NCBI GenBank assembly: GCA_964518955.1
Contig: CAZFHS010000029.1
Location: 15,963-79,962 of the forward strand
DNA: 64,000 nt
Source of the DNA: an uncultured Gemmatimonadaceae bacterium
Lineage (GTDB): Bacteria; Gemmatimonadota; Gemmatimonadetes; Gemmatimonadales; GWC2-71-9
Direction of reading: 5' to 3'
The stretch's first letter is position 1. Each line of letters starts with the position of its first letter. The notes beneath the pieces were generated by a model. That model had not been told where the DNA came from, searched no databases, and worked only from the letters and a program-made list of their open reading frames with translations. Shown in pieces: positions 1 to 64,000 of this stretch. The translations under genes were made by a program, and so were the position numbers.

Positions 1-863
1 GGCACATGTCTCGTGACAGAATTGGTGCCTGTCCAAATCCGTCCACCCACTTCGGCCTCGGTCGAGAAGGGTCTACGCGCTGCCCACACCCCAACACCGG
101 TACTGTCTGCTGTTGTCATGGCCATGTTTTCGAGGTCGAGGAACTCGGTCTCAGGCTCAACGGTAACCACGGCACGTTGTCCCGGTGAATCGCCCGGCGC
201 GACCCGCAGCCGCACCGCACCGTCGTTGAGTAATAGAGCGCCGATCTCCGCAGAATACGCTGCACCCAGGTTGTCCCACGCCCAACCTGGTCCGACATGC
301 GTGTCATCAAAGAGATCGTCGTCACCAATTACGTTACCGGCAATCCGGCTTATTCCAAAAGCCTCGAGCGTGTCGGCCCAGGCGCGAAATGCCCCGGCGG
401 GATCGCCGTCGTAGAAGCGGCTCGATATGGCTGGGTCGCCTCCGCCGACGACAAGTAGATCTCCATTCAGCACACCCCGGACGGTGTCGATCGAGCCACA
501 AGCGGCAACCTGGGTCTTGAACCGGAAGTCCGCACCCAATCTCGAAAGCGCCACAGAGCTCGTCACGAGTTTCACATTGGATGCTGGCATGAACAGCTTG
601 CGCGCGTTCAAGCGATAAAGAATTTCGCCTGTCTCCACAGACTGTACCATCACGCCCCAATGAGCATTGGCAAATGCCGGATCGGCCAATATCTCGTCGA
701 ACTCGGCGCGGAGTCTATCCTGCGGCTCGAGCGCAACTGGAGACACAATCGGCTGCAGTGGCACCGGTTCAACCGGGGCACTGCGTGCCGGCAGGCACGC
801 AAGGGCGGCAATCGCTATAGTGCTGAGAGCGAACTGCCGGTGAAGCCAAATGCGCTCGATCAT
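1..863 (-). CDS. dacB: D-alanyl-D-alanine carboxypeptidase/endopeptidase, PBP4 / peptidase S13 family (N-terminal part; gene runs off the left edge)
   Basis: Absent from the ORF track because it has no stop in the window. Hand translation of the minus strand from ATG 863..861 gives MIERIWLHRQFALSTIAIAALACLPARSAP (signal peptide). It continues ...WGVMVQSVETGEILYRLNARKLFMPASNVKLVTSSVAL... (S-x-x-K active-site context typical of PBP4). The frame stays open for 287 codons to base 1. The ATG overlaps the TGA of the upstream gene (ATGA). Confidence 0.7.
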   Translation of the reverse strand, partial: MIERIWLHRQFALSTIAIAALACLPARSAPVEPVPLQPIVSPVALEPQDRLRAEFDEILADPAFANAHWGVMVQSVETGEILYRLNARKLFMPASNVKLVTSSVALSRLGADFRFKTQVAACGSIDTVRGVLNGDLLVVGGGDPAISSRFYDGDPAGAFRAWADTLEAFGISRIAGNVIGDDDLFDDTHVGPGWAWDNLGAAYSAEIGALLLNDGAVRLRVAPGDSPGQRAVVTVEPETEFLDLENMAMTTADSTGVGVWAARRPFSTEAEVGGRIWTGTNSVTRHV

Positions 864-2863
864 AACACCCCTACCATTTCCATCGCGCCGAGTTGCGCCG
901 CGCAACTCCCGCCCAGCGTACGTCCAAAGGTGAGACGCAACGCGGCCCTGATCCAAACAGGGGCTTCGGCGGTTCCAGTATCTCTGAACCATCCCTGTTC
1001 CATGAACCTAAACATCAATTCGTCGCTGGGCCTCCTTACGAGCGCCTGTTCTGCGTCCGCGGCCCATTGCTCGTAGCTCTGCCCTGGCCCGAACACCACC
1101 TTGTTCAGGTTCACGCACGGGGCGAGCGTAACAAAGGTCAGGAAGTTATCCCAGCGAATTCCACGCACGACCTGCTCATCCAACACAACGTTTGGCATCT
1201 TCCGCAGGGCTGCTTCGGCGTCGTAATCGGCCCTAGTCCCAGAGGCACGATCGGACATTGCTTGTATCCCAGCTCGCACGAAGTTGAGATCATCGGCGTC
1301 ATCTGTTCGACCGCTGGCGTAATAGAGTTTCGCCAATGCTTCGGTGCCATCATACACGAGCCTCGTGCCGATCATGGCGTCGAGCACCGTTGAACCCTCA
1401 TCGATCAGAACAAAACCCAAGGAGACGATTTCTCGAAGAGTCGTTTCGGCCCTACTAACGTTGTCCTGCGAAAACTGCAACGCGGCAGCCGCGACATGTG
1501 CATCCGTGCCATCCCTGATGCCCATATAGCGCGGTATCGGAAGCTGGAAAGGCGTAATGGTATCTGGAAACGGGAGAACATATCTCGTAGCTATGATGTC
1601 GACGGAATCCGCCAATGCGACAGTCCGAAACTCGACATGTGCTGGGTGAGCGGATACGCTGCCGAGGTACGCACGTTCACTCGCTCCAATCCCTTGCCGC
1701 ACTCTCTCAAAAAGACCGAGAACCCATTCCCCCCTCGGGCCGCCTACAACACTGTCTACATCCTCAGGGAACCACGCCTGTTCGTAGAAACGCGACGGCT
1801 CCCGCTGTAACTCCCAGTCACTCGATTCAAGGCCCGCAGAGAGAAGTGCGTGCAATGCCTCGCCGGCCTGCCGCGGTGTTACCGAGCCATCAGACTCGAG
1901 ATCGTAGCGACGCAACAGTTCTACTGCCGCCACCTTCGCCTGAGCGTGATCGAAACTCGGCACCGCGATTGCGGCAAGCACGGTTCCGACCGAACCGGTC
2001 ATGGTCACGGTGATTACGGGCACCGAGACCAACAAACCAAGGATTCCAATACAGATGGCACCGGCCCTGAACGACATTTCGTGCCCCGCGACTGCTCCGC
2101 CAAATCCCAGATCCTTCCGAATGAGTGAGGACTGTTCATTCCACTCCTCAACTAGGGAACTGACCTCTTGATCCACTTCCGCGCGCAGTGTCTTATCCCG
2201 GCGAATCTCCCAGACAAACATCCGGCCCATCAGACGACCAAGCACGCCCACCAACAGGAACAGGGCGGTGGGCGCAGCCGTGATAAACCAAACTCCCGAG
2301 GGGCCGAGCAAACCGCGCGCTCCGAGCATGATCGATGCAACAAATCCGAACGGCACCCATAACGCGGCAAACAGATACGCGCACGCGCCCACCATTCTGG
2401 TCACGAGCATCAGACCTCGCTTCGCCGGCGTCACTTGAGAGAAGAGCCTCGCGCCCTGAAGAAGGAAGCCGGTGTCTCTGGGAAAATCTGCCGCCACCTG
2501 AACGACCATCAACCACCCATGACCTTGCTTCGCGGCCTTTGCCCCCAGGCGCAAAAGCCCAACGAGGCGAGCGAAGCCATACAGCAGAACTACGAGTCCC
2601 ACCATCGTGGTGAGCAGCGGAGCCCACCAAACGCTGCCGAACGGCCCGAAGCTCCAAGATTCGTGTTCGCTCGCCGCCGACCAAAGCAGCGGTAGAAACA
2701 ACGTCGCGTCACCGATCGCAATCACTGCGATAGGAGGCCATAGCTTGCCCTGAGCAGCCTCGAGACCAGGAGGGGGCCAGGAAAGGAATTTTCGGCTCAC
2801 GGAATCCTGTTTGGGCTCCGAAGCTACGTCATCCGTCGGTGCTGAATCGTCGTTGCGGTCCAT
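860..2863 (-). CDS. hypothetical multi-pass membrane protein with a large C-terminal soluble domain
   Basis: 667-aa ORF. The N-terminal half has several long hydrophobic segments (LWPPIAVIAIGDATLFLPLLW, WAPLLTTMVGLVVLLYGF, GACAYLFAALWVPFGFVASIML, GAICIGILGLLVSVPVITV). No family motif recognised. Translationally coupled to dacB (ATGA). Confidence 0.5.
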   Translation of the reverse strand: MDRNDDSAPTDDVASEPKQDSVSRKFLSWPPPGLEAAQGKLWPPIAVIAIGDATLFLPLLWSAASEHESWSFGPFGSVWWAPLLTTMVGLVVLLYGFARLVGLLRLGAKAAKQGHGWLMVVQVAADFPRDTGFLLQGARLFSQVTPAKRGLMLVTRMVGACAYLFAALWVPFGFVASIMLGARGLLGPSGVWFITAAPTALFLLVGVLGRLMGRMFVWEIRRDKTLRAEVDQEVSSLVEEWNEQSSLIRKDLGFGGAVAGHEMSFRAGAICIGILGLLVSVPVITVTMTGSVGTVLAAIAVPSFDHAQAKVAAVELLRRYDLESDGSVTPRQAGEALHALLSAGLESSDWELQREPSRFYEQAWFPEDVDSVVGGPRGEWVLGLFERVRQGIGASERAYLGSVSAHPAHVEFRTVALADSVDIIATRYVLPFPDTITPFQLPIPRYMGIRDGTDAHVAAAALQFSQDNVSRAETTLREIVSLGFVLIDEGSTVLDAMIGTRLVYDGTEALAKLYYASGRTDDADDLNFVRAGIQAMSDRASGTRADYDAEAALRKMPNVVLDEQVVRGIRWDNFLTFVTLAPCVNLNKVVFGPGQSYEQWAADAEQALVRRPSDELMFRFMEQGWFRDTGTAEAPVWIRAALRLTFGRTLGGSCAAQLGAMEMVGVL

Positions 2864-2879
2864 CTGTCACCCCGCTAGG

Positions 2880-4913
2880 TCAAGGACGCTCAATGCCTTT
2901 CACGTACTTATCGTACCAAGCCAGGTAGCGCTCCAGCCGGTCCTTCTGATATGACGGCACGCGCAATCCATGTGATTGCCCCGGGTATACCACGAGTTGC
3001 GTTTCCCTACCCAGCCGTCTCAATGCCTGGTAGAGCTGCTCGGAATTCTGGATCGGCACGTTCCAGTCGTGCTCTCCACCCATGATCAATGTGGGCGTGA
3101 CGATGTTCTCCACCCTGTTGAACGGCGAGATGCGTTCCCATGCCTCTCGGTTCTCCCATGGGAGACCCAACTCTCCCTCCCACTGCAGCTGGTAATGATC
3201 GTGTCCATAGTTGGCCACGTAGAGAACTTCGCTCGCTCCTGTGATTGCAGCCTTGAACCTGTCTGTCTTGGTAATCACATGATCGGTCAGAATTCCGCCG
3301 TACGACCACCCCCCTACGCCGAGCTTCTCCGGATCTGCATATCCCTGCGCAATGGCATAGTCGACACCAGCCATCACGTCTTCGAAGTCCTTGTTGCCCC
3401 AGTCGGCCCATAGCGCGTGCGAGAACGCCTGCCCGTATCCCGAGGAGCCACGGGGATTCGTCATCACGACGACATATCCACGGGCAGCAAATAGCTGCGC
3501 ATCGAAGTTGAAGCTGTGGCTGTACTGAGAGACCGGTCCGCCATGGATCCGCAACAGTGTCGGATACCGCACGCCTGCATCGAAGCCCGGAGGTAAATAA
3601 ACGAACCCTTCGATCTCGGTGCCATCGCTGCTGGGGAATTGGACGTTTCTAACTTCGGCGAGTCGAATTCCAGAGATGAACTCTTCGTTCACTGTTGTGA
3701 TTTGCTCGAGTTCACTCCCGCGCAACAAGAAAACTTCCCCAGGCAGGTCGGTACGTGACACCAAGGTTGCAATCTTACCGCCGGGTCCGTAGTTGAAACT
3801 ACGCGCACTCAGTTGACCCGAAATTGGCCGGGTTATTCGGCCGCTCGAGGTTTCTATGTTCGCCAGGTGATTCTCGCCGCTGTCTTCGAGGCCGAAGTAG
3901 ATCGATCGACCGTTAGACGAATAGTGCGGAGAGCCTACGTTTCGATCCAACGACGCGGTGAGAACGCGCTCCTCCCCACCGTTTGCGGAAGCCACCGCGA
4001 GATGGTTTGTGGCGTACCATATCAACTCCGGCTGCGTCACCGTCACATATGCGATGGACTGACCGTCCGGGCTCCACGCAGGCGATCTGTCAGAACCGGT
4101 GTTGGTCGTAATTTGGAGAAGTGTCTCGCCCCGGTCGGTATTGTCGGCGGCTACGACCCAGATATCGCTATTGGAATTCCCGTCGGGGTTATCCGTTCGG
4201 TTGCTGACAAACGCTACCCGGCTTCCGTCAGGGCTCCACACAGCCTGAGACTCGTCGAAATCCCCGGAGGTGATCTGCGTGATCTCTTCGCTCGCGAGAT
4301 CGAAGACGTACAGGTGCGTGTGTCGATTACCTGTCAGGTATCCTGTACCGTCTCGTTTGAACTGCAGCCTATCTATTACCCACGGCTTCGGCGTGTCCGA
4401 CTCCTCGTCTTCGGCTTGTTCTTCGGGATCGCGTATGGTGAGCAGTAGCTTGGTGGCGTCGGGAGACCATGCGTAGCTCGAGATTCCCTGTTCCAGTTTG
4501 GTGAGTTGTACGGCTTCACCGCCATTCCGGTTCAATGTCCACACCTGGGTCCTGCTGCCATTCCTGGATGCGGTGAACGACAGAAACTGCCCGTCGGGAC
4601 TCCACCTCGGCTGGCTCGCGGATGATCCCTTCGCGGTCATCGGAATGGCTTCTCCACCATCGGCGGAAATCATCCAAATCCTGGTTTCGCTACTCTCATC
4701 CTCCAGGCTGGTGCTGCGCACAGTGAAGGCCACCCACTGACCGTCTGGGCTGACCTGGGGGTCGCCGACCCGTTGAATCTCGAACAGATCGTCGACGGTG
4801 AGAGCGCGCCTCGACTGACAAACGAGAGATTCTGGAGCGGAAAACACGAGCAGTAGGGACGCGAGCAACCAGGACGCAGGTAACAACGCCCTTCTGGGTG
4901 CATGGGTTTTCAT
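2880..4913 (-). CDS. S9 family serine peptidase (prolyl oligopeptidase / acylaminoacyl peptidase type) with N-terminal TolB-like beta-propeller
   Basis: Signal peptide present. Repeated WSPDG propeller signatures (PRWSPDGQ, YAWSPDAT, AVWSPDGS, PAWSPDGQ). C-terminal alpha/beta-hydrolase domain with nucleophile motif GGWSYGG and a downstream GGEHD / SHG catalytic context. Confidence 0.9.
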   Translation of the reverse strand: MKTHAPRRALLPASWLLASLLLVFSAPESLVCQSRRALTVDDLFEIQRVGDPQVSPDGQWVAFTVRSTSLEDESSETRIWMISADGGEAIPMTAKGSSASQPRWSPDGQFLSFTASRNGSRTQVWTLNRNGGEAVQLTKLEQGISSYAWSPDATKLLLTIRDPEEQAEDEESDTPKPWVIDRLQFKRDGTGYLTGNRHTHLYVFDLASEEITQITSGDFDESQAVWSPDGSRVAFVSNRTDNPDGNSNSDIWVVAADNTDRGETLLQITTNTGSDRSPAWSPDGQSIAYVTVTQPELIWYATNHLAVASANGGEERVLTASLDRNVGSPHYSSNGRSIYFGLEDSGENHLANIETSSGRITRPISGQLSARSFNYGPGGKIATLVSRTDLPGEVFLLRGSELEQITTVNEEFISGIRLAEVRNVQFPSSDGTEIEGFVYLPPGFDAGVRYPTLLRIHGGPVSQYSHSFNFDAQLFAARGYVVVMTNPRGSSGYGQAFSHALWADWGNKDFEDVMAGVDYAIAQGYADPEKLGVGGWSYGGILTDHVITKTDRFKAAITGASEVLYVANYGHDHYQLQWEGELGLPWENREAWERISPFNRVENIVTPTLIMGGEHDWNVPIQNSEQLYQALRRLGRETQLVVYPGQSHGLRVPSYQKDRLERYLAWYDKYVKGIERP

Positions 4914-4989
4914 TGGCGTACTCCGGTTCGGTCTGCGAGTTTATGCAGTCGTTCCAGCGGCCTGCCAACCAGCTTGCAACACCAGGCAG

Positions 4990-5739
4990 CTAGTTCACGA
5001 TTGGCCTGAGTTTGATGTTCCTGTAACGCAAAGTATGACCATGGTCCTGAAGTCCGATATGACCGGACGTGGCTCTTCCGTAACCCGGATAGTCGGCAAA
5101 CTTGCTGTCCTCGACCAACTGCTCCCACACGGGCGACCAAAATTCGTACTCCACCGTTAGCTGTCCGTTCAGCCAATGTTCGACGTGAGCCCCATTTACG
5201 ATGATCCTCGCGTGGTTCCATTCACCCAGAGGATTGGTTGCGGTGACCCTCGATGCGTGCAGATCGTAGTTGTCGCCGGTGAGGTGGGTGTGCATGTCCA
5301 TCGTGTTCATCTCGATGTACGCAGTATCATCCAACACCTGATACTCTGGTGCATTGTGCCAAATCGGTTCTCCCGGACTTTCGATTGCCCTGTAGAGTAT
5401 CCCACTGTTGGCCACGGGCGACAGCAAGAACTCGATGCTCAATTCGAAGTTTTCGAATTTTTCTTCAGTTATGATGTCTCCGCCGTAGCCCTCTTCTTCC
5501 CCGTCCGACGCCAGCACGATCAAACAGCCGTCGGCCACTTCCCAGCCGACTTCGGGGAAACTCTCCTGGTTGTAGCCTCTCCAACCGTTGGTGGAATGAC
5601 CGTCGAACAAGAGGATCCACCCCGCTTCTACTTCCGCTGCGGTCAACGTGTTGGGTGGTATGGGTGCTAGTTCCTCATCACTGCTCGCACACGCACTCAC
5701 CAGTATCGCTACCGTTGCCACTCCGATCCAATTCTCCAC
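4990..5739 (-). CDS. DUF1080 (3-keto-disaccharide hydrolase-like) domain lipoprotein
   Basis: Family-typical motifs: GWILLFDG.S..GWRG, NSGILYR, EYQVLDD, GHIGLQDHGH.LRYRNIKL. I moved the start to GTG 5739, which is preceded by GAGGGGGG and lies 12 nt after the stop of the upstream gene. The ATG in the track (5811) would overlap that gene by 61 nt. The resulting N-terminus VENWIGVATVAILVSAC looks like a lipobox. Confidence 0.8.
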   Translation of the reverse strand: MENWIGVATVAILVSACASSDEELAPIPPNTLTAAEVEAGWILLFDGHSTNGWRGYNQESFPEVGWEVADGCLIVLASDGEEEGYGGDIITEEKFENFELSIEFLLSPVANSGILYRAIESPGEPIWHNAPEYQVLDDTAYIEMNTMDMHTHLTGDNYDLHASRVTATNPLGEWNHARIIVNGAHVEHWLNGQLTVEYEFWSPVWEQLVEDSKFADYPGYGRATSGHIGLQDHGHTLRYRNIKLRPIVN

Positions 5740-5750
5740 CTTTCCCCCCC

Positions 5751-7115
5751 TCACGACGACACCCTCATGTTGTCGGGATCCCATCTCACGATTGTCTCTT
5801 CCGCCAGGCAATCGTTGCAGATCAAGGCTGGTGCGGCGGCCCTGAAGCCGAAAACCGCATCCTCAATCACAGGCCTGCCGTCGCGAACTCCCGCAAAGAA
5901 GTTGTTGAAATGGTCCACGTGCGCTCCCCAGTATCCCTCCTCCGCCTTGTATACGCTCTCGCTGGGCGGCAGCATCTGCTTTCGCTCCCCAAAACTTGCC
6001 GCACGCTCGTCTTCTTTGGCTTTTGCGAATGGATCCTCGTTCGGATCGTTCTTTTTGTTGAGCCGCACCGTCACTTCAGTCCAGGTGATATCCATCGACC
6101 CCTCGTTGCCGACAAGGCGCAGATAGGTGCTGCCGGACGTTCCATCGACGAAGTTGCACCGTAGGGAGAGGTTGAAGGGCGGATGGTTCTCGGTTTCGGG
6201 GTAATCGAACATCCCAAGCACGACGTCGGGCGCATCCCTTCCATCCTTCCAGAACCGCAGGCCTCCTGTGGCTTGGATCTTGTTCGGACCGTTGGAACCG
6301 ACGATTGAATGGAGGCTCGAGAACAGGTGCACAAAGAGATCGCCGGACACGCCCGTGCCATAGTCGTAGTAGTTGCGCCACCTGAAAAACCGTATCGGAT
6401 CAAACGGGTGACGGGGTGCCTCACCAAGGAATTCATCCCAATCAACAGTTTCGGGAGAAGCGTCCTCGGGAATCTCGTATTGCCATGCGCCGTTCGGCGA
6501 ATTTCTAGCCCAGAAACCCTCTGCGTAGTTCAGTTCGCCAATGACGCCCTGCTCGTACAGTTCCCTGGCCTTCTCGTTTCCAAGCGAACTCATGCCCTGG
6601 CTGCCGACCTCCAGTGTTTGCCCGGTTTCGTCCTGAGCGCGAATCATCTCGGGCCCTTCATCCAGACTGTGGACCATCGGCTTTTCTACGTACACCGCCT
6701 TCCCAGCCCGCATGGCGTCTATCGAGATTTTTTTGTGCCAGTGATCGGGGACGGCGACAATCACGGCATCCACATCGTCTCGCGCGATGATCTCGCGGTA
6801 ATCCCGCGTCGTGACGATCGGATCTTCTTCGCCCCACTCTTCCTGGGCCTTTGTGAGCCGCCCGTCATACAGGTCACATGCGGCAATGAGCTTCACCCCT
6901 TCGATACCAATCGCAGTATTCGTGTCGATGGTGCCCATACCTCCGGCACCGATCAAGGCGAGCTGGATCTGGTCGTTGGGCGAGTATCTGGATCGCTCAG
7001 GGCGCACGAGTGTTCGGGTAGCGCCCATTGAGTGTGGAGAGGGCACAGCGGCAGCCACGTACGTTCCAGCGGCAACTTTGGTGAGAAAGGACCTTCGCGA
7101 TTCGGACTTGGTCAT
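5751..7115 (-). CDS. Gfo/Idh/MocA family oxidoreductase with twin-arginine (Tat) signal
   Basis: N-terminal SRRSFLTKVAAG Tat motif. Rossmann motif LALIGAGGMG. Overall 454-aa architecture typical of periplasmic Gfo/Idh/MocA dehydrogenases, which are commonly paired with DUF1080 proteins. Confidence 0.9.
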   Translation of the reverse strand: MTKSESRRSFLTKVAAGTYVAAAVPSPHSMGATRTLVRPERSRYSPNDQIQLALIGAGGMGTIDTNTAIGIEGVKLIAACDLYDGRLTKAQEEWGEEDPIVTTRDYREIIARDDVDAVIVAVPDHWHKKISIDAMRAGKAVYVEKPMVHSLDEGPEMIRAQDETGQTLEVGSQGMSSLGNEKARELYEQGVIGELNYAEGFWARNSPNGAWQYEIPEDASPETVDWDEFLGEAPRHPFDPIRFFRWRNYYDYGTGVSGDLFVHLFSSLHSIVGSNGPNKIQATGGLRFWKDGRDAPDVVLGMFDYPETENHPPFNLSLRCNFVDGTSGSTYLRLVGNEGSMDITWTEVTVRLNKKNDPNEDPFAKAKEDERAASFGERKQMLPPSESVYKAEEGYWGAHVDHFNNFFAGVRDGRPVIEDAVFGFRAAAPALICNDCLAEETIVRWDPDNMRVSS

Positions 7116-7161
7116 CTCGCTGCTCCTAGGAGTATTAAATGATGGTGATGAGAGGGATCAC

Positions 7162-8439
7162 TTAATGCACAGAACAGGATATGCAGGGATCGTATGATCG
7201 AACGAGCATCGAGCAGAGCAATTCGAGATCCTCGTCGGTCATGGTATCGGAGACGAACTGCGGAACCAGATCGTTCAGGTCGTGCTGGATATTTGCATGG
7301 TTCTGAGTCGTCGGAATGACACAGTCAGCCTTGATCACGCGCCCATCGGCGCCGTATTCGTAGCAGTGGTAAAGAATCCCCCTGGGCGCTTCAACGACCC
7401 CCACTCCGATACCCGCTTGCGGAGTGAAATCGGAGCGTGCCGGTCCCTGGTCTCCAGGACCGGTCAGCACGTCGGTCAGGCGAATTGCCTCGAGCGTCGC
7501 ATGCACACATTCAACAACACGCGCTGCGTTGTTCAAAAACGGATTATGACAAACCGGTTCCAATCCCAGTTCCGCCGCAACCGCGCTCGCTTCAGAATGC
7601 AGGCACCGGTGATTGTTGTTGAAACGAGCGAGTGCACCAACGGCAAAGGACTCTCTCGACAGCTTGCACCACTTGGAGGTTCCTTTGCCAACGACATATT
7701 CGTTGGTCATCTCCAGGTACTTGTAGGCGGGGCGCACCACACCGTCCGTAGACACCATCTCCCGTCCGATGAAGGCGTAGTCGTCGTCACCTTTGATCGA
7801 TACGAACTCGGTCTCTCGTACGAAGTCAGGAATCTCAAACGACTTGAACACCTCGACCACAGTCTTGAGATCTTCCATCGAGCGCACGAGTTCATCACGC
7901 ATGCCAAGCAACTTTTCACGACTCGGCACCATCGAAACACCACCGACGCAAAACGCCACCGGGTGCGTGGTTCTTCCTGCTACCAGATCACATAGGCGAT
8001 TCGCCAGGCTCTTGAGGCGCTTCGCGAGATCGACCAACTCCGGATGTGTGGCAATCAGCGGAATCACACTAGGGAGACGGAGAAAATCCGGCGCGGCCAA
8101 GAAGAACAAATGCAACACGTGACTCTGTAGTGTTTCGCCGTGCTTCGCCAGCAACCTGAGATTTGCAGCCTGCTCAGGAATGGCAATCCCGAATGCATCC
8201 TCTGTGGCTTCAAGACTGGTCAGACAGTGAGCAATGGAACAGATGCCGCATATTCGCGAGCTCAACAGAGGCGACGCCGTATAGTGTTTGCCCTTCAGCA
8301 TCACTTCGAAGAACCGTGGCGTTTCCACGACTTCCCAGCTCGCTTTCTCGAGCTTGCCGTCACGAACCCGAACCTTGATGTTGCCGTGCCCCTCGACACG
8401 GGCGATATGATGTAGATCGACGTCCAGGTTGACTTTCAT
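7162..8439 (-). CDS. hydA: [NiFe]-hydrogenase large (alpha) subunit, cytosolic group 3 (3b-like sulfhydrogenase type)
   Basis: N-terminal Ni-binding motif RICGICSIAH and C-terminal DPCISCSVH. Last gene of a beta-gamma-delta-alpha set. Confidence 0.9.
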   Translation of the reverse strand: MKVNLDVDLHHIARVEGHGNIKVRVRDGKLEKASWEVVETPRFFEVMLKGKHYTASPLLSSRICGICSIAHCLTSLEATEDAFGIAIPEQAANLRLLAKHGETLQSHVLHLFFLAAPDFLRLPSVIPLIATHPELVDLAKRLKSLANRLCDLVAGRTTHPVAFCVGGVSMVPSREKLLGMRDELVRSMEDLKTVVEVFKSFEIPDFVRETEFVSIKGDDDYAFIGREMVSTDGVVRPAYKYLEMTNEYVVGKGTSKWCKLSRESFAVGALARFNNNHRCLHSEASAVAAELGLEPVCHNPFLNNAARVVECVHATLEAIRLTDVLTGPGDQGPARSDFTPQAGIGVGVVEAPRGILYHCYEYGADGRVIKADCVIPTTQNHANIQHDLNDLVPQFVSDTMTDEDLELLCSMLVRSYDPCISCSVH

Positions 8440-9218
8440 CTGACACCCTCGAATCCGCCGAAGAATTCGAAACGTTCCGCAATCTCACGTTCCCCGAACC
8501 CACGTTCTTTGGCGATTTCCAGAAAAGACTCTATGTTCGCGTCCTCTGCGGGGCCGCGGCAGCCCCAACAACCCAACCCTCCAGCCGGACATGGGGCATT
8601 GCATCCGCCTCGGGTGATCGGCCCCAGGCATAGCTGGCCTGTGTTGGCGCACCCGACCTCCGTGCAATCGAGATCGCACACACAAACCGTGTAGCGTTGC
8701 TTGCACTCGAGGCAGACCGGGTAGGCGGGAAAATGGTAGGGCACATCCCACACCATATGCTGGATGATGCGTTCGACTTCTTCTTTGCTGACCGGACATC
8801 CCGGGATCTTGAGATCGACCTTGACCACTTCGTGGACAGCACGAGCGGGAAGTGTTTCCTTAGCGCGTTCGCCGTACACCTCGCGATTGGCATCATTCAG
8901 GTCGAATGCATTCTTCAGCTTATTCACGCCTCCGAACGTCGCACACGCTCCCAGGGCAACGAGCGTCGTTGCCCTCTCACGAATCTTGAGTAGACGTTCG
9001 ATTTCATCACTGCGAGTGATTGAGCCCTCGATCATCGCGATATCATATTCTTCGCTGCGCGCTGAGGATATTTCGCGAAAATCTACGACCTCGATGGTCT
9101 CGAGGAAGTCCACGAGCGTCTCTTCTTTGTTCGCCAACTGCAGCTCACAACCCTCGCACGACGTGAAGTCAAACACCGCCACCCGTGGCTTCTTCGGTTC
9201 AATGCCTAGGTACTTCAT
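8436..9218 (-). CDS. hydD: [NiFe]-hydrogenase small (delta) subunit, group 3
   Basis: True start taken at ATG 9218 (MKYLGIEPKKPRVAVFDFTSCEGCELQ, the proximal-cluster CxxC). The track start at 9395 lies inside the upstream gene. Further Cys clusters: GCPVSKEE, CLECK, CNAPCPAGGLGCWGC. The stop overlaps the hydA start. Confidence 0.85.
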   Translation of the reverse strand: MKYLGIEPKKPRVAVFDFTSCEGCELQLANKEETLVDFLETIEVVDFREISSARSEEYDIAMIEGSITRSDEIERLLKIRERATTLVALGACATFGGVNKLKNAFDLNDANREVYGERAKETLPARAVHEVVKVDLKIPGCPVSKEEVERIIQHMVWDVPYHFPAYPVCLECKQRYTVCVCDLDCTEVGCANTGQLCLGPITRGGCNAPCPAGGLGCWGCRGPAEDANIESFLEIAKERGFGEREIAERFEFFGGFEGVR

Positions 9219-9223
9219 GGGCG

Positions 9224-10132
9224 CTAGATCGCTTCCTTGAGATTCATGACAGTCCAGTAGTCGAACACGGGCCCTGAGACACAGGTGTAGGTCGACCCAA
9301 CATTGCAGCGGCAACACTTGCCCATGCCGCAGTGCATGCGCCGTTCGAGCGAAACGAACATGCGCTGCATAGGCATGCCTTGCTCGCTGAGCCAATTACA
9401 GACGTATTTGAACATCACAGGTGGCCCACATACGATCGCGAACGTGTCGCGCGATACATCGCCGACACTGGGCAAGAGATCCGTAATCCTTCCGACCGGC
9501 CCACGCCACGACTCGTCACCACGATCTACTATGATCGACAGCTCCACTCCGTCGACCCGCCGCCACTGTTCGTACTGGTAGTCGAACAGGAGGTTGCTCG
9601 GATTTGCAGTGCCGTAGAGAATGTGCACGTTTTCGTAGTCAGCTCGGTTCTCTGTGACACTGAAGATCGCCGACCGTAGTGGAGCCAATCCAAGCCCACC
9701 CGCAATGAGCAGCACGTTGTTGCTTTTCATCCGTTCGAGCGGGAAGTGAGTGCCAAACGGACCGCGGATTCCGACCAACGAACCCGGCTGAGCGCGATGC
9801 AGAACCCCTGTCACCAACCCCGCCCTTCTGATGCAAAGCTCGAGCATGCCCCTCTGCGTGGTGGATCCCGAAATGGATATGGGGATTTCCCCGTAACCTG
9901 GGACCTCGACCATGACAAACTGGCCTGGTAAGAAGGTGAACCGTTCCCTTTCGCTCTGACGAACGAGCCGAATGTGGAACAGCTTCTCCATATCCGTGAG
10001 CTTGGTGATGTTGGTGATTTCTGCCTTGAAAGTCCGGTCCACGTGCTGGAGGCGGTCACGACGTCTGAAGTTCAAGGGCTCCTGTACCTCGGCCTCTTTG
10101 TTGACGTCGTATGGATGAAACAGGCCGGTCAT
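9224..10132 (-). CDS. hydG: hydrogenase gamma subunit, FAD/NAD(P)-binding ferredoxin-reductase-like with C-terminal 2Fe-2S site
   Basis: Start at ATG 10132, overlapping the hydB stop (ATGA). FNR-like fold motifs (GQFVMVEVPGYGEIPISI, LLIAGGLGLAP). C-terminal CGMGKCCRCNV...C cluster as in sulfhydrogenase gamma / AsrB-type proteins. Confidence 0.85.
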   Translation of the reverse strand: MTGLFHPYDVNKEAEVQEPLNFRRRDRLQHVDRTFKAEITNITKLTDMEKLFHIRLVRQSERERFTFLPGQFVMVEVPGYGEIPISISGSTTQRGMLELCIRRAGLVTGVLHRAQPGSLVGIRGPFGTHFPLERMKSNNVLLIAGGLGLAPLRSAIFSVTENRADYENVHILYGTANPSNLLFDYQYEQWRRVDGVELSIIVDRGDESWRGPVGRITDLLPSVGDVSRDTFAIVCGPPVMFKYVCNWLSEQGMPMQRMFVSLERRMHCGMGKCCRCNVGSTYTCVSGPVFDYWTVMNLKEAI

Positions 10133-11172
10133 CTCACTCCCTCCTCCTGCAGATCCTTGATGACGGCCGGCGGGTTGATGCCAGCAAGACAGACGTTGCC
10201 GCAGCGATTGCATCCGACACACTTCGGTTGCTCGAACGCTTCGGCGAACCCACGGTGCTGATGGTAGTAACGGTACTTCAACCGAGTATCACGGCCGGGG
10301 CGGAAATTGTGCCCGCCCGCGACTCTTGCGAAATCGATGAAGTTGCAAGAATGGAGCTGCTTCACGCGTGCTGCGGAGCTGCCGTCCAACGACTGGCACT
10401 CGGTCACCCCGTAGCAGTAGCAGGTCGGGCACACCATGGCGCAGCTACCGCAACTCAGGCACTTGTCACCCCAATGAGTCCAAACATCGGACTCGAATTC
10501 GATGTCCAGGAGATTCGAGAGGTTGTTGGCGTCGATCTTTGTCTTGAAACCGTCGGCGATTCGCTTACGCACATCCAGGTAATCCTGCGTGTCCGCATCG
10601 GTTATCTCGCGGGAGTCCACCTGTTGGAGGGCAGTAAAAGCAGTATCCGACCCCACGGCCACGAAGTAGCGATCTCCCAAATCTGTGAGGAAGAGGTCGA
10701 AGCCGTGAGTCACTGTGTCAGTGCCGAGTGAACGACAGAACCCGGTGTCACAGGGATCGTGATCGACACCCACGATGAAAGTGTTCTCTCGGCGAGACAC
10801 GTAGTAGGGGCTGGGGAAGTGACCACGAACGAACACTTTGTCCAACTTCAGAAGAGCATTTATATCGCACGCGTGCAAGCCGACAATGGCCCTCGGCTGC
10901 AGACGATACCTGATCTCCTGACTCCAATCGTCGTCGTCGAACTGGTACTCGGAAAGCGTCTCTTTGTAGGGCAGGAAGTACGTCTTTGCAGAATACTCCG
11001 TCGTCTCGTACTCCAAGTCGATCTCGGCAACTGTCTCCACCGGCAAGTACTGGTGGACGGCCCTACCTTCCTTGTCGGTGTTAATCCGCTTGGGACCTAT
11101 GACCTCGCCTGCCTGAAGCATATTCTCGGCGAGGCGCTTCCATTCATCTTTCGGCAAGATCCTGAACAGCAT
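10129..11172 (-). CDS. hydB: hydrogenase beta subunit, 4Fe-4S protein (sulfhydrogenase HydB / AsrA-like)
   Basis: Cys motifs CLSCGSCAMVCPTCYC and CVGCNRCGNVC. 347 aa. First gene of the four-gene set. Confidence 0.85.
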   Translation of the reverse strand: MLFRILPKDEWKRLAENMLQAGEVIGPKRINTDKEGRAVHQYLPVETVAEIDLEYETTEYSAKTYFLPYKETLSEYQFDDDDWSQEIRYRLQPRAIVGLHACDINALLKLDKVFVRGHFPSPYYVSRRENTFIVGVDHDPCDTGFCRSLGTDTVTHGFDLFLTDLGDRYFVAVGSDTAFTALQQVDSREITDADTQDYLDVRKRIADGFKTKIDANNLSNLLDIEFESDVWTHWGDKCLSCGSCAMVCPTCYCYGVTECQSLDGSSAARVKQLHSCNFIDFARVAGGHNFRPGRDTRLKYRYYHQHRGFAEAFEQPKCVGCNRCGNVCLAGINPPAVIKDLQEEGVR

Positions 11173-11270
11173 ATGCCCTCCAAGAACCAGCTCGACGCGC
11201 TGGTACTGTCACGATAACGAAAGCTACCAAGTTCAGTTCTACTCGGGGCTAAAAGCACATCTGCGTCAGC

Positions 11271-12422
11271 TTACCGATACAGCCACCCCGCCCCAGTATT
11301 GAACAAGACCACCCTGTCGCCTTTCGCGATCTGGCCGTTGTCTAGAAGCTTCTCGAGTGCGGCGAGCGTGGCTCCACCTTCCGGCGATGCGTCAATTGAG
11401 GCGGTTTGCGCTATCTTCTCCGCGCACGCTGTGGCCGCTTCGTCACTCACCGCTACAGCGCTCCCCTTTGTCTCCGCGAGAGCGCGCAGGCATAGGCTAC
11501 CGCCGAGAGGTGCAGGCACTCGCAGTCCCCACGCCACCGTGTCAGCATTCTCCCATGGTTCGGTCTTGGTGGCTCCTGCCTCGAACGCCTTCACGACCGG
11601 CGCGCACCCTTCTGACTGGACGCTGTAGAGGCGTGGAAGATCATCGCTCACCCATCCGGCGGCCCTCAATTCCTTGAAGACCTTCCACATGCCTATGAGC
11701 CCAGTTCCGCCACCAGTCGGGTAGATGAGAGCATCCGGGAATTTCCACCCCAACGCCTCTGCGACCTCGAGACCCATTGTCTTCTTGCCCTCGATGCGGT
11801 ACGGCTCACGAAGCGTGGACACATCAAATGCCTCATGCTCGGCGGCGTAGGCACGAGCGACCTTGCCACAGTCACCGATATGACCGTCGATCAACTCCAG
11901 ATCAGCACCGAAGGTCTCGATCTGTGTGAGGATCGTCTTCGGGGTCCATCGAGGCGCAAACACCTTGACGCTGATGCCTGCGCGTCCACCGTACGCGCTT
12001 AGCGCCACACCCGCGTTCCCGGCTGTTGGCGTTGAGAACGCTTTTGCGCCAGCCGCGGCCGCTCTGGTGACCGCGGCAGACATTCCCCGAGCCTTGAACG
12101 ATCCGGTGGCGTTCAGAGCCTCATCCTTGATCCAGAGGTCGTCCAGGCCGTACTCCGCAGCAAACCCGGACACCGGGATCATCGGGGTAGCACCTTCGCC
12201 GAGCGAAACAGGAGACTCGCCATCCGCGAGCGGCATCCAGTCGTGATATCGCCACATCGACCACACCCTGCTACCGTAGTCTTGCTTCGCGCTGGGGGCG
12301 GGATATTTCTCATAACGCACCAACCACGGGGCACCGCAATCTGGGCAAACTGTCGGCAGTCCCGAAGCATCTGCAACCGCCGGACATTCTGAGCACTCTA
12401 AAGACCAATCGAAACTTGTCAT
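11271..12422 (-). CDS. threonine-synthase-family PLP enzyme (ThrC-like) with N-terminal zinc-ribbon
   Basis: PLP-lysine motif TGSFKARG. Fold-type II motifs (TAGNAGVALSAY, YPTGGGTGLIG). N-terminal CSEC...CPDC. Confidence 0.8.
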   Translation of the reverse strand: MTSFDWSLECSECPAVADASGLPTVCPDCGAPWLVRYEKYPAPSAKQDYGSRVWSMWRYHDWMPLADGESPVSLGEGATPMIPVSGFAAEYGLDDLWIKDEALNATGSFKARGMSAAVTRAAAAGAKAFSTPTAGNAGVALSAYGGRAGISVKVFAPRWTPKTILTQIETFGADLELIDGHIGDCGKVARAYAAEHEAFDVSTLREPYRIEGKKTMGLEVAEALGWKFPDALIYPTGGGTGLIGMWKVFKELRAAGWVSDDLPRLYSVQSEGCAPVVKAFEAGATKTEPWENADTVAWGLRVPAPLGGSLCLRALAETKGSAVAVSDEAATACAEKIAQTASIDASPEGGATLAALEKLLDNGQIAKGDRVVLFNTGAGWLYR

Positions 12423-12651
12423 GTCGAATCGTTCTTCCTTCAGTTGTTGAGAATAACAATGTCCGGCATCACACCGGGCATGTTTGAATTGATAACAAGC
12501 TAGAAAGGTTGATTCCGTTTGTCACATACCGGGGTTAACTAACGTTCCCTGACAGTCTCCGCACGAGACAGATTGCCACATACTTGCCAACGGGATAACG
12601 TTCTACCGCGCGGTTGATTGGTCACACCTTTTAATTGGGGAGGTCGGAGTC

Positions 12652-13080
12652 ATGCCGTACAAGGGAAGGTTGGTCAGCCTGATCGAAGAACATGCCGAGG
12701 AATTGACCAAGAAGTGGCTGGAAGTGGTTCGTACGCACCCGGACATGCCAACCTACAGAGGCTACGACGAAACAAAGCTTCACGATCGCGCCTTCAGTGT
12801 CTACAGCCAACTCAGTAAGTGGCTGTCAGATGAAACTACAAAAGAAGAGATCAAAGACATCTATTTCAAATTGGGGAAACAGCGCAAAGAAGAGGGCTTC
12901 AAACTCTCCGAGCTGCTGTTGGCGCTGGTCATAACTCGACGCATTCTGTGGCTCAAGATCCCCAAAGGCGATCTACTCGAAACAGTGTCTGATCTTCACG
13001 CCGGAATGCGCCTGAGCAACAACACGATACTGTTCTTCGATCGTGCCATGTTCTACGCAGCACAGGGGTACGAAGACTGA
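12652..13080 (+). CDS. hypothetical protein, possibly RsbRD-N / sensor-globin-like helical domain
   Basis: 142-aa ORF preceded by GGGGAGGTCGGAGTC (SD). The N-terminus LIEEHAEELTKKWLEVV resembles the start of the DsrT-like protein at 29011..29562. Similarity judged by eye only. Confidence 0.45.
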   Translation: MPYKGRLVSLIEEHAEELTKKWLEVVRTHPDMPTYRGYDETKLHDRAFSVYSQLSKWLSDETTKEEIKDIYFKLGKQRKEEGFKLSELLLALVITRRILWLKIPKGDLLETVSDLHAGMRLSNNTILFFDRAMFYAAQGYED

Positions 13081-13096
13081 CCCGAAGGAGACATAG

Positions 13097-13297
13097 ATGC
13101 GGGACAACGAACCAGGCAGGAAGCTTGGCGAGATCATAAAGAAGGCCATTGAGGACTGCGAATTGACTCATTCCGAGCATCAGAAGATTGTGGCCATAGC
13201 ACACTCAGACCACGTGATCGATCCTCAAGAACAGCAGCTACTGGCGCAACTTCAGCAAATGATCGCGGAAGGTACCATCAAAAAAGTTCGAGACTAA
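13097..13297 (+). CDS. hypothetical small protein (66 aa)
   Basis: ORF 16 nt downstream of the previous gene, preceded by GAAGGAGA. No motif recognised. Confidence 0.35.
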   Translation: MRDNEPGRKLGEIIKKAIEDCELTHSEHQKIVAIAHSDHVIDPQEQQLLAQLQQMIAEGTIKKVRD

Positions 13298-13302
13298 CGA
13301 AA

Positions 13303-14103
13303 CTACCAGTCGGCGCGCGGCCCCTTGATATGCGGGATGGCCGTCTGCATCCATTCAACTGTTGCACTCGAATGGCATCCCGTTTCCGTGCCGTACTGAC
13401 CGCTGCACGATATGGGGCCGTTGTCCTCGACCTTGAAGTTGTGCAAACGTTCCACCAATCCGCTCTCGGTGACTTGATAGCCCGCCATGTGGCAATCGAC
13501 ACAGCGTAGCACAGCTGATGCCAGTAGCGAGTCTTTGGTGGGCACGGGGAAACCGTGGAACTCATTGTGGCAGTACTGGCACTGGGCGTTCATCTGGTTT
13601 GGATCTGACCTGTCGATGAAAGTGTAGCTCGCCGGGTCGCTACGGTCGGAGCCTGGCAGGAGATTGGTTACCAGCGATTCCTCGAGGCTGTCAGCCAGGC
13701 CAACCGGATGACATGCGCCACAAGTCACACCTTCCCAAGTACCCTTCGGAATCGGCGCGGCAGCCAAAGAATCTCTCGTAGCACCGGGGTTGGTAGGTGC
13801 GTGACACCAGGCGCATGCGGTGTTGACACGATCGTCATGACTCTGAGATCGCGAGTGCACGCTGGAGAGCCATCCTTTTCCTGTGGACTTCACCAAACCT
13901 GAAGACGTATCCACTCCCACTGCGCGCCGCTGAATGTCACCGCCATCTCCATGACAGGTTGCACACCGCTCCGCTTCAGCGTAGTCGTAGTGCTCGGGAG
14001 CGAGACTCGCGAGCGAAAAACCTGTCTGGTCTTGTTGACCTGATACAACGCAGCTCACAAAGCAGCCCAGCAGCAGCAAGTTCATCGCTACGATTTTACT
14101 CAT
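13303..14103 (-). CDS. pentahaem c-type cytochrome, secreted
   Basis: Start moved to ATG 14103 (MSKIVAMNLLLLGCFVSCVVSG signal peptide, SD GGAGGAG). Five CxxCH motifs: CATCH, CAWCH, CGACH, CQYCH, CVDCH. Confidence 0.75.
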   Translation of the reverse strand: MSKIVAMNLLLLGCFVSCVVSGQQDQTGFSLASLAPEHYDYAEAERCATCHGDGGDIQRRAVGVDTSSGLVKSTGKGWLSSVHSRSQSHDDRVNTACAWCHAPTNPGATRDSLAAAPIPKGTWEGVTCGACHPVGLADSLEESLVTNLLPGSDRSDPASYTFIDRSDPNQMNAQCQYCHNEFHGFPVPTKDSLLASAVLRCVDCHMAGYQVTESGLVERLHNFKVEDNGPISCSGQYGTETGCHSSATVEWMQTAIPHIKGPRADW

Positions 14104-16051
14104 TTTCTCCTCCGGGAAGACGAGCCTCAATCCAACTCTCAGCCTGCTCCACGGCCTGGGCAAACTGTTTGTCCGCACACATGACGTCGGCATACGACTC
14201 CACCGCCCTGTCCAGATCGTCCGACGTCCACACCGAGATGCCGTCGATCGTTTCCAATTCGTCAACAGAACCCGAATCGTTGAAATCGACCACGACCAGG
14301 GGTCTTCCCCCGAAGTCTCGCACACCGTCGAGCATTTCCGCCGATATCACCGGCTCCGAGTGATCGATGCCAAAGAACACAAAATCGGCATCGGCAATCG
14401 TCTCGATCACGTCACGCTCGGAATAGGAGTGCACCCTCAAGCGGGTCCCGTTGCCAATGGCATTGCGCAGCAATTTCATCTGCCCGTGATGATCTCGATA
14501 GACCAAAGTCATCTGCTGCCGCGACACCTTGAACCGATCTGCGAGCGTGAACAGCACCGAACGCGAAGTGGCAGATCCCCCGATGACGACATGCTTGCAC
14601 CGTTCGAGATCAGCTCCACTGAGATCGTGGACGCGAGAGAGTGCCGCAGCACAGAAACCGCGACTGAACTTGCCCCACGACGTCTTTTCGCGAACCTCCT
14701 CGGCCAAGGTGACGGCGCTATCTACCAACCCCGTTGCCTTCGCACCAGCCGTTCCTACCCGCTCGCCCATCCGACAGGAGGTTTGCAGCTGGGAGACAAC
14801 GTCCGTATCTCCAGGCAAGGCGCTGTTCAGACCGCAGGCGGTTCTCATCAGGTGATGCCAACCCTCGGCGCCAAAGAGGACGTTCACCTTCAGGCCCTCG
14901 GGTTCGGCACCGTATAGATGCTGCCGTATCTCTGCCACCGGCCATTCGTGGTCCGCTACGCCCTCGGCTTCCGAATGCCAACCGTAGAATTCTATCCTCT
15001 GACAAGTACTCCACACAAATGCCTCTTCGACGGGCGTTTCCTCCCTAACCCAATCCAAGAATGCTCGGAGTTCCTTTCTCGTCTTCTTGACCTCGCAGAA
15101 CACTCCAGACGGACTGTGAACCACATCGGGGCCATGTTGCGAACGGACCTTGCCCGCGACCGATGCACCGATCATAACCAGGGACCCAGGTGCCAGATCG
15201 ACTTCTTCCGAAGAACTTTTCGGCGCAAGAAGCGGGGCCGTCCCCTCCATCCCGAGTGCCACCGACCTTGGCCCCCGGACGGCAAGGTTCTTCACCGCCG
15301 TTATAAAGGGGCCGTAAGTGTCTAGCGCCGGGCCGACGAAGAGTTGAGCGCCAGGGCAGTGGCCGGCGAGTTGTTCGGGTGTCTCCCGCGACAAAGACGT
15401 CAGCGTCATGGGAATCAGAACAATGTTCTTCTCAGGCGAGCCAGCCAGTGCATTCAACCGACTCTCGAGAGCAGCACGAGAGTCATACACAACCGACGCA
15501 CGAGTGACAGGCCACCCGAGTCGTTCCAGCACAAGTGAAGCGGTGTGATCCACCTGCGCCTCGTACGCACCGTGTGCCCCCTCACCAACGTCTTCCACCT
15601 GCTGCGCACACAGCAAGAGCTGGGCATTTGACGGGTTGAGTTCGAGAGACGACGTGAATGACGCTATGAGGCGCGCCTGGGCGTTTACGTATCCGCCATC
15701 GTTGTACCAGGCGGTTCGCGTCGCCAAATCACGCGGCTCGCGCAATTCTCCCGCCACCCGATACACCTCGCGGAGAATCGTACCGCTGGTCGAAGGAGAG
15801 AACTGTGGGTACATCGGCAAGACTACCAGTTCCTCTACGCCGCGATCGATTTTGGCTATGGATTGCTGGATCGATGGCTCGCCATGCCGTAACGCGTGCA
15901 GCACCTGCCACCCGGCGGGCAGCTGGCATGCTGCCGCATATGCCTGAGCCTCCAAGATCTTGCCGATTTCACGCGCGACTGCCGGATCTTCGCTGCCGAG
16001 TGACGCCAACAGCAACGCGCTCTGGCGCCTGGCTCTTGCTCCGTTAGACAT
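14096..16051 (-). CDS. hemA: fusion protein: N-terminal ferrochelatase-like (class II chelatase, HemH-type) domain + C-terminal glutamyl-tRNA reductase (HemA)
   Basis: N-terminal part: ALLLASLGSEDP, VVLPMYPQFSPSTSGT and AWYNDGGYVNAQARLIA match HemH landmarks. C-terminal part: STCQRIEFYG (HemA catalytic Cys motif STCNR.E) followed by a Rossmann-like region and a dimerisation tail. Confidence 0.75.
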   Translation of the reverse strand: MSNGARARRQSALLLASLGSEDPAVAREIGKILEAQAYAAACQLPAGWQVLHALRHGEPSIQQSIAKIDRGVEELVVLPMYPQFSPSTSGTILREVYRVAGELREPRDLATRTAWYNDGGYVNAQARLIASFTSSLELNPSNAQLLLCAQQVEDVGEGAHGAYEAQVDHTASLVLERLGWPVTRASVVYDSRAALESRLNALAGSPEKNIVLIPMTLTSLSRETPEQLAGHCPGAQLFVGPALDTYGPFITAVKNLAVRGPRSVALGMEGTAPLLAPKSSSEEVDLAPGSLVMIGASVAGKVRSQHGPDVVHSPSGVFCEVKKTRKELRAFLDWVREETPVEEAFVWSTCQRIEFYGWHSEAEGVADHEWPVAEIRQHLYGAEPEGLKVNVLFGAEGWHHLMRTACGLNSALPGDTDVVSQLQTSCRMGERVGTAGAKATGLVDSAVTLAEEVREKTSWGKFSRGFCAAALSRVHDLSGADLERCKHVVIGGSATSRSVLFTLADRFKVSRQQMTLVYRDHHGQMKLLRNAIGNGTRLRVHSYSERDVIETIADADFVFFGIDHSEPVISAEMLDGVRDFGGRPLVVVDFNDSGSVDELETIDGISVWTSDDLDRAVESYADVMCADKQFAQAVEQAESWIEARLPGGENE

Positions 16052-16063
16052 GGCGGTCTGAGC

Positions 16064-16549
16064 TCAGGTCGACCCGGACTGGTCTTCCGACTCGCGATCA
16101 GGGTCCAAAAAGCCAGCGATGCGGTCGCGTGTGCGCCTGGCTTTTGCCGGATCACTGCCATCGGTGAACACCGCGACGGTGACGTCGGCCTCGCTCATGT
16201 GAAGCGCTCCGAATATCACCTGAGATCTTTCTGACGAAGACGCATCACACACCAGCACCCCGCGCTCGCTTGCACTCGATACAATTCTGGCATTGAGCGT
16301 TTTGTCGTCAGTTGCGGCAACAACCATAAAAACACCTTCGAGATGTTCGTCGCGGTACCGGTCTTGAATCCATCGAATGCCGTCGGAGTCAAGCTGATTG
16401 GACAGTGATTCAGAGACAATAGGAGAAACTACAGTCACCACTCCCCCGGCCGCGACGAGGTTCATGACCTTGCGCGACCCTATTGGCCCACCGCCAACAA
16501 CGAGGCAGCGTTTGCCCCGAACATCGAGGCCGACCGGGAGAAACCGCAG
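16064..16549 (-). CDS. sirC: precorrin-2 dehydrogenase / siroheme synthase N-terminal-domain protein (SirC-like)
   Basis: The track ORF starts at ATG 16465 (MNLVAAGGVVTVVSP). The same frame upstream reads LRFLPVGLDVRGKRCLVVGGGPIGSRKV, which is the NAD-binding GGGxxG loop. That frame is closed by TAG directly before CTG 16549, and GGAGG lies 5 nt upstream of the CTG. Motif VFMVVAATDD..LN also fits SirC/CysG-N. Confidence 0.7.
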   Translation of the reverse strand: MRFLPVGLDVRGKRCLVVGGGPIGSRKVMNLVAAGGVVTVVSPIVSESLSNQLDSDGIRWIQDRYRDEHLEGVFMVVAATDDKTLNARIVSSASERGVLVCDASSSERSQVIFGALHMSEADVTVAVFTDGSDPAKARRTRDRIAGFLDPDRESEDQSGST

Positions 16550-16574
16550 CTAAACCTCCGCTTTCGATCTACGC

Positions 16575-17021
16575 CTAGTGCCCTGCTGCTAGAATACCGC
16601 TGGCCGCCAGCACCAGAATCACGACCTCAGTAATCGCCATGATCACGTAGGCAGTTTGTTTCTTTCTAAGCAGCGTGGGAATGATCCCGGCGTAACAGAT
16701 AATCGTAACACCCGAAAGGACAGCAATTCCAATGAAGTTGGCAAAATCACCCTTCCCCAACACAGTCAACCATCCCCACCCCGTCACACCATGATCCCTA
16801 TGCAGGAAATTGTGATTGACTGCTTCAACATACTCGTGGACCGGCAACGCCCAGTATTTGGGTAATTCCTCAATAGGCACCGCAGGCGCCGTGATACCCA
16901 GCATATAGAGGGCAAAAGTCACGAAAAGGATAGCCAGCCCAATGTACATGCCGATTTCCAGGATCTTGGCGTAGAGGAGCTGCTCCTCGTTTGCCTCAGG
17001 GGTTCTTACGTCTTCTGTCAT
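16575..17021 (-). CDS. DUF1634 family membrane protein (usual partner of TauE/SafE permeases)
   Basis: 148 aa, 3-4 hydrophobic helices, immediately downstream of a DUF81/TauE gene. Family assignment from memory of this gene pairing. Confidence 0.6.
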   Translation of the reverse strand: MTEDVRTPEANEEQLLYAKILEIGMYIGLAILFVTFALYMLGITAPAVPIEELPKYWALPVHEYVEAVNHNFLHRDHGVTGWGWLTVLGKGDFANFIGIAVLSGVTIICYAGIIPTLLRKKQTAYVIMAITEVVILVLAASGILAAGH

Positions 17022-17040
17022 TGTTATGCTCCCCTATACC

Positions 17041-18030
17041 CTAGAAGAAGAACGGGAGGTTGAGGCCCTTTGTGATCGCCTTGGCACCCGCGAACAGAAG
17101 GAGACCGATCACTAGCCAGCGAACGAAGCTCGGCTTCGCAACCCTGAGAATTCGCACACCTATGAACGACCCAAGCATGATTCCGATTAGCGACGGAATT
17201 ACCATCATTGGAATCACGCACCCTTGATTGAGATACACCCAAGCCGCAGAAGTATCCGTTATCGAAAGGAGGAACTTGCTGGTCGCGACGCTGATCTTGA
17301 GCGGCGCTCCCATCACGAGATTCAGAACCGGCACGTTTGCCCAACCTGCACCCAAGCCAAACATGCCCGCCATGAGCCCGATGAAGATGAATAGGAACAG
17401 GCCTATCGGGGTACGATGAATCTTCCAGTCGACGTTCTTCCCAAGGCTGGCCTCAGTGTACACTCCGTATATGCCAAGCGCAGAGGAGAGCTTGTCCGCG
17501 ACGGGCACTTCTGGAAACTCAGATTTCTTGGCGGCGATCATCAGCGCCACTATACCGAGTATGGTTGCGCCGAGAGCGGTCTGAACCACGTTCGTGGGCA
17601 GAGCCAAACCAACCATTGCACCAATTATGGCGCACGTCGAAGCGATGAGCGCTACCGGCATCGCTAGTCGGAGACTTGCCAGGTTCATCTTCAGAAAGCC
17701 AGGCCCCGCAGCGAGCGCGCCACTCAAGGCAACCAACAAACCCGCGCCACGAACGAAATCGAGATGGAATGGGAAGAAACCGCTGACGATGGGGACAAAG
17801 AGGACTCCGCCGCCAACTCCACCCAACGCCGCCAATATCCCCATAACGAAAGTCAGTACCAACAAGATCAATGGCCATGCCCACCAAGCCATCTGATCTC
17901 CGCCCGTCATGACACCTGCTTCTTGCACCGCATGAAGGAGGGTCGGATGAGCTGCCAATGCCATGGTGACCACTGCGGCTACGCGAGTAAACATCAGAAA
18001 GCTGCGCATTCGCATCGTGTTGTCTTTCAT
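17041..18030 (-). CDS. TauE/SafE (DUF81) family sulfite/anion exporter-type permease
   Basis: 329 aa polytopic protein with the Gly-rich helices typical of the family (GGVGGGVLFVPI, GLGAGWANVPVLN). The ATG overlaps the dsrN stop (ATGA at 18027..18030). Confidence 0.8.
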   Translation of the reverse strand: MKDNTMRMRSFLMFTRVAAVVTMALAAHPTLLHAVQEAGVMTGGDQMAWWAWPLILLVLTFVMGILAALGGVGGGVLFVPIVSGFFPFHLDFVRGAGLLVALSGALAAGPGFLKMNLASLRLAMPVALIASTCAIIGAMVGLALPTNVVQTALGATILGIVALMIAAKKSEFPEVPVADKLSSALGIYGVYTEASLGKNVDWKIHRTPIGLFLFIFIGLMAGMFGLGAGWANVPVLNLVMGAPLKISVATSKFLLSITDTSAAWVYLNQGCVIPMMVIPSLIGIMLGSFIGVRILRVAKPSFVRWLVIGLLLFAGAKAITKGLNLPFFF

Positions 18031-19430
18031 GATTGAGGTTCTGTTTGTGCGCTGTTCTTGAAACGAACCGCAGCTTCAACGACGGCCGCTGCCCAGCTCT
18101 CAGTTCCCAAAGCGTGCACGTGAGTGTAGGAGGCTAGCACGTTGTAACGACATATGCCATCCCGTTCCCCGTCAAACCCAACACCGCGATGCACCTTGAA
18201 TGCAAACGTCACATCATCCAGGTCAACTGATTGCATATACGTGTAGTGAAACTCGTGCCCTCGCAGGGATTTTCCGACCGGAAAGAACGGATTTTTCGAT
18301 ATCGTTTCGACTTCAACATAGCCATGACCCTGCGGCCGTTTTTTGAATCCGTACGTTACGGGAAGCACGTTGGCCATGGGATACTCGTGCGACTCGAAAA
18401 TCAGTTTTTTCCCCAAGAACACTGCACCGCCACATTCGGCATAGACGGGCACACCTAGTTCGATCTTCTCTCGGACAGAACTCAGGAAGCTACCGTTCAC
18501 AGACAGTTCCGGAGCTAGAGTCTCGGGAAAGCCGCCACCAATATAGAGTCCATCGACATCGGGGAGTTCTTTGTCGGTGGTTGGCGAGATCTCCACGAGA
18601 TTCGCTCCCTCCCGTGCCAAACCCTCTAAGTTCTCCGGATAGTAGAACTGAAATGCCGCGTCACGGAACACGCCTATGTTCGCTCTCGCGGAATCACTCC
18701 GTTCAACCAGGACATTCGCGGTCGGCTCGGCTTCGAGCACGGGCGCTTCCTGCGCAACATGCCAAATCGCATCGAGATCCAGGTGCTTCTCTCCCACTTC
18801 TGCGACTTTCTGAATCGCAGCCTGCTTCTCGTCGTGCTCCTGAGGCGGAACTAGGCCGAGGTGTCTTTCTGGAAAGATCTCCTCTCGAATCCGCGGAATG
18901 ACCCCTAGGACAGGAATTTCGCAGACCTGCTCGACAGCGTCTCGTATGACGGTTTCATGACGCGAGCCAGCGATTTGATTGAGCACCGCACCTCTGATCT
19001 GCACTTTCGGATCCAGCTTCAAACAACCCAGTATCAAGGCCGCAATAGTCCGAGTCGATTTAGTGCAGTCTACCGCGAGCACGACTGGCGCCGACAACAG
19101 TTTTGCCAACTCGGCGCTGCTGTAGCTTCCCTCGGCATCCATGCCGTCGAACAAACCGCGGTTGCCCTCGATGACGGCTACGTCAGATTGTGCCGCCGCC
19201 GCACCGAACGAAGACAAAACGCCCTGCCGGGACATGAGGTACAGATCCATGTTCCGGCAGGGCTCACCTGCTGCGGCAGATAACCAGGCCGCGTCAATGT
19301 AATCGGGGCCCTTTTTGAAAGGAGCCACCTTCATACCGTTTTTTCGCCAAGCTGCAACCAAACCCAACGAGACCAGCGTTTTTCCGCTGCCTCCACGCAA
19401 CCCGGCTATGAGGACGCGGGGAAAACTCAG
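18027..19430 (-). CDS. dsrN: cobyrinic acid a,c-diamide synthase homologue (DsrN, putative siroheme amidase)
   Basis: CbiA/CobB landmarks: P-loop GGSGKT, and a C-terminal glutamine amidotransferase part (YAECGG). It sits directly after dsrL. The track start (TTG 19400) removes the beta-strand before the P-loop. The frame upstream reads SFPRVLIAGLRGGSGKT and is open only back to TAG 19446..19448. CTG 19430 has GGAG 7 nt upstream. Confidence 0.75.
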   Translation of the reverse strand: MSFPRVLIAGLRGGSGKTLVSLGLVAAWRKNGMKVAPFKKGPDYIDAAWLSAAAGEPCRNMDLYLMSRQGVLSSFGAAAAQSDVAVIEGNRGLFDGMDAEGSYSSAELAKLLSAPVVLAVDCTKSTRTIAALILGCLKLDPKVQIRGAVLNQIAGSRHETVIRDAVEQVCEIPVLGVIPRIREEIFPERHLGLVPPQEHDEKQAAIQKVAEVGEKHLDLDAIWHVAQEAPVLEAEPTANVLVERSDSARANIGVFRDAAFQFYYPENLEGLAREGANLVEISPTTDKELPDVDGLYIGGGFPETLAPELSVNGSFLSSVREKIELGVPVYAECGGAVFLGKKLIFESHEYPMANVLPVTYGFKKRPQGHGYVEVETISKNPFFPVGKSLRGHEFHYTYMQSVDLDDVTFAFKVHRGVGFDGERDGICRYNVLASYTHVHALGTESWAAAVVEAAVRFKNSAQTEPQS

Positions 19431-19434
19431 CGCG

Positions 19435-21117
19435 TCACTCCATATCTATGAAGCCGCAGGGGCATATTTCCGCACACTTCTTACAACCGGTGCAGTTGCC
19501 GAGCTTCCACCCGTAGAGAGTGCCTTTCTCCATCGGCTTCTCAATCGCCTGGTCCTGGCAGTACAACCAGCACTTTTCGCAGTCCATGCAATACCCGCAG
19601 CTCATGCACCGCTTGCTCTCTTCAATTGACTGCTCCTCGGTGAGCGCCAAATTCGCTTCTGCATCCATATTCGCGAAGCGCTCTTCGACCGAGAGCTTGC
19701 CTGCTTCGAGCCGATCAGCCTTTGGATAGTGATCGAGCTGCATACGATCGGTCTTGATTATCGGCTGACCGTTATCCTGCTTTTCCAGACTGCGGAACCT
19801 ACGGTCAATTGCCTCTGCAGCGTACCGGCCGTGCCCGATCGCGTCAGTCACCAGCGCGAGGTTTGTTGCATCGCCACCAGCCCAGACATTGTCGACTTTG
19901 GTCGACTCAAACTCGTCGTTCACCTTGATCCAGTCTCTGCCCTCGATGAGGGAATCGAGACCCATGAAGTCGGGTTCCTGACTGATCGCAGGGATGACCA
20001 TCGTAGCAGGGATCTCAAACTCAGACCCCTCCAAAGGCACCGGGCGCCTTCTGCCGGAGTCATCCGGCTCACCCAGTTCCATGCGGATGCACTGCATGCT
20101 CGTGATGTTGTTGCCGTCCTTGTTGAAACCGATGGGCGCGGCGAGATATTCCAGCTTTATGTCCTCTTCCTGCGCTTCCTCGATCTCTTCATCGATCGCG
20201 GGCATCTCTTTGATGGTACGGCGGTACAGGATCGTTGTTGTGGCGCCGAAACGTTTACAGATACGCGCGGCGTCGATGGCAGTGTCACCACCACCGACAA
20301 CGATGACGTTGTCTCCAACGTCTACAGTCTCACCGTGATGGACACGATTGAGGAACTCCACGCCCGACATGACGTTGTCCGCTTCCTCGCCCTCGACTCT
20401 GAGCTTCAAACCCTTCTCAGCACCGATTGCGACGAACACCGCCTGATACTCCGCACGCAGGTCGTCGAACGAAATGTCTTTGCCAACCCGAGTGTTCAGC
20501 TTCAGCTCAACACCGAGATCGACGATGTTCTGGATCTCTTTGTCGATGATGTCCGCAGGCAGCCTGTACCTCGGGATACCCCACAGCAGCATTCCGCCCG
20601 GCTTGTCAGCGGCCTCGAATACCGTAACCGAGTATCCGCGCCTCGCGAGTTGATACGCGCAAGAGAAACCTCCCGGGCCTCCACCTACAACGGCGACCTT
20701 CTCCGGGCGTTTCTCTTCGGTCATCATCTTCAACTTCAGGCCGTTGTTCAGCCCGAAGTCGCCAATAACACGCTCAACCTTGTTGATGCCTACAGCACCA
20801 TCGAGTTCGATTCTGTTGCAGCCAGTCTCACACGGGTGTGGACAAACGCGACCGCAGACGGAAGGAAACGGACTCGTGTCCGTGTAGCTCTCCCACGCTT
20901 CGGTGAAGGCCTGGTCTTTCGGCTTCTCGAGTCGCTCAGCCTGAGCGATAGTGGTCAGCCAGTCTCTGATGCGATTCCCACTGGGGCAGGCGTCTTGGCA
21001 CGGAGGTTTCTTGGTCACGTGCTTTGGTCTCAGTGGAGACTGTTCTCTGCCTCCACCGGAACTGGACGCGCTGTAATCTCGTTTCCGCTTCTTCTTCTTA
21101 GTTTTCTTTACAGCCAT
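19435..21117 (-). CDS. dsrL: NAD(P)H:acceptor oxidoreductase, GltD-like iron-sulfur flavoprotein with C-terminal ferredoxin domain (DsrL)
   Basis: N-terminal Fe-S motifs CQDACPSGN and CGRVCPHPCETGCNR. Two dinucleotide folds (VAVVGGGPGGFSCAY, VIVVGGGDTAIDAAR). C-terminal CMSCGYCMDCEKC...CTGCKKCAEICP. Position between dsrD and dsrN. Confidence 0.75.
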   Translation of the reverse strand: MAVKKTKKKKRKRDYSASSSGGGREQSPLRPKHVTKKPPCQDACPSGNRIRDWLTTIAQAERLEKPKDQAFTEAWESYTDTSPFPSVCGRVCPHPCETGCNRIELDGAVGINKVERVIGDFGLNNGLKLKMMTEEKRPEKVAVVGGGPGGFSCAYQLARRGYSVTVFEAADKPGGMLLWGIPRYRLPADIIDKEIQNIVDLGVELKLNTRVGKDISFDDLRAEYQAVFVAIGAEKGLKLRVEGEEADNVMSGVEFLNRVHHGETVDVGDNVIVVGGGDTAIDAARICKRFGATTTILYRRTIKEMPAIDEEIEEAQEEDIKLEYLAAPIGFNKDGNNITSMQCIRMELGEPDDSGRRRPVPLEGSEFEIPATMVIPAISQEPDFMGLDSLIEGRDWIKVNDEFESTKVDNVWAGGDATNLALVTDAIGHGRYAAEAIDRRFRSLEKQDNGQPIIKTDRMQLDHYPKADRLEAGKLSVEERFANMDAEANLALTEEQSIEESKRCMSCGYCMDCEKCWLYCQDQAIEKPMEKGTLYGWKLGNCTGCKKCAEICPCGFIDME

Positions 21118-21180
21118 TAGTCATACCTCGACCCGCGCCCACAGTGGCGAGGGCAATACGGGCATTACGCCCGTGATTAT

Positions 21181-21213
21181 TTTGAAAAGCCGACGGCTAT
21201 GTTAGCCGTCAGC
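21181..21213 (-). terminator. stem-loop plus U-tract at the end of dsrD (putative intrinsic terminator/attenuator before dsrL)
   Basis: The minus strand reads GCTGACGGCTA-ACA-TAGCCGTCGGC followed by TTTTCAAAATAAT. The stem is 11 bp with one G.U pair and includes the dsrD stop codon. Confidence 0.5.
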
Positions 21214-21459
21214 CCCTTCCGCTGCTCCCTCGGCATGAGGAAGCTCAATGAAGCTGCCACCAAAGTAGGTATACACACACCTACCGGAGTCCATGAGCGT
21301 GCGAATCGCAAGCTTACACTGCTTCTTGTCGACTCCATCGGCAGCATACTTCTGAATCATCGCCTTGGTCAAATCGCCGGCCTTGAACTTCTTCTTGCCT
21401 TGATACTCTTTGACCATCTCGAACATGGCGTCCGCAATTTCTTCTGGCGTGACGGCCAT
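21202..21459 (-). CDS. dsrD: DsrD (small winged-helix protein of reductive dsr operons)
   Basis: 85 aa, directly downstream of dsrB. Lys-rich KKKFKAGDL stretch and a C-terminal ...GRCVYTYFGGSFIEL pattern resembling the DsrD ...YWSSGSTTMY region. Confidence 0.7.
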   Translation of the reverse strand: MAVTPEEIADAMFEMVKEYQGKKKFKAGDLTKAMIQKYAADGVDKKQCKLAIRTLMDSGRCVYTYFGGSFIELPHAEGAAEGADG

Positions 21460-21470
21460 TCTGATACCTC

Positions 21471-22550
21471 CTAGTGTCTGAGCTGTGCGGACCGCTTATA
21501 GGTCAGACCCGCATGCTTGAAGTCATCGATGTGTTCCTTCTGGAACTCGATGCCGGTCATTTCAAAGAACTTCGGCCAACCGATACGCTCGATGAACTCG
21601 CCCATACGCTCGAACTTGCGCGCGTTGTTCGCCCAGACCTCGACGATGTTGCGTACGGCGTCTGTTACTTCGGGCCAACGCGGCGGGTTGTTCGGGATGA
21701 ATGGAATTGCAAGCTTCGAGAACGTAGGTTCGCTACGTGCATTCGATACCTTGCCGCCAACCCAGATCGACACACCGTCGTTCAGCGGATCGGCCATCGG
21801 CAGAGACGGGCAGACCGTGAAGCAGTTCGCGCAGAACATGCAGAGGTCTTCGTCGATCTCGATAGATGGATTGCCGTCGACAGTGGCGGGCCTGATCGCC
21901 GCCGTCGGGCAGGAGGCTATGACGTTCGGGATCTCGCAAAGCTTGTTCAACGTGGCGTGATCGGCCTTCGGGGGCCTGCGGTGAATCCCGAGAATCGCGA
22001 TGTCCGAGCAGTGCACGGCGCCGCACATGTTGAGACAACATGCCAGGGCGATGCGAAGTTTGCCCGGTACGTCGGTTCCTGTGAAGTGATCGTGCAGATC
22101 GTCCATCACGCACTTCACTACGCCGGAAGCGTCAGTTGCTGCCGAGTGGCAGTGCACCCAACCCTGCGTGTGCACGATGTTGGAGATCGCGTTGCCGATA
22201 CCACCAACTGAGTGTCCATGACCTTTGAGCTCTTCAATCAGCTCGTCGATCCTGGTGTCCTCGGTGAGCAAGAACTCGACATTGTTGCGGCTGGTGAACC
22301 GCAAGTGACCATCGCAGTACTTCTCTGCCATGTCAGCAAACTTGCGGATGGTGGTTGTGCTGAGCAGTCTCGGTGACGCCGCACGCACTGTGAAAATCTT
22401 ATCGCCAGACTCGGCCACGTGCACCATGACGCCTGGCTTTAACCTCTCGTGGTATTTCCACTTACCGTAGTTCTTTTTGATGACGGGATGTAGGAACTTC
22501 TCATAATTTGGAGGTCCAATATCCGTTATTCTGTCCTTTGATACTGCCAT
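21471..22550 (-). CDS. dsrB: dissimilatory sulfite reductase beta subunit
   Basis: N-terminal [20 protein letters not shown], siroheme/Fe-S Cys motifs, and an inserted ferredoxin domain CPTAAIRP...[12 protein letters not shown]. Adjacent to dsrA. Confidence 0.95.
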
Positions 22551-22617
22551 CGCTCTATCTCCCCATTGGTACGATTAGTCTCAAGGTTCGCATGTTGGAT
22601 AAGTCAGCCCAACTGCG

Positions 22618-23835
22618 CTATTCGTCATCCTCTTCCTCATCCTCGTCGCCTTCCTCGTAATAATCTTCGTAGAAGACGTACGGATTGTCCCTGGGGTGCG
22701 AGACCATCTGCGGAATCGGATCCACCTCGATCTCCTCCAAGAAGTTGCCGAGACCGATACGCTGCATGAGCTCACCACAACGCTCACGGTTCTTACCGTT
22801 CTCGCCCCAGAAGTCCCAGATCCGTTCGATGAGATCTTTGAGTTCATCGTAGGGAGGCTCGATTTTCATGAATGGAACGATGACCGATGACAGCAGAGCA
22901 CCCTCTACGATCGGTGCCTTCGAGCCGAGTAGAATCGTGGCTCCCGTGTCTACACCCGGGCGCAGCGCCTTCGGCATTGCGTTGATGCAGTGCATGCACT
23001 TCACGCAGTTGGAATCATCGATCTTTAGTTCTTTGCCGTCCCATTCGATGCACTTGGTGGGACAGTTGTAACAAACATCCTTGTGGATGTCGAGCCCGGC
23101 CTTTTCAGCAGCCTTCACCTCTGCCTGGTCGATCCTGATCTCGTCACGCCAAGTTCCGATCACTGACAAGTCGGCACGCGCAACCGATGCAACACAGTCG
23201 TTCGGACAGCCGGCGAACTTGAACTTGAACTTGTACGGGAACGCGGGCCGGTGAAGTTCATCCTGAAAATCCTGCGTCAGCGTGTAACAAGTGTTCAACG
23301 TGTCGTAGCACGCCCACTCGCACCTTGCCGGGCCAACGCACGCACTTGGGGTCCGCATGTCGGATCCGGATCCGCCGAGGTCGAAATCGTTGGCGGTCAA
23401 ATCCGCAAACGTGGGCTCCAGATCCTCTGTGCGACAGCCGAGCAGAATGATGTCACCGGTCGATCCGTGCATGTTGGTGAGTCCGGAACCGTGCTTGTCC
23501 CAGATGTCACAGATCGTCCGCAGTGCGTCGGACGTGTAGAACCAACCTGTGGGCATGTTGATACGCATGGTATGGAAATGCGCGATCTCCGGGAAGTCTT
23601 CGGGCAGGTCGTTGTAGCGTCCGATGACGCCACCACCGTAACCCATAACGCCCACGATGCCGCCGTGCTTCCAGTGGCCGATCTTCTCGCTGTAGGACCG
23701 TTCGAGCAGTCTCAATAGAGCCGCGCTCGACTCCTTCGTTTCGGCAGCCTCCTTGATCTGCGTGACGAAGCTGGGCCAGGGTCCTTTTTCCAGTTCGTCC
23801 AGCAACGGAGTGCCATTGTTACCTGAATCTGCCAT
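22618..23835 (-). CDS. dsrA: dissimilatory sulfite reductase alpha subunit
   Basis: Start at ATG 23835 (SD GGAGAGGAA). [46 protein letters not shown], and ferredoxin domain [11 protein letters not shown]...CVKCMHCIN. Unusual poly-acidic C-terminus. Confidence 0.95.
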
Positions 23836-23923
23836 TTTGTTTCCTCTCCGCTTGGAATGATGGCGTTTTGTTGATCTCTTCAAATGTGTCTCAACTACAG
23901 TACTTCAACCTCACATCTATTCG

Positions 23924-23950
23924 AAAAAACAGGACACCGGCATCGCCGGT
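23924..23950 (-). terminator. short stem-loop and T6 tract just after dsrP (possible terminator separating dsrMKJOP from dsrAB)
   Basis: The minus strand reads ACCGGC-GAT-GCCGGT, then GTCCTG, then TTTTTT. It starts 3 nt after the dsrP stop. Confidence 0.4.
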
Positions 23951-23952
23951 AC

Positions 23953-25113
23953 CTATGCTGGTCCCAACCGCTCTCGGACCGACGTTATGATCTTGTAAAA
24001 GATCGTCAACAGCATGAACCCGATCGCATAGACTCCGATCATTATCACAATCTCTGGCAGGGTCGGAATGTACTCCGTGACCTGCCCCAACGGCGCCGGT
24101 ATGAAACCGATCACAACCATACCCACACCCTTTTCTATCCAGAGCGAGAGTATGACCCCAACAGCCAGTACGGCAAGAAAAGTCTCGTTAGCACGCGCCT
24201 TGGGCACCCAAAGTGCCACGAGGCAGAACACCCCGATTAGCTGACCGATCCACATCAACGGCGCTAGGGTATTGGCACCCTCTAGTCCGAAGAACATGTA
24301 GCGGAAGGCATCGGTATGGTGAGGCATGCTGGAGTACATGACCGTGAACAACTCAACCAACAAGAAGAACAGGTTGATGGCCACGGCATACGCCACGATC
24401 ATGGCGAGCTTCTGGATTGCCGCTTTGCCCGCATCAAACGTCGTGAAGCGCCTCAGTATCAGAGCCAGTAAGATCAAAAGGCTGGGGCCCGTCGCGAACG
24501 CCGAGGCTAGGAAACGGGGCGCGAGGATCGCCGTCATCCAGAATGTGCGAGCCTCCAAGCCGGAATACAGAAACGCAGTCACTGTGTGAATGCTGACCGC
24601 CCACGGTATCGACAGGAAAATCAGTGGCTTGACCCACTTCGGAGGCGGGGCACCCTTTCGCTCAGCTTCAAAGGTCACGGCACCGATCACGAGATTCAGT
24701 CCGAGATAGCCCGACAGCACGAGCATATCCCAAAACATCACCGAGTTGGGAGTGGGGTGCAGGATGATGTTTGCGCCGCGCGCCGGCTGGCCAAGGTCGA
24801 CGAAGACGAATAGCATGCACATGAGGACCGAAGACACTGCCAGTCCTTCACCGATGATCACCATCTTCCCGAAAGCTTTGTAGTCGTGCAGATAGTACGG
24901 AAGCACGACCATAACCGCTGACGCCGCGATACCCACCATGAAGGTGAGCTGTGCGATGTAAATCCCCCAGGTGATGTCCTGGTTCATTCCGGTAATGTGC
25001 AGTCCTTCACTCAGCTGATAGCCCCAGGTGGCCAAACCAATGAGGATTAGCACTCCCCAGAAGCCAACCAGTGTCCAATAGCCCCGGCCCCCTCGGATTG
25101 CATCCTGCAGCAT
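23953..25113 (-). CDS. dsrP: DsrP, NrfD/PsrC-like integral membrane quinone-interacting subunit
   Basis: 386 aa, about 10 hydrophobic helices. Last gene of the dsrMKJOP set, after the ferredoxin-like DsrO. Confidence 0.85.
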   Translation of the reverse strand: MLQDAIRGGRGYWTLVGFWGVLILIGLATWGYQLSEGLHITGMNQDITWGIYIAQLTFMVGIAASAVMVVLPYYLHDYKAFGKMVIIGEGLAVSSVLMCMLFVFVDLGQPARGANIILHPTPNSVMFWDMLVLSGYLGLNLVIGAVTFEAERKGAPPPKWVKPLIFLSIPWAVSIHTVTAFLYSGLEARTFWMTAILAPRFLASAFATGPSLLILLALILRRFTTFDAGKAAIQKLAMIVAYAVAINLFFLLVELFTVMYSSMPHHTDAFRYMFFGLEGANTLAPLMWIGQLIGVFCLVALWVPKARANETFLAVLAVGVILSLWIEKGVGMVVIGFIPAPLGQVTEYIPTLPEIVIMIGVYAIGFMLLTIFYKIITSVRERLGPA

Positions 25114-25154
25114 ATATCTACCTCTCCGTTATCACTATCTAACCCGACGCGGCG

Positions 25155-25961
25155 TTAGATGATGTAATAGACATTGGGGCCGGTCCCGAGACCGACGCGT
25201 CTGCTAATCGTGTGGTTGTCGTGCAGGAGCTGACTGACATCCGAGTTTGGATCCGTCAGATCTCCAAACGTCAGCGCACCTTCACCACCTTCAACGGTAT
25301 TTGCCGCCTCAACACATGCCGGCAGCTCTCCTATACGGACACGCTCCGCGCAGAAATTGCACTTCTCCACCACACCCTTGGTGCGACTGGGATAGTCGGA
25401 CGGGAGATTCCCGTCAGCGTCCGTCTCTATGAACGGGCGTGGATCACGCCAGTTGAAGCTCCGAGAACCGTAAGGGCATGCGGCCATACAGTACCGGCAG
25501 CCTATGCAGCGGTGCATGTCCATCATCACGAGGCCGTCGGTTTCCCTCTTCCACGTTGCTTGCGTCGGGCACACTCGCACGCATGGTGGATTCGTGCAAT
25601 GGTTACACAGCACCATGATTGGTATATCACCCACAGATGCGGGTGTATGATCGTGCACCTGTTCCGGGAACACGTGTTTGTATTCCTCTTCCCAGATCCA
25701 GGCTATATCGTCGTCGGCCTCGGGGATGTTCGGCACGTTGTGCGCAACATTGCACGCATCTACGCACGCGTGACGGACCGCTTCACTCTGACACTTCTCG
25801 ACGTCGATCACCATTGCCCACTGGTTATCGGAACGCAGCGGGATATGATGCTCGTGCTCTCCAGCCTCAGAACACGCCGTGTTCAACAGCGGCAAACCCC
25901 AACCGAGCCCCAAAGCCGTCTTGCCAGCCTTCTCCAGGAAACTGCGTCTGCTCTCATCCAT
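25155..25961 (-). CDS. dsrO: DsrO, periplasmic 4Fe-4S ferredoxin-like subunit with Tat signal
   Basis: Tat signal SRRSFLEKAGK. Multiple 4Fe-4S motifs (CNHCTNPPCVRVCP, CIGCRYCMAACP, CNFCAERV). Confidence 0.85.
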   Translation of the reverse strand: MDESRRSFLEKAGKTALGLGWGLPLLNTACSEAGEHEHHIPLRSDNQWAMVIDVEKCQSEAVRHACVDACNVAHNVPNIPEADDDIAWIWEEEYKHVFPEQVHDHTPASVGDIPIMVLCNHCTNPPCVRVCPTQATWKRETDGLVMMDMHRCIGCRYCMAACPYGSRSFNWRDPRPFIETDADGNLPSDYPSRTKGVVEKCNFCAERVRIGELPACVEAANTVEGGEGALTFGDLTDPNSDVSQLLHDNHTISRRVGLGTGPNVYYII

Positions 25962-25964
25962 CGC

Positions 25965-26378
25965 TCAGTTTCCTCTCGGCTCGACGTGACAGTCCCAACA
26001 CAGCGGTGTCACATTCGAATAGTCATGGCACCTAGTGCAAAACGTGTCCCTATCGTCATGACAACTCATACACGTCCCCGTAAGACTCATTGTGTACTGC
26101 TGGCCTGAAGCTGACGTGTATTCCGTTTCCCCGTCACGCACCAATGCGTTACGCCAATCGTTCAGGATGTCCATGTGGTTCGCTCTCATGAACTCGGTGT
26201 CCTCAATGCACGCAGTCTCACCCGCAGGATACTCGAGTTCGGGCATCGCTACCTCACCACCAGCGACGACCGTACTCCAAAGCGGATACGTCACCAACAC
26301 CAGGAAAACGACCAATCCGCCAATGATCTTTCCTCTATCACTCATCGGTGTCGCCTCCGTTGTCTTCGGCTTCGCCAC
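25965..26378 (-). CDS. dsrJ: DsrJ, trihaem periplasmic cytochrome c
   Basis: One N-terminal transmembrane helix. Three CxxCH motifs (CMSCH, CTRCH, CWDCH). The start could alternatively be ATG 26345; either way it overlaps the dsrK 3' end. Confidence 0.85.
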   Translation of the reverse strand: MAKPKTTEATPMSDRGKIIGGLVVFLVLVTYPLWSTVVAGGEVAMPELEYPAGETACIEDTEFMRANHMDILNDWRNALVRDGETEYTSASGQQYTMSLTGTCMSCHDDRDTFCTRCHDYSNVTPLCWDCHVEPRGN

Positions 26379-27996
26379 CGTCAGCCCACGCTGGGATCTC
26401 CTCCAGTCGCAGGTTCTCGGTGCGTTTCTTCTCGCCCTTGAAGGTCATCGCATTCGCGACCATTTCGCTGATACCTGTCACCTGAACTCCGGGGGCCCAG
26501 TAGTCGCAGACTGTGATCAGCGTTGCCCTGTCGATAGCACACATAGCCGCAAGGAAATTGACTCCGTGTTTCTCCTGCACGTATCTGACAGCGTTGCCTC
26601 TCGGTAGTCCGCCACGCAGCCGCATCTCCATGTTCTCATCGGTTCCCAGCCCCGCACCACCTCCACAACAGAAGGTCTGCTCGCGGATCGTGTTCTCCGG
26701 CATCTCGAAGTAGTTGTTGCACACGTTCTTGATCACGAAGCGTGGTTCTTCGAAGATTCCCATGGCTCGGGCCGGGTTGCAGGAATCGTGAAGTGTCACG
26801 CGGATATGGTCGTTTCTCGCCGGATCAATGTTGAGCTTCTTGTGTCTGATCAAGTCAGCCACGAACTCCATGAGGTGAATCATTTTCGTGGAGCGCGCGT
26901 TCTCGAATACGGTGCCCGTGATCGGTGACTTCGGTACCTCGAGGAAATCGGCCGGGCCATTCATCGTGTCCATGTACTGATTGATCACCCGCCACATATG
27001 ACCGCACTCGCCACCCAGGATCCACTTGACGCCCAGGCGCTTGGCCTCAGCGTAGATCTTGTTGTTGAGGCGTTTCATCATCTCGTGCGATGTGAACAAC
27101 CCGAAGTTGCCGCCGTCCGAAGCGTATGTGCTCCACGTGTAATCGATCCCCAGCTCGTGGAACAACAGCATATATGCCATGCACGTGTAGATACCGGGTG
27201 CAGCCACGAAGTCACCCGAAGGGGTAACGAACAGAATCTCGGCGCCCTTCTTGTTGACCGGGATGTCAACCTTGATGCCGGTTGTTTCTTCTATGTCGTC
27301 CGCCATGAACTCCAGTGTGTCCATCAGACCGTGCGGCTGAATCGCGAGGTGATTGCCAAACTTGAAGCAGTTGGCTACCGGTTCCAGGACCCAGTTGACA
27401 TAGAGTCCCAACAGGCCGAGCAGTTCCCGTCCAATCATCGTTACTTCGGCTGTGTCGATGCCGTAGGGGCAGAACACGGAACAGCGCCGGCACTCAGTGC
27501 ACTGGAAGAAGTAGTAGAACCACTCCTTGATGACATCTACCGTCAGCTCACGACCGCCGGCTAGCTTGCCGAAGACTTTTCCAAGCGCGGTGAAATCTTT
27601 CCGGTATATGGACCGAATCAACTCCGCCCGGAGAACCGGCATGTTCTTCGGATCACCACTGCCGATGAAGAAATGGCACTTGTCTGCGCACGCACCGCAA
27701 CGAATACACGTATCCATGAAGATCTTGAAAGAGCGGTACTTGGTCAGGCGTTCGGCCATCCCTTCGAGGACGATCCTTTTCCAATCTTCCTGAAGGTGCC
27801 AATCGGCATCGGTGACCGCCCAATCCCTCGGATTCGGCAGGTCCACGACCTTTAGGTTCTTTGCCTTACCCGGATATATGAATGAGCCCCGCCTGAAGTC
27901 CACAGGCGTTTCCGTCCACGGTGTCGGTGGAGGCGCGGTATTGATGTTCAGCAGGTCTTCCTGCTTGTAATAATCAGGTTCGTCTGGCGTCGACAT
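26338..27996 (-). CDS. dsrK: DsrK, HdrD-like catalytic Fe-S subunit (CCG domains)
   Basis: CIRCGACADKC and CTECRRCSVFCP ferredoxin motifs. C-terminal CCG-type motif ...FCCGGGAG... Confidence 0.9.
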   Translation of the reverse strand: MSTPDEPDYYKQEDLLNINTAPPPTPWTETPVDFRRGSFIYPGKAKNLKVVDLPNPRDWAVTDADWHLQEDWKRIVLEGMAERLTKYRSFKIFMDTCIRCGACADKCHFFIGSGDPKNMPVLRAELIRSIYRKDFTALGKVFGKLAGGRELTVDVIKEWFYYFFQCTECRRCSVFCPYGIDTAEVTMIGRELLGLLGLYVNWVLEPVANCFKFGNHLAIQPHGLMDTLEFMADDIEETTGIKVDIPVNKKGAEILFVTPSGDFVAAPGIYTCMAYMLLFHELGIDYTWSTYASDGGNFGLFTSHEMMKRLNNKIYAEAKRLGVKWILGGECGHMWRVINQYMDTMNGPADFLEVPKSPITGTVFENARSTKMIHLMEFVADLIRHKKLNIDPARNDHIRVTLHDSCNPARAMGIFEEPRFVIKNVCNNYFEMPENTIREQTFCCGGGAGLGTDENMEMRLRGGLPRGNAVRYVQEKHGVNFLAAMCAIDRATLITVCDYWAPGVQVTGISEMVANAMTFKGEKKRTENLRLEEIPAWADGGEAEDNGGDTDE

Positions 27997-27998
27997 CG

Positions 27999-28988
27999 CT
28001 ATTCCCTCTCGACCGGTATCCCGGCCCCCTTCATCTTGTCCCTGAGTTCATCTTCATATTCGTCGTACGGATGCAACTTGACTGGGTAATCCCAGGGGTT
28101 GATATGCCTCACCGCTCGGTTGTTGTTCGCCATATTCCTGGTTGGGCTCAGGAATACGCCTGCCATGTGCATCAACTTACCAAACGGGATGTACGCGATC
28201 AGCACGCAAACTAAGAACAAATGTCCGTAGAAAATCGGGCTGATCGTATCGGGCACAGTCGGCGAGAAATGAGTCAGACCCAAGAACATTTCCTTGATCG
28301 CCGGAATATCGGTCTTGGTCAGATGTCTGAGTGAGAAACCGCTCAAGCCAATACCCAACAACAGGAATAGCGGTACGTAGTCTCCCACGAGCGATATGTA
28401 TCGCAGCTGTGGGTTGGCCAGTCTTCTGTAGAGAAGGTATGCCAGCCCCACAATGAAGATCACCGTCGTGGCAAAGAACACAGGCAGCCCTACCTGAAGA
28501 AAACCGTCGGCCACCTCGACGAAAGTCACAAAGCCCGGCACCGGACTGACCATCAGCCTCAGGTGTCGCACGAGAATGAAGAGAAGTGACCAGTGCATCG
28601 CCATGGCCGCCAACCACAAAGACAGGTCGGTGCCATATACGAGTCGGCCTTCATCGATCAATTTCGACTTCGTGTTCCTCAGTAGCGACCGGAACAGGAG
28701 GATCTCCATCGCCATCCTGCCGGACGTGGTTAGAAAGTTGTGTGGATTATCCAGCTTGTCGTGCTTGATCCAGGGCAAGGTCTTCTGCTGCCCGCAGGTT
28801 GTCGGGATACGGAATGGAACAGGAACTTTTGCCCAACCCAGCACTCGGTACACCAGACCACCGAGAAACAGCGCTATCGCTATGTAAGGCAGGATTACAC
28901 CGAATATCCATCCCAATCCCGGCACAGCGCCGAGCAAGCCCAGCAAGAACAGGCCACCCACGAATGCCAGGGAAACCACTACGTTCAT
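27999..28988 (-). CDS. dsrM: DsrM, NarI-like dihaem cytochrome b membrane subunit
   Basis: 329 aa, 5-6 transmembrane helices with conserved His residues. Immediately precedes dsrK (2-nt gap). Confidence 0.85.
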   Translation of the reverse strand: MNVVVSLAFVGGLFLLGLLGAVPGLGWIFGVILPYIAIALFLGGLVYRVLGWAKVPVPFRIPTTCGQQKTLPWIKHDKLDNPHNFLTTSGRMAMEILLFRSLLRNTKSKLIDEGRLVYGTDLSLWLAAMAMHWSLLFILVRHLRLMVSPVPGFVTFVEVADGFLQVGLPVFFATTVIFIVGLAYLLYRRLANPQLRYISLVGDYVPLFLLLGIGLSGFSLRHLTKTDIPAIKEMFLGLTHFSPTVPDTISPIFYGHLFLVCVLIAYIPFGKLMHMAGVFLSPTRNMANNNRAVRHINPWDYPVKLHPYDEYEDELRDKMKGAGIPVERE

Positions 28989-29010
28989 CGGAGATCCTCT
29001 CGTCGTACGT

Positions 29011-29562
29011 TCACGCTCTCGGACTCTCGTTATCCAAATCGGCCTCGACCAACTCCGGGCCGCCTTCGCGTTTGTTCAACTTTTCGACGATCCAAGACAC
29101 GCTTCGTTTCAACTCGTTCGAGCGTATCTCGAACACTTGCTCGCGGCATTCCACATAGACATCGAACGCGGCAAGAGCGACTTCGTCGATATTGCGTTCA
29201 AACATCCGAAACTCTGCCGAGATGTCTTCATGATCCAGAACTGCCGCTGCCTCTTCTCGAACTATGGTCTTCAGCTTGAAGATGAAATCCAACGCAGCAG
29301 ACGGTTCACACTGCTGTACTGCTCGAATCTTGACGATCTCAGCTAGGTGTCGGCGGATCTTCTCGGCACCCTGACATTCCAGGATGCCCTCGAAGATCGC
29401 CAACGTTCCTTCTCGCAGGCTGTGCCCCACTGGATTGGCAAATTGATTCTTCTGTTTGCCAAATGCAGCCGAGGCATCTCGGGCGTAAAGAGAAAGCGCT
29501 TCGTCGAGCCACCGCCCAACGATCTGCTCCTTCTTTTGTTCGAGTGTCTCTCTAAGGGCCAA
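29011..29562 (-). CDS. dsrT: DsrT-like protein (RsbRD N-terminal-domain family)
   Basis: 183 aa directly upstream of dsrM. Motif QFANPVGHSL and N-terminal KKEQIVGRWLDEAL, as I recall for DsrT/RsbRD_N proteins. Confidence 0.55.
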   Translation of the reverse strand: MALRETLEQKKEQIVGRWLDEALSLYARDASAAFGKQKNQFANPVGHSLREGTLAIFEGILECQGAEKIRRHLAEIVKIRAVQQCEPSAALDFIFKLKTIVREEAAAVLDHEDISAEFRMFERNIDEVALAAFDVYVECREQVFEIRSNELKRSVSWIVEKLNKREGGPELVEADLDNESPRA

Positions 29563-29609
29563 CGGTCAGCTCCACCGGAGACACAGTCTGCTCTTCTGCA
29601 ACTCTCGAA

Positions 29610-29927
29610 TTAGACGCAGCCAGTAGGCTTCGGAAGCCCGGCGACCTTGCAGGCGCCCTTCGCGGGGCCGCTTGGGAACAGGTCGTAGATCTCCTTGAGC
29701 TTGAAACCGGTCGCTTTGCACAACTTGCGGATCATAGGAGCCATGTTGAACTCGAGGTAATATTCTCTCAAGTAGTTCACGAGCTTCCAGTGATCATCGG
29801 TCAACTCATCGACGCCTTCGGTCTTGGCCAACGAAGCGGCAACGGCCTCATCCCACTGATCCGGATCCTGGATGAACCCGTCCTCGTCGATCTCCAGCAT
29901 TTTGCCACCAAGTTCAACCTCTGCCAT
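29610..29927 (-). CDS. dsrC: DsrC (TusE/DsrC/DsvC family sulfur carrier)
   Basis: 105 aa. The C-terminal arm ...GPAKGACKVAGLPKPTGCV carries both conserved cysteines, spaced 10 residues apart, one of them penultimate. Confidence 0.95.
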   Translation of the reverse strand: MAEVELGGKMLEIDEDGFIQDPDQWDEAVAASLAKTEGVDELTDDHWKLVNYLREYYLEFNMAPMIRKLCKATGFKLKEIYDLFPSGPAKGACKVAGLPKPTGCV

Positions 29928-29981
29928 CAGTCTCCTCCATTTTCATTTTCGGCTCTGCGCGCAGCAGCGCGCACCGCCTCT

Positions 29982-29999
29982 TTGTGTACAGTCACACAA
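29982..29999. promoter_or_regulatory. Rex-operator-like palindrome TTGTGT-ACAGTC-ACACAA upstream of dsrC
   Basis: Perfect 6+6 inverted repeat. It fits the TTGTG-N8-CACAA core of the canonical Rex box TTGTGAANNNNTTCACAA. It lies 55 nt upstream of the dsrC ATG and overlaps the osmC-like stop. Confidence 0.45.
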
Positions 30000-30387
30000 C
30001 AAACTCGATGTCAACGCATGGCGGGCTCCTCAGTGTCTCATGCACTGGACACAGCTCTGCCACACGCCGTATGACGTCCATCTTCTCTTCAGGAAACCCA
30101 TTCGGTAACTCGACATCGATTGCAAAACCACCGATGCGTTTGGGGTTGTCCGTCAACTCCAATGTCACCGAAACCGCTACGTCTCCATCGGTGTATCCAT
30201 GCGAGTCACAGTAGCCTTGCACCATCATCGCAACGCATGCACCAAGGGAGCCGGCAAGCATTTCAGCCGGAGCAATTCCTGCATCCCGGCCCCCGTCCTG
30301 CTCGGACATGTCGCTCAGCACTTCATGCCCGCGAACCTTCACATGGAACTGTCGATCTTCCTTCCGATCGACGGTGATCAGGTCCAA
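29992..30387 (-). CDS. OsmC/Ohr-family thiol protein
   Basis: GGRDAGIAPAEMLAGSLGACVAMMV and ELCPVHETL motifs (the two family cysteines). Starts 1 nt after the sat stop. Confidence 0.8.
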   Translation of the reverse strand: MDLITVDRKEDRQFHVKVRGHEVLSDMSEQDGGRDAGIAPAEMLAGSLGACVAMMVQGYCDSHGYTDGDVAVSVTLELTDNPKRIGGFAIDVELPNGFPEEKMDVIRRVAELCPVHETLRSPPCVDIEFVV

Positions 30388-30388
30388 A

Positions 30389-31588
30389 TCAGCCGTCCAA
30401 CGACTGGTAGTATCCCATCAAGATCTTCGCCACTTCAGGCCGTGCGAACTCGGGAGGAAGATCCTCACCCTTACCGAGCATCTCGCGAACCTTGGTGCCT
30501 GACAGGAACACGAAGTCTTCCTTCTTGTGGCCTTCCGGGGCCTCGCGCATCATGATCACGTCGCCTACGACGTGGGAATACGCCGTGTGGTCGGCCGCAA
30601 AGATCTGCAGTTCGAGCGAGCCTTCAGGCACTTCGTCGAAGATCGTCTGCGCATCGAACGGGCCGTAGTAATCTCCGACGCCGGCATGGTCACGACCAAC
30701 GATCAGGTGCGAAGCACCCATGTTCTGGCGGAAGACGGCGTGTAGCACGGCCTCACGCGGACCCGCGTAGAGCATGTCAAAGCCGTATCCCGTGATCTCG
30801 GCGGTATTCGGCTCAAAGTAGAGCTCGACCATCTTGCGGATCGCTGCATCACGAACGTCTGCGGGTATGTCACCCTTCTTGAGCTTACCGAGCAGCATGT
30901 GAATCACTGCACCGTCGGCGCCCACCCGCTCCATCGCGATCTTGACCAGCGCTTCGTGCGCACGGTGCATCGGATTACGAGTCTGGAACGCAACGACCTT
31001 CGACCAGCCATCCTCTTCCAGCTTGTTGCGGATTTCCACAGCCGTACGGAAGGTTTCCGGGAAATCAGCGGCAAAATAGGAGTAGCTCAGCACCTGGATT
31101 GGGCCGGCAATGAACGTTTTGCCTACGGACATCCAGTTTTTCACTCCCGGATGCTCGGTGTCTGTCGTCGCAAAGATCTTCTCAGACATCATCTTCATCT
31201 GATCGTCTGTCGCCTCATCGATGGACTCGACGTCCTGAATGGCGATTACCGGATTTCCGTCGACGTTCGGATCGAGCAATGCGATACGCTTGGCGTCGCC
31301 GATAGCGGAAGCGTCTTCAACGACGTTCACGATCGGTACAGGCCAAAACAGACCGTCTGTGGTCTTCATGCCCTCTGCAACGGACAGGGAGTCCGCGAGA
31401 TTCATATAACCTTTGAGCGGGTTGAAATAACCCGATCCCATCATCACCGCGTTCGCGGCCGCCTGCGAGCAGACGAGCAGCTTCGGCAGTCCCTCGGCTT
31501 CTTTCAGCAACTCAGCACGCTTCGCGTCGTCCGCCACGTACAGCGGGTTCAAAGTATCCGAACCATGCGGTTTGACTAGCTGGCCCAT
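30389..31588 (-). CDS. sat: sulfate adenylyltransferase (ATP sulfurylase)
   Basis: FQTRNPMHRAHE and VGRDHAGVG signature motifs. 399 aa. Confidence 0.95.
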   Translation of the reverse strand: MGQLVKPHGSDTLNPLYVADDAKRAELLKEAEGLPKLLVCSQAAANAVMMGSGYFNPLKGYMNLADSLSVAEGMKTTDGLFWPVPIVNVVEDASAIGDAKRIALLDPNVDGNPVIAIQDVESIDEATDDQMKMMSEKIFATTDTEHPGVKNWMSVGKTFIAGPIQVLSYSYFAADFPETFRTAVEIRNKLEEDGWSKVVAFQTRNPMHRAHEALVKIAMERVGADGAVIHMLLGKLKKGDIPADVRDAAIRKMVELYFEPNTAEITGYGFDMLYAGPREAVLHAVFRQNMGASHLIVGRDHAGVGDYYGPFDAQTIFDEVPEGSLELQIFAADHTAYSHVVGDVIMMREAPEGHKKEDFVFLSGTKVREMLGKGEDLPPEFARPEVAKILMGYYQSLDG

Positions 31589-31623
31589 GGACCCATCCTT
31601 CCTTTCGTTCGTTGTTATTCAGT

Positions 31624-31647
31624 GGAGGAAGAAGCTGCCGTTCCTCC
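31624..31647 (-). other. intercistronic stem-loop between qmoC and sat
   Basis: GGAGGAA-N10-TTCCTCC inverted repeat (7 bp) beginning right after the qmoC stop. No U-tract follows. Confidence 0.3.
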
Positions 31648-31649
31648 AG

Positions 31650-32876
31650 TTACTTCCCCATTTGCGCCGATGCACTCACCGGCACCAAACTCTTAGAGTC
31701 ACTCACATTTCGTCCGGTGTGCTCTGCATATAGCATTGCGACAGTTCTGTAGACGATATGTGCAAACTTCGAATAGGGCAGATACACCAATAGCGCCACG
31801 ACACCAACGAGGTGGATGAAGTAGACCGTATACGCTGTCGTGGTCAGAACAGCGACTTCCGCCGGTTCACCCACGAACCTGAGAATCTCTGTAAACACAC
31901 CCGAAACACCCACGAATAGCAGCAGCCACACGAATGTCCAATCGAACGTGGTGCTGAGGGGAGCGTCATCACCGCCGCGGGCACGGTCGCCGATTGCCTT
32001 TACGGAGCCGTAGATGAGCAGAACCGCACCGATATTCGCGAGAAGCTTCATCGGATGCAACAGGTCAAACGGGTACATCGAATCGATGCCCAGCAAGGGA
32101 TTTACGTAAAGGTCCAGCACCGCCCACACAGTTACGATGAAGAGGGCCGTAAACCCGTAGAACGCGGTGAGGTGAGCAACCCGCCGCGATGCCTGGCTGG
32201 TACATTTACCGAACTTGTCGTGAATCAGAATCGACTTCACCACGTTGAAAAAACTGGGCACAATGCCGAGCACGGGAGACTGCGCACCGGATGATTCGTC
32301 GTGCGCCTTCATCGCATTCCAAAATCGGAACGCACCGAGAAGAACGACCAGTGTCGCAAGCCCGGTAAGCGTAGAGAAATAGCCGATCAGCAACCAATGG
32401 GGGAAAAAGTCGGCGTAGAACTCATGGTGCGGTTCGCCAAACGGCAACGCTGTTTCTAGAGGTCCTCTGATGATGAGGGCAAACCCGACGAGGAACGCCG
32501 CGATGAACAACATCAACGGTAATGTCTTCATCTGGTTCATCCATACCGCGAGGAACTTGGGTGTTGCATAGTGTCTGACGGCCTGATGTCTGACCGCCGC
32601 CAACAGATCGCCCGGGCGTGCTCCACGGAGGCACTTCGTCGAACAATCGTTACACTGATGGCAGAGCCAAACGTCGGGATCGGCGACGAGCTTGTCCTTC
32701 AGCCCCCACTGAGCCCAGAGCATTTCCTTGCGTGGGAACGGGGTGCGCCCTGTCGACAGCTCGCATACAACCGAGCAAGTTGCGCACTGGACGCACTTCT
32801 TCACGTCCGCGCCACCCTCGGCAAGGACATTCCTCAGGAATTCCCGGTCCGGATTCAGGACTATTGCTTCTGCCAT
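31650..32876 (-). CDS. qmoC: QmoC (HdrC-like Fe-S domain fused to HdrE/NarI-like membrane cytochrome b domain)
   Basis: N-terminal CVQCATCSVVCE and CHQCNDCSTKC, followed by about 6 transmembrane helices. Follows qmoB. Confidence 0.85.
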   Translation of the reverse strand: MAEAIVLNPDREFLRNVLAEGGADVKKCVQCATCSVVCELSTGRTPFPRKEMLWAQWGLKDKLVADPDVWLCHQCNDCSTKCLRGARPGDLLAAVRHQAVRHYATPKFLAVWMNQMKTLPLMLFIAAFLVGFALIIRGPLETALPFGEPHHEFYADFFPHWLLIGYFSTLTGLATLVVLLGAFRFWNAMKAHDESSGAQSPVLGIVPSFFNVVKSILIHDKFGKCTSQASRRVAHLTAFYGFTALFIVTVWAVLDLYVNPLLGIDSMYPFDLLHPMKLLANIGAVLLIYGSVKAIGDRARGGDDAPLSTTFDWTFVWLLLFVGVSGVFTEILRFVGEPAEVAVLTTTAYTVYFIHLVGVVALLVYLPYSKFAHIVYRTVAMLYAEHTGRNVSDSKSLVPVSASAQMGK

Positions 32877-32910
32877 TTAGGGCATCCTCCCATAAACCCC
32901 GATAGCCTAA

Positions 32911-35163
32911 TTACATCTTGAACGGGTTGAGGCCGATTTCCTCTATCTCTTCAGCAAACTCGTTGACAATCCCAGCCAGCTTCTCGAATTCATCTATGCC
33001 AAGTTGCTCGAGTCGCACCCGTTCTTCTTCCAGTGCTAGCTGCTGCAGTTTCTCCTGAACATTCTTGCCTCGTGTGTCCATCAGCTCACTTCCACGAATG
33101 TAGTGGCACTGATAGTCATCGCCCGACTTACACCCGATCAACAGCACACCGTCGTAGCCCTGCGACATGGCGTCTGCGATCCAGACGATGTTCACCGAGC
33201 CCAGGCAGCGAACCGGTATGAACCGGATGAATGCACTGTGCTGGAGGCGATTGAGCCCTGCTACATCAAGCGCCGGGTAGGCATCATTCTCGCAAATCAA
33301 GCCCAACAATCGTGGCTTTTCTTCAAACTCATCGGGAATCTCAACCGATTTGATCATCGACGAGATGATATCCACAGAGTAGTTCTTGAAAGAGATGATC
33401 CGTTCAGGACATGCACCCATGCAGATGCCACATCTGCGGCATCTGGTCAGATTGACCTCCGGCGTACCCTTATCATCTTCGTTGAGCGTCCCGAAGGGGC
33501 ACTCCTCAGTGCACCGCTTGCAGCTCGTGCAACGCTGCAGCGCGAAGTCGGGATAAGACTGATCTTCCCAACGCGGATGCATTGCCATGCCGCGCGTGGC
33601 GAGCTCGACACATTGGATCGCCTTCAGTGCCGCACCAGCACCGTCTTCTTTGCTCCCCTCGGTATCGTTGGGCGCGCGCGTGCAACCAGCCGCGTAAATA
33701 CCGGTCCGACGCGTTTCATACGGGAAACATATGAAGTGCGAGTCGGGGAAGTCGTACTTGAGCATCGGCAGATCGGGACCTTGCCGATAGGTGAGGTTCA
33801 ATATCTCGCTACCCTCGTGCTCCTTCAGCTCTTCGTACGTCGTTTTCGCCATTTCCAGCTGAGCGCCGGCTTCGTCTTTGGCGATGAGCTTCTTGGCATC
33901 CTCGACCTGGCGTATCGCCTCACCGTCGGCGGCGTTTGGCACCATTCCCGTAGCGAGCACGACCAGGTCTGCCTCGAGCTGGACGTTCTCGCCCAGGAGG
34001 GAGTTTTCCATGTTGACTACGAGATCGTTGCCACTGCCTTCGGTGACCGAAACCACTTCACCCTTGGTGAAGAATATTTCCGAGTCTTCCTGGGCTCTGC
34101 GATAGAAATCTTCGTGTTGGCCCGGAGACCTGAGGTCTTTGTACAGAACAAATGCCTGTGTTTCTGAATCGAGTTCGCGCGCCAGCAGCGCCTGCTTCAA
34201 GGAAACGCGGCAACATACGCCCGAGCAGTATGCCAGGTGTTCCTTATCTCGCGATCCTGCGCATTGGACAAAGGCGATCTTGCGCGCCGGCTTTCCGTCG
34301 GATGGGCGAGTGATCTTCCCAGTGGCAGACAACTCTTCCATTTCGACGTTGGTGATAACGTTTTGGAATCCGTATCCCAGGTGCTCGAGCTTCGAGGCGT
34401 CGTAGGGCTTCCATCCCGTTGCCTGGACGATGGCGCCAGCACGGAATTCGACATTGGACCCGTTCTTCTGCACCGAGACGTCGAACTGACCGGGCTGGCC
34501 ATCGATCTTCGCGACCGTAGCTCCGGTGTGCACCGTTATTCGTTCGCTGCCTTCGATTTCTGCTATCGCGGGTTCGAGATCAACTGTTTCGAGTTCCCGG
34601 TACGGAGCGCGAGTGGGATACACCTTTGCCCAGTTGCGAACCTGACCGCCGAGCTGCTCTTCCTTCTCCACCAACACCACATCGTACCCTGCCTTGGCTG
34701 ATTCCGAAGCCGCGCTCATGCCGGCCGGACCACCACCTACCACCAGGATGGTCTTGTCGATTTCGGCCTCGAACGGCTCGGGGAGATGCGATTTCTGCGC
34801 CCGAACCACACCCATGCGCATATAATCTTCAGCAAGCATCTGGGTGTCTTCGTCATTGGGCTCGTGGCTCCACACGACCATCTCGCGCAAATTCACGCGC
34901 TCCGTCAGGCATCCTTCAAAGTTGAAGGTGTCGACGTTGAATCGAGGGGAACAACCGGCGATGACTAGAGTGTTGACGCCGTCCTGTATGTCTTGCTTGA
35001 TCTGTTCAACGCCGTCATCGCCACACAGGTACTCGTGTGTACGACAGAGATCCTCATTCATCTCATCGGTGACGACTTTTTCTAGGGCTTCGACATCAAC
35101 GCACTTGCCGATATCACAACCCTGGCAGATCCAGACTGATACCTTCTTCTCTGTATTTTCCAC
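32911..35163 (-). CDS. qmoB: QmoB (HdrA-like flavoprotein with Fe-S clusters and MvhD-like C-terminus)
   Basis: FAD fold VVGGGPAGMSAA, ferredoxin motifs CTSCKRCTEECP / CRRCGICMGACP, and a C-terminal MvhD-like region. 750 aa. Confidence 0.9.
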   Translation of the reverse strand: MENTEKKVSVWICQGCDIGKCVDVEALEKVVTDEMNEDLCRTHEYLCGDDGVEQIKQDIQDGVNTLVIAGCSPRFNVDTFNFEGCLTERVNLREMVVWSHEPNDEDTQMLAEDYMRMGVVRAQKSHLPEPFEAEIDKTILVVGGGPAGMSAASESAKAGYDVVLVEKEEQLGGQVRNWAKVYPTRAPYRELETVDLEPAIAEIEGSERITVHTGATVAKIDGQPGQFDVSVQKNGSNVEFRAGAIVQATGWKPYDASKLEHLGYGFQNVITNVEMEELSATGKITRPSDGKPARKIAFVQCAGSRDKEHLAYCSGVCCRVSLKQALLARELDSETQAFVLYKDLRSPGQHEDFYRRAQEDSEIFFTKGEVVSVTEGSGNDLVVNMENSLLGENVQLEADLVVLATGMVPNAADGEAIRQVEDAKKLIAKDEAGAQLEMAKTTYEELKEHEGSEILNLTYRQGPDLPMLKYDFPDSHFICFPYETRRTGIYAAGCTRAPNDTEGSKEDGAGAALKAIQCVELATRGMAMHPRWEDQSYPDFALQRCTSCKRCTEECPFGTLNEDDKGTPEVNLTRCRRCGICMGACPERIISFKNYSVDIISSMIKSVEIPDEFEEKPRLLGLICENDAYPALDVAGLNRLQHSAFIRFIPVRCLGSVNIVWIADAMSQGYDGVLLIGCKSGDDYQCHYIRGSELMDTRGKNVQEKLQQLALEEERVRLEQLGIDEFEKLAGIVNEFAEEIEEIGLNPFKM

Positions 35164-35167
35164 TTGT

Positions 35168-36436
35168 CTACTCCCCGCAACTCTGCAAGGCTTTCAAGGC
35201 AGCACCAGTAGCATCCCGCACACAAACCGCGACATCCACCGGCCGCTTGGCACATCCTGCGGCCAGCATCCCTGCCATGGGTTGTTCATTAACGAGAAAG
35301 CCGTGCTCGTCTCTTTCCAATCCGCCGCCGTTGTCGAAGTTGACCGGCGCTCCGGCTGGAACGAGACCCGTTGCCAACACAGCGAGATTGACTCTCTGCT
35401 CAATCCGCTCACCCGTCATCGTATCCTCGGCCTCGAGCACCACATCGCCGCTAGCCGAGTCTTCCGTGACCTTCGCGACCTTGCCTTTGACCAGATGCAG
35501 CTTCTCGTCTTCCTGGCACATCTGATAGAAGTCGTCCAGTCGGCCTGGCGCGCGAATGTCGATGTAAAAGACGAAGATATCTGCTTCCGGATATTGCTCA
35601 CGCACGTACCGCGTTTGTTTCAGCGATCCCATGCAGCAAACACCGGAGCAATGCTTCAAGTAGTTCTCGTCACGCGATCCCGCACATTGTACGAACGCTA
35701 CCGACTCGACTTCCTTGTCGTCCGAAGGTCGCGTAATCTTGCCACCCGTTGGCCCGTCAATAGAGGCGAGCCGTTCCATCATCAAGTTTGTGATCACGTT
35801 CTTGTGTTTGCCGAAGCCGAGGCCTTCGAACAAAGTCGCGTCGGGTTGATCCCAGCCCGTGGCCCAGATTACCGATTGAACTTCCAGTTCAATCGTTTCG
35901 GGGTTCATGTCGAGTTCGATCGCGTCGTACTTGCACGCGTCGACACACTTACCGCATTCGGCACCTGGGCAGACACTTTCGTCAATCGTGTACTGAACCG
36001 GGTAGGCCATTTTATAAGGCAGGTAAATTGCCTTCGTCGTTCCGATCCCACAGTCGAATTCGTTGGGTCGTTCTACCGGGCAAGCCTCCACACATTCGCC
36101 GCATGCCGTACATTTGCTGGTGACGCGTCCCGGTTGCTGCTTGACCGTCACCTGGTAGTGACCCGCTTCGCCAGCAATCTTCTCGACCTCAGAGAGCGTC
36201 AGGCATCGGATGCTCGAGCTGGTCCTGATGCGCCGAAGGTTGATCTCCAGACCGCAAGACGGTGGGCAAAGCTTTGGGAAATATTCGTTCATCTGGGCAA
36301 CGCGACCGCCCATGTATGGATTTTTCTCCACCAATACGACGTCGCAGCCAGCCTCGGAAGCTTCAATCGCGGCTGTAATACCGCTTATCCCGCCTCCGAC
36401 CACGAGCACCGTGCCCCGCTTTCCGTTTCCACTCAT
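35168..36436 (-). CDS. qmoA: QmoA (HdrA-like flavoprotein)
   Basis: VVGGGISGITAA FAD fold, and CTACGECVEACP / CGKCVDAC ferredoxin motifs. 422 aa. Confidence 0.9.
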   Translation of the reverse strand: MSGNGKRGTVLVVGGGISGITAAIEASEAGCDVVLVEKNPYMGGRVAQMNEYFPKLCPPSCGLEINLRRIRTSSSIRCLTLSEVEKIAGEAGHYQVTVKQQPGRVTSKCTACGECVEACPVERPNEFDCGIGTTKAIYLPYKMAYPVQYTIDESVCPGAECGKCVDACKYDAIELDMNPETIELEVQSVIWATGWDQPDATLFEGLGFGKHKNVITNLMMERLASIDGPTGGKITRPSDDKEVESVAFVQCAGSRDENYLKHCSGVCCMGSLKQTRYVREQYPEADIFVFYIDIRAPGRLDDFYQMCQEDEKLHLVKGKVAKVTEDSASGDVVLEAEDTMTGERIEQRVNLAVLATGLVPAGAPVNFDNGGGLERDEHGFLVNEQPMAGMLAAGCAKRPVDVAVCVRDATGAALKALQSCGE

Positions 36437-37335
36437 TATTGATCCTCTTCGGGAGTCGTTTCTGCAGACTCCTTGTCGAACACTTTCCGCTTGTCGAGGC
36501 TTCCTTTGAAAGCCTCGGCGACATCGGGCTTCACTCGCATCGTAGCTTCACCGAACACACTGAACCGGATCCAGTGGTACGCGAATCGCAGTAGTTCCTC
36601 ATCGTCCGTCCGCATTCCTTCGACGAACTCTTCATCGATCTCGAACCGATCTAGGAGCGTGCTCTCGAATACGAATTCACGGAACTTGTCCAGGTCATAA
36701 CATGCCGTGAACAGCATGTGCATTCTCTCTGGCGAAAGCGCCGCATCACCTTGCTCGAAAAACTGGTGGAGCGTCAGTTCTTTGTATCCGTCACCCCAAC
36801 GGTCGTACTCGTAGATGCCTTGGTCTTCGAGCCATTGACGAACGGTTATCTCGGTGTCCTCCGCAAACCCCTGGCACACATCTTCCCTCAGTAGGAAGTA
36901 GAACTTCTCTCCGCCCCATCCGTCCGGCGTGTCCTTTTGAGCCGCCATGCCCAGCGGGTACATGCGACACGGCCAAGGTCGGTCCGAGTAGACGCCGCAG
37001 CCTTCGTCCGTCAAGAATTGGCATGACTTCGTCTCATCGTCGTTCATTCTCAGCACGACGACGGGCGTCTTCATATCCTTTTGAACCGGGAGCAGAGCGT
37101 ATCTGTCGAGGAAATCGCTCGACTTCATACCGAGGCGTTTCTTCAAACGCAGAACATCGTATGGCGACAGAAAGATGTTCACATCATGGCAGCATCGATT
37201 GAAGCAGGGAACGCCGGGATGACATCCAAACTTGAAGGTGTCATCGAGACCTAGCCTGGGGGTGTTTTCTAGGATCTTCTCTTCGAGATCGAGCTTCTGC
37301 TCTTCTGAATCGGTATTGCGTTCGTTGTCACTCAC
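36436..37335 (-). CDS. YkgJ/UPF0153-type cysteine-cluster protein (COG0727-like), function unknown
   Basis: CHPGVPCFNRCCHD plus CQFLTDEGCGVYSDRPWPCRMYP, the family signature. GTG start overlapping the stop of the upstream small ORF (GTGA). Its own TAA overlaps the qmoA ATG (TAATG). Confidence 0.7.
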   Translation of the reverse strand: MSDNERNTDSEEQKLDLEEKILENTPRLGLDDTFKFGCHPGVPCFNRCCHDVNIFLSPYDVLRLKKRLGMKSSDFLDRYALLPVQKDMKTPVVVLRMNDDETKSCQFLTDEGCGVYSDRPWPCRMYPLGMAAQKDTPDGWGGEKFYFLLREDVCQGFAEDTEITVRQWLEDQGIYEYDRWGDGYKELTLHQFFEQGDAALSPERMHMLFTACYDLDKFREFVFESTLLDRFEIDEEFVEGMRTDDEELLRFAYHWIRFSVFGEATMRVKPDVAEAFKGSLDKRKVFDKESAETTPEEDQ

Positions 37336-37616
37336 GGGGCGTCTCCTTCGGACTCATCCACGATCATCTCGCGTGTCGCGGCATCCGACCATACCGGTAG
37401 AGGTGAAGAAGCGCCTGTAGAAGGGTTGACTGCGAATCGATACGAAGCGTTTTGTTTGAACTGCTCCTTCATCCAACTCCAGCCGTTCTTGTAATAAGAA
37501 CAGTCATCATTGAAGCAAACAAAAAAGAACTCCTCATCCCATGAAGCATCGACGGGCACACGCCATTTGCTCAGGCGTGTATCGCAGTGAGGGCAGGTTC
37601 GCGAAAACTCTTTCAT
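37332..37616 (-). CDS. small zinc-ribbon-like protein (94 aa), function unknown
   Basis: CPHC...(22 aa)...CFNDDC four-Cys arrangement. Trp-rich (WSWMKEQF). Translationally coupled to the YkgJ-like gene. Confidence 0.5.
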   Translation of the reverse strand: MKEFSRTCPHCDTRLSKWRVPVDASWDEEFFFVCFNDDCSYYKNGWSWMKEQFKQNASYRFAVNPSTGASSPLPVWSDAATREMIVDESEGDAP

Positions 37617-37739
37617 TCGGTTCCTCGGTCGATCATCGTTGATTCATGCCGGCCTGGAAACCGTCCCTCGCCCAGCTGCGAAAGTCCGAATGCCTTTCGA
37701 GACAAAAAAGTTTCAAGAGGAGTCCAGGATGGGACCTGA

Positions 37740-37760
37740 GGGCACCGCGGCGCGGTGCCC
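37740..37760 (-). other. strong GC stem-loop downstream of aprA (mRNA-stabilising or terminator-like element)
   Basis: GGGCACCGCG-G-CGCGGTGCCC, a nearly perfect 10-bp inverted repeat 30 nt after the aprA stop. A T6 run follows about 30 nt further downstream on the minus strand (37704..37709). Confidence 0.4.
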
Positions 37761-37790
37761 CAAGATCCCAAGTACCATGAAGCCGTTTGG

Positions 37791-39683
37791 TTAGACAGAG
37801 ATGTACTTAACCGGCTTCTTCATCATCTCCCACTCACCCGTGTTCTTGTCATACTTGCAGTTGCAGAAAGCCAACCAATTGTCATTGTCGATGGACGGCT
37901 TGTCAGCCCTGAAGTAATAACCGGGCCAGCGGGTTTCCTCGCGGAACAGGATCGAGTGCACGTGTGCGTATGCCTGATACATGCGGTGGACGTTCTCCCA
38001 ACAACGCATCAGTTCGTGCAAGCTATCCGCAGCTTGATTCTCTGCGTCTTCTTTCAAGAAGTCGAGCAGCTCCAAGCCCTTCTCCAGCATCTTGTCGCTG
38101 GTCATGAACTGAGCTGAAACGCCACCCGCATACTCGTCCATGATCTTCTGGAGACGATACATGAACTGCTTGGCACGGATGTAGTTCGGGTTGATCTCAG
38201 GATCCGTCGTGGCACCCTTGTGTTCTTCGAACATGTTCATCGGTTTCAAGATCTTCGCGGTCAGATCGTCGATCTGGGCCTGGTCCACAGTCGGTGCATC
38301 GTTGTTGTCAACGATGTACGCGCAAGCGGCCTTGGCTGCGATACGACCTTCGGTGAACGAGCCCGAGGAGAACTTGTGACTGGAAGCGCCGGAGGCGTCG
38401 CCAGCTGCAAACATGCCCGATACGGTGGTCATGTTCGGGTAACCCCAGAAGTACTCGTCCTTGGTCTCGCCGGTCTGCAAGTCTTCGGGACCGGAGACCC
38501 ATGCGCCTGAAGCACCGGAGTGCGAACCGATGAAGTACGGATCGCAAGCCATGATCTCAGACGGCTTCTTCTCAGGCTCGACGTTCGAGGCCGCCCACAA
38601 AATGGCCTGTGAAATCGTCATGTCCAGGAAGTCTTCCCATGCCTCAGCCTCGAGTTCCTTCAACTTCTTCTTCGCGGCCTTCTCGTCGGGCGCCTTCTCC
38701 GCGATCCTCTGGATGGCTTCGGCGGTCTGCATGTAAATCGGCGCCTTACCTTCCATGACGTCGAGCATCATGAGCCAGTTACGGATGTTAGCCGGACGCG
38801 GCTTGACCTTGCCATAGGGCTCCCACTTGTCGAGCTCGGGCTCACGCTCTTGCATGTAGTTGCCGCCCTGCGCGTTTGTCGCAACCGACTTGAAGAGCAA
38901 GAACCACGCACCGACCGGGCCGTATGCATCCTTGAACCGGACAGGAATGAAGCGAACTTCCTGACAGGTCATCTCAGCACCAGCATACAGGGTGAAGAAT
39001 GCGCTGGAAGCAGAGTTGAACGGCGGGTACCAGGAGCGGCCGAAGCCCTCACCAGTGGAACGCGGCTTGAAGACGTGCACCGCACCACCCAGGATCACCA
39101 TAGTCGCCTTCGCCTTGAACACATACACTTTGTTCTCACGGACGCTGAAGCCGATCGCGCCGGCGCAATTGTCACCATCCATCAGCGGGTGCGTCAGGAA
39201 GACGCGCTCGAAGTATTCGGCGCCGGCATCGGCAAGCGCGTTCTTCGCTGCCTCAGCCACGATGACTTTGTAGGATTCACCATTGATCATGAGCTGCCAA
39301 CGGCCCTCATGAACGTAGTTGCCATCCGCATCCGTCCAGATCGGAAGGCCCCACTTTTCAAACAGGTGGACCGTACCGTCAACATGACGGGCGATGTTGG
39401 CCACCAAGTCCTCACGAGTGATGCCCATGAGGTCGTTGCGGACGTAGTCGCAATAGTCCTTCAACGTGTTGTTACCGCTATTCAGATCCACATACTGGTT
39501 GATGGCCGAAAGACCCATCGCAACCGCACCAGAGCGATCCATCGCCGCTTTGTCGACTACGGTGACCTTCAAGCCGGCCTTTTTGGCCCAATAGGAGGCT
39601 TCAACCGCTGCTCCGCAGGCGCCCATTCCGCCGCCGCAGATCAGCAGATCAGTCTCGACCGTTACAGTTTCAAAATCCGCCAT
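37791..39683 (-). CDS. aprA: adenylylsulfate (APS) reductase alpha subunit
   Basis: FAD motif LLICGGGMGACGAA. 630 aa with the C-terminal ...WLAFCNCKYD... region typical of AprA. Follows aprB. Confidence 0.95.
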   Translation of the reverse strand: MADFETVTVETDLLICGGGMGACGAAVEASYWAKKAGLKVTVVDKAAMDRSGAVAMGLSAINQYVDLNSGNNTLKDYCDYVRNDLMGITREDLVANIARHVDGTVHLFEKWGLPIWTDADGNYVHEGRWQLMINGESYKVIVAEAAKNALADAGAEYFERVFLTHPLMDGDNCAGAIGFSVRENKVYVFKAKATMVILGGAVHVFKPRSTGEGFGRSWYPPFNSASSAFFTLYAGAEMTCQEVRFIPVRFKDAYGPVGAWFLLFKSVATNAQGGNYMQEREPELDKWEPYGKVKPRPANIRNWLMMLDVMEGKAPIYMQTAEAIQRIAEKAPDEKAAKKKLKELEAEAWEDFLDMTISQAILWAASNVEPEKKPSEIMACDPYFIGSHSGASGAWVSGPEDLQTGETKDEYFWGYPNMTTVSGMFAAGDASGASSHKFSSGSFTEGRIAAKAACAYIVDNNDAPTVDQAQIDDLTAKILKPMNMFEEHKGATTDPEINPNYIRAKQFMYRLQKIMDEYAGGVSAQFMTSDKMLEKGLELLDFLKEDAENQAADSLHELMRCWENVHRMYQAYAHVHSILFREETRWPGYYFRADKPSIDNDNWLAFCNCKYDKNTGEWEMMKKPVKYISV

Positions 39684-39749
39684 TTTCGTCTTTCTCCTTA
39701 GGAGTTCTTCTTGCTGAAGAAATCAGTCCGTTGAAAAAGTCCACTCACG

Positions 39750-40217
39750 CTAGAGCGTGGGGACCTTGTCCATCTTCACTGGGCCACGCTCGGTGTTGAG
39801 CACCTCAGGCTCGCACATGAGTGTGGGGCTCTTCAGGTCGTCGTCTGCAGTGGGGTAATGATCGAACGGCTGCGCTTTGCCTTCTTCGACGCCTTTGCGA
39901 ATGGGGAACTTGAACCGCTTCGGCTTGATTTCCTTGCTCCGGAACTGAACGGTCCACATGATGCTGTCCGTGCTGCGCATCGCGGTGACGCTTGCGCCCA
40001 TCGGCACGAAGTCCTGATAGCCGCGCACCTCGATCGCCTGCGTGGGGCAGATCTTGACGCAGCTGTAGCACTCCCAGCACATCTGCGGGTCCTGGTTGTA
40101 CGCCTTCATGATCTCTTTGTCCAAAACCATGAGGTCGTTGGGACAAATGTACTGGCAGGCAGTCTTGTCGAGTGCCTTACAGCCGTCACATTTGTCCGGA
40201 ATTACGTAACTTGGCAT
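39750..40217 (-). CDS. aprB: adenylylsulfate (APS) reductase beta subunit
   Basis: MPSYVIPDKCDGCK...CQYICPND...CWECYSCVKICP, plus the AprB-specific C-terminal tail. Confidence 0.95.
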   Translation of the reverse strand: MPSYVIPDKCDGCKALDKTACQYICPNDLMVLDKEIMKAYNQDPQMCWECYSCVKICPTQAIEVRGYQDFVPMGASVTAMRSTDSIMWTVQFRSKEIKPKRFKFPIRKGVEEGKAQPFDHYPTADDDLKSPTLMCEPEVLNTERGPVKMDKVPTL

Positions 40218-40543
40218 CTTCCTTCTTCCTTTCGTAGGACGTTCTCGAGAACTTGACCTAACCGGTTACTGAAAACCCTGCACCTATCTTAGAAAACACC
40301 TTCTCCGTACTCAGACGTTGAGACAAAACTCCCCGCATCGGCATGCATGCGCGGCTCGCTCTCGCGAGTAAGACTGCTGGAAACCGGGAGAAACTCAGCG
40401 ATATGTGAAGTCATGCTCTCACGGCAGCGATCCACAGCGCATCTTGCCCCGCTCGACGCGCGCACGTTGAAAACACCAAACGCGTTGCTGTTTCGCTTCC
40501 GTATCACTTCACATCCTACCCAGAGCAAACCCAAACTGCGGGC

Positions 40544-40566
40544 TTGCGAGATGTTTTTCACGATTT
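40544..40566. promoter_or_regulatory. copy 1 of a 23-nt box (TTGCGAGATGTTTTTCACGATTT), candidate Rex-type operator
   Basis: Core CGAGAT-N5-TCACG has the 5-6-5 geometry of TGTGA-N6-TCACA. Located in the aprB upstream region. Confidence 0.45.
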
Positions 40567-40621
40567 GGCGTCACCGCCCACTTCACCCACCTAAAACCCG
40601 TTGAACCCACCCGTGGCGACG

Positions 40622-40643
40622 TTACGAGATTTTTATCACGATT
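40622..40643. promoter_or_regulatory. copy 2 of the box (TTACGAGATTTTTATCACGATT)
   Basis: Identical core to copy 4. Shares the extended left flank CGACGTTA with copy 4. Confidence 0.5.
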
Positions 40644-40756
40644 AAATGTCGCGAGGGGTACCGATGAACGCAAGCCCTTGAAATCAGTGCACTTTGCCGA
40701 CTTCTGCGGCCCCCAAAAAACCCTCAAATCAATGCAAGCACACTCATACCAATAGG

Positions 40757-40779
40757 TTACGAGATTTTTGTCACGATTT
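40757..40779. promoter_or_regulatory. copy 3 of the box (TTACGAGATTTTTGTCACGATTT)
   Basis: One substitution relative to copy 2. Lies 44 nt downstream of the rex stop. Confidence 0.5.
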
Positions 40780-40822
40780 CGGCTGCGTTGGCACATACGG
40801 CCAGCACCACCATTGGACGCGG

Positions 40823-41455
40823 TCATTCTTCTTCCAGCTGCCTCAGGTAGTGCGCGATCTCGGCAAACCCGAGCGAAATGTGCTCTTCACGTACCAGAAC
40901 TCCAGGTGGCACGAACAGCCTGATCGGCGAGAAATTCCAGATCGCCTTGATGCCCATGTCGACCAGACGATCGGCAATGTGCTGCGAGACCGTCGCCGGC
41001 GTTGTAATAATGGCGAGCTGGATTGCGTGCTTCTCGATGAACGGCTTCAGGGCCTGCATCGGCTTGATTGTCGCACCTGCAACCTTGCGACCCTTCAGTT
41101 TCTTGTCGTTGTCGAACGCAGCAACGATTTCGAGTCCATACCGGGAAAAACCGTGGTAGGTCAGAAGAGCGCTGCCAAGACGGCCTGCACCGACCAGTAC
41201 GGCGTCGACCTCTCGATCGAAGCCAAGAGCGGCCCTAATCGACCGGCATACTTCACACCTCTCAAAGCCGACACGACCCATACCCACGATACCAATGGAA
41301 CCGAGGTCCTTGCGTACTTGCGTCGGGTCGATGTCCAGCGCCTCTGCAATCTCGGCGCTGGTAACTGTCGGTCCCTTCCCTTTTGGGTTCGAATCGGAAA
41401 GAAGCCGATAATACCGCATCAAGCGCTCTACGACCAATCGTCGTAACCGAGCCAA
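40823..41455 (-). CDS. rex: redox-sensing transcriptional repressor Rex
   Basis: N-terminal winged helix RLMRYYRLL...TSAEIAEALDIDPTQVRKDLGSIG. NADH Rossmann motif AVLVGAGRLGSALL. 210 aa. Confidence 0.9.
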   Translation of the reverse strand: MARLRRLVVERLMRYYRLLSDSNPKGKGPTVTSAEIAEALDIDPTQVRKDLGSIGIVGMGRVGFERCEVCRSIRAALGFDREVDAVLVGAGRLGSALLTYHGFSRYGLEIVAAFDNDKKLKGRKVAGATIKPMQALKPFIEKHAIQLAIITTPATVSQHIADRLVDMGIKAIWNFSPIRLFVPPGVLVREEHISLGFAEIAHYLRQLEEE

Positions 41456-41495
41456 ATTCTACCCCCTCAAACACCTGAAATCCTTACTCACGACG

Positions 41496-41519
41496 TTAAC
41501 GAGATTTTTATCACGTTTT
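41496..41519. promoter_or_regulatory. copy 4 of the box (TTAACGAGATTTTTATCACGTTTT) in the rex / cbiX divergent region
   Basis: Lies 41 nt upstream of the rex ATG and upstream of the oppositely oriented cbiX-cobA/hemD genes. Confidence 0.5.
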
Positions 41520-41661
41520 CGGCGTTCGTGGATTCTAATCGAGGGTCCCGGTTAGTCAAGCCGAATCGAGAAATCCATCACGTTTCGGACTTAAAGTGGA
41601 ACACCGGGGGCACTTTGCGTACCATGCATCCCATGAATTGGCAGCACGAACCAACCGGCCT

Positions 41662-42021
41662 ATGTTGATCGCAATCGCCCACGGGAGTAGGAACCCTGCC
41701 TGGCGCGACTCCGTCGAGCGGCAATTCGAGCTGCTCGAGGCTGAGCTCGGACCAGGCAAACTACAGTTGGCCTATATGGACCTGTCTCCACCGTCGCTCA
41801 TGGACATTGTTGAAGCAACCGTCCAGCATGGTGTGACCAAGCTCAGAGTTTTTCCGCTGTTCTTGGCTGTTGAAGGGCACGTGACGAAGGACGTACAGCC
41901 CCTGATAGACGATATTCGGAAGACCTTCCCTTCCGTGCATATCGAGTTGCTGCCTCCGTTAGGCCAACAACCTCTATTTCGCGAGATGCTGCGCAGTCTC
42001 GCGCAAGAGGAATCTCAGTAG
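41662..42021 (+). CDS. cbiX: small CbiX/SirB-type sirohydrochlorin chelatase
   Basis: MLIAIAHGSRNPAWR... (the chelatase His-Gly-Ser motif) and RVFPLFLAVEGHVTKD. The track start at 41596 is possible, but 41662 gives the family-typical N-terminus. Confidence 0.75.
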   Translation: MLIAIAHGSRNPAWRDSVERQFELLEAELGPGKLQLAYMDLSPPSLMDIVEATVQHGVTKLRVFPLFLAVEGHVTKDVQPLIDDIRKTFPSVHIELLPPLGQQPLFREMLRSLAQEESQ

Positions 42022-42033
42022 GCGGAATACAAA

Positions 42034-43554
42034 ATGACCGACCTCAACGATTCTCCTGGCACCGTATACCTGGTGGGCGCCGGCCCCGGCGACCCGGGCG
42101 CCATCACCCTGCGCGCCGTGGAATGTCTCCAGACGGCTGACCTCATACTGTGGGACTACCTGGTTAATCCTGTGGTCGTTGAGCATGCAGGTTCAAGTGC
42201 AGAATTGATCCATCTGGGAAAGCCAGGTTCCGGTAGATCGCTCACTCCCGGTGAAATCACAGATATGGTGATCGAAGCCGCCAAAGCCGGCCGGTCGGTG
42301 GTCAGGCTCAAGAGTGGAGATGCGTCGATATTTGGGCGGGGCGCCGACGAGATGGACGCACTTCGGGAAGCGGGAATCCCGTTCGAGGTTGTACCCGGTA
42401 TCACGGCAGGATTGGCTGTAGCGGCGTATAGCGAGATTCCGGTAACTCATTACGCAGAGGCTTCTGCCGTAGCGCTGGTGACTGGGCGGGAACGGGATGA
42501 GAAATCGGCCCTGCAGTTGGAACGCGGGCTGGCGGACTTCCCTGGCACACTCGTGTTTTACATGGGTGTTCGCAGAGCTCCGGAGTGGAGCCGCGCTCTG
42601 ATTGCGCAGGGCAAGGCACCGAACACTCCAGTCGCAATTGTCCAATGGTGTTCGCGCGCCGAGCAACAGACGGTACGCTGCACGTTGGAGACGGTCTCTG
42701 CGACCATCGACGATCACGAGATTCGTCCGCCCGCTTTGTTCGTCGTCGGACGAGTGGTTGATCATGCCCCGGACGCTTCATGGTTCGAGTCTCGTCCCCT
42801 CTTCGGCACCACTATACTCGTCCCCGGGACTCCACTCACCTCAGTGAAACTGCGGGATCATCTGAGTGCTCAGGGTGCCAACGTTGTCCTTTCACCCGCG
42901 ATCAGAATCGATGCGCCTGAAGAATGGTCGGCGTTGGATGATTCGCTCGACCGCATTCAGGACTTCGACTGGCTCGTCTTCTCAAGCGCAAACGGAGTTG
43001 ATTTCCTGCTGCAGAGGCTGCACGAAAGAGGTGGTGACGCACGGAGGCTAGGAGGCATCAAGCTCGCAGCCATCGGACCGGGGACCGCCGAAAGACTCTC
43101 CGGCTACCACCTAAACACCGATCTGGTGCCAGATACCTACACCGCCGAAGGTCTCGCAGAGGCACTCGCGCCATTTGCTGCCGGCGGACGTTTTCTGCTA
43201 GCGCGCGCTAGCCAGGGCCGCGACATCCTTGCTCAGCGCCTACATGGGGCCGGCGCAGAGGTAACTCAGGTAGTGGTGTATGCTAGCGCGGGTGTCACCG
43301 AAGCGGATTCTCGGATAACCGACGCACTCGGTCGAAGTGAGATCGACTGGGTTTCCGTGGCTAGTTCCGAGACGGCAAGGTCACTTCACAGACTCTACGG
43401 CCAAGCGCTCGGCAACGCTCGTCTCGCAAGCATCAGTCCCGTTACGACGGCGGCGCTCCGCGAGCTAGGATATGAACCGGTGGTCGAGGCTACTGCTCAC
43501 ACGATTAAAGGCATCGCGGACGCGATAGTGAGCCACCGCGAATCTGACGGCTAG
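42034..43554 (+). CDS. cobA: uroporphyrinogen-III C-methyltransferase / uroporphyrinogen-III synthase fusion (CobA-HemD)
   Basis: N-terminal VYLVGAGPGDPGAITLRAVECLQTADLILWD and SGDASIFGRG SUMT motifs. The C-terminal ~250 aa is HemD-like (two-lobed, LVFSSANGV...). Confidence 0.9.
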   Translation: MTDLNDSPGTVYLVGAGPGDPGAITLRAVECLQTADLILWDYLVNPVVVEHAGSSAELIHLGKPGSGRSLTPGEITDMVIEAAKAGRSVVRLKSGDASIFGRGADEMDALREAGIPFEVVPGITAGLAVAAYSEIPVTHYAEASAVALVTGRERDEKSALQLERGLADFPGTLVFYMGVRRAPEWSRALIAQGKAPNTPVAIVQWCSRAEQQTVRCTLETVSATIDDHEIRPPALFVVGRVVDHAPDASWFESRPLFGTTILVPGTPLTSVKLRDHLSAQGANVVLSPAIRIDAPEEWSALDDSLDRIQDFDWLVFSSANGVDFLLQRLHERGGDARRLGGIKLAAIGPGTAERLSGYHLNTDLVPDTYTAEGLAEALAPFAAGGRFLLARASQGRDILAQRLHGAGAEVTQVVVYASAGVTEADSRITDALGRSEIDWVSVASSETARSLHRLYGQALGNARLASISPVTTAALRELGYEPVVEATAHTIKGIADAIVSHRESDG

Positions 43555-43561
43555 CGATCGG

Positions 43562-44545
43562 TCAGCGGTGAGCCTCCACCAGGTCGCGCACCTGGATCAT
43601 GGAGAAGCTGTACGTCCGGCCGAGCCTACCGATACGCTCAGTGATCGGGATCCGAGTGGGGATACCTAGCTCACTGTACAGAAGTATTCGTGGTACGCCG
43701 AGCGCCACTATTTCCGCTAGTGTCATTGACCCTCGAATGTCGGCTAGACCAGCCTGGCTCTCGGCGTGATCTGTATGTGACTCCTCCTGCGCGGGTTCAG
43801 CGGCCGCAGTTGGTGCTGGGTTCTCAGGCTCTGTCAATGTCAAAGTTCTGACATCAGACCTGGTCTCAGAATCCACCACAGTTGGCATTCTATCCTCTGG
43901 CTCCACCTCGGTAGCCCGGTCCGAGTCGTGTCCCGCTATGCCCAACTCCACTATCGCTCGAATCTCTTCGACAGATAGACCGTTGTCCCTGGCAACACGG
44001 CCTAGCCGGTCATCTGTCGAGACATCACTCGGTAGTCCCATTTCTCGTACAAGGAACTGGAGATGTACACCAGTTGCCTCGATCACATCTCCCAGAGTCA
44101 TCGACCCCTGAATGAGCTCCGCATCCGTACTCAGGTCCCAACGGGGCTCTATTGTGCCCCTCGCACTACTGCCGCTATCGACGGGACTAATCAGCGGTGC
44201 AGCAGCAATCGCCAGCAGTGCCACGAGACCGAGAATGCCGAGCCCCACCCTCGCACCAGTCCCATCTCGCGGGCGCCCCCTCAGCACGGAGACGATCCAC
44301 TTCCAATGCAAGTACACATGAAGTGCCAGAGACGTAAGGAAACCAACGGAGATCCAAAAGTGGATGTTGCCCCATTGGTGGCGGTCCAGGCCCCAAAGCG
44401 TGGTGGAATGCCCACTGCCAGCAGGCAGCAGAAACTCCATAATGATCCCGGTCGCTACCAGGAAAACGAACAGAGCGAACGCAGCGGCGTCCACCAAGAA
44501 GTTCAAGTTCGACCGTTTCATCTCTCCTACCATCTCCTTTGCCAA
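43562..44545 (-). CDS. DUF4405-domain membrane protein with duplicated C-terminal soluble module
   Basis: N-terminal NFLVDAAAFALFVFLVATGIIM...HFWISVGF...HVYLHWKW (DUF4405-like). Two C-terminal segments both start GSMTL (GSMTLGDVIEATGV..., GSMTLAEIVALGV...). Confidence 0.5.
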   Translation of the reverse strand: MAKEMVGEMKRSNLNFLVDAAAFALFVFLVATGIIMEFLLPAGSGHSTTLWGLDRHQWGNIHFWISVGFLTSLALHVYLHWKWIVSVLRGRPRDGTGARVGLGILGLVALLAIAAAPLISPVDSGSSARGTIEPRWDLSTDAELIQGSMTLGDVIEATGVHLQFLVREMGLPSDVSTDDRLGRVARDNGLSVEEIRAIVELGIAGHDSDRATEVEPEDRMPTVVDSETRSDVRTLTLTEPENPAPTAAAEPAQEESHTDHAESQAGLADIRGSMTLAEIVALGVPRILLYSELGIPTRIPITERIGRLGRTYSFSMIQVRDLVEAHR

Positions 44546-44617
44546 CGCCTGCGAATGATCGGCCTTGGGCGGTTCAGCAACCTCTACAATCGAAGAGGTC
44601 GAAACGTTGAACGGAGA

Positions 44618-46066
44618 CTACGACACTCCTGAGCGGAGTTGGGTCCAAGCTTTCTGACCCGCACTCGACGAGAGCCACATTTGCGCAGTGATGAGGATCG
44701 AAGATGTGAGACACCAAGCACAAGTGGCGCCAATTACAAATGGTTCCAAGAAGGTGAGGTATATGGAGAACAGCGTGCCCAATGTCGCCATGGCCAACAA
44801 AGACACTATCGCCCAGCGCGCAACTGAGTCGTTCGCGTACCGCGAGGCAGCCCATCCCAGTGCAATCGCCACATAGCCCATGAGCCCCAACGCTCCCACG
44901 GGCAACACTCCGAACAGTCTCGCGTATTCACTCTGATTGACTGTATTGCAGTCACCTACCGGCCCGCACACCGCAGTCACCCCCGTCGCTTCTATGTACG
45001 TCAGGTAGCCAGCCACACCAACCCCAATCAGAGCAAACACAGGTACCAAAAGACCTCTACTCCATTCTGCTGGCATCAAATGCGGCCTGACCCAGACTAC
45101 GATAACGCTGACGATCATTAGAACGAGGACCACAACAGAGAAACCGTTGCCAACGGGGTCGAGCTGAAAGTTCTCGATCATAGACAGATCACGTGTCGGC
45201 ACGACGTCAAAAGCCGACGGATCGACCGCATCCGAATCCGGTGCCGCTTCCACCACCTCTTCCACTGCTGTGTCTGCAGGCACCTCGGCCAACCCTTCGT
45301 CCTCAAGGTCGCTCAATTCGGCAGCTGGCGGTGTAGCCGGCGCCTGCTCGGGCATAGGCGTCTCCTCCGGCGGAGGCACCGCACTATCCACTGCCGTTGG
45401 CGCAGGTTCGGACGTAGGCGTCTCCTCCGGCAGAGGCACCGCACTATCCACGGCCACTGGCGCAGGTTCGGACGTAGGCGTCTCCTCCGGCGGAGGCACC
45501 GCACTATCTACCGTAACTGGCGCCGGTTCTGGGGCGACATCCTGCGGTTGCACTACAGCTACTTGCGCGAGTGCGGGCACTGACGCCAGAGCCTCATCCA
45601 GTCCGTCCATCACAGGCCACCCAATCCCACCATGCTCCAAGCCCTGCCGAACCAGGTCGCCGGTGCGTAGGGGAATCTCCCTTGCGCCAACCATGTACTC
45701 GTCACCGATCACCAGCCGCGGCACACCTCCTCGCTCAGGCGGGATCAGTAGGCTGCGAGCGGAGGCCATATACAGTTCGGATCCGATTGCTTTTGAAGCA
45801 TCGACGAGGAGCAGCTGCAACCTGTCATTATAAAAGAGGATCAGACCGCGTTCTGGTGGAGGAACCGATTCATCGGCTATCACACTGGGTTGCCCGCCGA
45901 ACTCCCGAAAAAGGGCCGGCAGGTAGCCTGTGATCACCTGATGGCAGTGCTGGCAGGTAGGTGAGAAAAACAGCACGGCCTGGGCCGTTTGCGCCTCAGT
46001 AGCGCGGATACCTCCTGCGATAGCCAGGAGTACGGCCAACATCGCAACTCTCCGCACAAAGCGCAT
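44618..46066 (-). CDS. thioredoxin-like domain / Pro-rich repeat linker / vitamin K epoxide reductase (VKOR) fusion protein
   Basis: Start taken at ATG 46066 (MRFVRRVAMLAVLLAIAGG signal). Thioredoxin-like FFSPTCQHCH. C-terminal 4-5 transmembrane VKOR domain with VCGPVGDC and CAWC motifs. Confidence 0.75.
   Translation of the reverse strand: MRFVRRVAMLAVLLAIAGGIRATEAQTAQAVLFFSPTCQHCHQVITGYLPALFREFGGQPSVIADESVPPPERGLILFYNDRLQLLLVDASKAIGSELYMASARSLLIPPERGGVPRLVIGDEYMVGAREIPLRTGDLVRQGLEHGGIGWPVMDGLDEALASVPALAQVAVVQPQDVAPEPAPVTVDSAVPPPEETPTSEPAPVAVDSAVPLPEETPTSEPAPTAVDSAVPPPEETPMPEQAPATPPAAELSDLEDEGLAEVPADTAVEEVVEAAPDSDAVDPSAFDVVPTRDLSMIENFQLDPVGNGFSVVVLVLMIVSVIVVWVRPHLMPAEWSRGLLVPVFALIGVGVAGYLTYIEATGVTAVCGPVGDCNTVNQSEYARLFGVLPVGALGLMGYVAIALGWAASRYANDSVARWAIVSLLAMATLGTLFSIYLTFLEPFVIGATCAWCLTSSILITAQMWLSSSAGQKAWTQLRSGVS
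45351..45528. repeat. coding tandem repeat, about 3 x 60 nt
   Basis: Three near-identical 60-nt units encode PAPVTVDSAVPPPEETPTSE / PAPVAVDSAVPLPEETPTSE / PAPTAVDSAVPPPEETPMPE in the VKOR fusion linker. Boundaries approximate. Confidence 0.85.
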
Positions 46067-46116
46067 CTTCGATACCTCGCCGTACAGTTTGCCACTTTGC
46101 TGCCGGCAAGAGTGGT

Positions 46117-46593
46117 TCAGCCCAGATTCCCAGCTCGACCGTCGCTTCGGCTTGGGAACGAGAGGGTGAACTTCAGCTCGCCGACACCGTCGCTCTCCCA
46201 AAGCAACGATCCCCCCTGCCCTTCAATTATGTCTCTCACGATCGGAAGCGGAAGCCCCGTGCCTGCCTTTTTCAATTTCTCGGTAAACAACGAATCGTGA
46301 GGTCGACGATTACCGCCATCTTGGTCTTCAGCGCCAAAGGTAGCGACAGTGACTATCACTGCCCCTTCAGAATCGGCTTTGCTGACAATGTTCACGACTC
46401 CGACGCCATGCAAATGGGAAACCGCATTCACTATCATCGAGAAGAACACGTAGCGGAGCAGCGAACTATCGGCGTGTACGGATTCGACCATCGGGTCCAG
46501 TGCCTGAACCAACTGTATCTTCGAAAGCGGTATCCGCTCCGCGGCATACAGCTCCGCGGCTTCGATGACTTCGTTCACCAATACCGATTCCAT
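46117..46593 (-). CDS. stand-alone HATPase_c (histidine-kinase-like ATPase) domain protein without H-box
   Basis: N-box-like IVNAVSH and G2-box GTGLPLPIVRDIIEGQGGSL. Start moved to ATG 46593 (MESVLVNEV) to avoid an 82-nt overlap with the CGGC gene. No HisKA region is present. Confidence 0.5.
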   Translation of the reverse strand: MESVLVNEVIEAAELYAAERIPLSKIQLVQALDPMVESVHADSSLLRYVFFSMIVNAVSHLHGVGVVNIVSKADSEGAVIVTVATFGAEDQDGGNRRPHDSLFTEKLKKAGTGLPLPIVRDIIEGQGGSLLWESDGVGELKFTLSFPSRSDGRAGNLG

Positions 46594-46619
46594 CCTAGCC
46601 TCGTCCTCCACCGCATTCG

Positions 46620-47048
46620 TCAGTCGTACGCACAACGAGTCTCCTCGGTCGATAGCAGCTCGTGCCGAGCCCCGAGTTCCGGCCACGATGACAACTCGCA
46701 ATGGATTTTGCGGTACTTCTCAGGAATCGGATGTGTTCCTAAAACAACGGGAACGTTGAACTTCTTTTCCACGAAGGATTTGAAGTATTCGGTGTAGGGA
46801 CACGGAGGGTACCCCACCACGAGACCAGTGGCCAGGTGAATTGCCTCGGCGCCGTTGTTGATCATCTCTTCCGGGGCATATTCGATATTTCCGCCAGGGC
46901 AACCTCCACAACTCACGAAGCCAATCACCTCCAGGTCGGCCTCTGAGGAGTATTTCGCAAATGCCCCCTCTCGTTCCCGCACGGAACGGAAACACTTGCC
47001 GCCCGCACAATCGCTGTACCTGTCGCAAATGATGATGCCAACCTTCAT
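46620..47048 (-). CDS. CGGC-domain protein
   Basis: MKVGIIICDRYSDCAGGKCF... and FVSCGGCPG (the CGGC motif). Start ATG 47048 with SD GGAGGA. Confidence 0.75.
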   Translation of the reverse strand: MKVGIIICDRYSDCAGGKCFRSVREREGAFAKYSSEADLEVIGFVSCGGCPGGNIEYAPEEMINNGAEAIHLATGLVVGYPPCPYTEYFKSFVEKKFNVPVVLGTHPIPEKYRKIHCELSSWPELGARHELLSTEETRCAYD

Positions 47049-47078
47049 ATCAATCCTCCAAGGCATGCTTTTAACAAC

Positions 47079-47417
47079 TCAGTGATCACAGGTGTTTTCT
47101 CCCACTTCGAGAGTCCCGTTCAGGTGCGCCAGGACGAGTTCATCGGGCTTCTCGGGCGGAGCACCCACTATCACGTCGATGCCTTGCTCAGCGAACAGTC
47201 CTTTCGCCCTTCCGCCCATCCCACCCGCGATCACCACATTTGCGCCTCGATCGGCGAGCCACCTCGGCAGCAAACCCGGCTGGTGGGGAGGAGCGTCGAC
47301 CTCTCCTCGTTCCGTGATCTTCATCGAATCGGTGTCAGCATCTATCAGAGCGAAGCTCTGGCAGTGGCCAAAGTGAGAGCACAGCCTTCCATCGGCCAGC
47401 GGAATTGCAAACCTCAT
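47079..47417 (-). CDS. NifX/NifB-C-terminal-like (dinitrogenase FeMo-cofactor-binding fold, MTH1175-like) protein
   Basis: MRFAIPLADGRLCSHFGHCQSFALIDAD... and VIAGGMGGRA, typical of the PF02579-type small proteins. Confidence 0.8.
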   Translation of the reverse strand: MRFAIPLADGRLCSHFGHCQSFALIDADTDSMKITERGEVDAPPHQPGLLPRWLADRGANVVIAGGMGGRAKGLFAEQGIDVIVGAPPEKPDELVLAHLNGTLEVGENTCDH

Positions 47418-47469
47418 GATCTCAAACTCCTTCCTTGTTTTCCCAAGCTCTGTTCCGGAACCGGAGCAC

Positions 47470-48396
47470 TCAACAACCGATCCCTCTTTGCATGCAAATA
47501 TCCCGCACCTTCATCCACACATTCCGCATATCGTCAGAGGCAGCTCCTCCAGCCTCCGTTGCTGATCTAGCTTCGAGCTGTGACTGCGTTACCATCTCGT
47601 CGTACCTCACCCTCCCTGCAACATCAGCATTCAACTCGATCGCCCTCTGCTCGATCCGGTCTGCCATTGCCGGGTTCACGTCCCACTTGTTGATGCATAT
47701 TGCCGCCGGGATCCCAAAGTGCTTCGTCAGTTGAAGGACCCGTTCGAGATCGTGTTCACCCGAGACGGTCGGTTCAGTGACGATTAGCACCATCGACGCG
47801 CCCGTCACGGATGCGATCACGGGACAGCCGACACCGGGCGGCCCATCGACAATGACCAACGAATACCCTCGCACGGCTGCCACCTTCTGAGCTTCCGTGC
47901 GGACGGTCGCCACCAATTTCCCCGAGTTCCCCTCCGCAATTCCCAACCTCGCGTGCACCATCGGGCCGGCGCGCGTATCAGAGATGAACCACTCTCCGCA
48001 ATTCCGTTCGGGGAACTCGATTGCTTCCTGGGGGCAGAAGCGCACGCATACACCGCAGCCCTCACAGGCTATGGGATCGATCGAGTAGAGGCCGTTTCCA
48101 TCGCTGTTGCCATTGGTGGAAACCGCTCCAAACCGACAATGCGAGAGGCAGTCGCCGCATTCGATACAGAGTTCGTTGCGGATGTTGGCCACGCGTCCGC
48201 TGACAAACGGTTCCAGTCGGATCACGTCCGGTGATAGGAGTAAGTGGAGGTCGGCAGCATCAACATCGCAATCCGCCAACACCGCATTCTCCGCGAGAGT
48301 CGCAAACGAGGCGACGATGCTCGTCTTGCCGGTACCACCTTTGCCGCTAATGACCACCAGCTCCGGTGTGCGGGAGGGCACTCGAGTCTGCATCAT
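47470..48396 (-). CDS. MinD/ParA-superfamily P-loop ATPase with inserted 4Fe-4S ferredoxin domain (COG1149-like)
   Basis: Deviant Walker A VISGKGGTGKTS. Inserted CIECGDCLSHC ... CEGCGVCVRFCP. ATGA overlap with the upstream paralogue. Confidence 0.85.
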   Translation of the reverse strand: MMQTRVPSRTPELVVISGKGGTGKTSIVASFATLAENAVLADCDVDAADLHLLLSPDVIRLEPFVSGRVANIRNELCIECGDCLSHCRFGAVSTNGNSDGNGLYSIDPIACEGCGVCVRFCPQEAIEFPERNCGEWFISDTRAGPMVHARLGIAEGNSGKLVATVRTEAQKVAAVRGYSLVIVDGPPGVGCPVIASVTGASMVLIVTEPTVSGEHDLERVLQLTKHFGIPAAICINKWDVNPAMADRIEQRAIELNADVAGRVRYDEMVTQSQLEARSATEAGGAASDDMRNVWMKVRDICMQRGIGC

Positions 48397-49295
48397 TGCC
48401 CCCCTCCCGAACCGTCGACGACGCCCGCCGCCAGAGCGTGTTCGTCAATCATTCCGGCGCCTCGACAGTGGTCGACGATTGCCTGCCAAAGAGTCTCGAA
48501 CTCTAAACGGCATTCTGGTAATCCTTCGATCATCGTCTGACCACGGGAGTACGCCTCGGCAACACGCCTGTCGTTTGGAATCTCGAGAAACACTGGGATG
48601 TTCTCTGCACGGCAATACTCCGACACACGATTGTCTCCAACCCCGGCCCTATTGATGACCACTCCAAACGGTATGCGCATCTCCCGAACCGCCCCGACTG
48701 CAAGCGACAGATCCGCCAGTCCAAACGGAGTTGGTTCCGTGACCAACACGACTATGTCGCAGTCGCGTACAGCTTCAATCACTGGACAGGACGTACCGGG
48801 CGGAGAGTCGATGATCGTCGTACCACCTGCGTCGGCCCGCTGTTTGACGGCCGAGATGAGGGGCGGTGACATCGCTTCACCGACGTTGAGCTTGCCTTGT
48901 ATGAACTCGATCTCCCCAGCCCGGCCCTTCTCAACTACCCCGATCGGCCGTTCTACCTCGCTGATCGCGCCCGACGGGCAAACCTTCGCGCACCCTCCAC
49001 AACCATGACACAGTTCCGGAAATACCATGGCGGTGGTCCCGAGCGAAATGATGGCGTTGAACTCACAGAAGTTGCCGCATTCCCCGCACGCTGAGCACAG
49101 CGACTCGTCCACGCTGGGAATGGGTATGCCGATCGTTTCTGAATCCTCGAGCTCCGGCGAGAGAAAGAGTGCGCAATTGGGTTCCTCGACATCGCAGTCG
49201 AGCAATTGCACGCGCCCCGGCACGACCTGGGCGAGATTCACGGCAACCGTGGTTTTCCCAGTGCCACCCTTTCCTGACGCAATGGCGACTCTCAT
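48393..49295 (-). CDS. MinD/ParA-superfamily P-loop ATPase with inserted 4Fe-4S ferredoxin domain (paralogue)
   Basis: Start at ATG 49295 (MRVAIASGKGGTGKTTVA), directly abutting the DUF89 stop. CSACGECGNFC ... CHGCGGCAKVCP. Confidence 0.85.
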   Translation of the reverse strand: MRVAIASGKGGTGKTTVAVNLAQVVPGRVQLLDCDVEEPNCALFLSPELEDSETIGIPIPSVDESLCSACGECGNFCEFNAIISLGTTAMVFPELCHGCGGCAKVCPSGAISEVERPIGVVEKGRAGEIEFIQGKLNVGEAMSPPLISAVKQRADAGGTTIIDSPPGTSCPVIEAVRDCDIVVLVTEPTPFGLADLSLAVGAVREMRIPFGVVINRAGVGDNRVSEYCRAENIPVFLEIPNDRRVAEAYSRGQTMIEGLPECRLEFETLWQAIVDHCRGAGMIDEHALAAGVVDGSGGGQ

Positions 49296-50173
49296 CGCTG
49301 CACCGCACTCGCGGCTTCTGGTTCCCAGTGTCTGACCAACCAATCGCCCACATCTGCTTCCAGACTGCGAGCGATCACCGGGCATTTGACCTGTGTCAGA
49401 AAGAAGACTTCTCGGTCACAATCGTTCAACGTTTCGATGTTCGCCTGACCTTTGGCGATCACGAGGTCTGCTGTATCGAAAATCTCGCGGAAGCCGGGGC
49501 TGCAGAGTTCCAAGATCGTACCAGGTGCGTCGGAGCCAGTATCGACCACACGGGCGATACGATTGATGCCGACTGCTTCGGCATCTTCACGTATTGCGTC
49601 ATTGATCACTGGACCACCTTTAACGGCATAGGTCACCGACTTTGCCGGCATTTGCTCGATCAGAACTCGGTCGAATACCGTCTCTCCAGCATTGTCTCCT
49701 ATGATCAAGACATTGGTCGCGCTCACAGCGGAATCTCGAAGCTCACGCACAGCATCATCATCGAGCGGCGTTGACAGCGCGTCGTCAAAGCAACTGTTGA
49801 TCTTATCCAGATCCCACGCTGAGGTGAGCGCGTAATCCATCACGTTGCCGGCTATCGCAAACCGTACCGCAGCATTGAACGGATCGATTTGGCGTTCAAC
49901 TGTGTTCACTACTCGTTCGTACAGACTCAGTGCGGCCCTGGTCGATTTGCGTTTTATGCTCTCGTACGGATCGGCAGAACCCGTGACTTCCCGGATGATT
50001 TTGTGGATCTCCCGGCCCATGTATGGCGGTGGCATATCCAAACGCAGGTGGTTGGTTGCTTCGAGCACGCGGCGCATCACACGCTCAGCGACAGCGTCAT
50101 CATCAGACACCATGCGCGACGCCTCGAGTGCCTGACGAAGGAAGCACGGGATACAATCGAGATAGGTTTTCAA
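49292..50173 (-). CDS. DUF89 (ARMT1-like damage-control phosphatase) family protein
   Basis: The MKTYLDCIPCFLRQALEA N-terminus and overall size (293 aa) are typical of DUF89. Confidence 0.75.
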   Translation of the reverse strand: MKTYLDCIPCFLRQALEASRMVSDDDAVAERVMRRVLEATNHLRLDMPPPYMGREIHKIIREVTGSADPYESIKRKSTRAALSLYERVVNTVERQIDPFNAAVRFAIAGNVMDYALTSAWDLDKINSCFDDALSTPLDDDAVRELRDSAVSATNVLIIGDNAGETVFDRVLIEQMPAKSVTYAVKGGPVINDAIREDAEAVGINRIARVVDTGSDAPGTILELCSPGFREIFDTADLVIAKGQANIETLNDCDREVFFLTQVKCPVIARSLEADVGDWLVRHWEPEAASAVQR

Positions 50174-50176
50174 GAT

Positions 50177-50539
50177 CTACGTCCAGTGTCCTTCAACGTC
50201 CGCGGATTTGCTCGGTTTGACCTCGCCAGCCTTCAGCTTCTCCACCGCTTCGGCCACCGTCCCTTCAACGCCCGTGACGACCTTGATGCCGGCCGCTTCG
50301 AGTGCTCGGAACGCTTTCGGCCCGCAATGACCGGTTATCAGATACTCAGCGTTTCTGCTAGAAATCGTTTGTGCAGCTTGGATACCTGCACCCTGTGGCG
50401 CGCTGAAGTTCTGAGCGTTGTCGATCGTTTCATGTTCCCCGGTTTCTGTGTCGACGAGGACGAAGCTCGCAGCGCGCCCGAATCTCGGATCAATCGCTGA
50501 ATCGAGTGTCGTACCCACCGATGATACTGCGACTTTCAT
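50177..50539 (-). CDS. NifX/NifB-C-terminal-like (MTH1175-like) protein
   Basis: MKVAVSSVGTTLDSAIDPRFGRAASFVLVDTETGE... and ITGHCGPKAF motifs. Confidence 0.8.
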   Translation of the reverse strand: MKVAVSSVGTTLDSAIDPRFGRAASFVLVDTETGEHETIDNAQNFSAPQGAGIQAAQTISSRNAEYLITGHCGPKAFRALEAAGIKVVTGVEGTVAEAVEKLKAGEVKPSKSADVEGHWT

Positions 50540-50633
50540 CGTTGCCCTCTTTCATTACCTGGTTTCGTTGACCACCGCGGGCGAGGAAGGGCCGATGCCA
50601 GAGCCCTCCCCCGACGGAGCCCACGATGATCCT

Positions 50634-51107
50634 TCATACGGCATTGATCCCCCTACCAGCTACACATCTGCCACCGCCTCCACCACCAGTTCTACGATTC
50701 CCGTCCGTTCGCTTGAACGTGCGGCCCGCGCACCCTGGACATGCCTCCGGCCTGCCCGTTCCGAACGGCTCCTGCCACTCATGCCGGCATTCGAAGCAGC
50801 TGAACCTTCTCATCCCCGCCATTTCGACATCACCACCTTCGATTCGTATAGACATGCCTTCGACCAACGCCTGTGCGACTTTCTTCCTGGCAGACGAGAC
50901 GATCCTCCCGAATGTCTGGCGGGATACTTTCATCTGCTCGGCGGCATGTTCTTGATACAGACCCTCGAAATCAGCGAGCCGGATTGCTTCCAGTTCGTCG
51001 ATCTCAAGCACCAGTTCCTTCAGGCGCGACACAGGTACCCCGGCTGGCTTGAATAGCGCGCATCCCGGAAGTCCTCCAACTGTCCTGCATCGTCTTGGTC
51101 GCGGCAT
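50634..51107 (-). CDS. DUF134 (UPF0251) DNA-binding protein with C-terminal zinc-ribbon and Gly/Arg tail
   Basis: MPRPRRCR...FKPAGVP...[37 protein letters not shown] is the family signature. Then CFECRHEW...CPGC and a GGGGGGR tail. Start ATG 51107. Confidence 0.8.
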   Translation of the reverse strand: [157 protein letters not shown]

Positions 51108-51133
51108 AACACCTACCGACAAGGGTTCACTAC

Positions 51134-51168
51134 AATTATGGGCATATGCTCATAATTTCTCAAGATAC
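51134..51168 (-). promoter_or_regulatory. putative promoter with overlapping 24-bp palindrome upstream of the DUF134 gene
   Basis: The minus strand reads TTGAGA (51163..51158), a 17-nt spacer, then CATAAT (51140..51135). The near-perfect palindrome AATTATGGGCATATGCTCATAATT (51134..51157, 22/24) covers the spacer and the -10 element. Confidence 0.4.
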
Positions 51169-51289
51169 GTATTTACCGAAACGGCTGGTTGCACTGATCA
51201 GTACGCATAGGAATCTTTGGGTTGGCTGATTGCGGTTTACGTCATGTCTTGAACCTTCGCGTTAGTTGATCTCTTGTAGGAGGAAGTGA

Positions 51290-52894
51290 ATGAGCGCGGG
51301 CAATCAATTCTCTGCTCTTTGGAAGACTGAAGACTGGTGGGCTGTTTGGGTGGGCTTCGCGATCTTGGTCTTTGCGGTCTTAGTGGCTGGCATCGGCTAC
51401 GGCATCAAAGCACCCAAGGTGGAGCGGTGGACGAGCAGTCCGCTCGACGCGTTCTACAGCGACGTAACCGTCCGCGTGGTTGATTGGCCGGCAAACCTTC
51501 CGTCCGGCGTGTCATTCTCTTCTGAGCTTCCCAGTACAACTGTTACTCGCTTCAAATACACCCGCAAAGTTGGATATCAAGAGGGCCGCCGCACAGTATC
51601 AGAAACGATAGGATGGAAATCCCGCTATCAGATGAGCGACACAGACCGGGATGCACTTCTCGCGTTGGTCTCAGTGCCGGCCCACATAGACGCAATAGAC
51701 GACCTCTATGGAAGGGCGCAGTCACCGCGAGCAAACTTCCTGGCCATCGCGATCTTGCTAGTGGCAATGGGCGCAGCATTCGCTATCGCGGTACAGCACA
51801 TGGGTGAAAAGGGCAACACATTTTCCGCCGGATACGCAGTGGTGTTCGTCCTCTCTATTCTAGCCTACTTCCTATCAACCCAAACGTCGATCAGTGCGTA
51901 CGGGCTTCCATATGCCATGTGGGCACTGGTTTTCGGATTGCTGATCAGCAACACGATCGGGACGCCGGCGTGGCTGCTTGCGGGCTCAAAGACAGAGCTC
52001 TTCATCAAGACGGGACTGGTGCTCCTTGGCGCCGAGATCCTGTTCGCCAAAATAGTGGTGCTGGGAGCGCGAGGCCTGATGGTGGCATGGGTGGTGACAC
52101 CAACGGTTCTCATCTTCATGTACTTCTTTGGCACTCGATTCCTGAAGATGTCGAGCAAGGCCCTCGTTATTATCGTCGCAGCCGCAACGAGCGTGTGCGG
52201 AGTATCCGCCGCGATTGCCACCGCGGCTGCATGCAAAGCAAAGAAAGAAGAATTGACTCTCGCCGTTGGCATGACGCTCATCTTCACCGTTTTGATGATG
52301 GTCGGTATGCCTCCCATCATCAAAGCAGCCGGCATGAGCGAACAGGTAGGTGGTGCGTGGATGGGAGGCACCATCGACGCAACTGGAGCTGTTGTGGCCG
52401 CGGGAGCACTTCTCGGTGACAACGCAGAGGTGGTTGCCGCGGTTGTCAAGATGATTCAGAACATTCTGATCGGCGTGGTCGCCTTCTTCGTCGCAATCGC
52501 GTGGGTCACGAAGATCGATCGTGATCCCAATGCACCCCGACCAAGTGCGATGGAGATCTGGTATCGATTCCCGAAGTTCATCGTTGGATTCATTGCCGCA
52601 TCGTTGGTCTTCTCATTCATTCTCATTCCTGCCTTCGGCGGCGGCCAGGAGGGACTCAACGCCGTCGATCGAAACGTCATCGGTGCAATAACCAAGACGT
52701 GCCGTGGATGGCTCTTCTGTTTGGCGTTTGTGGCTATTGGCCTCGAGAGCAACTTCCGGCAACTGGCCTCACAAATGGCTGGGGGCAAACCGATAATTCT
52801 CTACTTAGTCGGGCAGAGTTTCAACCTAATTCTCACTCTACTCATAGCGTACATCGCATTCGGGGGATGGTTGCTGAATGCAGTAGTGCTATGA
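51290..52894 (+). CDS. YeiH/UPF0324-family membrane protein (putative sulfate-exporter-family transporter) with long N-terminal insertion
   Basis: Polytopic. C-terminal CLAFVAIGLESNFRQL...GGKPIILYLVG resembles the UPF0324 signature. About 110 aa of non-hydrophobic sequence sits between the first and second helix. Confidence 0.6.
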   Translation: MSAGNQFSALWKTEDWWAVWVGFAILVFAVLVAGIGYGIKAPKVERWTSSPLDAFYSDVTVRVVDWPANLPSGVSFSSELPSTTVTRFKYTRKVGYQEGRRTVSETIGWKSRYQMSDTDRDALLALVSVPAHIDAIDDLYGRAQSPRANFLAIAILLVAMGAAFAIAVQHMGEKGNTFSAGYAVVFVLSILAYFLSTQTSISAYGLPYAMWALVFGLLISNTIGTPAWLLAGSKTELFIKTGLVLLGAEILFAKIVVLGARGLMVAWVVTPTVLIFMYFFGTRFLKMSSKALVIIVAAATSVCGVSAAIATAAACKAKKEELTLAVGMTLIFTVLMMVGMPPIIKAAGMSEQVGGAWMGGTIDATGAVVAAGALLGDNAEVVAAVVKMIQNILIGVVAFFVAIAWVTKIDRDPNAPRPSAMEIWYRFPKFIVGFIAASLVFSFILIPAFGGGQEGLNAVDRNVIGAITKTCRGWLFCLAFVAIGLESNFRQLASQMAGGKPIILYLVGQSFNLILTLLIAYIAFGGWLLNAVVL

Positions 52895-53130
52895 GGAAAT
52901 GTAGAGAGATGAACGGAGAGTCACGCGTTTCGGTCGGTAGCATTAGTTGTGTGGCATGGGCAAAACTCGCAGTGGGCACTCTCGTGCTGACTGCGTTAGT
53001 GCTCCTGCTGATGCAGGGCTATGTGCCTCCAGGATCCACTGGGGAAGTGATCCGCAACAACCAGCGTAACGGTATCGATGCGACACCTCTCTTCTACACC
53101 GAATTGGAGACGGCCACGCCGCAGGACTAA
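52891..53130 (+). CDS. possible small membrane protein (79 aa)
   Basis: The ATG overlaps the stop of the transporter gene (ATGA). One hydrophobic helix (WAKLAVGTLVLTALVLLLM). No other support. Confidence 0.3.
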   Translation: MRKCREMNGESRVSVGSISCVAWAKLAVGTLVLTALVLLLMQGYVPPGSTGEVIRNNQRNGIDATPLFYTELETATPQD

Positions 53131-53228
53131 GCAACAAGTTGGCCACAACAGGACGGGCGCCTAGTCAATCCCACATGTGACTTGGCGCCCGTCTCGCTGC
53201 CGCTGCGAATCGCAGTTATGCCTCGTAC

Positions 53229-53480
53229 TTATTCCTCGGGTTCTCTGCGCCAGAACCTGAAGCCGCGACCGCGACCACGACCTCCTAAGCCAAGGCCTCT
53301 ACCGCCACCGCGCCCGCCCCAGCCAGCACCGCGGCCTCGTCCGAAGCCAAAGCCGAACCCGCCACCGCGACGAGGCCCCGACTCGGTGGACCCAGGTTCG
53401 TCGTTGCCGGCACAGTAACCCGCACCACGCCCGGTCCTCGGTCCCCTGCCCTCTGGGCCTGTCCTGTCACCACCAGGCAT
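53229..53480 (-). CDS. DUF5320 family protein with Gly/Arg-rich tail
   Basis: The MPGGDRTGPEGRGPRTGRGAGYCAG N-terminus is the family signature. Start ATG 53480 with SD GAAGGAGGTG. The tail reads GGGFGFGFGRGRGAGWGGRGGGRGLGLGGRGRGRGF. Confidence 0.7.
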   Translation of the reverse strand: MPGGDRTGPEGRGPRTGRGAGYCAGNDEPGSTESGPRRGGGFGFGFGRGRGAGWGGRGGGRGLGLGGRGRGRGFRFWRREPEE

Positions 53481-53495
53481 CTTACTCACCTCCTT

Positions 53496-53969
53496 CTAAG
53501 CTTGATCTTCCTTCTTGTGTGTCTTCCGCTCCTCACGCTTCATGGCAGAGAGGAGATTGTCTATTTCAGTTCGCGTTCTCACCAGGTCTTGCTTCCACGC
53601 GGTGACAACGTCTTCTCCATCTCCAGTCAGGGAGTAGACGCGGCGCCTTGGCCCGAGGCTCTCATCGCCCCACTGCGACTGAACCAAGCCCTCTTCCTCC
53701 ATGTCACGCAGGGCTCTGTAGACGACGCTAGGGTCCATACCTTCGGTGTTGATGCCGAGTTCCTCCAAACCCTGCAGGAGGTTATAGCCGTGGTCATTGT
53801 CACGGCGGAGCAACGTCAACAGCGCGGGTCGCAGGAAACCCATTCCCTGCCGACGGCGGCCACGACCTGCTCCTCTACCACCGCCTGCTCCTCTTCCCAT
53901 ACCTCTACCACCACCTGCACCTCCACCGCCGCCGGCACCTCTGCCCCTGCCTCTTCCGCCTGGACTCAT
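53496..53969 (-). CDS. PadR-family transcriptional regulator with Gly/Arg-rich N-terminal extension
   Basis: Winged-helix core LRPALLTLLRRDNDHGYNLLQGLEELG...PSVVYRALRDMEEEGLV. The N-terminal 40 aa are almost exclusively G/R. SD AAGGAGGGG. Confidence 0.75.
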   Translation of the reverse strand: MSPGGRGRGRGAGGGGGAGGGRGMGRGAGGGRGAGRGRRRQGMGFLRPALLTLLRRDNDHGYNLLQGLEELGINTEGMDPSVVYRALRDMEEEGLVQSQWGDESLGPRRRVYSLTGDGEDVVTAWKQDLVRTRTEIDNLLSAMKREERKTHKKEDQA

Positions 53970-54045
53970 GTCCCCTCCTTGCTAACAATGACTGCCGACT
54001 CGACTTCTATATTGCATTGCATTCTCAAGATACAACTACTATAGA

Positions 54046-54066
54046 TGTAATGTCAATAGCATTACA
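54046..54066. promoter_or_regulatory. inverted repeat TGTAATG-N7-CATTACA upstream of the PadR-like gene (candidate operator)
   Basis: Perfect 7-bp arms, about 80-95 nt upstream of the PadR ATG, in an AT-rich intergenic stretch. Confidence 0.35.
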
Positions 54067-54111
54067 AACGGATACGCTTTCGCTTGGCGACCGCCAGAAA
54101 CGTCTTGAGGG

Positions 54112-54915
54112 CTACACGAATGAACTCGGCCGAACGTGGACCCTCGCTTCCCTCACTCCCGAGACCGACCGGAGGAGCGAGCCGATCCTGCCCTGTATCT
54201 CGCCCTCCTGTTCAATTGGCCCTTCTGTATGAACGGTGACTGTCCCGTCCTCGGCAGCGACATCTCCGTCGGGGCACATATCGAATATCGTACTTCTAGC
54301 ACGCGCCGCTAATACGAGATTGTCTAGGGCTGTCTGAGATTTCGATGTCGTCCGGAAATGGGGCATCCTGGCCGTGTGGACAATGAGACTTACCGCATCA
54401 TCGACTGAAATCTTGCGGACGTGAATCACCAAGTCATAGAGGCTCGCGTCTGCAGTGTCGATACCGTAAAGCGCCAGCCCCCATTTACGGCGCTCGAAAT
54501 CGTCCTTCTTGAGAACGTGCCGAGCCTCATCTGCACTGATGCCTTCCCGTTCCATTTCCAGAGCGATGCGGTCATCTATGTCAGCAATGATCCGCACTTT
54601 GAGCGTGTGGCCAACACCCCTGAGGAAGAAGTGCCCGGCCAAACCGTGATAAACAGCGTTGTCATTGCGTACGTGCTCCAAAAACGCCTCCTCGATGTAG
54701 GTCACGAATTTCCTCTTGCCATTCGTGAATCGCTCCAGCGTTTTTGGCGCGTCGTGCAACGCTCGCGCCAGCTTGATCTCAGGCACATTGAAGTGTTCTG
54801 AAGCTTCGAGTAGGACCTCACGAGACACACATTCGTATTCGAGTTCCTTCGCAACCTTTTCAGCAATCTCCTTCCCTTTGCTGTAGGATCCCCGTGATAT
54901 CGTGATGACGGCCAT
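54112..54915 (-). CDS. cytidylate-kinase-like family protein (P-loop-less AAA_33/Cytidylate_kin2 type) with C-terminal extra domain
   Basis: MAVITISRGSYSKGKEIAEKVAKELEYECVSREVL and the central RIIADIDDRI...YGID...YDLVI pattern typical of this family. Confidence 0.6.
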   Translation of the reverse strand: MAVITISRGSYSKGKEIAEKVAKELEYECVSREVLLEASEHFNVPEIKLARALHDAPKTLERFTNGKRKFVTYIEEAFLEHVRNDNAVYHGLAGHFFLRGVGHTLKVRIIADIDDRIALEMEREGISADEARHVLKKDDFERRKWGLALYGIDTADASLYDLVIHVRKISVDDAVSLIVHTARMPHFRTTSKSQTALDNLVLAARARSTIFDMCPDGDVAAEDGTVTVHTEGPIEQEGEIQGRIGSLLRSVSGVREARVHVRPSSFV

Positions 54916-54966
54916 TGAAAACCCTCCTGCTATGCCTGTTGTGGCATTTCGTCCCCGGACCTCACA

Positions 54967-55266
54967 CTAGTACTGGCGCTCGATGTAAATGTGTTGACAC
55001 TCCGAGTCGCCAGCCGTTCCGAGTAGTTGATTTCCGGACCTCTCTGCCCATGCTTTCAATTCCTCAGCCATCTTGGGATCTGAGATTTTGACTTCGAGTA
55101 TTTGGCCAGGTTCTACTGCAAGCATACACAGCACTATCTCTCGCTCTGCCTGCTCGGCCGAGAGTAACCGAACGTCCACTTCACAATCGGCATATAATGG
55201 ACTGACTGTTGCTGCCACGTGCCCCCCCTTATTCGAGCCCCGGCGCAGCAGTTGCTGACGCCACAA
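54967..55266 (-). CDS. small protein with possible TusA/SirA-like fold lacking the CPxP cysteine (tentative)
   Basis: ...VDVRLLSAEQAEREIVLCMLAVEPGQILEVKISDPKMAEELKAWAERSGNQLL parallels the TusA layout, but the catalytic Cys-Pro is absent. Start uncertain. Confidence 0.3.
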   Translation of the reverse strand: MWRQQLLRRGSNKGGHVAATVSPLYADCEVDVRLLSAEQAEREIVLCMLAVEPGQILEVKISDPKMAEELKAWAERSGNQLLGTAGDSECQHIYIERQY

Positions 55267-55442
55267 CTACACTAAGCAGAGGCAGATCGGTCAGACATTC
55301 GCAATTGCCATTAGAATCACTGCGGAAAATACGGATCTTGCGAAATCGCTGGTTGTCTGTTCGATATCCGTGGGTCACTACGTGACCCTCGCGCCAGTAT
55401 GTGCACGGCGGCCCCTTTGGAATGCACCTAGGAGATGAGTGT

Positions 55443-56174
55443 ATGGCGATATTAGATGATTTGCTGGTCTCGTTGGAAATGAATGCACCGGTCAGGGACA
55501 TCAGCCTCGGTTTGTTTCATACTGGTGTCCTCACGCGCAATTGTGGGCTGGCCTCTACGCTTCCGCGCGATGCCTTGAAGGAGAGACCACTATTCCATCC
55601 CCTCGTTCAAGAGGCCGGCTTTCTGTTGGATAAGTCGGCAGAAGAACTCACCCAACTCGCGTACTCAGACAACCTGCCGGAAGCCACCATCGGGATGGCG
55701 ACCGTGAATTCCCTCATCGACGTCGACGAGGCACGGTGCACCGAACTGAACGCTGGGGACCTGATAGCCGAGAAAGGCAATGGAAAGAAGGTAGCAATCG
55801 TAGGCCATTTCCCATTCGTCCCCAAAATGCGGGAAATCGCTGGAGAGTTGTGGGTGATCGAGAAGAATCCGGAAGAGGGGGATCTCGAGGAAGCAGCGGG
55901 ACAGCAAGTCTTGCCTGATGCTGACGTCGTCGGCATAACCGGTGCGACCTTGACCAACCACACATTCGACGAGGTGATTGGTCTATGCCGTTCGGATGCG
56001 TACGTGGTGTTGCTCGGTGACTCGACCCCGCTTTCGCCGGTGCTATTCGACCACGGCGTCGATGCGGTAGCAGGTACCCTGGTAACCGATGCCGAGCTGG
56101 CATTGCGTTGTGTAAGCCAAGGGGCAACGTTCCGCCAGATCAAAGGGAGGCGGTTGTTGACGATGACGAGGTAA
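55443..56174 (+). CDS. DUF4213/DUF364 (putative heavy-metal-chelation Rossmann-like) protein
   Basis: MAILDDLLVSL...VRDISLGLFHTGVLTRNCGLAST and KKVAIVGHFPFV, typical of the family. Start at ATG 55443 preferred over the track start. Confidence 0.65.
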   Translation: MAILDDLLVSLEMNAPVRDISLGLFHTGVLTRNCGLASTLPRDALKERPLFHPLVQEAGFLLDKSAEELTQLAYSDNLPEATIGMATVNSLIDVDEARCTELNAGDLIAEKGNGKKVAIVGHFPFVPKMREIAGELWVIEKNPEEGDLEEAAGQQVLPDADVVGITGATLTNHTFDEVIGLCRSDAYVVLLGDSTPLSPVLFDHGVDAVAGTLVTDAELALRCVSQGATFRQIKGRRLLTMTR

Positions 56175-56200
56175 CATAACGACAGAAATGAGATAACACC

Positions 56201-57130
56201 TTGACGCTAGCCGCAATCATCCTGTTTGCAGTCATCGCCACAGTCGCGATGGACCTCACCATCAAGCGGGTGTACCGATACCACAAGAAGCCGCATGAGA
56301 CAACGCCGGCTGCGCATGATATCCCGTTCGAGGAGATCCGAATCCCCACCGCAAATAACCGCAAGCTCTACGGATGGTGGATCCCAGCGAACCACGGATC
56401 GTCCCGTTCCAACTCCACCATGATTCTGGCTCACGGTTGGGGTCGGAACCTGGAACGGATGATGCCATACGTAATGAGGCTCCATCCCCTGGGGTACAAC
56501 CTCGTAGCATTCGATCTCCGCAGCCACGGCAGCAGCGACCAGGATACGTACCCCAACATGCTCAAGTTCTCGGAGGACATACTGGCGACGGTCGATTTCC
56601 TATCGGCAACAGACCCTCAGCGCACGGTCAACATTGGGGTAGTGGGGCTCTCGGTCGGTGGTGGTGCCGCAATACACGCCGCTGCTAAGGACGAACGCAT
56701 TGGAGTTGCTGTCACGATCGGGGCGATTGCGCATCCGGCAGACGTAATGAGAACCGAATTCGGCAAGAGGCACCTGCCCTACTTCCCGGTGGGATGGCTG
56801 ATGCTGATGTACCTACAACTCAGGACAGGGGTGAACTTTGGCCGCATTGCTCCGGTGAACGTGATCCCCACGGCGACAGCTAAGATCTTCCTGATCCACG
56901 GCGATCGGGATATGGTCGTTCCGGTCGAGGAAGGGAAACGACTATTGCGCGCGGGAAACCCTGACTCAGTACAACTCTGGGCCGTTCCCGACAAGGGACA
57001 TAGCGACTGCAACGATCACCCCGAGTTCTGGGAACGAGTCGGTTCCTTCCTCAAAGATTCGTTCCCTGCAGAGAGCACTGCCCATTCGCCTACGTATTCC
57101 CCGCAGTGGCATCGTGGGAAGTGCGAATAG
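56201..57130 (+). CDS. alpha/beta hydrolase with N-terminal membrane anchor
   Basis: N-terminal hydrophobic helix. HGWG oxyanion context. Nucleophile elbow GLSVGGG. IHGDRD and GH near the C-terminus. Confidence 0.8.
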   Translation: MTLAAIILFAVIATVAMDLTIKRVYRYHKKPHETTPAAHDIPFEEIRIPTANNRKLYGWWIPANHGSSRSNSTMILAHGWGRNLERMMPYVMRLHPLGYNLVAFDLRSHGSSDQDTYPNMLKFSEDILATVDFLSATDPQRTVNIGVVGLSVGGGAAIHAAAKDERIGVAVTIGAIAHPADVMRTEFGKRHLPYFPVGWLMLMYLQLRTGVNFGRIAPVNVIPTATAKIFLIHGDRDMVVPVEEGKRLLRAGNPDSVQLWAVPDKGHSDCNDHPEFWERVGSFLKDSFPAESTAHSPTYSPQWHRGKCE

Positions 57131-57299
57131 AGGCCGTGTGGCGACTTAGCTAGTCTCACCTGTCAGCCATTGCTCAGCTTGTATCACGACATGGAACAAC
57201 GCTGAACTCCAACCTCGTCGCCATGAGTTGGCCATGTTTGCTGGGCTCCGGCTGACACTCTCTTACGTGTCCAAGCAAAGCAGATCACTGGAGCAAGGT

Positions 57300-58235
57300 A
57301 TGTCACCGGATTCCGAACGACCCTCCGCTGTGGTCGACCATCCACAGCAGCGAACAGACACAGCAGACTTATGTGGTACCTGCGACAGTAGCTCGTGCAC
57401 TGCGAAACAAAGGCGCACAGGTGAGTCGGACAAAGACTTTGAGGAGCGGCAGAAGCTGGAGAACCGGCTCTGTGCCATCAAACACAAAATCCTCGTGCTT
57501 TCAGGAAAGGGAGGTGTGGGCAAGAGCACTGTGGCAGTGAACCTCGCTGTCTCACTCGCACGATCAGGAAACAAGGTCGGTCTGCTAGACGTCGACGTAC
57601 ATGGACCGAGCATTCCCACCCTTCTCGGAATGACCGGTCACCGCCCGGAGGGTGACGGCCAGAATCTACTACCGATCCACATGACCAAGAACCTCTCGGT
57701 CATGTCCATCGGGCTCTTGGTGGAAGACCAGAATGCCGCGGTCATTTGGCGTGGCCCCATGAAGTACGGAATGATTCGCCAATTCCTGCGGGATGTGGCC
57801 TGGGGTGAGTTGGACTATCTCGTAATGGATGCACCGCCCGGAACCGGTGACGAGCCTCTTGCTGTTGCGGAATTGGTTGGCTCGGGAACGGGGGCAGTGA
57901 TCGTGACTACGCCACAGGACCTGGCGATCGCAGATGTGCGGCGCAGCGTGTCGTTCTGCAGAGATGTATCGCTCCCTGTATTTGGGATCATTGAGAACAT
58001 GAGCGGTTTTGCATGTCCCAAATGCGGGGACGTAGTAAACATCTTCAATGCCGGAGGCGGCGCAAAGCTCGCCCGGGAGATGCACGTTCCCTTCTTGGGA
58101 ACAATCCCAATCGATCCAACGATCGCAGCATCAGGTGATGCCGGTACTCCGTTCATCGAAGCAGACACCGAGCCTGCAGTTACATCTGCGTTCACCGAAG
58201 TTGCATCAGCCATAACTGATCAAATCAGTAGCTGA
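57300..58235 (+). CDS. Mrp/NBP35/ApbC-family Fe-S cluster carrier ATPase with Cys-containing N-terminal extension
   Basis: VLSGKGGVGKSTVAVNLA deviant Walker A and the CPKCG cluster-ligand motif. N-terminal CGTCDSSSC. Start ATG 57300 after GGAGCAAGG. Confidence 0.9.
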   Translation: MSPDSERPSAVVDHPQQRTDTADLCGTCDSSSCTAKQRRTGESDKDFEERQKLENRLCAIKHKILVLSGKGGVGKSTVAVNLAVSLARSGNKVGLLDVDVHGPSIPTLLGMTGHRPEGDGQNLLPIHMTKNLSVMSIGLLVEDQNAAVIWRGPMKYGMIRQFLRDVAWGELDYLVMDAPPGTGDEPLAVAELVGSGTGAVIVTTPQDLAIADVRRSVSFCRDVSLPVFGIIENMSGFACPKCGDVVNIFNAGGGAKLAREMHVPFLGTIPIDPTIAASGDAGTPFIEADTEPAVTSAFTEVASAITDQISS

Positions 58236-58296
58236 AAAGGCCAGCCTCGATCATGAAACGAGTTTCGTAGCCGGTGAATACACCTCGGATATCAAA

Positions 58297-58893
58297 ATGG
58301 CGAAAAAAGCGAAGAAGGCACGCTGCAGCCTCTGCAATAAGCACGAATGCAAACACGACCAGAAGGACTGCTTCGATTCGAGAGAGACACACCTCGCCGT
58401 GTACGACGAGCAGACCAAACATCTCCACAGGGCCGCAACCGCGATCGAGGGCAGGCATTACTGCCAGGCGCCGAGGCTTCAGGAAATCATGTTGTTCGCC
58501 AAAGAGGCAGGATTCCGGAAACTCGGCCTGGCGTTCTGTATCGGGCTGGCAGACGAGGCTCGCGTCATCGACCAGACCCTGGCGAAAGAATTCGAGATCG
58601 TTTCCGTTTGCTGCAAGCTTTCTGCGATTGACAAGCGCACACTCGACCTGGAGCAGATAGACTCAGATGCAGAAGAGGTAATGTGCAATCCTGCGGGCCA
58701 GGCCGAGATCCTCAACCGTGCCGGAACCGAATTGAATATCATTTGCGGTCTATGCGTCGGTCATGACGCGATCTTCTCAATGAAATCGGATGCACCAGTG
58801 ACCACGCTGATAGCCAAAGATCGGGTTCTAGCGCACAACCCGATCGGGGCAGTATACAATCAGTATGTGAGGAAGCGTTTCTTCGAGCAGTAG
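58297..58893 (+). CDS. DUF1847 family metal-binding protein
   Basis: N-terminal CSLCNKHECKHDQKDC and the ICGLCVGHDAIF...APVTTLIAKDRVLAHNP block that I associate with DUF1847. Confidence 0.65.
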   Translation: MAKKAKKARCSLCNKHECKHDQKDCFDSRETHLAVYDEQTKHLHRAATAIEGRHYCQAPRLQEIMLFAKEAGFRKLGLAFCIGLADEARVIDQTLAKEFEIVSVCCKLSAIDKRTLDLEQIDSDAEEVMCNPAGQAEILNRAGTELNIICGLCVGHDAIFSMKSDAPVTTLIAKDRVLAHNPIGAVYNQYVRKRFFEQ

Positions 58894-58905
58894 CCGATCA
58901 GGCGA

Positions 58906-59817
58906 TCAGAACTTGAGGCTCATGCCGGCTGGACACGTCCGACCGTGCTGTCCAAACGCCTTTGCGAAGGCCAGAAACCCTCGAGCTCCGGTACAATGCC
59001 CTACGTAGGCATATCTGATACCGAAGCGCTCCTTGGCCACCATGACATTCTCCTGCAACGTGATGTAGTCGGCTCGCGCGAGATGCGTGCCTCCAATTAT
59101 GGCGTGAATATCGCAGGAGAATGTAGCCTGGATGTGCTCCAGAGTGTTTACCAAGCCTGCATGGCAGCATCCGAGGAGGACGACAGCGCCATGGCGGCCC
59201 ATCAAGACGAGTGACTGATCGTCCAAGAGCGGGTCTGCGACTACCTCATTCCCCTGTTTGATCAAGAGTCTGGCATCACGTGGCTCCGACCCGTTGCCTC
59301 TCGGAATCTGGCCCGTAGTGTATATGGCGGGCGCAACCTCAACAGGATCTCTCGTCAAACGCAGTCGGCAGTTGGACTCGAGGTATTCCCGTCTGAGTGG
59401 CATTCCGATCTCTTTGTTCACTCCGGATTCTGTACGAGCCAAACGTTCATCGAATATGGCCGGGTGGGCGAAGAGTTCGACATCACCAGCAAGCGTTAGT
59501 ACTCGCTCCAGCCCTCCGGTGTGATCATAGTGACCATGGCTCAAGACTACGCCGGACAGATCTTTCAGGTTTTTTTCCAACACTGAGAGGTTATGTGCCA
59601 GTACATCTCCAGACTGACCGGTATCAAACAGAACTTTGGTTTCAGCCCGTTCTACCAGGAACGCCGAACCATGTTCGGCCCACAGTCCCGACCTGAGATC
59701 GGCGGTGTTGTCAACTAGACAGGTAACGCCGATTTCGGGCGCGTGTTCGAGATCACGTTGAATGTCGTTCAACTTTTCCTCATCCATGCAAAACTTGATG
59801 TTTATCCTCCCAGCCAC
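58906..59817 (-). CDS. MBL-fold metallo-hydrolase
   Basis: VVLSHGHYDHTGG metal-binding motif, plus downstream CCHAG and HC..A motifs. Confidence 0.8.
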   Translation of the reverse strand: MAGRINIKFCMDEEKLNDIQRDLEHAPEIGVTCLVDNTADLRSGLWAEHGSAFLVERAETKVLFDTGQSGDVLAHNLSVLEKNLKDLSGVVLSHGHYDHTGGLERVLTLAGDVELFAHPAIFDERLARTESGVNKEIGMPLRREYLESNCRLRLTRDPVEVAPAIYTTGQIPRGNGSEPRDARLLIKQGNEVVADPLLDDQSLVLMGRHGAVVLLGCCHAGLVNTLEHIQATFSCDIHAIIGGTHLARADYITLQENVMVAKERFGIRYAYVGHCTGARGFLAFAKAFGQHGRTCPAGMSLKF

Positions 59818-60174
59818 TCTCGCTTTTCTCGGCTGCTAAGAAGGTACTGTAGGGACGTAGCATGCCGAATCTCGACGATACCAAATGGTAATATCCAGAC
59901 CGGCCGGAACGACAGAATCGCCGTCCCGATACGAATCATGTGGAAATACTGGCATTTTTATGGGTTCGGCGAAATCAGGAGATCCACGTGCGGCCTAACG
60001 GGCAATACGTATATCTCGACTGTTGATCACAACCGCACAGGCAATCGCAAAACGGCGGTGGGTCGCCACTGCTTAGGTGTTATCCGCAAGCAGCTGCGGA
60101 AAGCCCTGATTACGTGAGCCTGAGCACCCTCGTATCCTGACAACAGCAACTCACGTCGTCAGGAGGACAAGACT

Positions 60175-60756
60175 ATGCAACCGCTCAAGAAGATAGCCAC
60201 GATGACGACTGCGATACTATGCGCAACGTCAATGCTCTCCGTTGCCGTCGCACAGGGACCGGTACCCATACGCGAAGCGTCGCCTGGACTACTGGTGCAA
60301 GCGCCGACGTCGCCGGCTCTCGCTAGGCTGACTGCGTTCGGGGAATTTCCAGGCGCTCACATGGTTTCCGCCGAGATTCGCAATGAGGCGAGTCGTCTCC
60401 TGTATTCGTTCGAGTTCAGGTACGACAATCACAAAGCGAACGAACAAGTGCAAATCGACGCGGCGACAGGTCAGGTCGTGTGTGTCGAGTACTCGGTTGA
60501 ACAGAATCACTCCGGTCAATTCGTGATCACAGGCCCTTCAGATCTGATGGCCCTAGTGGAATCCAGCTACAGATTCGCGCGGAACGTGGTCGATGAGAAT
60601 TCGGAGCATGGGCACGTCGTGAAATGCAGACTGAGAGTGCAGCAGTCAAAGGAGATCTTCGTGTTCGATGTCGAAGTCGGTGAAGAGCACGACCTCCAGC
60701 AGCTGCTGATCGACGCAAGTACTGGGATTCTGCTCTCCGGGCTTTCGCCCATGTGA
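60175..60756 (+). CDS. secreted hypothetical protein (possibly PepSY-like repeats)
   Basis: Signal peptide MQPLKKIATMTTAILCATSMLSVAVAQG. SD AGGAGG 8 nt upstream of the ATG. Two similar halves ending ...IDAATGQVV and ...IDASTGILL. Confidence 0.45.
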   Translation: MQPLKKIATMTTAILCATSMLSVAVAQGPVPIREASPGLLVQAPTSPALARLTAFGEFPGAHMVSAEIRNEASRLLYSFEFRYDNHKANEQVQIDAATGQVVCVEYSVEQNHSGQFVITGPSDLMALVESSYRFARNVVDENSEHGHVVKCRLRVQQSKEIFVFDVEVGEEHDLQQLLIDASTGILLSGLSPM

Positions 60757-60786
60757 GTGTACTCCAACACGCCTGTTCGCAAAGGG

Positions 60787-61776
60787 ATGGCAATGAAATA
60801 CGTATTTGGCCCGGTACCATCATGGCGACTGGGTCAGTCGTTGGGAGTTGATCCGGTTCCACTCAAGACCTGCAATTGGAACTGTGTGTACTGCCAGCTA
60901 GGTAGAACGAAGCCGGTCACGATGCGGCGGGCTAATTACGTTCCGGTACGTGATGTGATTGACGAAGTCCGAGTCGCCCTGGAAAGCAACGCAACGACGA
61001 AGATCGATTGGATAACATTCGTCGGTTCGGGCGAAACCCTGCTCCACGCGAAGATTGGCTGGATGCTACGAGCGGTGAAGGATCTCACCGACATTCCAGT
61101 GGCCGTTATCACAAACGGATCGCTGTTGTACCAGCCCTACGTGCGTTGGGAACTGGCCGTAGCCGATGCCGTTCTCCCGAGTTTGGACGCCGGAAACGAT
61201 TCACTGTACCACAGGTTGAATCGCGCCCACCGAGCAGCATCCTTTAGCCTACATCGCGACGGCCTAGTGGCGTTTCGAAACGGGTACCTTGGTCAGCTGT
61301 GGATCGAAGTGATGCTCGTTCACGGACTCAACGATGGTGAAACCGAGCTCAGTGAGATCGCATCGTTATTGAGGCAGATCAGGCCGGACCAGATTCACAT
61401 CAACGGTCCATCCCGGTCATCCGTCGAGTCGTGGGTGAAACGTCCGGATGCAGACACTGTGCTGAGAGCATCACGCGTTTTCGGCAATGTCGCACCAACT
61501 AGAGTGGTACGCTCTTCAGAGGGCGTTTGTGAGTTGCCGACTGACCAGTCAGTTGTTGATGCAGTGGTTCAAGTCGTTACTCGACACCCGTTGCGTCGTT
61601 CCGACTTGGAGAACGCTCTTGCCCGCCTAGAACCTCACGAGGTTGGTAGAAACATGGCGCTGCTCGAGAAAAGCAATCAGCTTCAGGTTGTCGTTCGGGA
61701 TGGTACGGAGTATTGGGTTTCCGCGGCGGCTTTCTTTCCTGAGAATGGAAACGGCGCCACCACCTTCGTGGCGTGA
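60787..61776 (+). CDS. radical SAM protein
   Basis: GPVPSWRLGQSLGVDPVPLKTCNWNCVYCQLG (CxxxCxxC). Glycine-rich SAM motif FVGSGETLL. Start is ATG 60787 or 60793. Confidence 0.8.
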   Translation: MAMKYVFGPVPSWRLGQSLGVDPVPLKTCNWNCVYCQLGRTKPVTMRRANYVPVRDVIDEVRVALESNATTKIDWITFVGSGETLLHAKIGWMLRAVKDLTDIPVAVITNGSLLYQPYVRWELAVADAVLPSLDAGNDSLYHRLNRAHRAASFSLHRDGLVAFRNGYLGQLWIEVMLVHGLNDGETELSEIASLLRQIRPDQIHINGPSRSSVESWVKRPDADTVLRASRVFGNVAPTRVVRSSEGVCELPTDQSVVDAVVQVVTRHPLRRSDLENALARLEPHEVGRNMALLEKSNQLQVVVRDGTEYWVSAAAFFPENGNGATTFVA

Positions 61777-62120
61777 GCAAATACGGCCGGGAAGTTGCAC
61801 GAATCGTCCTCTGATGGATTGCTGGACTCGAGCCCGGTCAAGAGATTCTCGCTACATGCCACCCAATAGCTGGACTGGACAAACCCGTAAAGAGTCCGCG
61901 GCGCCGCTCCGGTGACGCGGGCCATCCCCGAGCTCGGGGATAACCCTCGTATTGCGTCCTGCAAGAGCGCATTGTCCTCTGGCCGGATATGCCTGATTCG
62001 TACAGCGGTTCCATCGTGCAAGACGGCAGGTTCAGTAGATGGTTCAGCATTCGAATGGACTTGAGTATCCTTAGGCGGCCTTCAGAGAAATCCCAGTAAC
62101 ATTGGAAGACCTCTCTTCAC

Positions 62121-62732
62121 TTATCCTCTGGCTCGCATGACCATCTGCACGAGCTGCGACACGGAGTCTACCGCCATTTTGCTCATCACTCGAGCACGGT
62201 GTATCTCAACAGTCCGTTGGCTGAGCCCGAGGTCGATCGCTATGACCTTGTTCGCCTTTCCATCGACGACCATATCCATTACTTCGCGCTCGCGTGGCGT
62301 TAGCGAATCAATTCTCTCGTTGATTCTGCCAAGATCCTGGAGCTTCTTGCGAACCCTATCGTTCTCGGTGAATGCTTCTTGAATCTTATCGATCAGCTCT
62401 TGGTCCCTGAACGGCTTTTGCACGAAGTCCAGTGCTCCCGCTTTGACCGCCTCGACCGCCATCGGAACATCGCCGTGAGCAGTGACGAATATGATAGGCA
62501 AGGTGCACCCGACCGACACGAGCTTCTCTTGAAGCTCGAGACCACTCATTCCCGGCATGCGCACATCCAGAACGATGCAGCCTGGCCGGTCTGGAGCGTA
62601 CTTCTCCATGAAGTCATCGCCCGACTCGAATGTCTCAGCTTCAACACCGATCGAACGCAGCAGTATCTTCACCGACTCACGCACGCCCTGATCGTCGTCA
62701 ACGACAAACACTACTGGCTTTGCATCAGTCAT
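62121..62732 (-). CDS. FixJ/NarL-family response regulator
   Basis: Receiver domain VVFVVDDDQGVRES...DVRMPGMSGLEL. LuxR-type HTH LTPREREVMDMVVDGKANKVIAIDLGLSQRTVEIHR. Start ATG 62732 (SD GGAGGAAGAGA) overlaps the kinase stop by 8 nt. Confidence 0.9.
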   Translation of the reverse strand: MTDAKPVVFVVDDDQGVRESVKILLRSIGVEAETFESGDDFMEKYAPDRPGCIVLDVRMPGMSGLELQEKLVSVGCTLPIIFVTAHGDVPMAVEAVKAGALDFVQKPFRDQELIDKIQEAFTENDRVRKKLQDLGRINERIDSLTPREREVMDMVVDGKANKVIAIDLGLSQRTVEIHRARVMSKMAVDSVSQLVQMVMRARG

Positions 62733-63912
62733 TCTCTTCCTCCGGAACAATCGGCACCGTCATGAAGAAAGAGGTCCCGCCACCTTGGTTCCTGGTGAAC
62801 CACATTCGCCCACCGTGAGACGTTACGATCGATCGACTAACCGACAACCCCATTCCCATCCCATCCCTCCTTGTCGTGAAGAATGGTTGGAAGAGTTCTT
62901 CATCGCAATCCGCCGGCAAGCCCGAGCCGAAGTCGGTAACGCTGACCTCCACCATCGGCTCACGCAGCTGCGTCCGTATTGTGATGCGACGATTCGCCGC
63001 ATCAGTCTCAGTCATTGCATCTACTGCGTTGCGGATGAGATTGAGTACGACTTGCTGAATCTGGATCCCGTCGACGAGCACGGCGGGCAGAGATTCTGAC
63101 AGCAAGAGTTCCAGCGCAATGTCGTGCATGCGCGTGTCCACGGCCGCCAGATGTTCCAAGTCCCGGATCAACTCATTGATATCGCACTCGCTGAGTCTGC
63201 TCTCGTGCCTCCTCGCGAGGTTTTTCAAGCGGTGGATGATACCGCCCGCCCTCAGAGCTTCTTCAGTAACTCTCGAAAGAACCTGGATAATTTCCCCTGC
63301 GTCGGCCTCACTACTCTCCAATAAGCGCCTGCAGGCTTGTGAATAGGTAGCAATCGCCGTGAGCGGTTGGTTTACTTCGTGGGCGATGCTGCTCGCCATC
63401 TCACCCAGCGTGCTCACGCGCGCGAGGTGGGTCAGACGGCCTCGGAGTTCCTCTTCACGGTGTCTAAGCAGCTTATCAGCTCGTAAGCGTTCGACGATGT
63501 GCCCTGTCCGTTCTGCTACGGCGTTCAGCAACCTCCGCTCCGCAGCCAGGAACGGGCCCTCGAAACGCGCAGACATTTCTTCCAGATAACTCACCTCGAT
63601 CTTGCCAGCAGGTTCGCCGTGGACTCGCAGTTCGGCCACCTGCTTCCATTCCGTGTCCGCATGGTTTTCCGTCTTGAACTGAGTGCCTCCCAACACGATC
63701 CTCGCACAAGAGATCTCCGGGTGCGCCCAAGACATCGGAAGGAGTTCCACAATATCCTGCAGTATTACGTCGAGCGAGCCTCCGCTTCGCTCGACGATCT
63801 CAGAGATGCCATAGAGACAGTTGAGTTCCTTGAGGCGTTCTTCGAGCTCACTCTGTAGCTCGAGAAAACTCCGTTCACCGTTGTTGGTGTCGAGCATACT
63901 ACTCTCCGCCAC
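62725..63912 (-). CDS. sensor histidine kinase (FixL-like, cytoplasmic, N-terminal sensory domain)
   Basis: H-box SIAHEVNQPLTAI, N-box LIRNAVDAM, G-boxes DFGSGL and GMGMGLSVSRSIV. Confidence 0.9.
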   Translation of the reverse strand: MAESSMLDTNNGERSFLELQSELEERLKELNCLYGISEIVERSGGSLDVILQDIVELLPMSWAHPEISCARIVLGGTQFKTENHADTEWKQVAELRVHGEPAGKIEVSYLEEMSARFEGPFLAAERRLLNAVAERTGHIVERLRADKLLRHREEELRGRLTHLARVSTLGEMASSIAHEVNQPLTAIATYSQACRRLLESSEADAGEIIQVLSRVTEEALRAGGIIHRLKNLARRHESRLSECDINELIRDLEHLAAVDTRMHDIALELLLSESLPAVLVDGIQIQQVVLNLIRNAVDAMTETDAANRRITIRTQLREPMVEVSVTDFGSGLPADCDEELFQPFFTTRRDGMGMGLSVSRSIVTSHGGRMWFTRNQGGGTSFFMTVPIVPEEEND

Positions 63913-64000
63913 AGCCTGACTTCCGACTATCCGTTTCGTGCAGATAGAGCCTCAAACCATACGGGATTATGACACCACAGCCGCAGTTTTTGAACTGGTA

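Follow-up and report, generated by a model that had tools for sequence, protein, structure and literature searches.

The 64-kb stretch of DNA analysed here (the window) raises the question of how a whole sulfate-respiration pathway came to lie in one block, and whether that block was recently imported or has been inherited with the chromosome of its host. The reading which we favour, at a probability of about 0.7, is that it is a chromosomal sulfate-respiration supercluster of an uncultured member of the Gemmatimonadota, which belongs to a DsrAB lineage known from marine fosmids, is divided into several transcription units and has been passed on vertically within its lineage, with moves between phyla in the past.

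Gene content and organisation of the array

The ORF layout and the domain and family searches confirmed a 28-kb run of 27 same-strand genes on the minus strand (13303-41455), in the order given by an initial annotation. From the rex end this is rex, aprBA, two small conserved genes, qmoABC, sat, an OsmC-like gene, dsrC, dsrT, dsrMKJOP, dsrAB, a DsrD-like gene, dsrL, dsrN, tauE, a membrane protein gene, sirC, a chelatase::hemA fusion and the gene of a pentahaem cytochrome. The earlier count of about 30 genes was too high, since the rex-aprB interval contains two ORFs that are non-coding, and the earlier list lacked the Ogr/Delta-like zinc-finger, CxxCxxCC, OsmC-like and 148-aa membrane protein genes. 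Its description of the junctions as overlapping or near-abutting was roughly right; six are overlaps of 1-8 nt, four are gaps of 1-4 nt, and at the others the gap is 11-174 nt. All core enzymes score above the NCBI curated cut-offs (NCBIfam equivalogs), and the array is predicted to encode all steps of sulfate respiration, together with most of the supply of its siroheme cofactor. Features described below are on the minus strand unless stated.

The first gene, rex (40823-41455), encodes a redox-sensing repressor with the Rex architecture (Pfam Put_DNA-bind_N and CoA_binding), and in 12 environmental contigs it immediately precedes aprB. Its predicted promoter region (41500-41582) has a sigma-70-like site (41559-41532) between two copies of the 16-nt motif CGTGA-N6-TCTCG (41500-41515 and 41567-41582), and three more copies (40547-40562, 40625-40640 and 40760-40775) lie in the 605-nt non-coding spacer between rex and aprB (40218-40822). 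These are the only five exact copies in the window, all within about 1 kb (40547-41582), and 10 related contigs, of which two probably represent one sequence, also have the motif ahead of aprB. The canonical Rex box was not enriched (3 matches against 2 expected). From its proximity and a partial similarity, our guess is that CGTGA-N6-TCTCG may be a putative Rex operator; through this lineage-specific site Rex would probably couple expression of aprBA, and its own, to the NADH/NAD+ ratio. The ORFs at 40509-40826 and 40289-40561 were rejected as genes, being without homologues or domains and flat in GC across codon positions.

The APS reductase genes aprB (39750-40217; TIGR02060, 190 against a cut-off of 136) and aprA (37791-39683; TIGR02061, 875 against 642) have a strong codon bias (GC3 of 0.81 and 0.74). 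Just after aprA is a strong stem-loop (37730-37770), a probable terminator, attenuator or mRNA stabiliser; the 111-nt segment containing it folds at -46.8 kcal/mol (z = -4.3), and none of 200 shuffles was as stable. The Ogr/Delta-like zinc-finger protein (37332-37616) and the CxxCxxCC-domain protein (36436-37335), both assigned by Pfam, form a pair that occupies the aprA-qmoA interval in loci of Gemmatimonadota, Planctomycetota, Acidobacteriota and Ignavibacteria. The quinone-interacting membrane oxidoreductase follows, with qmoA (35168-36436) and qmoB (32911-35163) recognised by HdrA-like and FlpD architecture and qmoC (31650-32876) by NF038018 (391 against 300), and then the ATP sulfurylase gene sat (30389-31588; TIGR00339, 378 against 323), which is of the 'type A' form shared with Planctomycetota, and the OsmC-like gene (29992-30387; Pfam OsmC).

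DsrC (29610-29927; Pfam DsrC) has both C-terminal cysteines (...GACKVAGLPKPTGCV), and dsrT (29011-29562) was identified from an RsbRD_N domain and from its place ahead of dsrM. The membrane electron-transfer complex DsrMKJOP (23953-28988) matches five NCBIfam equivalogs above cut-off (DsrM 467 against 300, DsrK 712 against 400, DsrJ 157 against 100, DsrO 289 against 200 and DsrP 421 against 350), and DsrJ has three CXXCH motifs. Directly after dsrP there is an intrinsic-terminator-like hairpin with a T-run (23933-23953), which has a 9-bp stem with 6 GC pairs followed by CTGTTTTTTC. The dissimilatory sulfite reductase is encoded by dsrA (22618-23835; TIGR02064, 574 against 393), the exact 405-aa product of which is on record, and dsrB (21471-22550; TIGR02066, 500 against 342).

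The gene previously called dsrD (21202-21459) is in the DsrD position, but its 85-aa product has no Pfam, NCBIfam or PDB sequence match, every sequence model tried having failed. Its AlphaFold model (pLDDT 86.7) has an H-H-H-beta-hairpin topology, and Foldseek aligned this winged helix to DsrD 1wq2 (TM 0.60/0.76, rmsd 2.6 Å) among many other winged helices. It shares 52-61% identity with the proteins at the DsrD position of two Acidobacteriota loci (L083 and L056), and DsrD was annotated by Hausmann 2018 in their own acidobacterial MAGs. The assignment is thus made from fold, position and homology. Next are dsrL (19435-21117), recognised by its domain architecture and placed in type 2 by a YRR motif (LYRRT) and by the S-G-N-R of its N-terminal cluster, read against PMC7596348; the siroheme amidase homologue dsrN (18027-19400; domain architecture and CobB-like models); a TauE/SafE-family anion permease (17041-18030; Pfam TauE); and the 148-aa membrane protein (16575-17021), which is conserved as a pair with TauE near dsr or apr in related loci.

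The precorrin-2 dehydrogenase gene sirC (= dsrV; 16064-16550; Pfam NAD_binding_7) probably starts at the CTG codon at 16550, and its upstream in-frame stretch LRFLPVGLDVRGKRCLVVGGG is conserved, in 16 relatives. The hemA reported at the end of the array is present as part of a 651-aa fusion of a HemH-like class II chelatase with glutamyl-tRNA reductase (14096-16051; Pfam Ferrochelatase, GlutR_N and Shikimate_DH), uninterrupted in five relatives. The last gene (13303-14103) encodes the pentahaem c-type cytochrome, with a signal peptide and five CXXCH motifs; it is 266 aa long, also in calls from independent assemblies, and among the relatives only the nearest two (L007 and L008) also have it downstream of the cluster. 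At the other end the cofactor module extends beyond 41455, where the array had been taken to stop, into a divergent cbiX-type chelatase gene (41596-42021, plus strand; Pfam CbiX) and a cobA/hemD fusion (42034-43554, plus strand; TP_methylase and HEM4); in many relatives these two are likewise linked to dsrN and sirC. Four-subunit NAD(P)-linked [NiFe] hydrogenase/sulfhydrogenase-like genes (7162-11172; NCBIfam sulfhydrogenase subunit matches below cut-off) and a PLP-dependent enzyme (11271-12422; Pfam PALP) are, from their proximity, possibly associated with the cluster.

The terminator after dsrP, the strong hairpin after aprA and the promoter-like site before rex suggest that the co-directional array is probably made up of several transcription units and not one operon. 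These would be rex, aprBA, ogr-CxxC-qmoABC, sat-osmC, dsrC, dsrT-MKJOP, dsrABD, dsrL-N-tauE onwards, and sirC-hemHA-cyt.

Proposed pathway and its direction

From the established roles of these families, sulfate would be activated to APS by Sat and APS reduced to sulfite by AprBA with electrons from menaquinol via QmoABC. Sulfite would then be reduced on DsrC by DsrAB, a step that the DsrD-like protein probably activates, with DsrC regenerated at the membrane by DsrMKJOP and a route from NADPH to DsrAB offered by the type-2 DsrL. Siroheme would be made by HemA, CobA/HemD, SirC and a chelatase (CbiX or the HemH-like domain) and amidated by DsrN, and TauE with its partner protein may carry a sulfur anion across the membrane.

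Genes by themselves do not give the direction of such a pathway, and sulfur oxidation or disproportionation is known in organisms that carry reductive-type genes (see PMC6018796 and PMC10591310). The set could therefore run mainly in reverse, in sulfide or sulfur oxidation or disproportionation by a facultatively aerobic member of the Gemmatimonadota, as in Desulfurivibrio or cable bacteria. The presence of dsrL, long held to be a marker of sulfur oxidisers (PMC6018796), would fit this, as would the failure of the DsrD-like protein in DsrD sequence models, the adjoining NAD(P)-linked hydrogenase/sulfhydrogenase-like operon and recent surveys that put Gemmatimonadota MAGs mostly among sulfur oxidisers (PMC12345210). 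However, the YRR motif and the Arg cluster ligand of this DsrL are those described for DsrL-2 in partnership with reductive DsrAB (PMC7596348), a winged-helix protein occupies the DsrD position, and DsrD and DsrL-2C beside reductive DsrAB have been proposed as a reductive indicator (PMC10591310). Furthermore, dsrT and qmoC are present, dsrEFH is absent from the 64-kb window by domain and family searches, and DsrA is 42% identical to the oxidative-type rDsrA of phages against 64-92% to its reductive-type relatives. Mainly reversed operation is therefore considered unlikely.

Host, inheritance and exchange between phyla

The flanking genes are a Gfo/Idh/MocA dehydrogenase, a DUF1080 protein (3-keto-disaccharide hydrolase) and an S9 peptidase with a TolB-like propeller, as first annotated, and the suggestion made from them of a non-canonical host lineage is borne out. 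The closest DsrA loci are in Gemmatimonadota MAGs (91%, 89% and 83% identity), and six of the eight named matches of the S9 peptidase are to Gemmatimonadota, including 'Gemmatimonas sp. SG8_17' and a 5.5-Mb chromosome, the others being Rhodothermales and Proteobacteria (67-70%). As both point to the same phylum, the host is assigned to the Gemmatimonadota.

A case for the 28-kb block being a mobile genomic island that this genome acquired recently might be made from the whole pathway lying in one block, from the same block being found in another phylum, and from the tetranucleotide distance between cluster and flanks, which ranked second of 32 circular-shift partitions. That shift is small and fits the codon bias of aprBA, however, and the comparison of the cluster with its flanks gave no sign of recent acquisition (tetranucleotide correlation 0.95; GC flat at 0.54-0.59 throughout). 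As had been noted before, the window showed neither an integrase nor a tRNA, and no direct repeats at the boundaries; inverted repeats were not found there either. The search for DsrA homologues found none on plasmids, and only oxidative rdsrA on phages. Across three related contigs, to judge by their lengths apparently the same ones in both comparisons, flank and cluster identities fall in parallel (85, 80 and 77% for the S9 peptidase against 93, 89 and 82% for DsrA). Nearly uniform composition, the lack of boundary features and parallel divergence together make a recent import very improbable, and the block is read as inherited vertically within this Gemmatimonadota lineage.

Dozens of Gemmatimonadota and Planctomycetota genomes share this collinear order, some of them on contigs of 243-803 kb. 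The run qmoC-sat-osmC-dsrC-T-MKJOP-AB-D-L-N is identical in Gemmatimonadota contigs of 803 and 316 kb and Planctomycetota contigs of 672 and 243 kb; aprBA-ogr-CxxC-qmoABC-sat-dsr is continuous in nine environmental contigs (with rex in two), and rex-aprBA-qmo-sat in several more. Among closed chromosomes, one from the Gemmatimonadota has the dsrABDLN-siroheme half of the array, and the only one from the Planctomycetota (CP070685, Phycisphaerales) has no more than a decayed remnant, dsrOP-dsrA. Both the source and almost all of the relatives come from metagenome assembly, with taxon labels derived from binning, which would allow the clustering to be an artefact of chimeric contigs or mislabelled MAGs. 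This is scarcely credible given the long contigs and closed chromosomes, and given that independent JGI and ENA assemblies have proteins and gene order 99-100% identical to those here, with identical sequence in several, one of which crosses the cluster-flank junction.

Planctomycetota are nested inside Gemmatimonadota diversity in both the DsrAB tree and a 7-protein tree, and sat, though in the same position, gives a tree in conflict with that of dsr. All trees were built by neighbour-joining alone, with weak bootstrap support (17-38%) at key internal nodes of the 7-protein tree, and do not fix how many transfers took place or in which direction. The shared order, interleaved trees and a sat type swapped in place nevertheless support the view that the block moved as a whole between Gemmatimonadota and Planctomycetota in the past; single modules such as sat would also have been replaced in place. 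The horizontal transfer raised in the initial annotation is thus retained as an old event between phyla, and not as a recent one into this genome.

Relation to known clusters

This cluster type was reportedly first seen on marine fosmids by Mussmann and co-workers in 2005. The initial annotation called those fosmids comparable, and the parallel is closer than that; the dsrAB of the Gemmatimonadetes bin SG8-17 falls in the same clade as the fosmids (Baker 2015, PMC4411801), and the present cluster probably belongs to this DsrAB lineage. The cluster type was therefore already known, from fosmids in 2005 and with a link to Gemmatimonadota in 2015. In cultured sulfate reducers the gene set is scattered, its modules lying in separate loci as was claimed (explicit in PMC2702500). 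Within this DsrAB lineage the collinear order is the norm and not a rarity.

Layout, cofactor genes and transcription of the array

An ORF map and family scans show one uninterrupted series of minus-strand genes that starts with rex (40823-41455) and finishes with the gene of a pentahaem cytochrome (13303-14103). The order is rex, aprB, aprA, an Ogr/Delta-like zinc-finger gene, a CxxCxxCC-domain gene, qmoA, qmoB and qmoC, followed by sat, an OsmC-like gene, dsrC, dsrT (RsbRD_N domain), dsrM, dsrK, dsrJ, dsrO and dsrP, and then by dsrA, dsrB, an 85-aa DsrD-like gene, dsrL, dsrN, a TauE permease gene, the gene of a 148-aa membrane protein, sirC, a 651-aa chelatase::hemA fusion and the cytochrome gene. 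This bears out the unbroken co-directional array and the gene order of the initial annotation, but its count of about 30 genes is reduced to 27 genes and a 605-nt non-coding spacer, as two overlapping ORFs between rex and aprB, at 40509-40826 (105 aa) and 40289-40561 (90 aa), were rejected. These are probably not genes; they carry no domains and have no homologues in 130 related loci, and their GC by codon position is flat (0.49/0.54/0.52 and 0.54/0.52/0.58), whereas their real neighbours have low GC2 and high GC3. The related contigs likewise have a rex-aprB gap, of 245-800 nt.

AprA, AprB, QmoC, Sat, DsrA, DsrB, DsrM, DsrK, DsrJ, DsrO and DsrP all score above the curated NCBIfam equivalog cut-off (for example AprA 875 against 642, DsrA 574 against 393, DsrK 712 against 400 and QmoC 391 against 300), and QmoA and QmoB were assigned from their HdrA-like/FlpD architecture and position. 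DsrC ends in ...GACKVAGLPKPTGCV, which contains both conserved cysteines, 10 residues apart and the second penultimate. Haem motifs number three in DsrJ and five in the cytochrome at the end of the array. Between aprA and qmoA, the Ogr-like zinc-finger gene (37332-37616) and the CxxCxxCC gene (36436-37335) are kept across loci of Gemmatimonadota, Planctomycetota, Acidobacteriota and Ignavibacteria, and they are probably accessory to the Apr/Qmo module.

The siroheme genes also depart from their first description. As called, sirC was too short: the in-frame stretch upstream, LRFLPVGLDVRGKRCLVVGGG, is kept in 16 relatives, where it begins M-R/K-F/Y-L-P and the start is ATG or a Leu codon. In the window the extension (16466-16550) opens with a CTG that follows an in-frame TAG without a gap, GGAGG lies 5 nt before it, and its 28 aa bring back the GGGxxG NAD-binding motif; CTG appears to be the sirC start codon. 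The gene named hemA does encode a glutamyl-tRNA reductase, though not as a stand-alone gene, since at 14096-16051 this is fused to a HemH-like class II chelatase domain in one protein of 651 aa. The fusion is kept uninterrupted, at 611-665 aa, in five related loci (L007, L008, L009, L010 and L028), and possibly couples the first step of siroheme supply to the last. To our knowledge no HemH-like chelatase::HemA fusion has been described. The cofactor module also reaches further than the array end initially drawn, to the divergently transcribed cbiX and cobA/hemD.

Transcription of the array as one operon seems unlikely, because a terminator-like 9-bp GC-rich hairpin with a T-run lies directly after dsrP, a hairpin of ~20 bp follows aprA (the 111-nt segment folds at -46.8 kcal/mol, z = -4.3), and gaps of 61-174 nt precede aprA, ogr, sat, dsrC, dsrA, dsrB, dsrL and sirC. 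A gap likewise precedes aprB. Over the whole array, genes overlap by 1-8 nt at six junctions and are 1-4 nt apart at four, with gaps of 11-174 nt elsewhere. Scans of the window for sigma-70 promoters and terminators gave counts no higher than expected from shuffles, and for this reason single sites were considered only where they fall between genes; the strongest promoter-like one, TTGACT-16-TAGAAT, is in the divergent rex/cbiX spacer.

The protein encoded by rex has the Rex architecture (PF06971 and PF02629). Five exact copies of a 16-nt motif, which reads CGAGAW-N5-TCACG on the plus strand and CGTGA-N6-TCTCG on the coding strand, are found, all in 40547-41582; if one mismatch is tolerated the matches number 13, where shuffles give 3.9 ± 2.1. 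The rex promoter has a copy on either side and the rex-aprB spacer has the other three; the motif is mostly in one orientation and is confined to the rex-aprBA region, with none before sat or dsr. It is also present 120-600 nt upstream of aprB in 10 related contigs, some without an adjacent rex (L093, L094, L098, L101, L107, L108, L112, L113, L114 and L123, two of which are probably the same sequence), and is absent upstream of aprB in the five genes examined from Acidobacteriota, Ignavibacteria and Deferrimicrobiaceae. Its core, GTGA...TC.C, resembles Rex-box half-sites, but the canonical Rex box TTGTGAA-N4-TTCACAA is not enriched in the window (with at most 3 mismatches, 3 matches were found where 2.0 were expected, and none of them is at a promoter), and so Rex control of aprBA is hypothetical. 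CGTGA-N6-TCTCG is best described as a candidate operator, possibly for Rex.

Direction of the pathway and neighbouring genes

The presence of dsrT and qmoC points to reduction, and dsrEFH were not found within the window by family scans. DsrL carries the Pfam domains Fer4_20, Pyr_redox_2 and Fer4_21. Its YRR motif (LYRRT), cysteine motifs and S-G-N-R ligand pattern are seen in the sequence and were judged by the criteria of Loffler et al. 2020 (PMC7596348), where the YRR motif and Ser/Arg cluster ligands are reported for the NADP(H)-specific DsrL-2 that is paired with reductive DsrAB. With two-[4Fe-4S] ferredoxin domains at the N- and C-terminus, FAD and NAD(P) Rossmann domains and the YRR motif, the protein is predicted to be a type 2 DsrL.

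The 85-aa gene begins 11 nt after dsrB, a position kept in 65 loci, and the databases name its family 'hypothetical protein'. Neither the protein nor any of 21 members of its family matched a Pfam or NCBIfam model, even at E<=1, and phmmer found no sequence match in the PDB. A profile HMM of 65 family members was negative against a D. vulgaris DsrD sequence, and hhalign with that sequence gave nothing significant. A single-sequence AlphaFold model was too poor (pLDDT 68) and was redone with an alignment, which gave three helices and a beta-hairpin wing (H-H-H-beta-hairpin) at pLDDT 86.7. Solved DsrD is PDB 1ucr/1wq2; the model superposes on 1wq2 with TM 0.60/0.76 and rmsd 2.6 Å, but many other winged helices, Z-alpha and Fur among them, fit no worse. 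DsrD of A. fulgidus has been assayed for its effect on sulfite reduction by DsrAB (PMC8794893). The 85-aa protein shares 52-61% identity with those that occupy the DsrD position in L083 and L056, two Acidobacteriota loci, and Hausmann et al. 2018 (PMC6018796) annotated DsrD in their own acidobacterial MAGs. By modelled fold and position it may be called DsrD-like, but its sequence is not recognised as DsrD.

Organisms with reductive-type Dsr genes can oxidise or disproportionate sulfur, and for this reason some weight was kept for a gene set that runs in reverse, in sulfide/sulfur oxidation or disproportionation. That reading is improbable, with dsrT, qmoC, the DsrL-2 signature, the small protein at the DsrD position and the lack of dsrEFH in the window all against it, and sulfate reduction is the preferred direction.

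Several genes near the array were also recorded. A membrane transporter of family PF03601 (YeiH-type) is encoded 10 kb from the cluster (51290-52894, plus strand); NCBI names this family 'putative sulfate exporter family transporter'. Homologues are found directly beside dsrA, dsrL or qmoC in seven related loci (L058, L064, L066, L067, L075, L084 and L086), and the protein is a candidate for sulfate or sulfite transport in this pathway. Next to the downstream end of the array (7162-12422, minus strand), a four-gene operon resembling NAD(P)-linked [NiFe] hydrogenase/sulfhydrogenase, together with a PLP-dependent (cysteine-synthase-like) gene, may form an electron-input or sulfide-handling module. 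A 142-aa RsbRD_N and HisK_N protein of the DsrT domain family is encoded on the opposite strand at the array end (12652-13080, plus strand), and is 64% identical to its counterpart in the related locus L007. Three tandem 60-nt repeats (45339-45529, 83-100% identical) lie within ORF 44618-46201, which encodes a 527-aa protein with a C-terminal VKOR domain; its neighbours encode a DUF4405 protein, a CGGC-domain protein, two Fe-S P-loop ATPases and an ARMT1-like protein.

Host and origin of the cluster

The window has no tRNA or ribosomal marker genes (a tRNA scan and an Rfam scan of all of it were both empty), so the host was inferred from the relatives of DsrA and, separately, from those of a flank S9 peptidase unrelated to sulfur. 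The most similar DsrA proteins are from Gemmatimonadota MAGs (91%, 89% and 83% identity), followed by Planctomycetota (74-81%). Six of the eight named relatives of the S9 peptidase are Gemmatimonadota, including the 5.5-Mb chromosome CP070666 and 'Gemmatimonas sp. SG8_17' (78% identical), and the others are from Rhodothermales and Proteobacteria (67-70%). The non-canonical lineage suspected in the initial annotation is thus Gemmatimonadota, to which the host flanks allow firm assignment. Three contigs (47,745 bp, 100,611 bp and 5.51 Mb) apparently carry both proteins, with identities of 85/80/77% for the S9 peptidase and 93/89/82% for DsrA, and this parallel indicates that flank and cluster diverged together.

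The evidence is against a recently acquired island. Compositional deviation of the cluster, which might have betrayed an import, comes to a small shift only: GC is 0.54-0.59 throughout the window, and cluster and flanks have tetranucleotide profiles with a correlation of 0.95 and a distance that ranks 2nd of 32 circular-shift partitions. The shift fits the strong codon bias of aprBA (GC3 0.81 and 0.74). Signs of a mobile island were not seen either, since no flank gene has an integrase-like domain, no tRNA is present, and a repeat search gave nothing flanking 13-43 kb; here the tRNA scan, repeat search and domain scans agree with what was first noted. No plasmid in PLSDB encodes a DsrA homologue, and phages have only an oxidative rdsrA (42% identical). 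Nor is the contig chimeric, as identically translating sequence is present, across the overlap, in independent JGI and ENA assemblies, one of which crosses from the cluster into the flank.

The window proteins were mapped onto 80 genome loci, and the common order was qmoC-sat-osmC-dsrC-dsrT-dsrMKJOP-dsrAB-D-L-N, often followed by tauE, the 148-aa gene, sirC, cbiX and cobA/hemD. Dozens of MAGs from Gemmatimonadota (Gemmatimonadales and Longimicrobiales) have it, among others on contigs of 803 kb and 316 kb, and so do Planctomycetota (Pirellulales, Phycisphaerales and Planctomycetaceae), where contigs of 672, 243 and 160 kb are among those that carry it. Among 45 qmoA-centred environmental contigs, aprBA-ogr-CxxC-qmoABC-sat-osmC-dsrC-dsrT-dsrM... 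is contiguous in nine, two of them with rex, and rex-aprBA-qmoABC-sat is contiguous in several more. With dozens of collinear relatives, the arrangement is the norm for its lineage; the clustering pointed out in the initial annotation is present in public genomes of both phyla and is not rare. Acidobacteriota, Zixibacteria, Ignavibacteria and Elusimicrobiota have another order, dsrAB-D-N/L-C-T-MKJOP, which is described in PMC10504309. Three related contigs (L095, L098 and L123) have three additional genes between qmoC and sat, which are dsrJ-, dsrO- and dsrP-like (23-41% identical).

All trees are neighbour-joining trees, bootstrapped 100 times. The DsrAB tree unites the window with L007 and L008 (100%) in a Gemmatimonadota clade that also holds two Planctomycetota sequences (the pair at 96%, inside a 100% node), and a third Planctomycetota sequence is sister to a second Gemmatimonadota clade. 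An artefact clade in this first tree, of loci without dsrB for which a DsrA cross-match had been used, was ignored, and a 7-protein tree was built in its place with identity filters (2712 columns). Here Gemmatimonadota and Planctomycetota form one group on a long stem, and the Planctomycetota nest in Gemmatimonadota diversity, with deep nodes weak at 17-38%. The sat gene (30389-31588) has two types, ~45% identical, in the same slot of the collinear cluster: type A in the window, L007, L008 and L010, shared with Planctomycetota, and type B in L011, L013 and L019, which by DsrAB are the closest relatives of these four. This is at odds with DsrAB kinship and indicates that the module was replaced in place. 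The closed Gemmatimonadota chromosome CP070666 (L009, 9393-9929) has half a dsrP before dsrABDLN-sirC-hemHA-cbiX-cobA/hemD, and the likewise closed Phycisphaerales chromosome CP070685 (L020, 11302-11934) has dsrOP-dsrA, then a truncated dsrB and then unrelated genes; these fragments look like scars of cluster break-up or decay.

Gene order and trees together support an old en-bloc exchange between phyla, in one or more transfers of either direction, followed by vertical descent, local recombination and decay. Of the horizontal transfer suspected initially, an old block exchange between phyla is retained and a recent import into this genome is not. In its most specific form the proposal is that a ~30-kb block (rex-aprBA-qmoABC-sat-dsrC-dsrT-MKJOP-dsrABD-dsrLN and the siroheme genes) was transferred in one piece between Gemmatimonadota and Planctomycetota, probably also Latescibacterota, on at least two occasions, that single modules such as sat later recombined, and that the block is now breaking up in some genomes. 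We hold this tentatively, at a probability of about 0.45.

Comparison with known sulfate-reduction gene clusters

A large part of the organic carbon in the seabed is mineralised by sulfate respiration, and many environmental dsrAB lineages are uncultured. The window leaves the known biochemistry of the pathway unchanged, and provides for a Gemmatimonadota lineage a contiguous, flank-anchored reference with catalytic, membrane, regulatory and cofactor genes together, so that the 'metabolic island' hypothesis can be tested on real genomes and not on 40-kb fosmids. Its value lies also in the comparative evidence for block transfer between Gemmatimonadota and Planctomycetota, and in the handles it offers for experiment: the divergent DsrD-like protein, the chelatase::HemA fusion, the two unknowns between aprA and qmoA and the candidate aprBA operator.

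In open-access text, neither the collinear order in different phyla nor the exchange of sat types, the candidate operator or the fusion was found to be described. The text of a 2023 census of 950 dsrAB genomes mentions neither Gemmatimonadota nor Planctomycetota, and a 2024 survey of Phycisphaerae notes only two genomes with dsrAB. If the block moved as proposed, it would be the clearest concrete case of the long-postulated 'metabolic island' for sulfate respiration, and would reveal a large guild of sulfate reducers in two phyla which that census did not discuss. As a lineage-specific operator, CGTGA-N6-TCTCG would add a new redox switch on APS reductase.

Rex regulons are known from anaerobes, and in Desulfovibrio vulgaris Rex reportedly represses sat. 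The array is headed by a gene of Rex architecture, and at the promoters of rex and aprBA there is a repeat that is AT-centred and partly palindromic, but this is CGTGA-N6-TCTCG instead of the canonical box. The enzymes are those of the Desulfovibrio/Desulfobacterium type (Sat, AprBA-QmoABC, DsrABC(D) and DsrMKJOP), in which aprBA-qmoABC adjacency is known (PMC3333476). In that type, however, the genes are scattered round the chromosome, as first noted and as stated in PMC2702500, dsrL is absent and DsrD is recognised by sequence models.

The Acidobacteriota clusters (PMC6018796, Hausmann et al. 2018; L056, L059, L063 and L083) have the same inventory as the window, including dsrD, dsrL, dsrN, dsrT, sirC (dsrV), cobA (dsrWa) and syntenic conserved unknowns, and also keep aprBA-ogr-CxxC-qmoAB; the MAG SbA2 has the full set on one scaffold (PMC6018796). 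They differ in order, dsrAB-D-L/N-C-T-MKJOP with apr-qmo divergent and upstream, and their proteins are 50-73% identical to those of the window and form a separate clade.

The closest parallel is with the Mussmann fosmids ws39f7, ws7f8 and hr42c9 (J Bacteriol 187:7126, 2005; DsrAB clade 'DSR-J', records CAJ31162/3 and CAJ31214/3), where sulfate-reduction genes of uncultured prokaryotes are clustered on one fragment (PMC2702500). In the window the apr, qmo, sat, dsr and siroheme genes are contiguous on the fragment, as a metabolic island implies. Siroheme-synthesis and conserved hypothetical genes are reportedly also part of the fosmid cluster. Strittmatter et al. 2009 (PMC2702500) took the fosmid clustering as support for a 'metabolic island', with the genes scattered in sequenced sulfate reducers, and Loffler et al. 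2020 (PMC7596348) record dsrL from Gemmatimonadetes and Planctomycetes, and from the fosmids a gene related to it. Baker et al. 2015 (PMC4411801) found a complete sulfate-reduction gene set in Gemmatimonadetes SG8-17, a finding repeated by Wasmund et al. 2017, and placed its dsrAB in the fosmid clade, an uncultured lineage for which concerted HGT had been put forward. This upholds the likeness to the 2005 fosmids first remarked on, and through it we infer that the window probably belongs to the same clade, its nearest relatives being Gemmatimonadota and its flank having a homologue in SG8_17. SG8-17 is of the same phylum as the window, but its dsrAB are on a 9.6-kb contig and apr, sat and dsrC on others, whereas the window holds them in one 28-kb stretch. 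The initial finding is accurate and well described, and its type had already been reported from the 2005 fosmids and tied to Gemmatimonadota in 2015 through SG8-17; beyond what the fosmids show, the window has 13 kb and 22 kb of chromosomal flanks, which make it possible to assign a host and to argue against a recent import.

Follow-up and report, generated by a model that had tools for sequence, protein, structure and literature searches.

A probable glutamyl-tRNA reductase with a vestigial ferrochelatase domain in sulfate-reducing Gemmatimonadota

We have identified a gene that joins a ferrochelatase-like domain to a glutamyl-tRNA reductase (GluTR)-like protein in a stretch of 64,000 nucleotides from an uncultured Gemmatimonadaceae bacterium (hereafter, the window). 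Taking all the evidence together, we consider that this protein is probably a GluTR that feeds siroheme and haem synthesis in sulfate-reducing Gemmatimonadota and that carries a vestigial ferrochelatase domain. A preliminary description of this DNA was aware of no HemH-HemA fusion, and we likewise found no published description of one in the literature searched; as far as that literature goes, the HemH-GluTR family, in which the enzymes that open and close the haem pathway are joined, has not been described before. The gene is divided as follows.

14096..16051, minus strand: fusion gene, 651 aa, with a ferrochelatase-like domain, a linker, and GluTR-like catalytic and NADPH-type domains (ORF, Pfam, NCBIfam, AF2)
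15266..16018, minus strand: vestigial ferrochelatase (class II chelatase) domain, aa 12-262 (PF00762, Foldseek, dN)
15593..15616, minus strand: former catalytic-His motif LLCAQQVE, aa 146-153 (HMMER alignment, family alignment)
15380..15397, minus strand: degenerate D-H/C-x-E-T motif SLSRET, aa 219-224 (HMMER alignment, family alignment)
15182..15265, minus strand: inter-domain linker, aa 263-290 (pLDDT 60-66, without regular secondary structure)
14642..15181, minus strand: GluTR catalytic (N-terminal) domain, aa 291-470 (PF05201, conservation, Foldseek)
14984..15010, minus strand: GluTR active-site motif STCQRIEFY, aa 348-356, with the nucleophile Cys350 (alignment, conservation)
14099..14641, minus strand: NADPH-type Rossmann domain, aa 471-651 (weak Shikimate_DH match, M. 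kandleri alignment, secondary structure)
14558..14584, minus strand: variant dinucleotide-binding fingerprint IGGSATSRS, aa 490-498 (conservation, M. kandleri alignment)

The open reading frame starts with ATG, and its length and the six strings quoted from it in the preliminary description were all found, including ALLLASLGSEDP (aa 12-23), PMYPQFSPSTSGT (aa 79-91) and AWYNDGGYVNAQ (aa 114-125) in the chelatase part. Pfam places Ferrochelatase (PF00762) at aa 32-225 with an E-value of 5e-21, far beyond chance, and GlutR_N (PF05201) at aa 324-457 with an E-value of 4e-18 (66 bits against a cut-off of 27). The AF2 model of the whole protein has a mean pLDDT of 88.6. It had been considered that a frameshift or a missed stop might have merged two separate genes. 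However, the identical 651-aa product occurs on contigs from three independent assemblies (JGI, ENA and Logan), and a database search returned more than 110 homologues of 620-824 aa with the same PF00762 and PF05201 architecture; the fusion is therefore a single real gene and not a frameshift or an assembly join. The window protein (P0001) has both domains in one reading frame and in the family order, and it shares the family invariants LPxGW, RLGWP, GGSxTSRS and DFNxxGS.

The N-terminal third retains the ferrochelatase fold. In the AF2 model, strands and helices alternate through aa 11-260 with pLDDT mostly above 85, forming the two-lobed class II chelatase fold, and Foldseek matches the domain to human, B. 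subtilis and Listeria ferrochelatases with E-values of about 1e-11 and target-normalised TM-scores of 0.55-0.68. The PF00762 match reaches 75.4 bits (cut-off 27) while covering only model positions 70-274 of 317, and the hemH equivalog model TIGR00109 gives 64.6 bits against a cut-off of 124.6. On the one hand, the fusion shares with HemH/PpfC/CpfC ferrochelatases (human 1HRK, B. subtilis 1AK1) not only the two-lobed fold but also the YPQFS, W..GY..A and ET elements. On the other hand, it differs from them at the active site. HMMER aligns LLCAQQV with human ILFSAHSL, which puts Gln150 at the position of the catalytic human His263 and B. subtilis His183, and the family alignment gives the same register. 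The 54 residues of the porphyrin-covering lip are deleted after GSED, the QSRxGPxWLxP loop is shortened by eight residues, and the M-R-Y element is lost (M54, R55 and Y56 become L, R and H). The degenerate chelatase site reported from the sequence alone is thus borne out and extends beyond the two motifs named there. Concerning these motifs, the loss of the catalytic His holds, as does that of the Asp and His of DxxET (human Asp340 to Leu220 and His341 to Ser221), but the catalytic Glu is kept: Glu223 corresponds to human E343 and B. subtilis E264 (TSLSRET against human TSDHIET), in the same register in both alignments. Accordingly, this part of the protein is probably an inactive, decayed ferrochelatase, from which metal insertion would not be expected.

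The homologues fall into long and short forms. In the long forms, of about 750-820 aa and Planctomycetota-type, all ferrochelatase signatures are intact, whereas the short forms of Gemmatimonadota, among them the window protein, have a decayed chelatase domain that has lost the 54-residue lip, the catalytic His, the MRY and WLxP elements and most of DxxET. The catalytic His is present in 58 of 60 long forms and in 11 of 41 short forms. More generally, the signature residues are retained in at least 93% of the 60 long forms and occur, as the commonest residue, in under half of the 41 short forms, and the PF00762 scores are 304-341 bits for the long forms against 75 bits for the window protein. 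For one long form (P0069), the alignment with human ferrochelatase runs from end to end (E 1e-36), and SAHGLP and DCLET motifs are present. In all four long-form loci, the fusion is followed by genes for a radical SAM protein, UroD, a HemY-like protein and HemB, and three of the four also have a divergent HemD-HemC-HemL arm; no other hemA or hemH was found within these four loci. We infer that the long forms head a complete haem operon and supply both its first and its last step, the ferrochelatase half being intact. In other lineages, the chelatase domain is missing from the same syntenic slot: one has sirC followed by a stand-alone GluTR of 388 aa (P0102), and in another SirC is fused directly to GluTR, with cbiX and cobA/hemD coming next (P0118). 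These two lineages show that the chelatase domain is dispensable in this slot.

The relic domain is nevertheless under purifying selection, with a dN of about 0.25 and a saturated dS above 1.3. Compared with the GluTR part, where dN is 0.025-0.06 within the clade of the window protein, its dN is 4-10 times as high, and the fastest-evolving segments are the former active-site loops (dN about 0.5). The residues W48, R112, W115, D118, Y121 and RLGW180P are invariant in intact and decayed forms alike. Together with the retained Glu223, the invariant residues and the purifying selection suggest that the domain has kept some function. We considered whether this function could be that of an end-product sensor, in which the cleft between the two lobes of the dead domain would still take up haem, siroheme or a porphyrin, and the domain would allosterically throttle GluTR. 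The confident fold, the selection, the retained Glu223 and the invariant residues described above would agree with such a role. Feedback by haem classically acts on GluTR, and sirohydrochlorin chelatases lack a lip and still bind their substrate. Haem is bound by several bacterial GluTRs (PMC10991733), and in plants the FLU-POR complex, which inactivates GluTR, is associated with ferrochelatase 2 (bioRxiv 10.1101/2022.10.12.511875). However, the domain has lost three of its four cleft elements. The parts that form the cleft, namely the lip, the loops with the His and WLxP, and the greater part of the DxxET helix, are deleted or unconserved. The segments of the former active site not only evolve fastest but are also modelled with the least confidence (pLDDT is low at aa 150-160), the family alignment shows no new conserved polar cluster in the short forms, and some lineages that share this gene context no longer carry the domain at all. 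Considering these points, we regard a sensor as rather unlikely. A broader idea would treat the family as a pseudoenzyme regulator at several stages of decay, in which fusing the last haem enzyme to the first lets the polypeptide that makes the end product gate entry to the pathway, and in which the non-catalytic half in sulfate-reducing Gemmatimonadota senses a tetrapyrrole or iron and tunes the supply of ALA for siroheme; this idea, too, seems unlikely to us. In the plant GluTR complexes with GBP, FLU, POR and FC2, too, a physical link joins the ALA-forming enzyme with the haem branch and with tetrapyrrole feedback, but these complexes consist of separate proteins and non-homologous adaptors, whereas the window fusion is one chain.

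The C-terminal part, from about aa 291 to 651, is best interpreted as a divergent GluTR, an activity that we infer from motifs and gene context. Its best Foldseek matches are the GluTR structures 5yjl, 4n7r and 1gpj (E about 1e-17), and the catalytic region can also be aligned in sequence with 1GPJ and 4N7R. Across 112 homologues, there is no variation at T349, C350, R352, E354, Q421 or R519, and H400, like S410, is conserved in 111; in the dinucleotide-binding fingerprint, G491, S493 and T495 are invariant, with G492 in 111 and S496 in 108. This fingerprint, IGGSATSRS, aligns with VGAGEMGKT of M. kandleri GluTR, where the canonical form is GAGxMG, and the Rossmann region as a whole aligns with residues 77-290 of the same enzyme. 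The Shikimate_DH match to aa 481-615 is weak (22.6 bits, just under the cut-off of 24.3), with the Rossmann fold present in the model and in Foldseek. Compared with canonical GluTR (HemA/GtrR; M. kandleri 1GPJ, Arabidopsis 4N7R/5YJL), the fusion shares the catalytic fold with TCxRxE, the His and GLxS...Q, followed by a Rossmann-type domain, and it is likewise located with other tetrapyrrole genes. It differs in its ferrochelatase-derived extra N-terminus, in having GGSxTS for GAGxMG, in an identity of only about 27-30% and in the missing dimerisation domain: Pfam finds no C-terminal domain of the PF00745 type in the window protein, matches to hemA models stop near position 308-329 of 416-447, and the chain ends about 35 residues past the Rossmann domain. 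The HemA half had been called complete, and this does not stand, considering also that the hemA equivalog TIGR01035 scores 93.6 bits against a cut-off of 209.55 (NF000744: 86.5 against 429).

These differences raise the question of whether the GluTR-like half is a paralogue acting on another substrate or cofactor, with the true hemA elsewhere in the genome. The equivalog scores below cut-off, the low identity, the variant fingerprint and the lack of a PF00745-type domain could be read in this way, as could a sharp gap in E-values between the GluTR subfamily (at most 1e-30) and the remaining sequences (about 1e-14). However, the residues aligned to the GluTR nucleophile and glutamate pocket are all invariant or nearly so, and Arg519 matches the arginine of the canonical NRT motif. 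Furthermore, the fusion is the sole hemA candidate in the four haem clusters, where it lies beside hemB and hemE and, in three of the four, hemC, hemD and hemL, and in the locus L011 the genes after it are hemB, hemC and hemL. Accordingly, we consider a paralogue of different function improbable.

In the window, the fusion gene lies among genes of sulfite reduction and siroheme synthesis.

13303..14103, minus strand: multihaem c-type cytochrome gene, its ATG overlapping the fusion stop (ATGAGTAA)
16064..16549, minus strand: sirC-like precorrin-2 dehydrogenase gene, 12 nt upstream of the fusion (NCBIfam cysG_Nterm)
16575-17021: 148-aa membrane protein, between the TauE/SafE gene and sirC
17041..18030, minus strand: TauE/SafE-family membrane protein
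18027..19400, minus strand: dsrN-like gene (CobB/CbiA-family amidase)
19435..23883, minus strand: dsrL-like gene, 85-aa ORF, dsrB and dsrA
41662..42021, plus strand: small chelatase of the CbiX type, its His motifs AHGS and GHV intact
42034..43554, plus strand: CobA/HemD fusion (uroporphyrinogen-III methyltransferase and synthase)

Because its ATG overlaps the stop of the fusion, the cytochrome gene is probably translationally coupled to it. The sirC-like gene scores 97.7 bits with cysG_Nterm (cut-off 62.3), and its true start is probably the CTG at 16549, which follows a GGAGG by 5 nt; its homologues begin M/L-RFLPVG. Both dsrA (TIGR02064, 574 bits) and dsrB (TIGR02066, 500 bits) score above cut-off, and the siroheme-dependent sulfite reductase DsrAB is likely the consumer of the pathway product. 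The gene order dsrAB-dsrL-dsrN-(tauE-x)-sirC-fusion-(cbiX-cobA/hemD) is found in most of 17 Gemmatimonadota loci, the TauE/SafE and 148-aa membrane protein genes being a conserved pair between dsrN and sirC. The Gemmatimonadota forms are found together with either sirC, cbiX and cobA/hemD or else hemB, hemC and hemL. The SirC-GluTR fusions and adjacent sirC-hemA genes (P0118, P0120; L027) belong to the same GluTR subfamily, with GGSTTSRS and the same dsrN...cbiX-cobA/hemD neighbourhood, but their N-terminal partner is a precorrin-2 dehydrogenase, or there is none, in place of the ferrochelatase relic of the window fusion.

This context bears on another suggestion of the preliminary description, that the N-terminal domain is a divergent sirohydrochlorin ferrochelatase, a lip-less HemH-like domain re-purposed within a bifunctional siroheme-pathway enzyme. 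CbiK and SirB have an open, lip-less cleft. The loss of the lip would open the cleft of the fusion as well, the gene directly follows sirC near dsrN and dsrAB, and SirC-GluTR fusions occur in the same slot. However, with Gln150 at the position of the catalytic His, the family alignment shows in the short forms no conserved His and no substitute pair of conserved His and Glu. The fold and sequence are nearest to protoporphyrin and coproporphyrin ferrochelatases; among the best 50 Foldseek matches there is neither CbiK nor SirB, and the sole CbiX-like match, DR2241, ranks 49th. Moreover, the separate CbiX-type protein of the window, with its intact His motifs, is likely the real sirohydrochlorin ferrochelatase. 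It is encoded beside CobA/HemD at a distance of 26 kb from the fusion gene, and in most related genomes cbiX is directly downstream of the fusion. We therefore consider a sirohydrochlorin chelatase activity of the fusion highly improbable.

Returning to a GluTR with a vestigial ferrochelatase domain, we propose that Cys350 would attack Glu-tRNA(Glu) and that the resulting thioester would be reduced by NADPH in the variant Rossmann domain, giving glutamate-1-semialdehyde, the first committed tetrapyrrole precursor. The fusion gene has the same orientation as sirC, dsrN, dsrL and dsrAB and is thus probably co-transcribed with them, which suggests that its product supplies siroheme synthesis for DsrAB and, judging from the gene order, probably that of haem c too. 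Iron would be inserted into sirohydrochlorin by the separate CbiX-type chelatase. The relic domain may persist as a folded appendage; any role left to it would be structural or regulatory rather than catalytic, and it would represent the leftover of a fusion that joined the first and last enzymes of the haem pathway. HemH-HemQ (CpfC-ChdC) of Cutibacterium acnes is the sole ferrochelatase fusion named in a 2021 JBC survey and a 2026 Chem Rev review. There, too, a ferrochelatase is joined to another haem-pathway enzyme, but that partner, ChdC, catalyses the following step of the pathway and the fusion is active in both halves, whereas in the window fusion the partner is the first enzyme and the ferrochelatase half appears dead.

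It has long been asked how ALA production is matched to the output of haem, and the answers from bacteria are mostly indirect mechanisms, namely proteolysis, HemX and transcription. A protein that unites the last and first haem enzymes at the head of a haem operon represents a natural experiment on such coupling. The long, short, stand-alone and SirC-fused GluTRs form a series in which the domain is intact, dead, deleted or replaced, and this series makes the coupling question testable. For decayed members of the family, the automatic label 'ferrochelatase' is probably wrong. On our reading, the dsr island of marine sulfate-reducing Gemmatimonadota would encode the enzyme with which siroheme supply begins.

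The minus-strand open reading frame at 14096-16051 encodes a single protein of 651 amino acids, in which a ferrochelatase (HemH)-like domain precedes a part resembling glutamyl-tRNA reductase (GluTR, HemA). Every motif quoted for this protein in the preliminary description was found at its expected place. In Pfam, Ferrochelatase (PF00762) was matched at residues 32-225 (E 5e-21; model positions 70-274 of 317) and GlutR_N (PF05201) at residues 324-457 (E 4e-18), and a Shikimate_DH-type Rossmann domain was found below threshold at residues 481-615. The NCBIfam scores lie well below the equivalog cut-offs for both hemA (93.6 vs 209.55) and hemH (64.6 vs 124.6). The identical product is encoded on contigs of three independent assemblies (JGI, ENA and Logan), and a search of 5.8 billion protein clusters returned more than 110 homologues of 620-824 amino acids with the same two Pfam domains. 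The identical reading frame and the conserved architecture rule out a frameshift or assembly artefact. The homologues are named "ferrochelatase" or "protoheme ferro-lyase/glutamyl-tRNA reductase" in their sources, and all members traceable to a source come from MAGs or metagenomes. An AlphaFold model of the window protein, calculated with a 93-sequence subset of the family alignment, was confident overall (mean pLDDT 88.6, pTM 0.63).

In HMMER alignment with human ferrochelatase, LLCAQQV of the window protein pairs with ILFSAHSL, and the catalytic His263 is therefore replaced by Gln150. TSLSRET pairs with TSDHIET; accordingly, Glu343 is kept as Glu223, and Asp340 and His341 are changed to Leu and Ser, respectively. 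The preliminary description had regarded both catalytic motifs as altered; the loss of the His is borne out, but the catalytic Glu is retained. The damage seen in the alignment of 112 full-length homologues is much larger than these two motifs: a 54-residue deletion has removed the porphyrin-covering N-terminal helices of ferrochelatases (the lip), an 8-residue deletion has shortened the QSRxGPxWLxP loop, and the GTP, GSPL and M-R-Y elements are absent. In the model, pLDDT dips at residues 150-160 and 210-230, which correspond to the former active-site loops. With Foldseek, the N-terminal third matched the human, yeast, B. subtilis and Listeria ferrochelatases (E about 1e-11), and the top 50 matches of the model included no CbiK or SirB entry and a single CbiX-like entry, DR2241, at rank 49. 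A SirB/CbiK-type chelatase as the N-terminal domain was rejected in view of this fold ranking, the absent catalytic His and a separate cbiX gene in the window, and we regard it as highly improbable that the decayed domain (residues 12-262) serves as a sirohydrochlorin chelatase.

The C-terminal two-thirds of the model matched the GluTR structures 5YJL, 4N7R and 1GPJ (E about 1e-17). Thr349, Cys350, Arg352, Glu354 and Gln421 are invariant in 112 sequences, and His400 and Ser410 are each kept in 111 of them; aligned to the M. kandleri and Arabidopsis GluTRs, these residues form the nucleophile and the glutamate pocket. Arg519 pairs with the canonical NRT-motif arginine, a residue associated with the 2'-phosphate of NADPH. 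In place of GAGxMG, the dinucleotide fingerprint reads GGSxTS, which is conserved across the family with Gly491, Ser493 and Thr495 invariant. In an exhaustive HMMER search with residues 285-651, only 68 representatives were found at E <=1e-30, most of them fused, some stand-alone (about 390 amino acids) and some of about 490-580 amino acids; after a gap, canonical HemA followed at about 1e-14 with 27-30% identity. By sequence, these representatives make up a distinct GluTR subfamily. That a part so separated from canonical HemA is a paralogue with a function other than GluTR is considered very unlikely; the GluTR half is conserved, and from the motifs and the operon context we infer that it is the part that works. 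No dimerisation domain was detected in the window protein by Pfam, NCBIfam or the AlphaFold model. It is unlikely that the decayed chelatase domain substitutes for it, since the stand-alone representative P0102 (about 388 amino acids) of the same subfamily also has none.

The homologues comprise long forms, which keep the lip (60 members, about 730-824 amino acids), and short forms without it (41 members, including the window protein). The catalytic His and Glu are present in 58 and 57 of the long members, respectively, and each in 11 of the short ones; in the remaining short members, these positions are gapped or occupied by nearly any residue. Long members of the Planctomycetota type also keep the canonical GVLLVNLGTPD...VRRYLAEFLSDP, LLFSAHGLPVSYxxRGDPY and CPISFxxDCLETLEEI. 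Between the long form P0069 and human ferrochelatase, the alignment runs end to end (E 1e-36), and PF00762 scores reach 304-341 bits in long forms vs 75 bits in the window protein. Both forms keep the hydrophobic core and share residues that are absent from ordinary ferrochelatases (LPxGW48, R112, W115, D118, Y121 and RLGW180P..R184). Four further proteins of the same GluTR subfamily (P0138, P0166, P0170 and P0122; 449-516 amino acids) are extended N-terminally by 70-190 residues without any Pfam match; these extensions may be still more decayed chelatase or SirC remnants.

Each of the four long-form loci examined has an array that opens with the fusion and continues with a radical SAM gene (about 474 amino acids), UroD, a HemY-like gene and HemB, and in three of them a divergent HemD-HemC-HemL set lies alongside. 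No other hemA or hemH occurs within these four loci, each of roughly 22 kb. Accordingly, haem synthesis most likely relies on the long form for its first step as well as its last. The metagenomic protein P0136 (1269 amino acids) is a triple fusion of a full-length ferrochelatase (304 bits), a GluTR-like domain and a radical-SAM enzyme, a single chain equivalent to the first two genes of the long-form operon.

The window protein belongs to uncultured Gemmatimonadota, and its gene forms part of a minus-strand island for dissimilatory sulfate reduction, with the following neighbours.

Features of the window relevant to the fusion
13303-14103, minus strand: multihaem cytochrome c gene, downstream of the fusion
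16064-16549, minus strand: sirC-like gene; probable CTG start at 16549, immediately preceded by a stop codon and with GGAGG 5 nt away on the upstream side
19435-40217, minus strand: complete sulfate-reduction island with aprBA, qmoABC, sat, dsrMK(J)OP, dsrAB and dsrL-like and dsrN-like genes
41662-42021, plus strand: small CbiX/CfbA-like chelatase gene with intact AHGS and GHV His motifs
42034-43554, plus strand: cobA/hemD fusion, immediately after the cbiX-type gene; the pair lies 26 kb from the HemH-GluTR fusion

The gene order is aprBA, qmoABC, sat, dsrMK(J)OP, dsrA, dsrB, dsrL-like, dsrN-like amidase, tauE, a small membrane protein, sirC, the fusion and the cytochrome c gene, and dsrA and dsrB both exceed the TIGRFAM cut-offs. 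The island matches sulfate-reduction clusters reported from marine Gemmatimonadota in PMC11316326, a paper in which the fusion gene goes unmentioned. As judged from gene content (the fusion, cobA/hemD, sirC, the cbiX-type and dsrN-like genes), the window encodes GluTR, UroS/SUMT, precorrin-2 dehydrogenase, chelatase and siroheme amidase, all surrounding DsrAB, a siroheme enzyme. No ahb or other haem genes were found elsewhere in the window, and its single radical-SAM gene (60757-61776) hits none of the haem families. When read from an ATG, sirC gives a 133-residue product and resembles a truncated pseudogene without an NAD motif; this is ruled out because the frame runs upstream to the CTG with its GGAGG, where the homologues start with M/L-RFLPVG. 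With this start, the product has 161 residues, includes the NAD motif GGGPIGSRK and scores above the cut-off of cysG_Nterm. The stop codon of the fusion overlaps the cytochrome start at 14096-14103 (minus strand) as ATGAGTAA, with GGAGGAG just upstream, which suggests translational coupling of the tetrapyrrole-entry enzyme to a haem-c protein.

Several other genes of the window were recorded. Separating dsrB from the dsrL-like gene is an 85-residue ORF without a Pfam match (21202-21459), at a position where dsrD could be expected. A four-gene set for a sulfhydrogenase-like (group 3b-type) NiFe hydrogenase (7162-11172, minus strand; Fer4_22, FAD/NAD, small and large subunits) follows closely downstream of the sulfur island, and a threonine-synthase-like PLP enzyme (11271-12422) lies between the two. 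Small RsbRD_N/HisK_N-type proteins, possibly sensory or regulatory components, flank parts of the island (12652-13080, plus strand; 29011-29562, minus strand). A loose group of metal- or cofactor-maturation-like genes (47470-49385, minus strand; 55401-58893, plus strand) includes two MinD/CbiA-type ATPases with 4Fe-4S ferredoxin inserts, a DUF364/DUF4213 "heavy-metal chelation" protein, an Mrp/NUBPL P-loop ATPase and a DUF1847 protein.

All 17 recovered genome loci belong to Gemmatimonadota MAGs, the closest protein being 80% identical to that of the window. The order dsrAB-dsrL-dsrN-(tauE-x)-sirC-fusion is conserved among Gemmatimonadota loci, usually with the small cbiX chelatase and cobA/hemD directly downstream; in the clade that includes the window, this position is occupied by the cytochrome gene. 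At locus L011, hemB, hemC and hemL lie downstream of the fusion. The TauE/SafE-family permease and the unassigned 148-residue membrane protein (16575-18030, minus strand, in the window) recur between dsrN and sirC at L005, L007-L010, L012, L022 and L023; sulfite handling or cofactor transport are possible roles. The same syntenic slot holds different forms of the protein. Some lineages have an almost intact chelatase domain (P0035, 730 amino acids); in the slot of P0102, sirC is followed by a 388-residue GluTR that lacks the chelatase domain and is 59% identical to the window's GluTR part; and in that of P0118, SirC is fused directly to GluTR, followed by cbiX-cobA/hemD.

Since synonymous sites are saturated in the window's clade (dS 1.2 to above 2, some values undefined), only the relative dN between domains was used: about 0.25-0.29 in the chelatase-like domain and about 0.5 in the former His loop, against 0.025-0.09 in the GluTR catalytic domain and about 0.06-0.08 in the Rossmann domain. 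By this comparison, the chelatase-like domain is under constraint, though far less tightly than the remainder of the protein. In a neighbour-joining tree of the GluTR part, built without support values, lip-containing forms sit among decayed ones, a hint of repeated independent decay. We propose that the chelatase domain has become redundant, likely because iron in these organisms would be introduced by CbiX at the level of sirohydrochlorin, and that it is now in the course of loss, though not lost everywhere yet. The preliminary description had proposed a tetrapyrrole sensor built into GluTR; of its basis, the genuine fusion and the lost His stand, and the supposed loss of the Glu does not. 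Such a sensor would fit the retained fold, the surviving Glu223 and the persisting family-specific invariant residues, but most of the elements needed to hold a porphyrin have been lost, and we consider it rather unlikely. The window gene probably encodes a GluTR that feeds siroheme and haem synthesis, its ferrochelatase domain being vestigial; in this copy, hemA is most likely functional and its appendage dead.

A survey of 414 genomes from 2021, which discarded sequences without the catalytic His, and a 2026 review of haem biosynthesis both name a single ferrochelatase fusion, HemH-HemQ of Cutibacterium acnes, whose partner is HemQ rather than GluTR as in the present family; an archaeal fusion survey gives HemA-HemB and CobA-HemD, but not HemH-HemA. 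The preliminary description was aware of no HemH-HemA fusion, and our full-text literature search, which covered few subscription journals, likewise found none described. Accordingly, we regard the protein as an undescribed combination of two well-known enzymes, one of them decayed here, and not as categorically new. At the level of the family, the fusion of the first and last enzymes of haem synthesis and the graded decay series merit experimental attention.

Follow-up and report, generated by a model that had tools for sequence, protein, structure and literature searches.

The dsr locus described here joins a small gene at the dsrD position to a gene for a DsrL-like protein and raises the question of the direction in which its sulfite reductase would operate. 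The DsrL protein first drew attention because sulfur oxidation depends on it, and an earlier note on this DNA had taken DsrD together with DsrL to mean that the direction is unreadable. The window, the whole 64-kb stretch of DNA that was analyzed, was compared with reference sets of ~120 oxidative-type dsrAB(EFH)CMKL loci and 80 DsrD-linked loci.

Gene Order and Genomic Setting

Five genes, dsrA, dsrB, an 85-aa open reading frame, dsrL, and dsrN, run together on the minus strand from the dsrA ATG at 23835 to the dsrN stop at 18027, the extent and order given in the earlier note, with dsrN being a CobB-type gene.

22618–23835, minus strand: dsrA, sulfite reductase α subunit, 405 aa (TIGR02064, 574 bits; cutoff 393)
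21471–22550, minus strand: dsrB, sulfite reductase β subunit, 359 aa (TIGR02066, 500 bits; cutoff 342)
21202–21459, minus strand: dsrD-like gene, 85-aa winged-helix protein of a putative divergent DsrD subfamily (position, model, and profile link)
21118–21201, minus strand: spacer with three stem-loops (at about 21192–21210, 21158–21174, and 21131–21154)
19435–21117, minus strand: dsrL, type DsrL-2, 560 aa, iron-sulfur flavoprotein NAD(P)H:acceptor oxidoreductase (NF009410, 575 bits; cutoff 516)
18027–19400, minus strand: dsrN, CobB/CbiA-type amidotransferase, 457 aa (NF002204, 433 bits; cutoff 254)
23923–23953, minus strand: canonical intrinsic terminator between dsrP and dsrA (9-bp stem with 6 GC pairs, then CTGTTTTTTC)
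23953–29927, minus strand: dsrC (29610–29927), dsrT (29011–29562), dsrM, dsrK, dsrJ, dsrO, and dsrP, upstream of dsrA
30389–40217, minus strand: sat, qmoC, qmoB, qmoA, a CxxCxxCC-domain gene, aprA, and aprB (module for activating sulfate and reducing APS)

The intergenic gaps are 67 nt (dsrA/dsrB), 11 nt (dsrB/85-aa gene), 84 nt (85-aa gene/dsrL), and 34 nt (dsrL/dsrN), and the dsrN stop lies in a 4-nt overlap with the next gene, which encodes a TauE-family permease. The intrinsic terminator that separates dsrP from dsrA marks dsrA as the predicted first gene of a separate transcription unit. The predicted unit, dsrA-dsrB-dsrD-(structured spacer)-dsrL-dsrN, very probably encodes a reductive-type dissimilatory sulfite reductase, a confidence that applies jointly to the whole explanation developed below; within it, the present analysis establishes which genes these are, to which types DsrA and DsrL belong, the synteny, and that the spacer is structured. 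The product of dsrN is a probable siroheme amidase. This gene comes after dsrL in nearly all related loci and is 42–48% identical, over partial matches, to the dsrN that follows dsrP in oxidative loci.

The dsr unit lies inside a complete sulfate-reduction gene island comprising aprBA, qmoABC, sat, dsrC, dsrT, and dsrMKJOP. Each of DsrM, DsrK, DsrJ, DsrO, and DsrP scores above the cutoff of its NCBIfam equivalog, and Sat, AprA, AprB, and QmoC have HMM matches above curated cutoffs. For DsrC, PF04358 is recorded on an identical contig, and the C-terminus, CKVAGLPKPTGCV, retains both C-terminal cysteines. A bidirectional group 3b hydrogenase is encoded near the cluster. The absence of dsrEFH from the window, noted earlier, was borne out: tblastn of DsrE, DsrF, and DsrH from four oxidative loci against all six frames returned noise only (best E = 0.085), and none of the ~70 window open reading frames scanned matched the DsrE/DsrH families. 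These results cover the 64-kb window, and other parts of the genome could hold dsrEFH, sox, or sHdr.

DsrA Is of the Reductive Type

The window DsrA contains the IGHWKHGG motif and is 59–62% identical to the proteins of Desulfovibrio vulgaris and A. fulgidus versus 44–49% to oxidative DsrA. Classification of DsrAB had been proposed as a check on the direction of metabolism; carried out on DsrA by neighbor joining with DsrB as the outgroup, it places the protein on the reductive branch, where it groups at 99.5% bootstrap with 2V4J of D. vulgaris and 3MM5 of A. fulgidus. By sequence, then, the window protein belongs with the reductive bacterial DsrA.

The 560-aa Protein Is a DsrL of Type DsrL-2

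The 560-aa protein carries the Pfam domains Fer4_20, Pyr_redox_2, and Fer4_21, and the following elements were located in it.

21040–21117, minus strand: N-terminal poly-lysine tail and Gly/Ser linker, MAVKKTKKKKRKRDYSASSSGGGREQ (composition)
21028–21039, minus strand: S27-P-L-R30, distal-cluster ligand positions (Ser for NfnB Cys39, Arg for NfnB Cys42)
20218–20226, minus strand: YRR motif, Y298-R299-R300, in the NAD(P)-binding domain (sequence motif)
19438–19590, minus strand: C-terminal ferredoxin domain (two [4Fe-4S] motifs, CxxCxxCxxxC at residues 510 and 542)

By the published rule (PMC7596348), residues 27 and 30 are ligand positions of the distal cluster. The Ser and Arg of the S-x-x-R motif are constant in nearly all related DsrL proteins, and in alignment the segment falls in register with the S-x-K-C-P of oxidative-locus DsrL, DsrL-1A having Cys at the position of Arg30. 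The DsrL proteins of oxidative loci have no YRR and carry, just upstream of its position, a 32-aa insertion that is absent from the window protein. The linker to the C-terminal ferredoxin domain is short, at ~97 aa. In a tree of three groups only, which places DsrL monophyly outside its reach, the window DsrL and the DsrD-adjacent DsrLs form a 100% clade apart from the DsrL of oxidative loci. This clade, together with YRR and Arg30, assigns the protein to DsrL-2 and supplies the classification and the NAD(P)H-motif inspection that the earlier note had suggested; Diao 2023 (PMC10591310) names such proteins DsrL-2C. The characterized DaDsrL-2 is NADP(H)-specific through YRR (PMC7596348), and NADPH use by the window DsrL is inferred from this published biochemistry on homologues.

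The N-terminal tail keeps its poly-lysine composition in 65 related DsrLs (the 30 residues preceding S-x-x-R include a median of 9 K/R) and is absent from DsrL-1A. The C-terminus of DsrA bears a poly-acidic tail, and the two tails may constitute a docking pair, a new lead.

That the 560-aa protein is instead an NfnB/GltD-type oxidoreductase with no Dsr function, merely adjacent to dsr genes, is highly improbable. Its core is closer to NfnB-like PDB modules (42–45% identity) than to DsrL-1A (35–38%), and its NCBIfam name is only NAD(P)-binding protein. Against this stand scores below the cutoffs for all GltD and GltA models (grouping with GltD/NfnB had been named beforehand as refuting a DsrL), an architecture that shows every one of Loffler's DsrL criteria, the N-terminal S-x-x-[C/R]-P in register with oxidative-locus DsrL, the linker, and the C-terminal two-cluster ferredoxin. 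In addition, the gene is found next to dsrD and dsrN across phylum labels, and close relatives of the protein fall in DsrL-2 in Loffler's own tree. On architecture and gene context, the 560-aa protein is thus a true DsrL, in keeping with the earlier identification.

The 85-aa Protein at the DsrD Position

The case for the 85-aa protein is indirect. Its counterparts in public sources are labeled hypothetical, and the protein itself has no match in Pfam, NCBIfam, or PDB sequences. A direct test with the Pfam DsrD model fails, and that profile test had been named in advance as a point on which the DsrD claim would fall. What stands of the claim is position, fold, and an indirect profile link. The AF2 model (pLDDT 87) has an H-H-H-strand-strand topology, so the protein agrees with DsrD in both length and topology, and the gene family lies directly 3′ of dsrB in every related locus where upstream DNA is present. 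An hhalign comparison of the family with canonical DsrD is collinear over 61 columns (E = 2.5e-4, probability 43%). A bridging protein, P0235, whose gene is followed by dsrN, matches the 85-aa protein at E = 4.9e-5 (whole library) and exceeds the Pfam DsrD gathering score (27.1 versus 24.2). An 82%-identical protein occurs in RBG_13_63_9, of a Planctomycetes lineage that Anantharaman 2018 lists with dsrABCD.

These observations make it unlikely, though less so than for the NfnB/GltD alternative to DsrL, that an unrelated small winged-helix protein, such as a DNA-binding regulator, occupies the dsrD position. Such a protein would be in keeping with the lack of any sequence match, with the scores of the MCM4_WHD and TBPIP winged-helix families on the relatives, which are as good as those of DsrD, with distant relatives outside dsr contexts (P0255 and P0148), and with a Foldseek search of the model that returned generic winged-helix proteins and left 1UCR outside the top 50. 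We regard the gene as a positional dsrD whose homology to DsrD is indicated indirectly, by the bridging protein P0235 and a weak profile match.

The dsrD–dsrL Spacer

The terminator-like hairpin reported earlier after dsrD corresponds to three hairpins, none of which qualifies on the coding strand as a canonical intrinsic terminator, as no U-run of ≥5 follows any stem. The 84-nt spacer folds at −40.1 kcal/mol (z = −2.7 versus shuffles). The spacers of 63 related loci differ in sequence and are likewise structured (median z = −2.1; z < 0 in 92%), and an Rfam search of the window spacer gave no match. The spacer is probably a partial terminator or mRNA-stability element.

Comparison with Known dsr Systems

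Across 80 loci from species-level genomes, the order dsrB, dsrD-like gene, dsrL is kept wherever DNA is present, with two exceptions: a Zixibacteria locus without dsrL and an Ignavibacteria locus ordered D-N-L. The pairing of DsrD-like and DsrL genes is real but ordinary. The nearest relatives are marine Gemmatimonadota-labeled MAGs (DsrA, DsrB, and DsrL 89–92% identical), followed by Planctomycetota-labeled MAGs; DsrAB, SAT, AprAB, and QmoABC clusters have been described in marine Gemmatimonadota clades (PMC11316326), and the dsrABDL-2 arrangement is published (PMC7596348). The arrangement is known, from RBG_13_63_9 and marine Gemmatimonadota MAGs, as that of uncultured sulfate reducers (Anantharaman 2018, Loffler 2020, Diao 2023).

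The closest known system is that of two published genomes that are sisters in Loffler's supplementary trees, for DsrL as well as for DsrA, and are among the lineages that Loffler 2020 assigns to DsrL-2 with reductive DsrA. Planctomycetes RBG_13_63_9 has the same order, dsr(K)JOP, dsrA, dsrB, 85-aa gene, dsrL, dsrN, with identities to the window of 82% (85-aa protein), 73% (DsrL), 75% (DsrA), and 79% (DsrB). It is a separate species-level lineage, and no functional difference was seen. The Acidobacteriota loci (Ca. Sulfotelmatobacter, Sulfopaludibacter, and MAG CO124) share reductive DsrAB, DsrD, and DsrL-2 with YRR and S-x-x-R. Unlike the window, acidobacterial loci L079–L081 have a ~650-nt dsrD–dsrL gap and dsrC-T-MK after rather than before, and acidobacterial DsrA and DsrL lack the poly-acidic and poly-lysine tails. 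The biochemically characterized DsrL-2 of Desulfurella amilsii resembles the window protein by the published rule only (YRR, no DsrL-1A insertion, and a reductive DsrA partner).

Like the window, Allochromatium-type dsrABEFHCMKLJOPNRS clusters contain dsrN and encode a DsrL of the same architecture, with the Ser ligand and the C-terminal ferredoxin domain. They differ in having an oxidative DsrA (44–49% identity to the window), dsrEFH, and no dsrD. Their DsrL-1A is 633–675 aa long and 35–38% identical to the window DsrL, with the 32-aa insertion, a linker ~45 aa longer, Cys for Arg30, and no YRR. In D. vulgaris dsrABD (DsrD, PDB 1UCR), dsrD likewise follows dsrB and encodes a lysine-rich winged helix of ~80 aa. 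The wing motif Y-x-x-x-G-[SG]-[ST] occupies the corresponding position in both proteins, reading YWSSGSTT in D. vulgaris and YTYFGGSF in the window. D. vulgaris has no dsrL, and profiles or intermediates are needed to see the similarity of its DsrD to the window protein; the latter has two non-conserved cysteines and, between helices 2 and 3, a few additional residues.

Direction of Sulfur Metabolism

Reductive DsrAB with DsrL-2 (YRR and the Arg ligand) in the absence of dsrEFH is taken as an indicator of reduction by Loffler 2020 (PMC7596348), Ferreira 2022 (PMC8794893), and Diao 2023 (PMC10591310), the last proposing DsrL-2C beside reductive DsrAB in this role. The view that DsrD plus DsrL makes the direction unreadable is dated in this respect, as the set is now read as reductive; it holds in that reduction and disproportionation are the same on genomic grounds, and an identical picture is presented by disproportionators and by some sulfide oxidizers that have reductive-type Dsr (PMC6018805). 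An oxidative or direction-switching cluster, in which DsrL would carry electrons from DsrAB to NAD(P)+ in the manner of sulfur oxidizers, appears improbable, if the least so of the alternatives considered. The original role of DsrL, the use of reductive-type Dsr for sulfide oxidation or disproportionation by Desulfurivibrio and cable bacteria (PMC6018805, PMC8794893), and the nearby bidirectional hydrogenase would all allow it. It is opposed by the position of DsrA within the reductive clade, by the DsrD-like gene (organisms with oxidative-type rDsrAB have no DsrD), by YRR and Arg30 as features of DsrL-2 paired with reductive DsrA, by the lack of dsrEFH in the window, and by the demonstration of sulfate reduction in an acidobacterium with DsrD and DsrL-2 (PMC10564751). 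Direction is beyond proof from sequence, and we infer the reductive one from published biochemistry on homologues.

In the reductive reading, NADPH electrons would pass through DsrL-2 to DsrAB, which would reduce sulfite together with DsrC, and the DsrC trisulfide would be recycled by DsrMKJOP. DsrN would amidate the siroheme cofactor. Activation of DsrAB by DsrD is allosteric (PMC8794893), and the small winged-helix protein of the window may likewise bind DsrAB and activate it in this way. The hairpins 3′ of dsrD probably leave dsrABD transcripts more abundant than dsrLN transcripts. The cluster as a whole indicates sulfate or sulfite reduction, or disproportionation.

Organization of the dsr Unit and Its Surroundings

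The dsrA-B-D-L-N unit described in the earlier note, which places dsrD and dsrL in one unit, was recovered with exactly the same bounds, from the stop codon of dsrN at 18027 to the ATG of dsrA at 23835, with all genes called on the minus strand. From dsrA to dsrN, the genes are separated by 67, 11, 84, and 34 nt in turn. Between dsrP and dsrA lies a canonical intrinsic terminator, composed of a 9-bp stem and a T-run, so dsrA would be the start of its own transcription unit; promoter-like sites in the unit region are no commoner than in shuffled sequences, and no promoter is proposed for dsrL.

Genes of the dsr unit and selected neighboring genes (window coordinates)
Within 18027-23835, minus strand: dsrA, 405 aa; TIGR02064, 574 bits (cutoff 393)
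Within 18027-23835, minus strand: dsrB, 359 aa; TIGR02066, 500 bits (cutoff 342)
21202-21459, minus strand: dsrD-like ORF, 85 aa; no family match of its own
19435-21117, minus strand: dsrL, 560-aa flavoprotein; full-length match to NF009410, 575 bits (cutoff 516)
Within 18027-23835, minus strand: dsrN, 457 aa, CobB family; NF002204, 433 bits (cutoff 254)
Within 13303-18030, minus strand: TauE/SafE-family permease gene; 4-nt overlap with the dsrN stop
36436-37335, minus strand: CxxCxxCC-domain (PF03692) gene, 299 aa; between aprA and qmoA
40823-41455, minus strand: Rex redox-sensing repressor gene; just upstream of aprBA
7162-11172, minus strand: group 3b-like NAD(P)-linked [NiFe] hydrogenase (sulfhydrogenase type), four subunits; scores below equivalog cutoffs

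Directly upstream on the same strand lie, in order, aprB, aprA, the CxxCxxCC gene, qmoABC, sat, an OsmC-like gene, dsrC, dsrT, and dsrMKJOP, and both C-terminal cysteines of DsrC are present. The proteins of the window have identical sequences in NCBI, JGI, and ENA records. As the earlier note held, dsrEFH is not found in the window: DsrE, DsrF, and DsrH queries from four oxidative reference loci gave a best tblastn E value of 0.085, which is noise, and the window ORFs scanned contain no match to the three families. The window holds no tRNAs.

The permease gene is followed within 13303-18030 (-) by genes for a 148-aa protein, a CysG-N-like precorrin-2 dehydrogenase, a ferrochelatase-GluTR-like fusion, and a multihaem cytochrome; CbiX and a cobA-hemD fusion are encoded beyond aprB at 41596-43554 (+). 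Some 20 related loci likewise have a TauE gene in the neighborhood of dsrN. Siroheme synthesis is thus clustered with dsr, together with a possible sulfite or sulfate permease. Given the position of the Rex gene just upstream of aprBA, its product is a candidate for regulating the sulfate-reduction island. Two other stretches, 46620-51122 (-) and 55401-58893 (+), encode two MinD-type ATPases with ferredoxin inserts and CGGC-domain, ARMT1-like, Nitro_FeMo-Co-domain, and DUF134 proteins, a cluster similar to the Desulfovibrio ORP metalloprotein cluster. In the vicinity are genes for one more NUBPL/Mrp ATPase, for DUF364 with DUF4213, and for DUF1847. The hydrogenase is of a type reported in some marine Gemmatimonadota (PMC11316326).

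DsrA Belongs with the Reductive Bacterial Type

Oxidative references were gathered by scanning metagenome contigs for the rDSR primer motif, K-G-Y-W-K-G-G. Nearly all of the 120 loci obtained have the classical oxidative layout of dsrA, dsrB, a gap of ~1.2 kb with dsrEFH, dsrC, dsrM, dsrK, and dsrL. In a neighbor-joining tree of DsrA (400 columns, the DsrB paralogue as outgroup, bipartitions counted over 200 bootstraps), the window protein, the DsrA proteins of DsrD-linked MAGs, D. vulgaris DsrA (2V4J), and A. fulgidus DsrA (3MM5) form one clade with 99.5% support. The window DsrA is 59-62% identical to the D. vulgaris and A. fulgidus proteins versus 44-49% identical to oxidative DsrA, and it reads WKHGG where the oxidative set reads YWKGG. 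Judged from the clade and these identities, DsrA is of the reductive bacterial type, which settles in favor of the reductive branch a classification that the earlier note had left to be made. No relatives were found by DsrA tblastn in the plasmid collection; among viral contigs, the DsrA alignment found none, and the two contigs picked up by the rDSR motif pattern matched by chance and carry no dsr genes.

The 560-Residue Protein Carries the Marks of DsrL-2

The 560-aa protein, described as DsrL-like in the earlier note, was compared with the criteria set out for DsrL by Loffler et al. 2020 (PMC7596348) and the DsrL-2C definition of Diao et al. 2023 (PMC10591310), and it displays every feature listed in the former. 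Its gene is complete and sits between dsrD and dsrN, with genes for pyruvate or ketoisovalerate:ferredoxin oxidoreductase (POR) absent nearby, and its Pfam domains are Fer4_20, Pyr_redox_2 with Pyr_redox, and Fer4_21. The protein is arranged as an N-terminal domain for two [4Fe-4S] clusters, an FAD domain core with an embedded NAD(P) domain, a 97-aa linker, and a C-terminal two-[4Fe-4S] ferredoxin with two CxxCxxCxxxC motifs. No GltD or GltA model reaches its cutoff on it, and the DsrL assignment stands, yet the core can be aligned to NfnB-like PDB modules and is closer to them (42-45% identity) than to DsrL-1A (35-38%). In a tree of three groups, the window DsrL and the DsrLs adjacent to DsrD form a 100% clade apart from the DsrL-1A-like proteins of oxidative loci; this tree has no power on the monophyly of DsrL, so membership in DsrL rests on architecture, N-terminal motif, and context.

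Alignment with ten DsrLs of oxidative loci (633-675 aa) places S27, at the position of NfnB Cys39, opposite S or T, and sets S27-x-x-R30 in register with S/T-x-K-C. R30 occupies the NfnB Cys42 position, where the oxidative-locus proteins have Cys; an Arg at this position is a mark of DsrL-2 paired with reductive DsrA (PMC7596348). Inspection of the NAD(P)H-binding motif located YRR at Y298-R299-R300, a motif shared by all related DsrLs whose alignment covers this region and missing from oxidative-locus DsrL. The window protein also lacks a 32-aa insertion seen only in the oxidative-locus DsrLs, and its linker is ~45 aa shorter (97 versus ~143 aa). These are the published marks by which the window protein is assigned, at the level of sequence, to the DsrL-2 paired with reductive DsrA. 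The adjacency of dsrL to DsrD and reductive DsrAB agrees with DsrL-2C, the DsrL that accompanies both (PMC10591310); this is a contextual assignment, as the tree separates the protein only from the DsrL-1A-like clade. NADP(H) specificity would follow from YRR by analogy with the characterized proteins (PMC7596348).

The 85-Residue Protein as a Probable Divergent DsrD

The weakest link of the earlier note is the DsrD identity of the 85-aa protein. Direct comparisons fail: no match to Pfam DsrD (PF08679) appears with the E threshold relaxed to 10, phmmer against the D. vulgaris DsrD structure (1UCR) returns nothing, and D. vulgaris DsrD searched by phmmer against 139 family representatives gives only two weak matches. 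The protein is named hypothetical in NCBI and JGI. These results are what would be expected of an unrelated winged-helix protein that happens to be encoded here, but several lines of evidence favor a DsrD. The AF2 model (pLDDT 87) predicts with confidence a winged helix composed of three helices and a two-strand wing. Foldseek ranks Z-alpha and other wHTH domains highest for it, and the paper on the DsrD structure draws its comparison, in both title and description, with Z-DNA-binding domains. The gene begins 11 nt after dsrB, and among 80 related loci its counterpart directly follows dsrB in every one that holds the upstream DNA. Alignment of the family profile to a Desulfovibrionaceae DsrD profile by hhalign gives E = 2.5e-4 and a probability of 43% over 61 collinear columns.

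PF08679 is detected at E <= 0.1 in 11 of 44 relatives, only one of which exceeds the gathering score (P0235; 27.1 versus 24.2 bits). This relative, which is matched by the window protein at E = 4.9e-5 in a search of the whole library and has dsrN after its gene, offers a transitive link between the 85-aa protein and canonical DsrD. In addition, the Planctomycetes genome RBG_13_63_9 encodes an 82%-identical protein in the same position after dsrB; Anantharaman et al. 2018 (PMC6018805) list genomes with dsrABCD in Planctomycetes among other phyla, with a single Planctomycetes genome in their table. An unrelated winged helix is accordingly very unlikely, and the 85-aa protein is concluded most probably to represent a divergent DsrD subfamily. 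The earlier claim is thus borne out only indirectly, by fold, position, family profile, and bridging relative; the direct Pfam comparison, a profile search of the kind by which the earlier note would have had it refuted, fails.

Conserved cysteines were considered as a feature of the DsrD-like protein and rejected, as C48 and C61 vary among relatives. Distant relatives that are 28-43% identical are encoded outside dsr contexts in two comparison loci (L206, 5001-5237, and L207, 968-1210), which indicates a wider winged-helix family that is not confined to dsr operons.

Occurrence of the Gene Order

The 85-aa protein has 1869 cluster-level homologues. Searches of a species-representative genome collection with an alignment of its closer relatives place the DsrD subfamily in at least 579 loci. 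The best 80 of these share a recurrent order, dsrT-MKJOP, dsrA, B, D, L, N, from which just two depart: a Zixibacteria locus lacks dsrL, and an Ignavibacteria locus reads D-N-L. The best 80 are labelled Gemmatimonadota, Planctomycetota, Longimicrobiales, Acidobacteriota, Ignavibacteria, Zixibacteria, and Sumerlaeota, and the nearest relatives among them are marine Gemmatimonadota-labelled MAGs with 89-98% identity. The subfamily, which goes unseen by Pfam and NCBIfam, is an almost constant companion of this DsrL. The position of dsrN after dsrL is kept in related loci, and the gene, taken by family membership to encode a putative CobB-type siroheme amidase, is homologous to dsrN of oxidative loci.

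Near-identical dsr clusters among the comparison loci L003-L082 carry clashing MAG labels (Gemmatimonadota, Planctomycetota, Acidobacteriota, Thermodesulfobacteriota, and, on a 2.6-kb contig, Candidatus Nealsonbacteria), a conflict suggestive of mis-binning, of inconsistent taxonomy, or of lateral transfer. A further locus, L210 (GCA_042570905.1, JBHPGF010000039.1, 6001-9507), holds dsrD-like, dsrL, and dsrN genes alone, with peptidase and lipase genes upstream and no dsrAB, which suggests that D, L, and N are movable or retained as a module.

The arrangement itself is already known. dsrABDL-2 was described by Loffler et al. 2020, whose supplementary trees have Gemmatimonadales and Planctomycetes RBG_13_63_9 as sisters (PMC7596348). 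DsrAB, SAT, AprAB, and QmoABC are reported for marine Gemmatimonadota (PMC11316326), and sulfate reduction has been demonstrated for an acidobacterium with DsrD and DsrL-2 (PMC10564751).

The dsrD-dsrL Spacer

The 84-nt spacer between dsrD and dsrL, in which the earlier note had seen a terminator-like hairpin, is predicted to fold into three stem-loops (-40.1 kcal/mol, z = -2.7). The structured element is upheld, and its likeness to a terminator is weakened: none of the three stem-loops is followed by a U-tract on the coding strand. The spacers of 63 distinct related loci have a median z of -2.1 against dinucleotide shuffles, with 92% below zero, and most contain a strong GC stem in differing sequences, so it is the structure that is conserved and not the sequence. 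Rfam has no match in the 17.5-24.5 kb region of the window. The spacer would fit a partial terminator or mRNA stabilizer that would keep dsrABD transcripts above those of dsrLN.

Charged Tails of DsrA and DsrL

The C terminus of DsrA is poly-acidic, with D or E at 13 of the last 16 residues (22621-22668, minus strand), and the N terminus of DsrL is a poly-lysine tail joined to a Gly/Ser linker (MAVKKTKKKKRKR..., 21040-21117, minus strand). Among loci L003-L082, about 50 have the two tails together, and two Acidobacteriota loci, L079 and L080, lack both; the termini of DsrL-1A and oxidative DsrA differ from those of this clade. The net charges of the tails correlate weakly (Spearman rho = 0.41, p = 0.004, n = 46, no phylogenetic correction). 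No mention of the tails was found in the dsr literature examined. Their joint presence and absence, together with the charge correlation, suggest an electrostatic docking pair, which is a lead and not a finding. That the two tails tether DsrL-2 to DsrAB and, with the DsrD subfamily, build a DsrABD-L supercomplex acting as a soluble NADPH-driven sulfite reductase is a speculative extension that we consider rather improbable.

Implications for Sulfur Metabolism

By analogy with published biochemistry on homologues, sulfate would be converted to sulfite via Sat, AprBA, and QmoABC, and sulfite would be reduced by DsrAB with DsrC. DsrD, for which binding to and activation of DsrAB have been reported (PMC8794893), would activate the enzyme, DsrL-2 would donate electrons from NADPH, DsrN would amidate siroheme, and DsrMKJOP would recycle the DsrC trisulfide. 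The gene set, as far as the 64 kb of genome seen reveals it, matches the sulfate-reduction rules of PMC6018805. The earlier note had regarded the direction of metabolism as unreadable from such a gene combination. This holds for reduction versus disproportionation, which the genome does not separate, but not for the arrangement as a whole, which is known and reads as reductive.

The pairing of dsrD with dsrL formerly blurred the genome-based distinction between sulfate reducers and sulfur oxidizers. Here it resolves to the published reductive configuration, and the window brings a further member to a lineage that earlier work lists as putative sulfate reducers. Only two points are added to the known picture. 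The complementary tails of DsrA and DsrL offer a cheap, testable idea for the docking of DsrL on DsrAB. The other is an annotation gap: because Pfam and NCBIfam miss this DsrD subfamily, pipelines that rely on PF08679 overlook the gene and score the clade, at least 579 loci, as being without dsrD, and marker-based pipelines that miss dsrD may misjudge the direction of metabolism.
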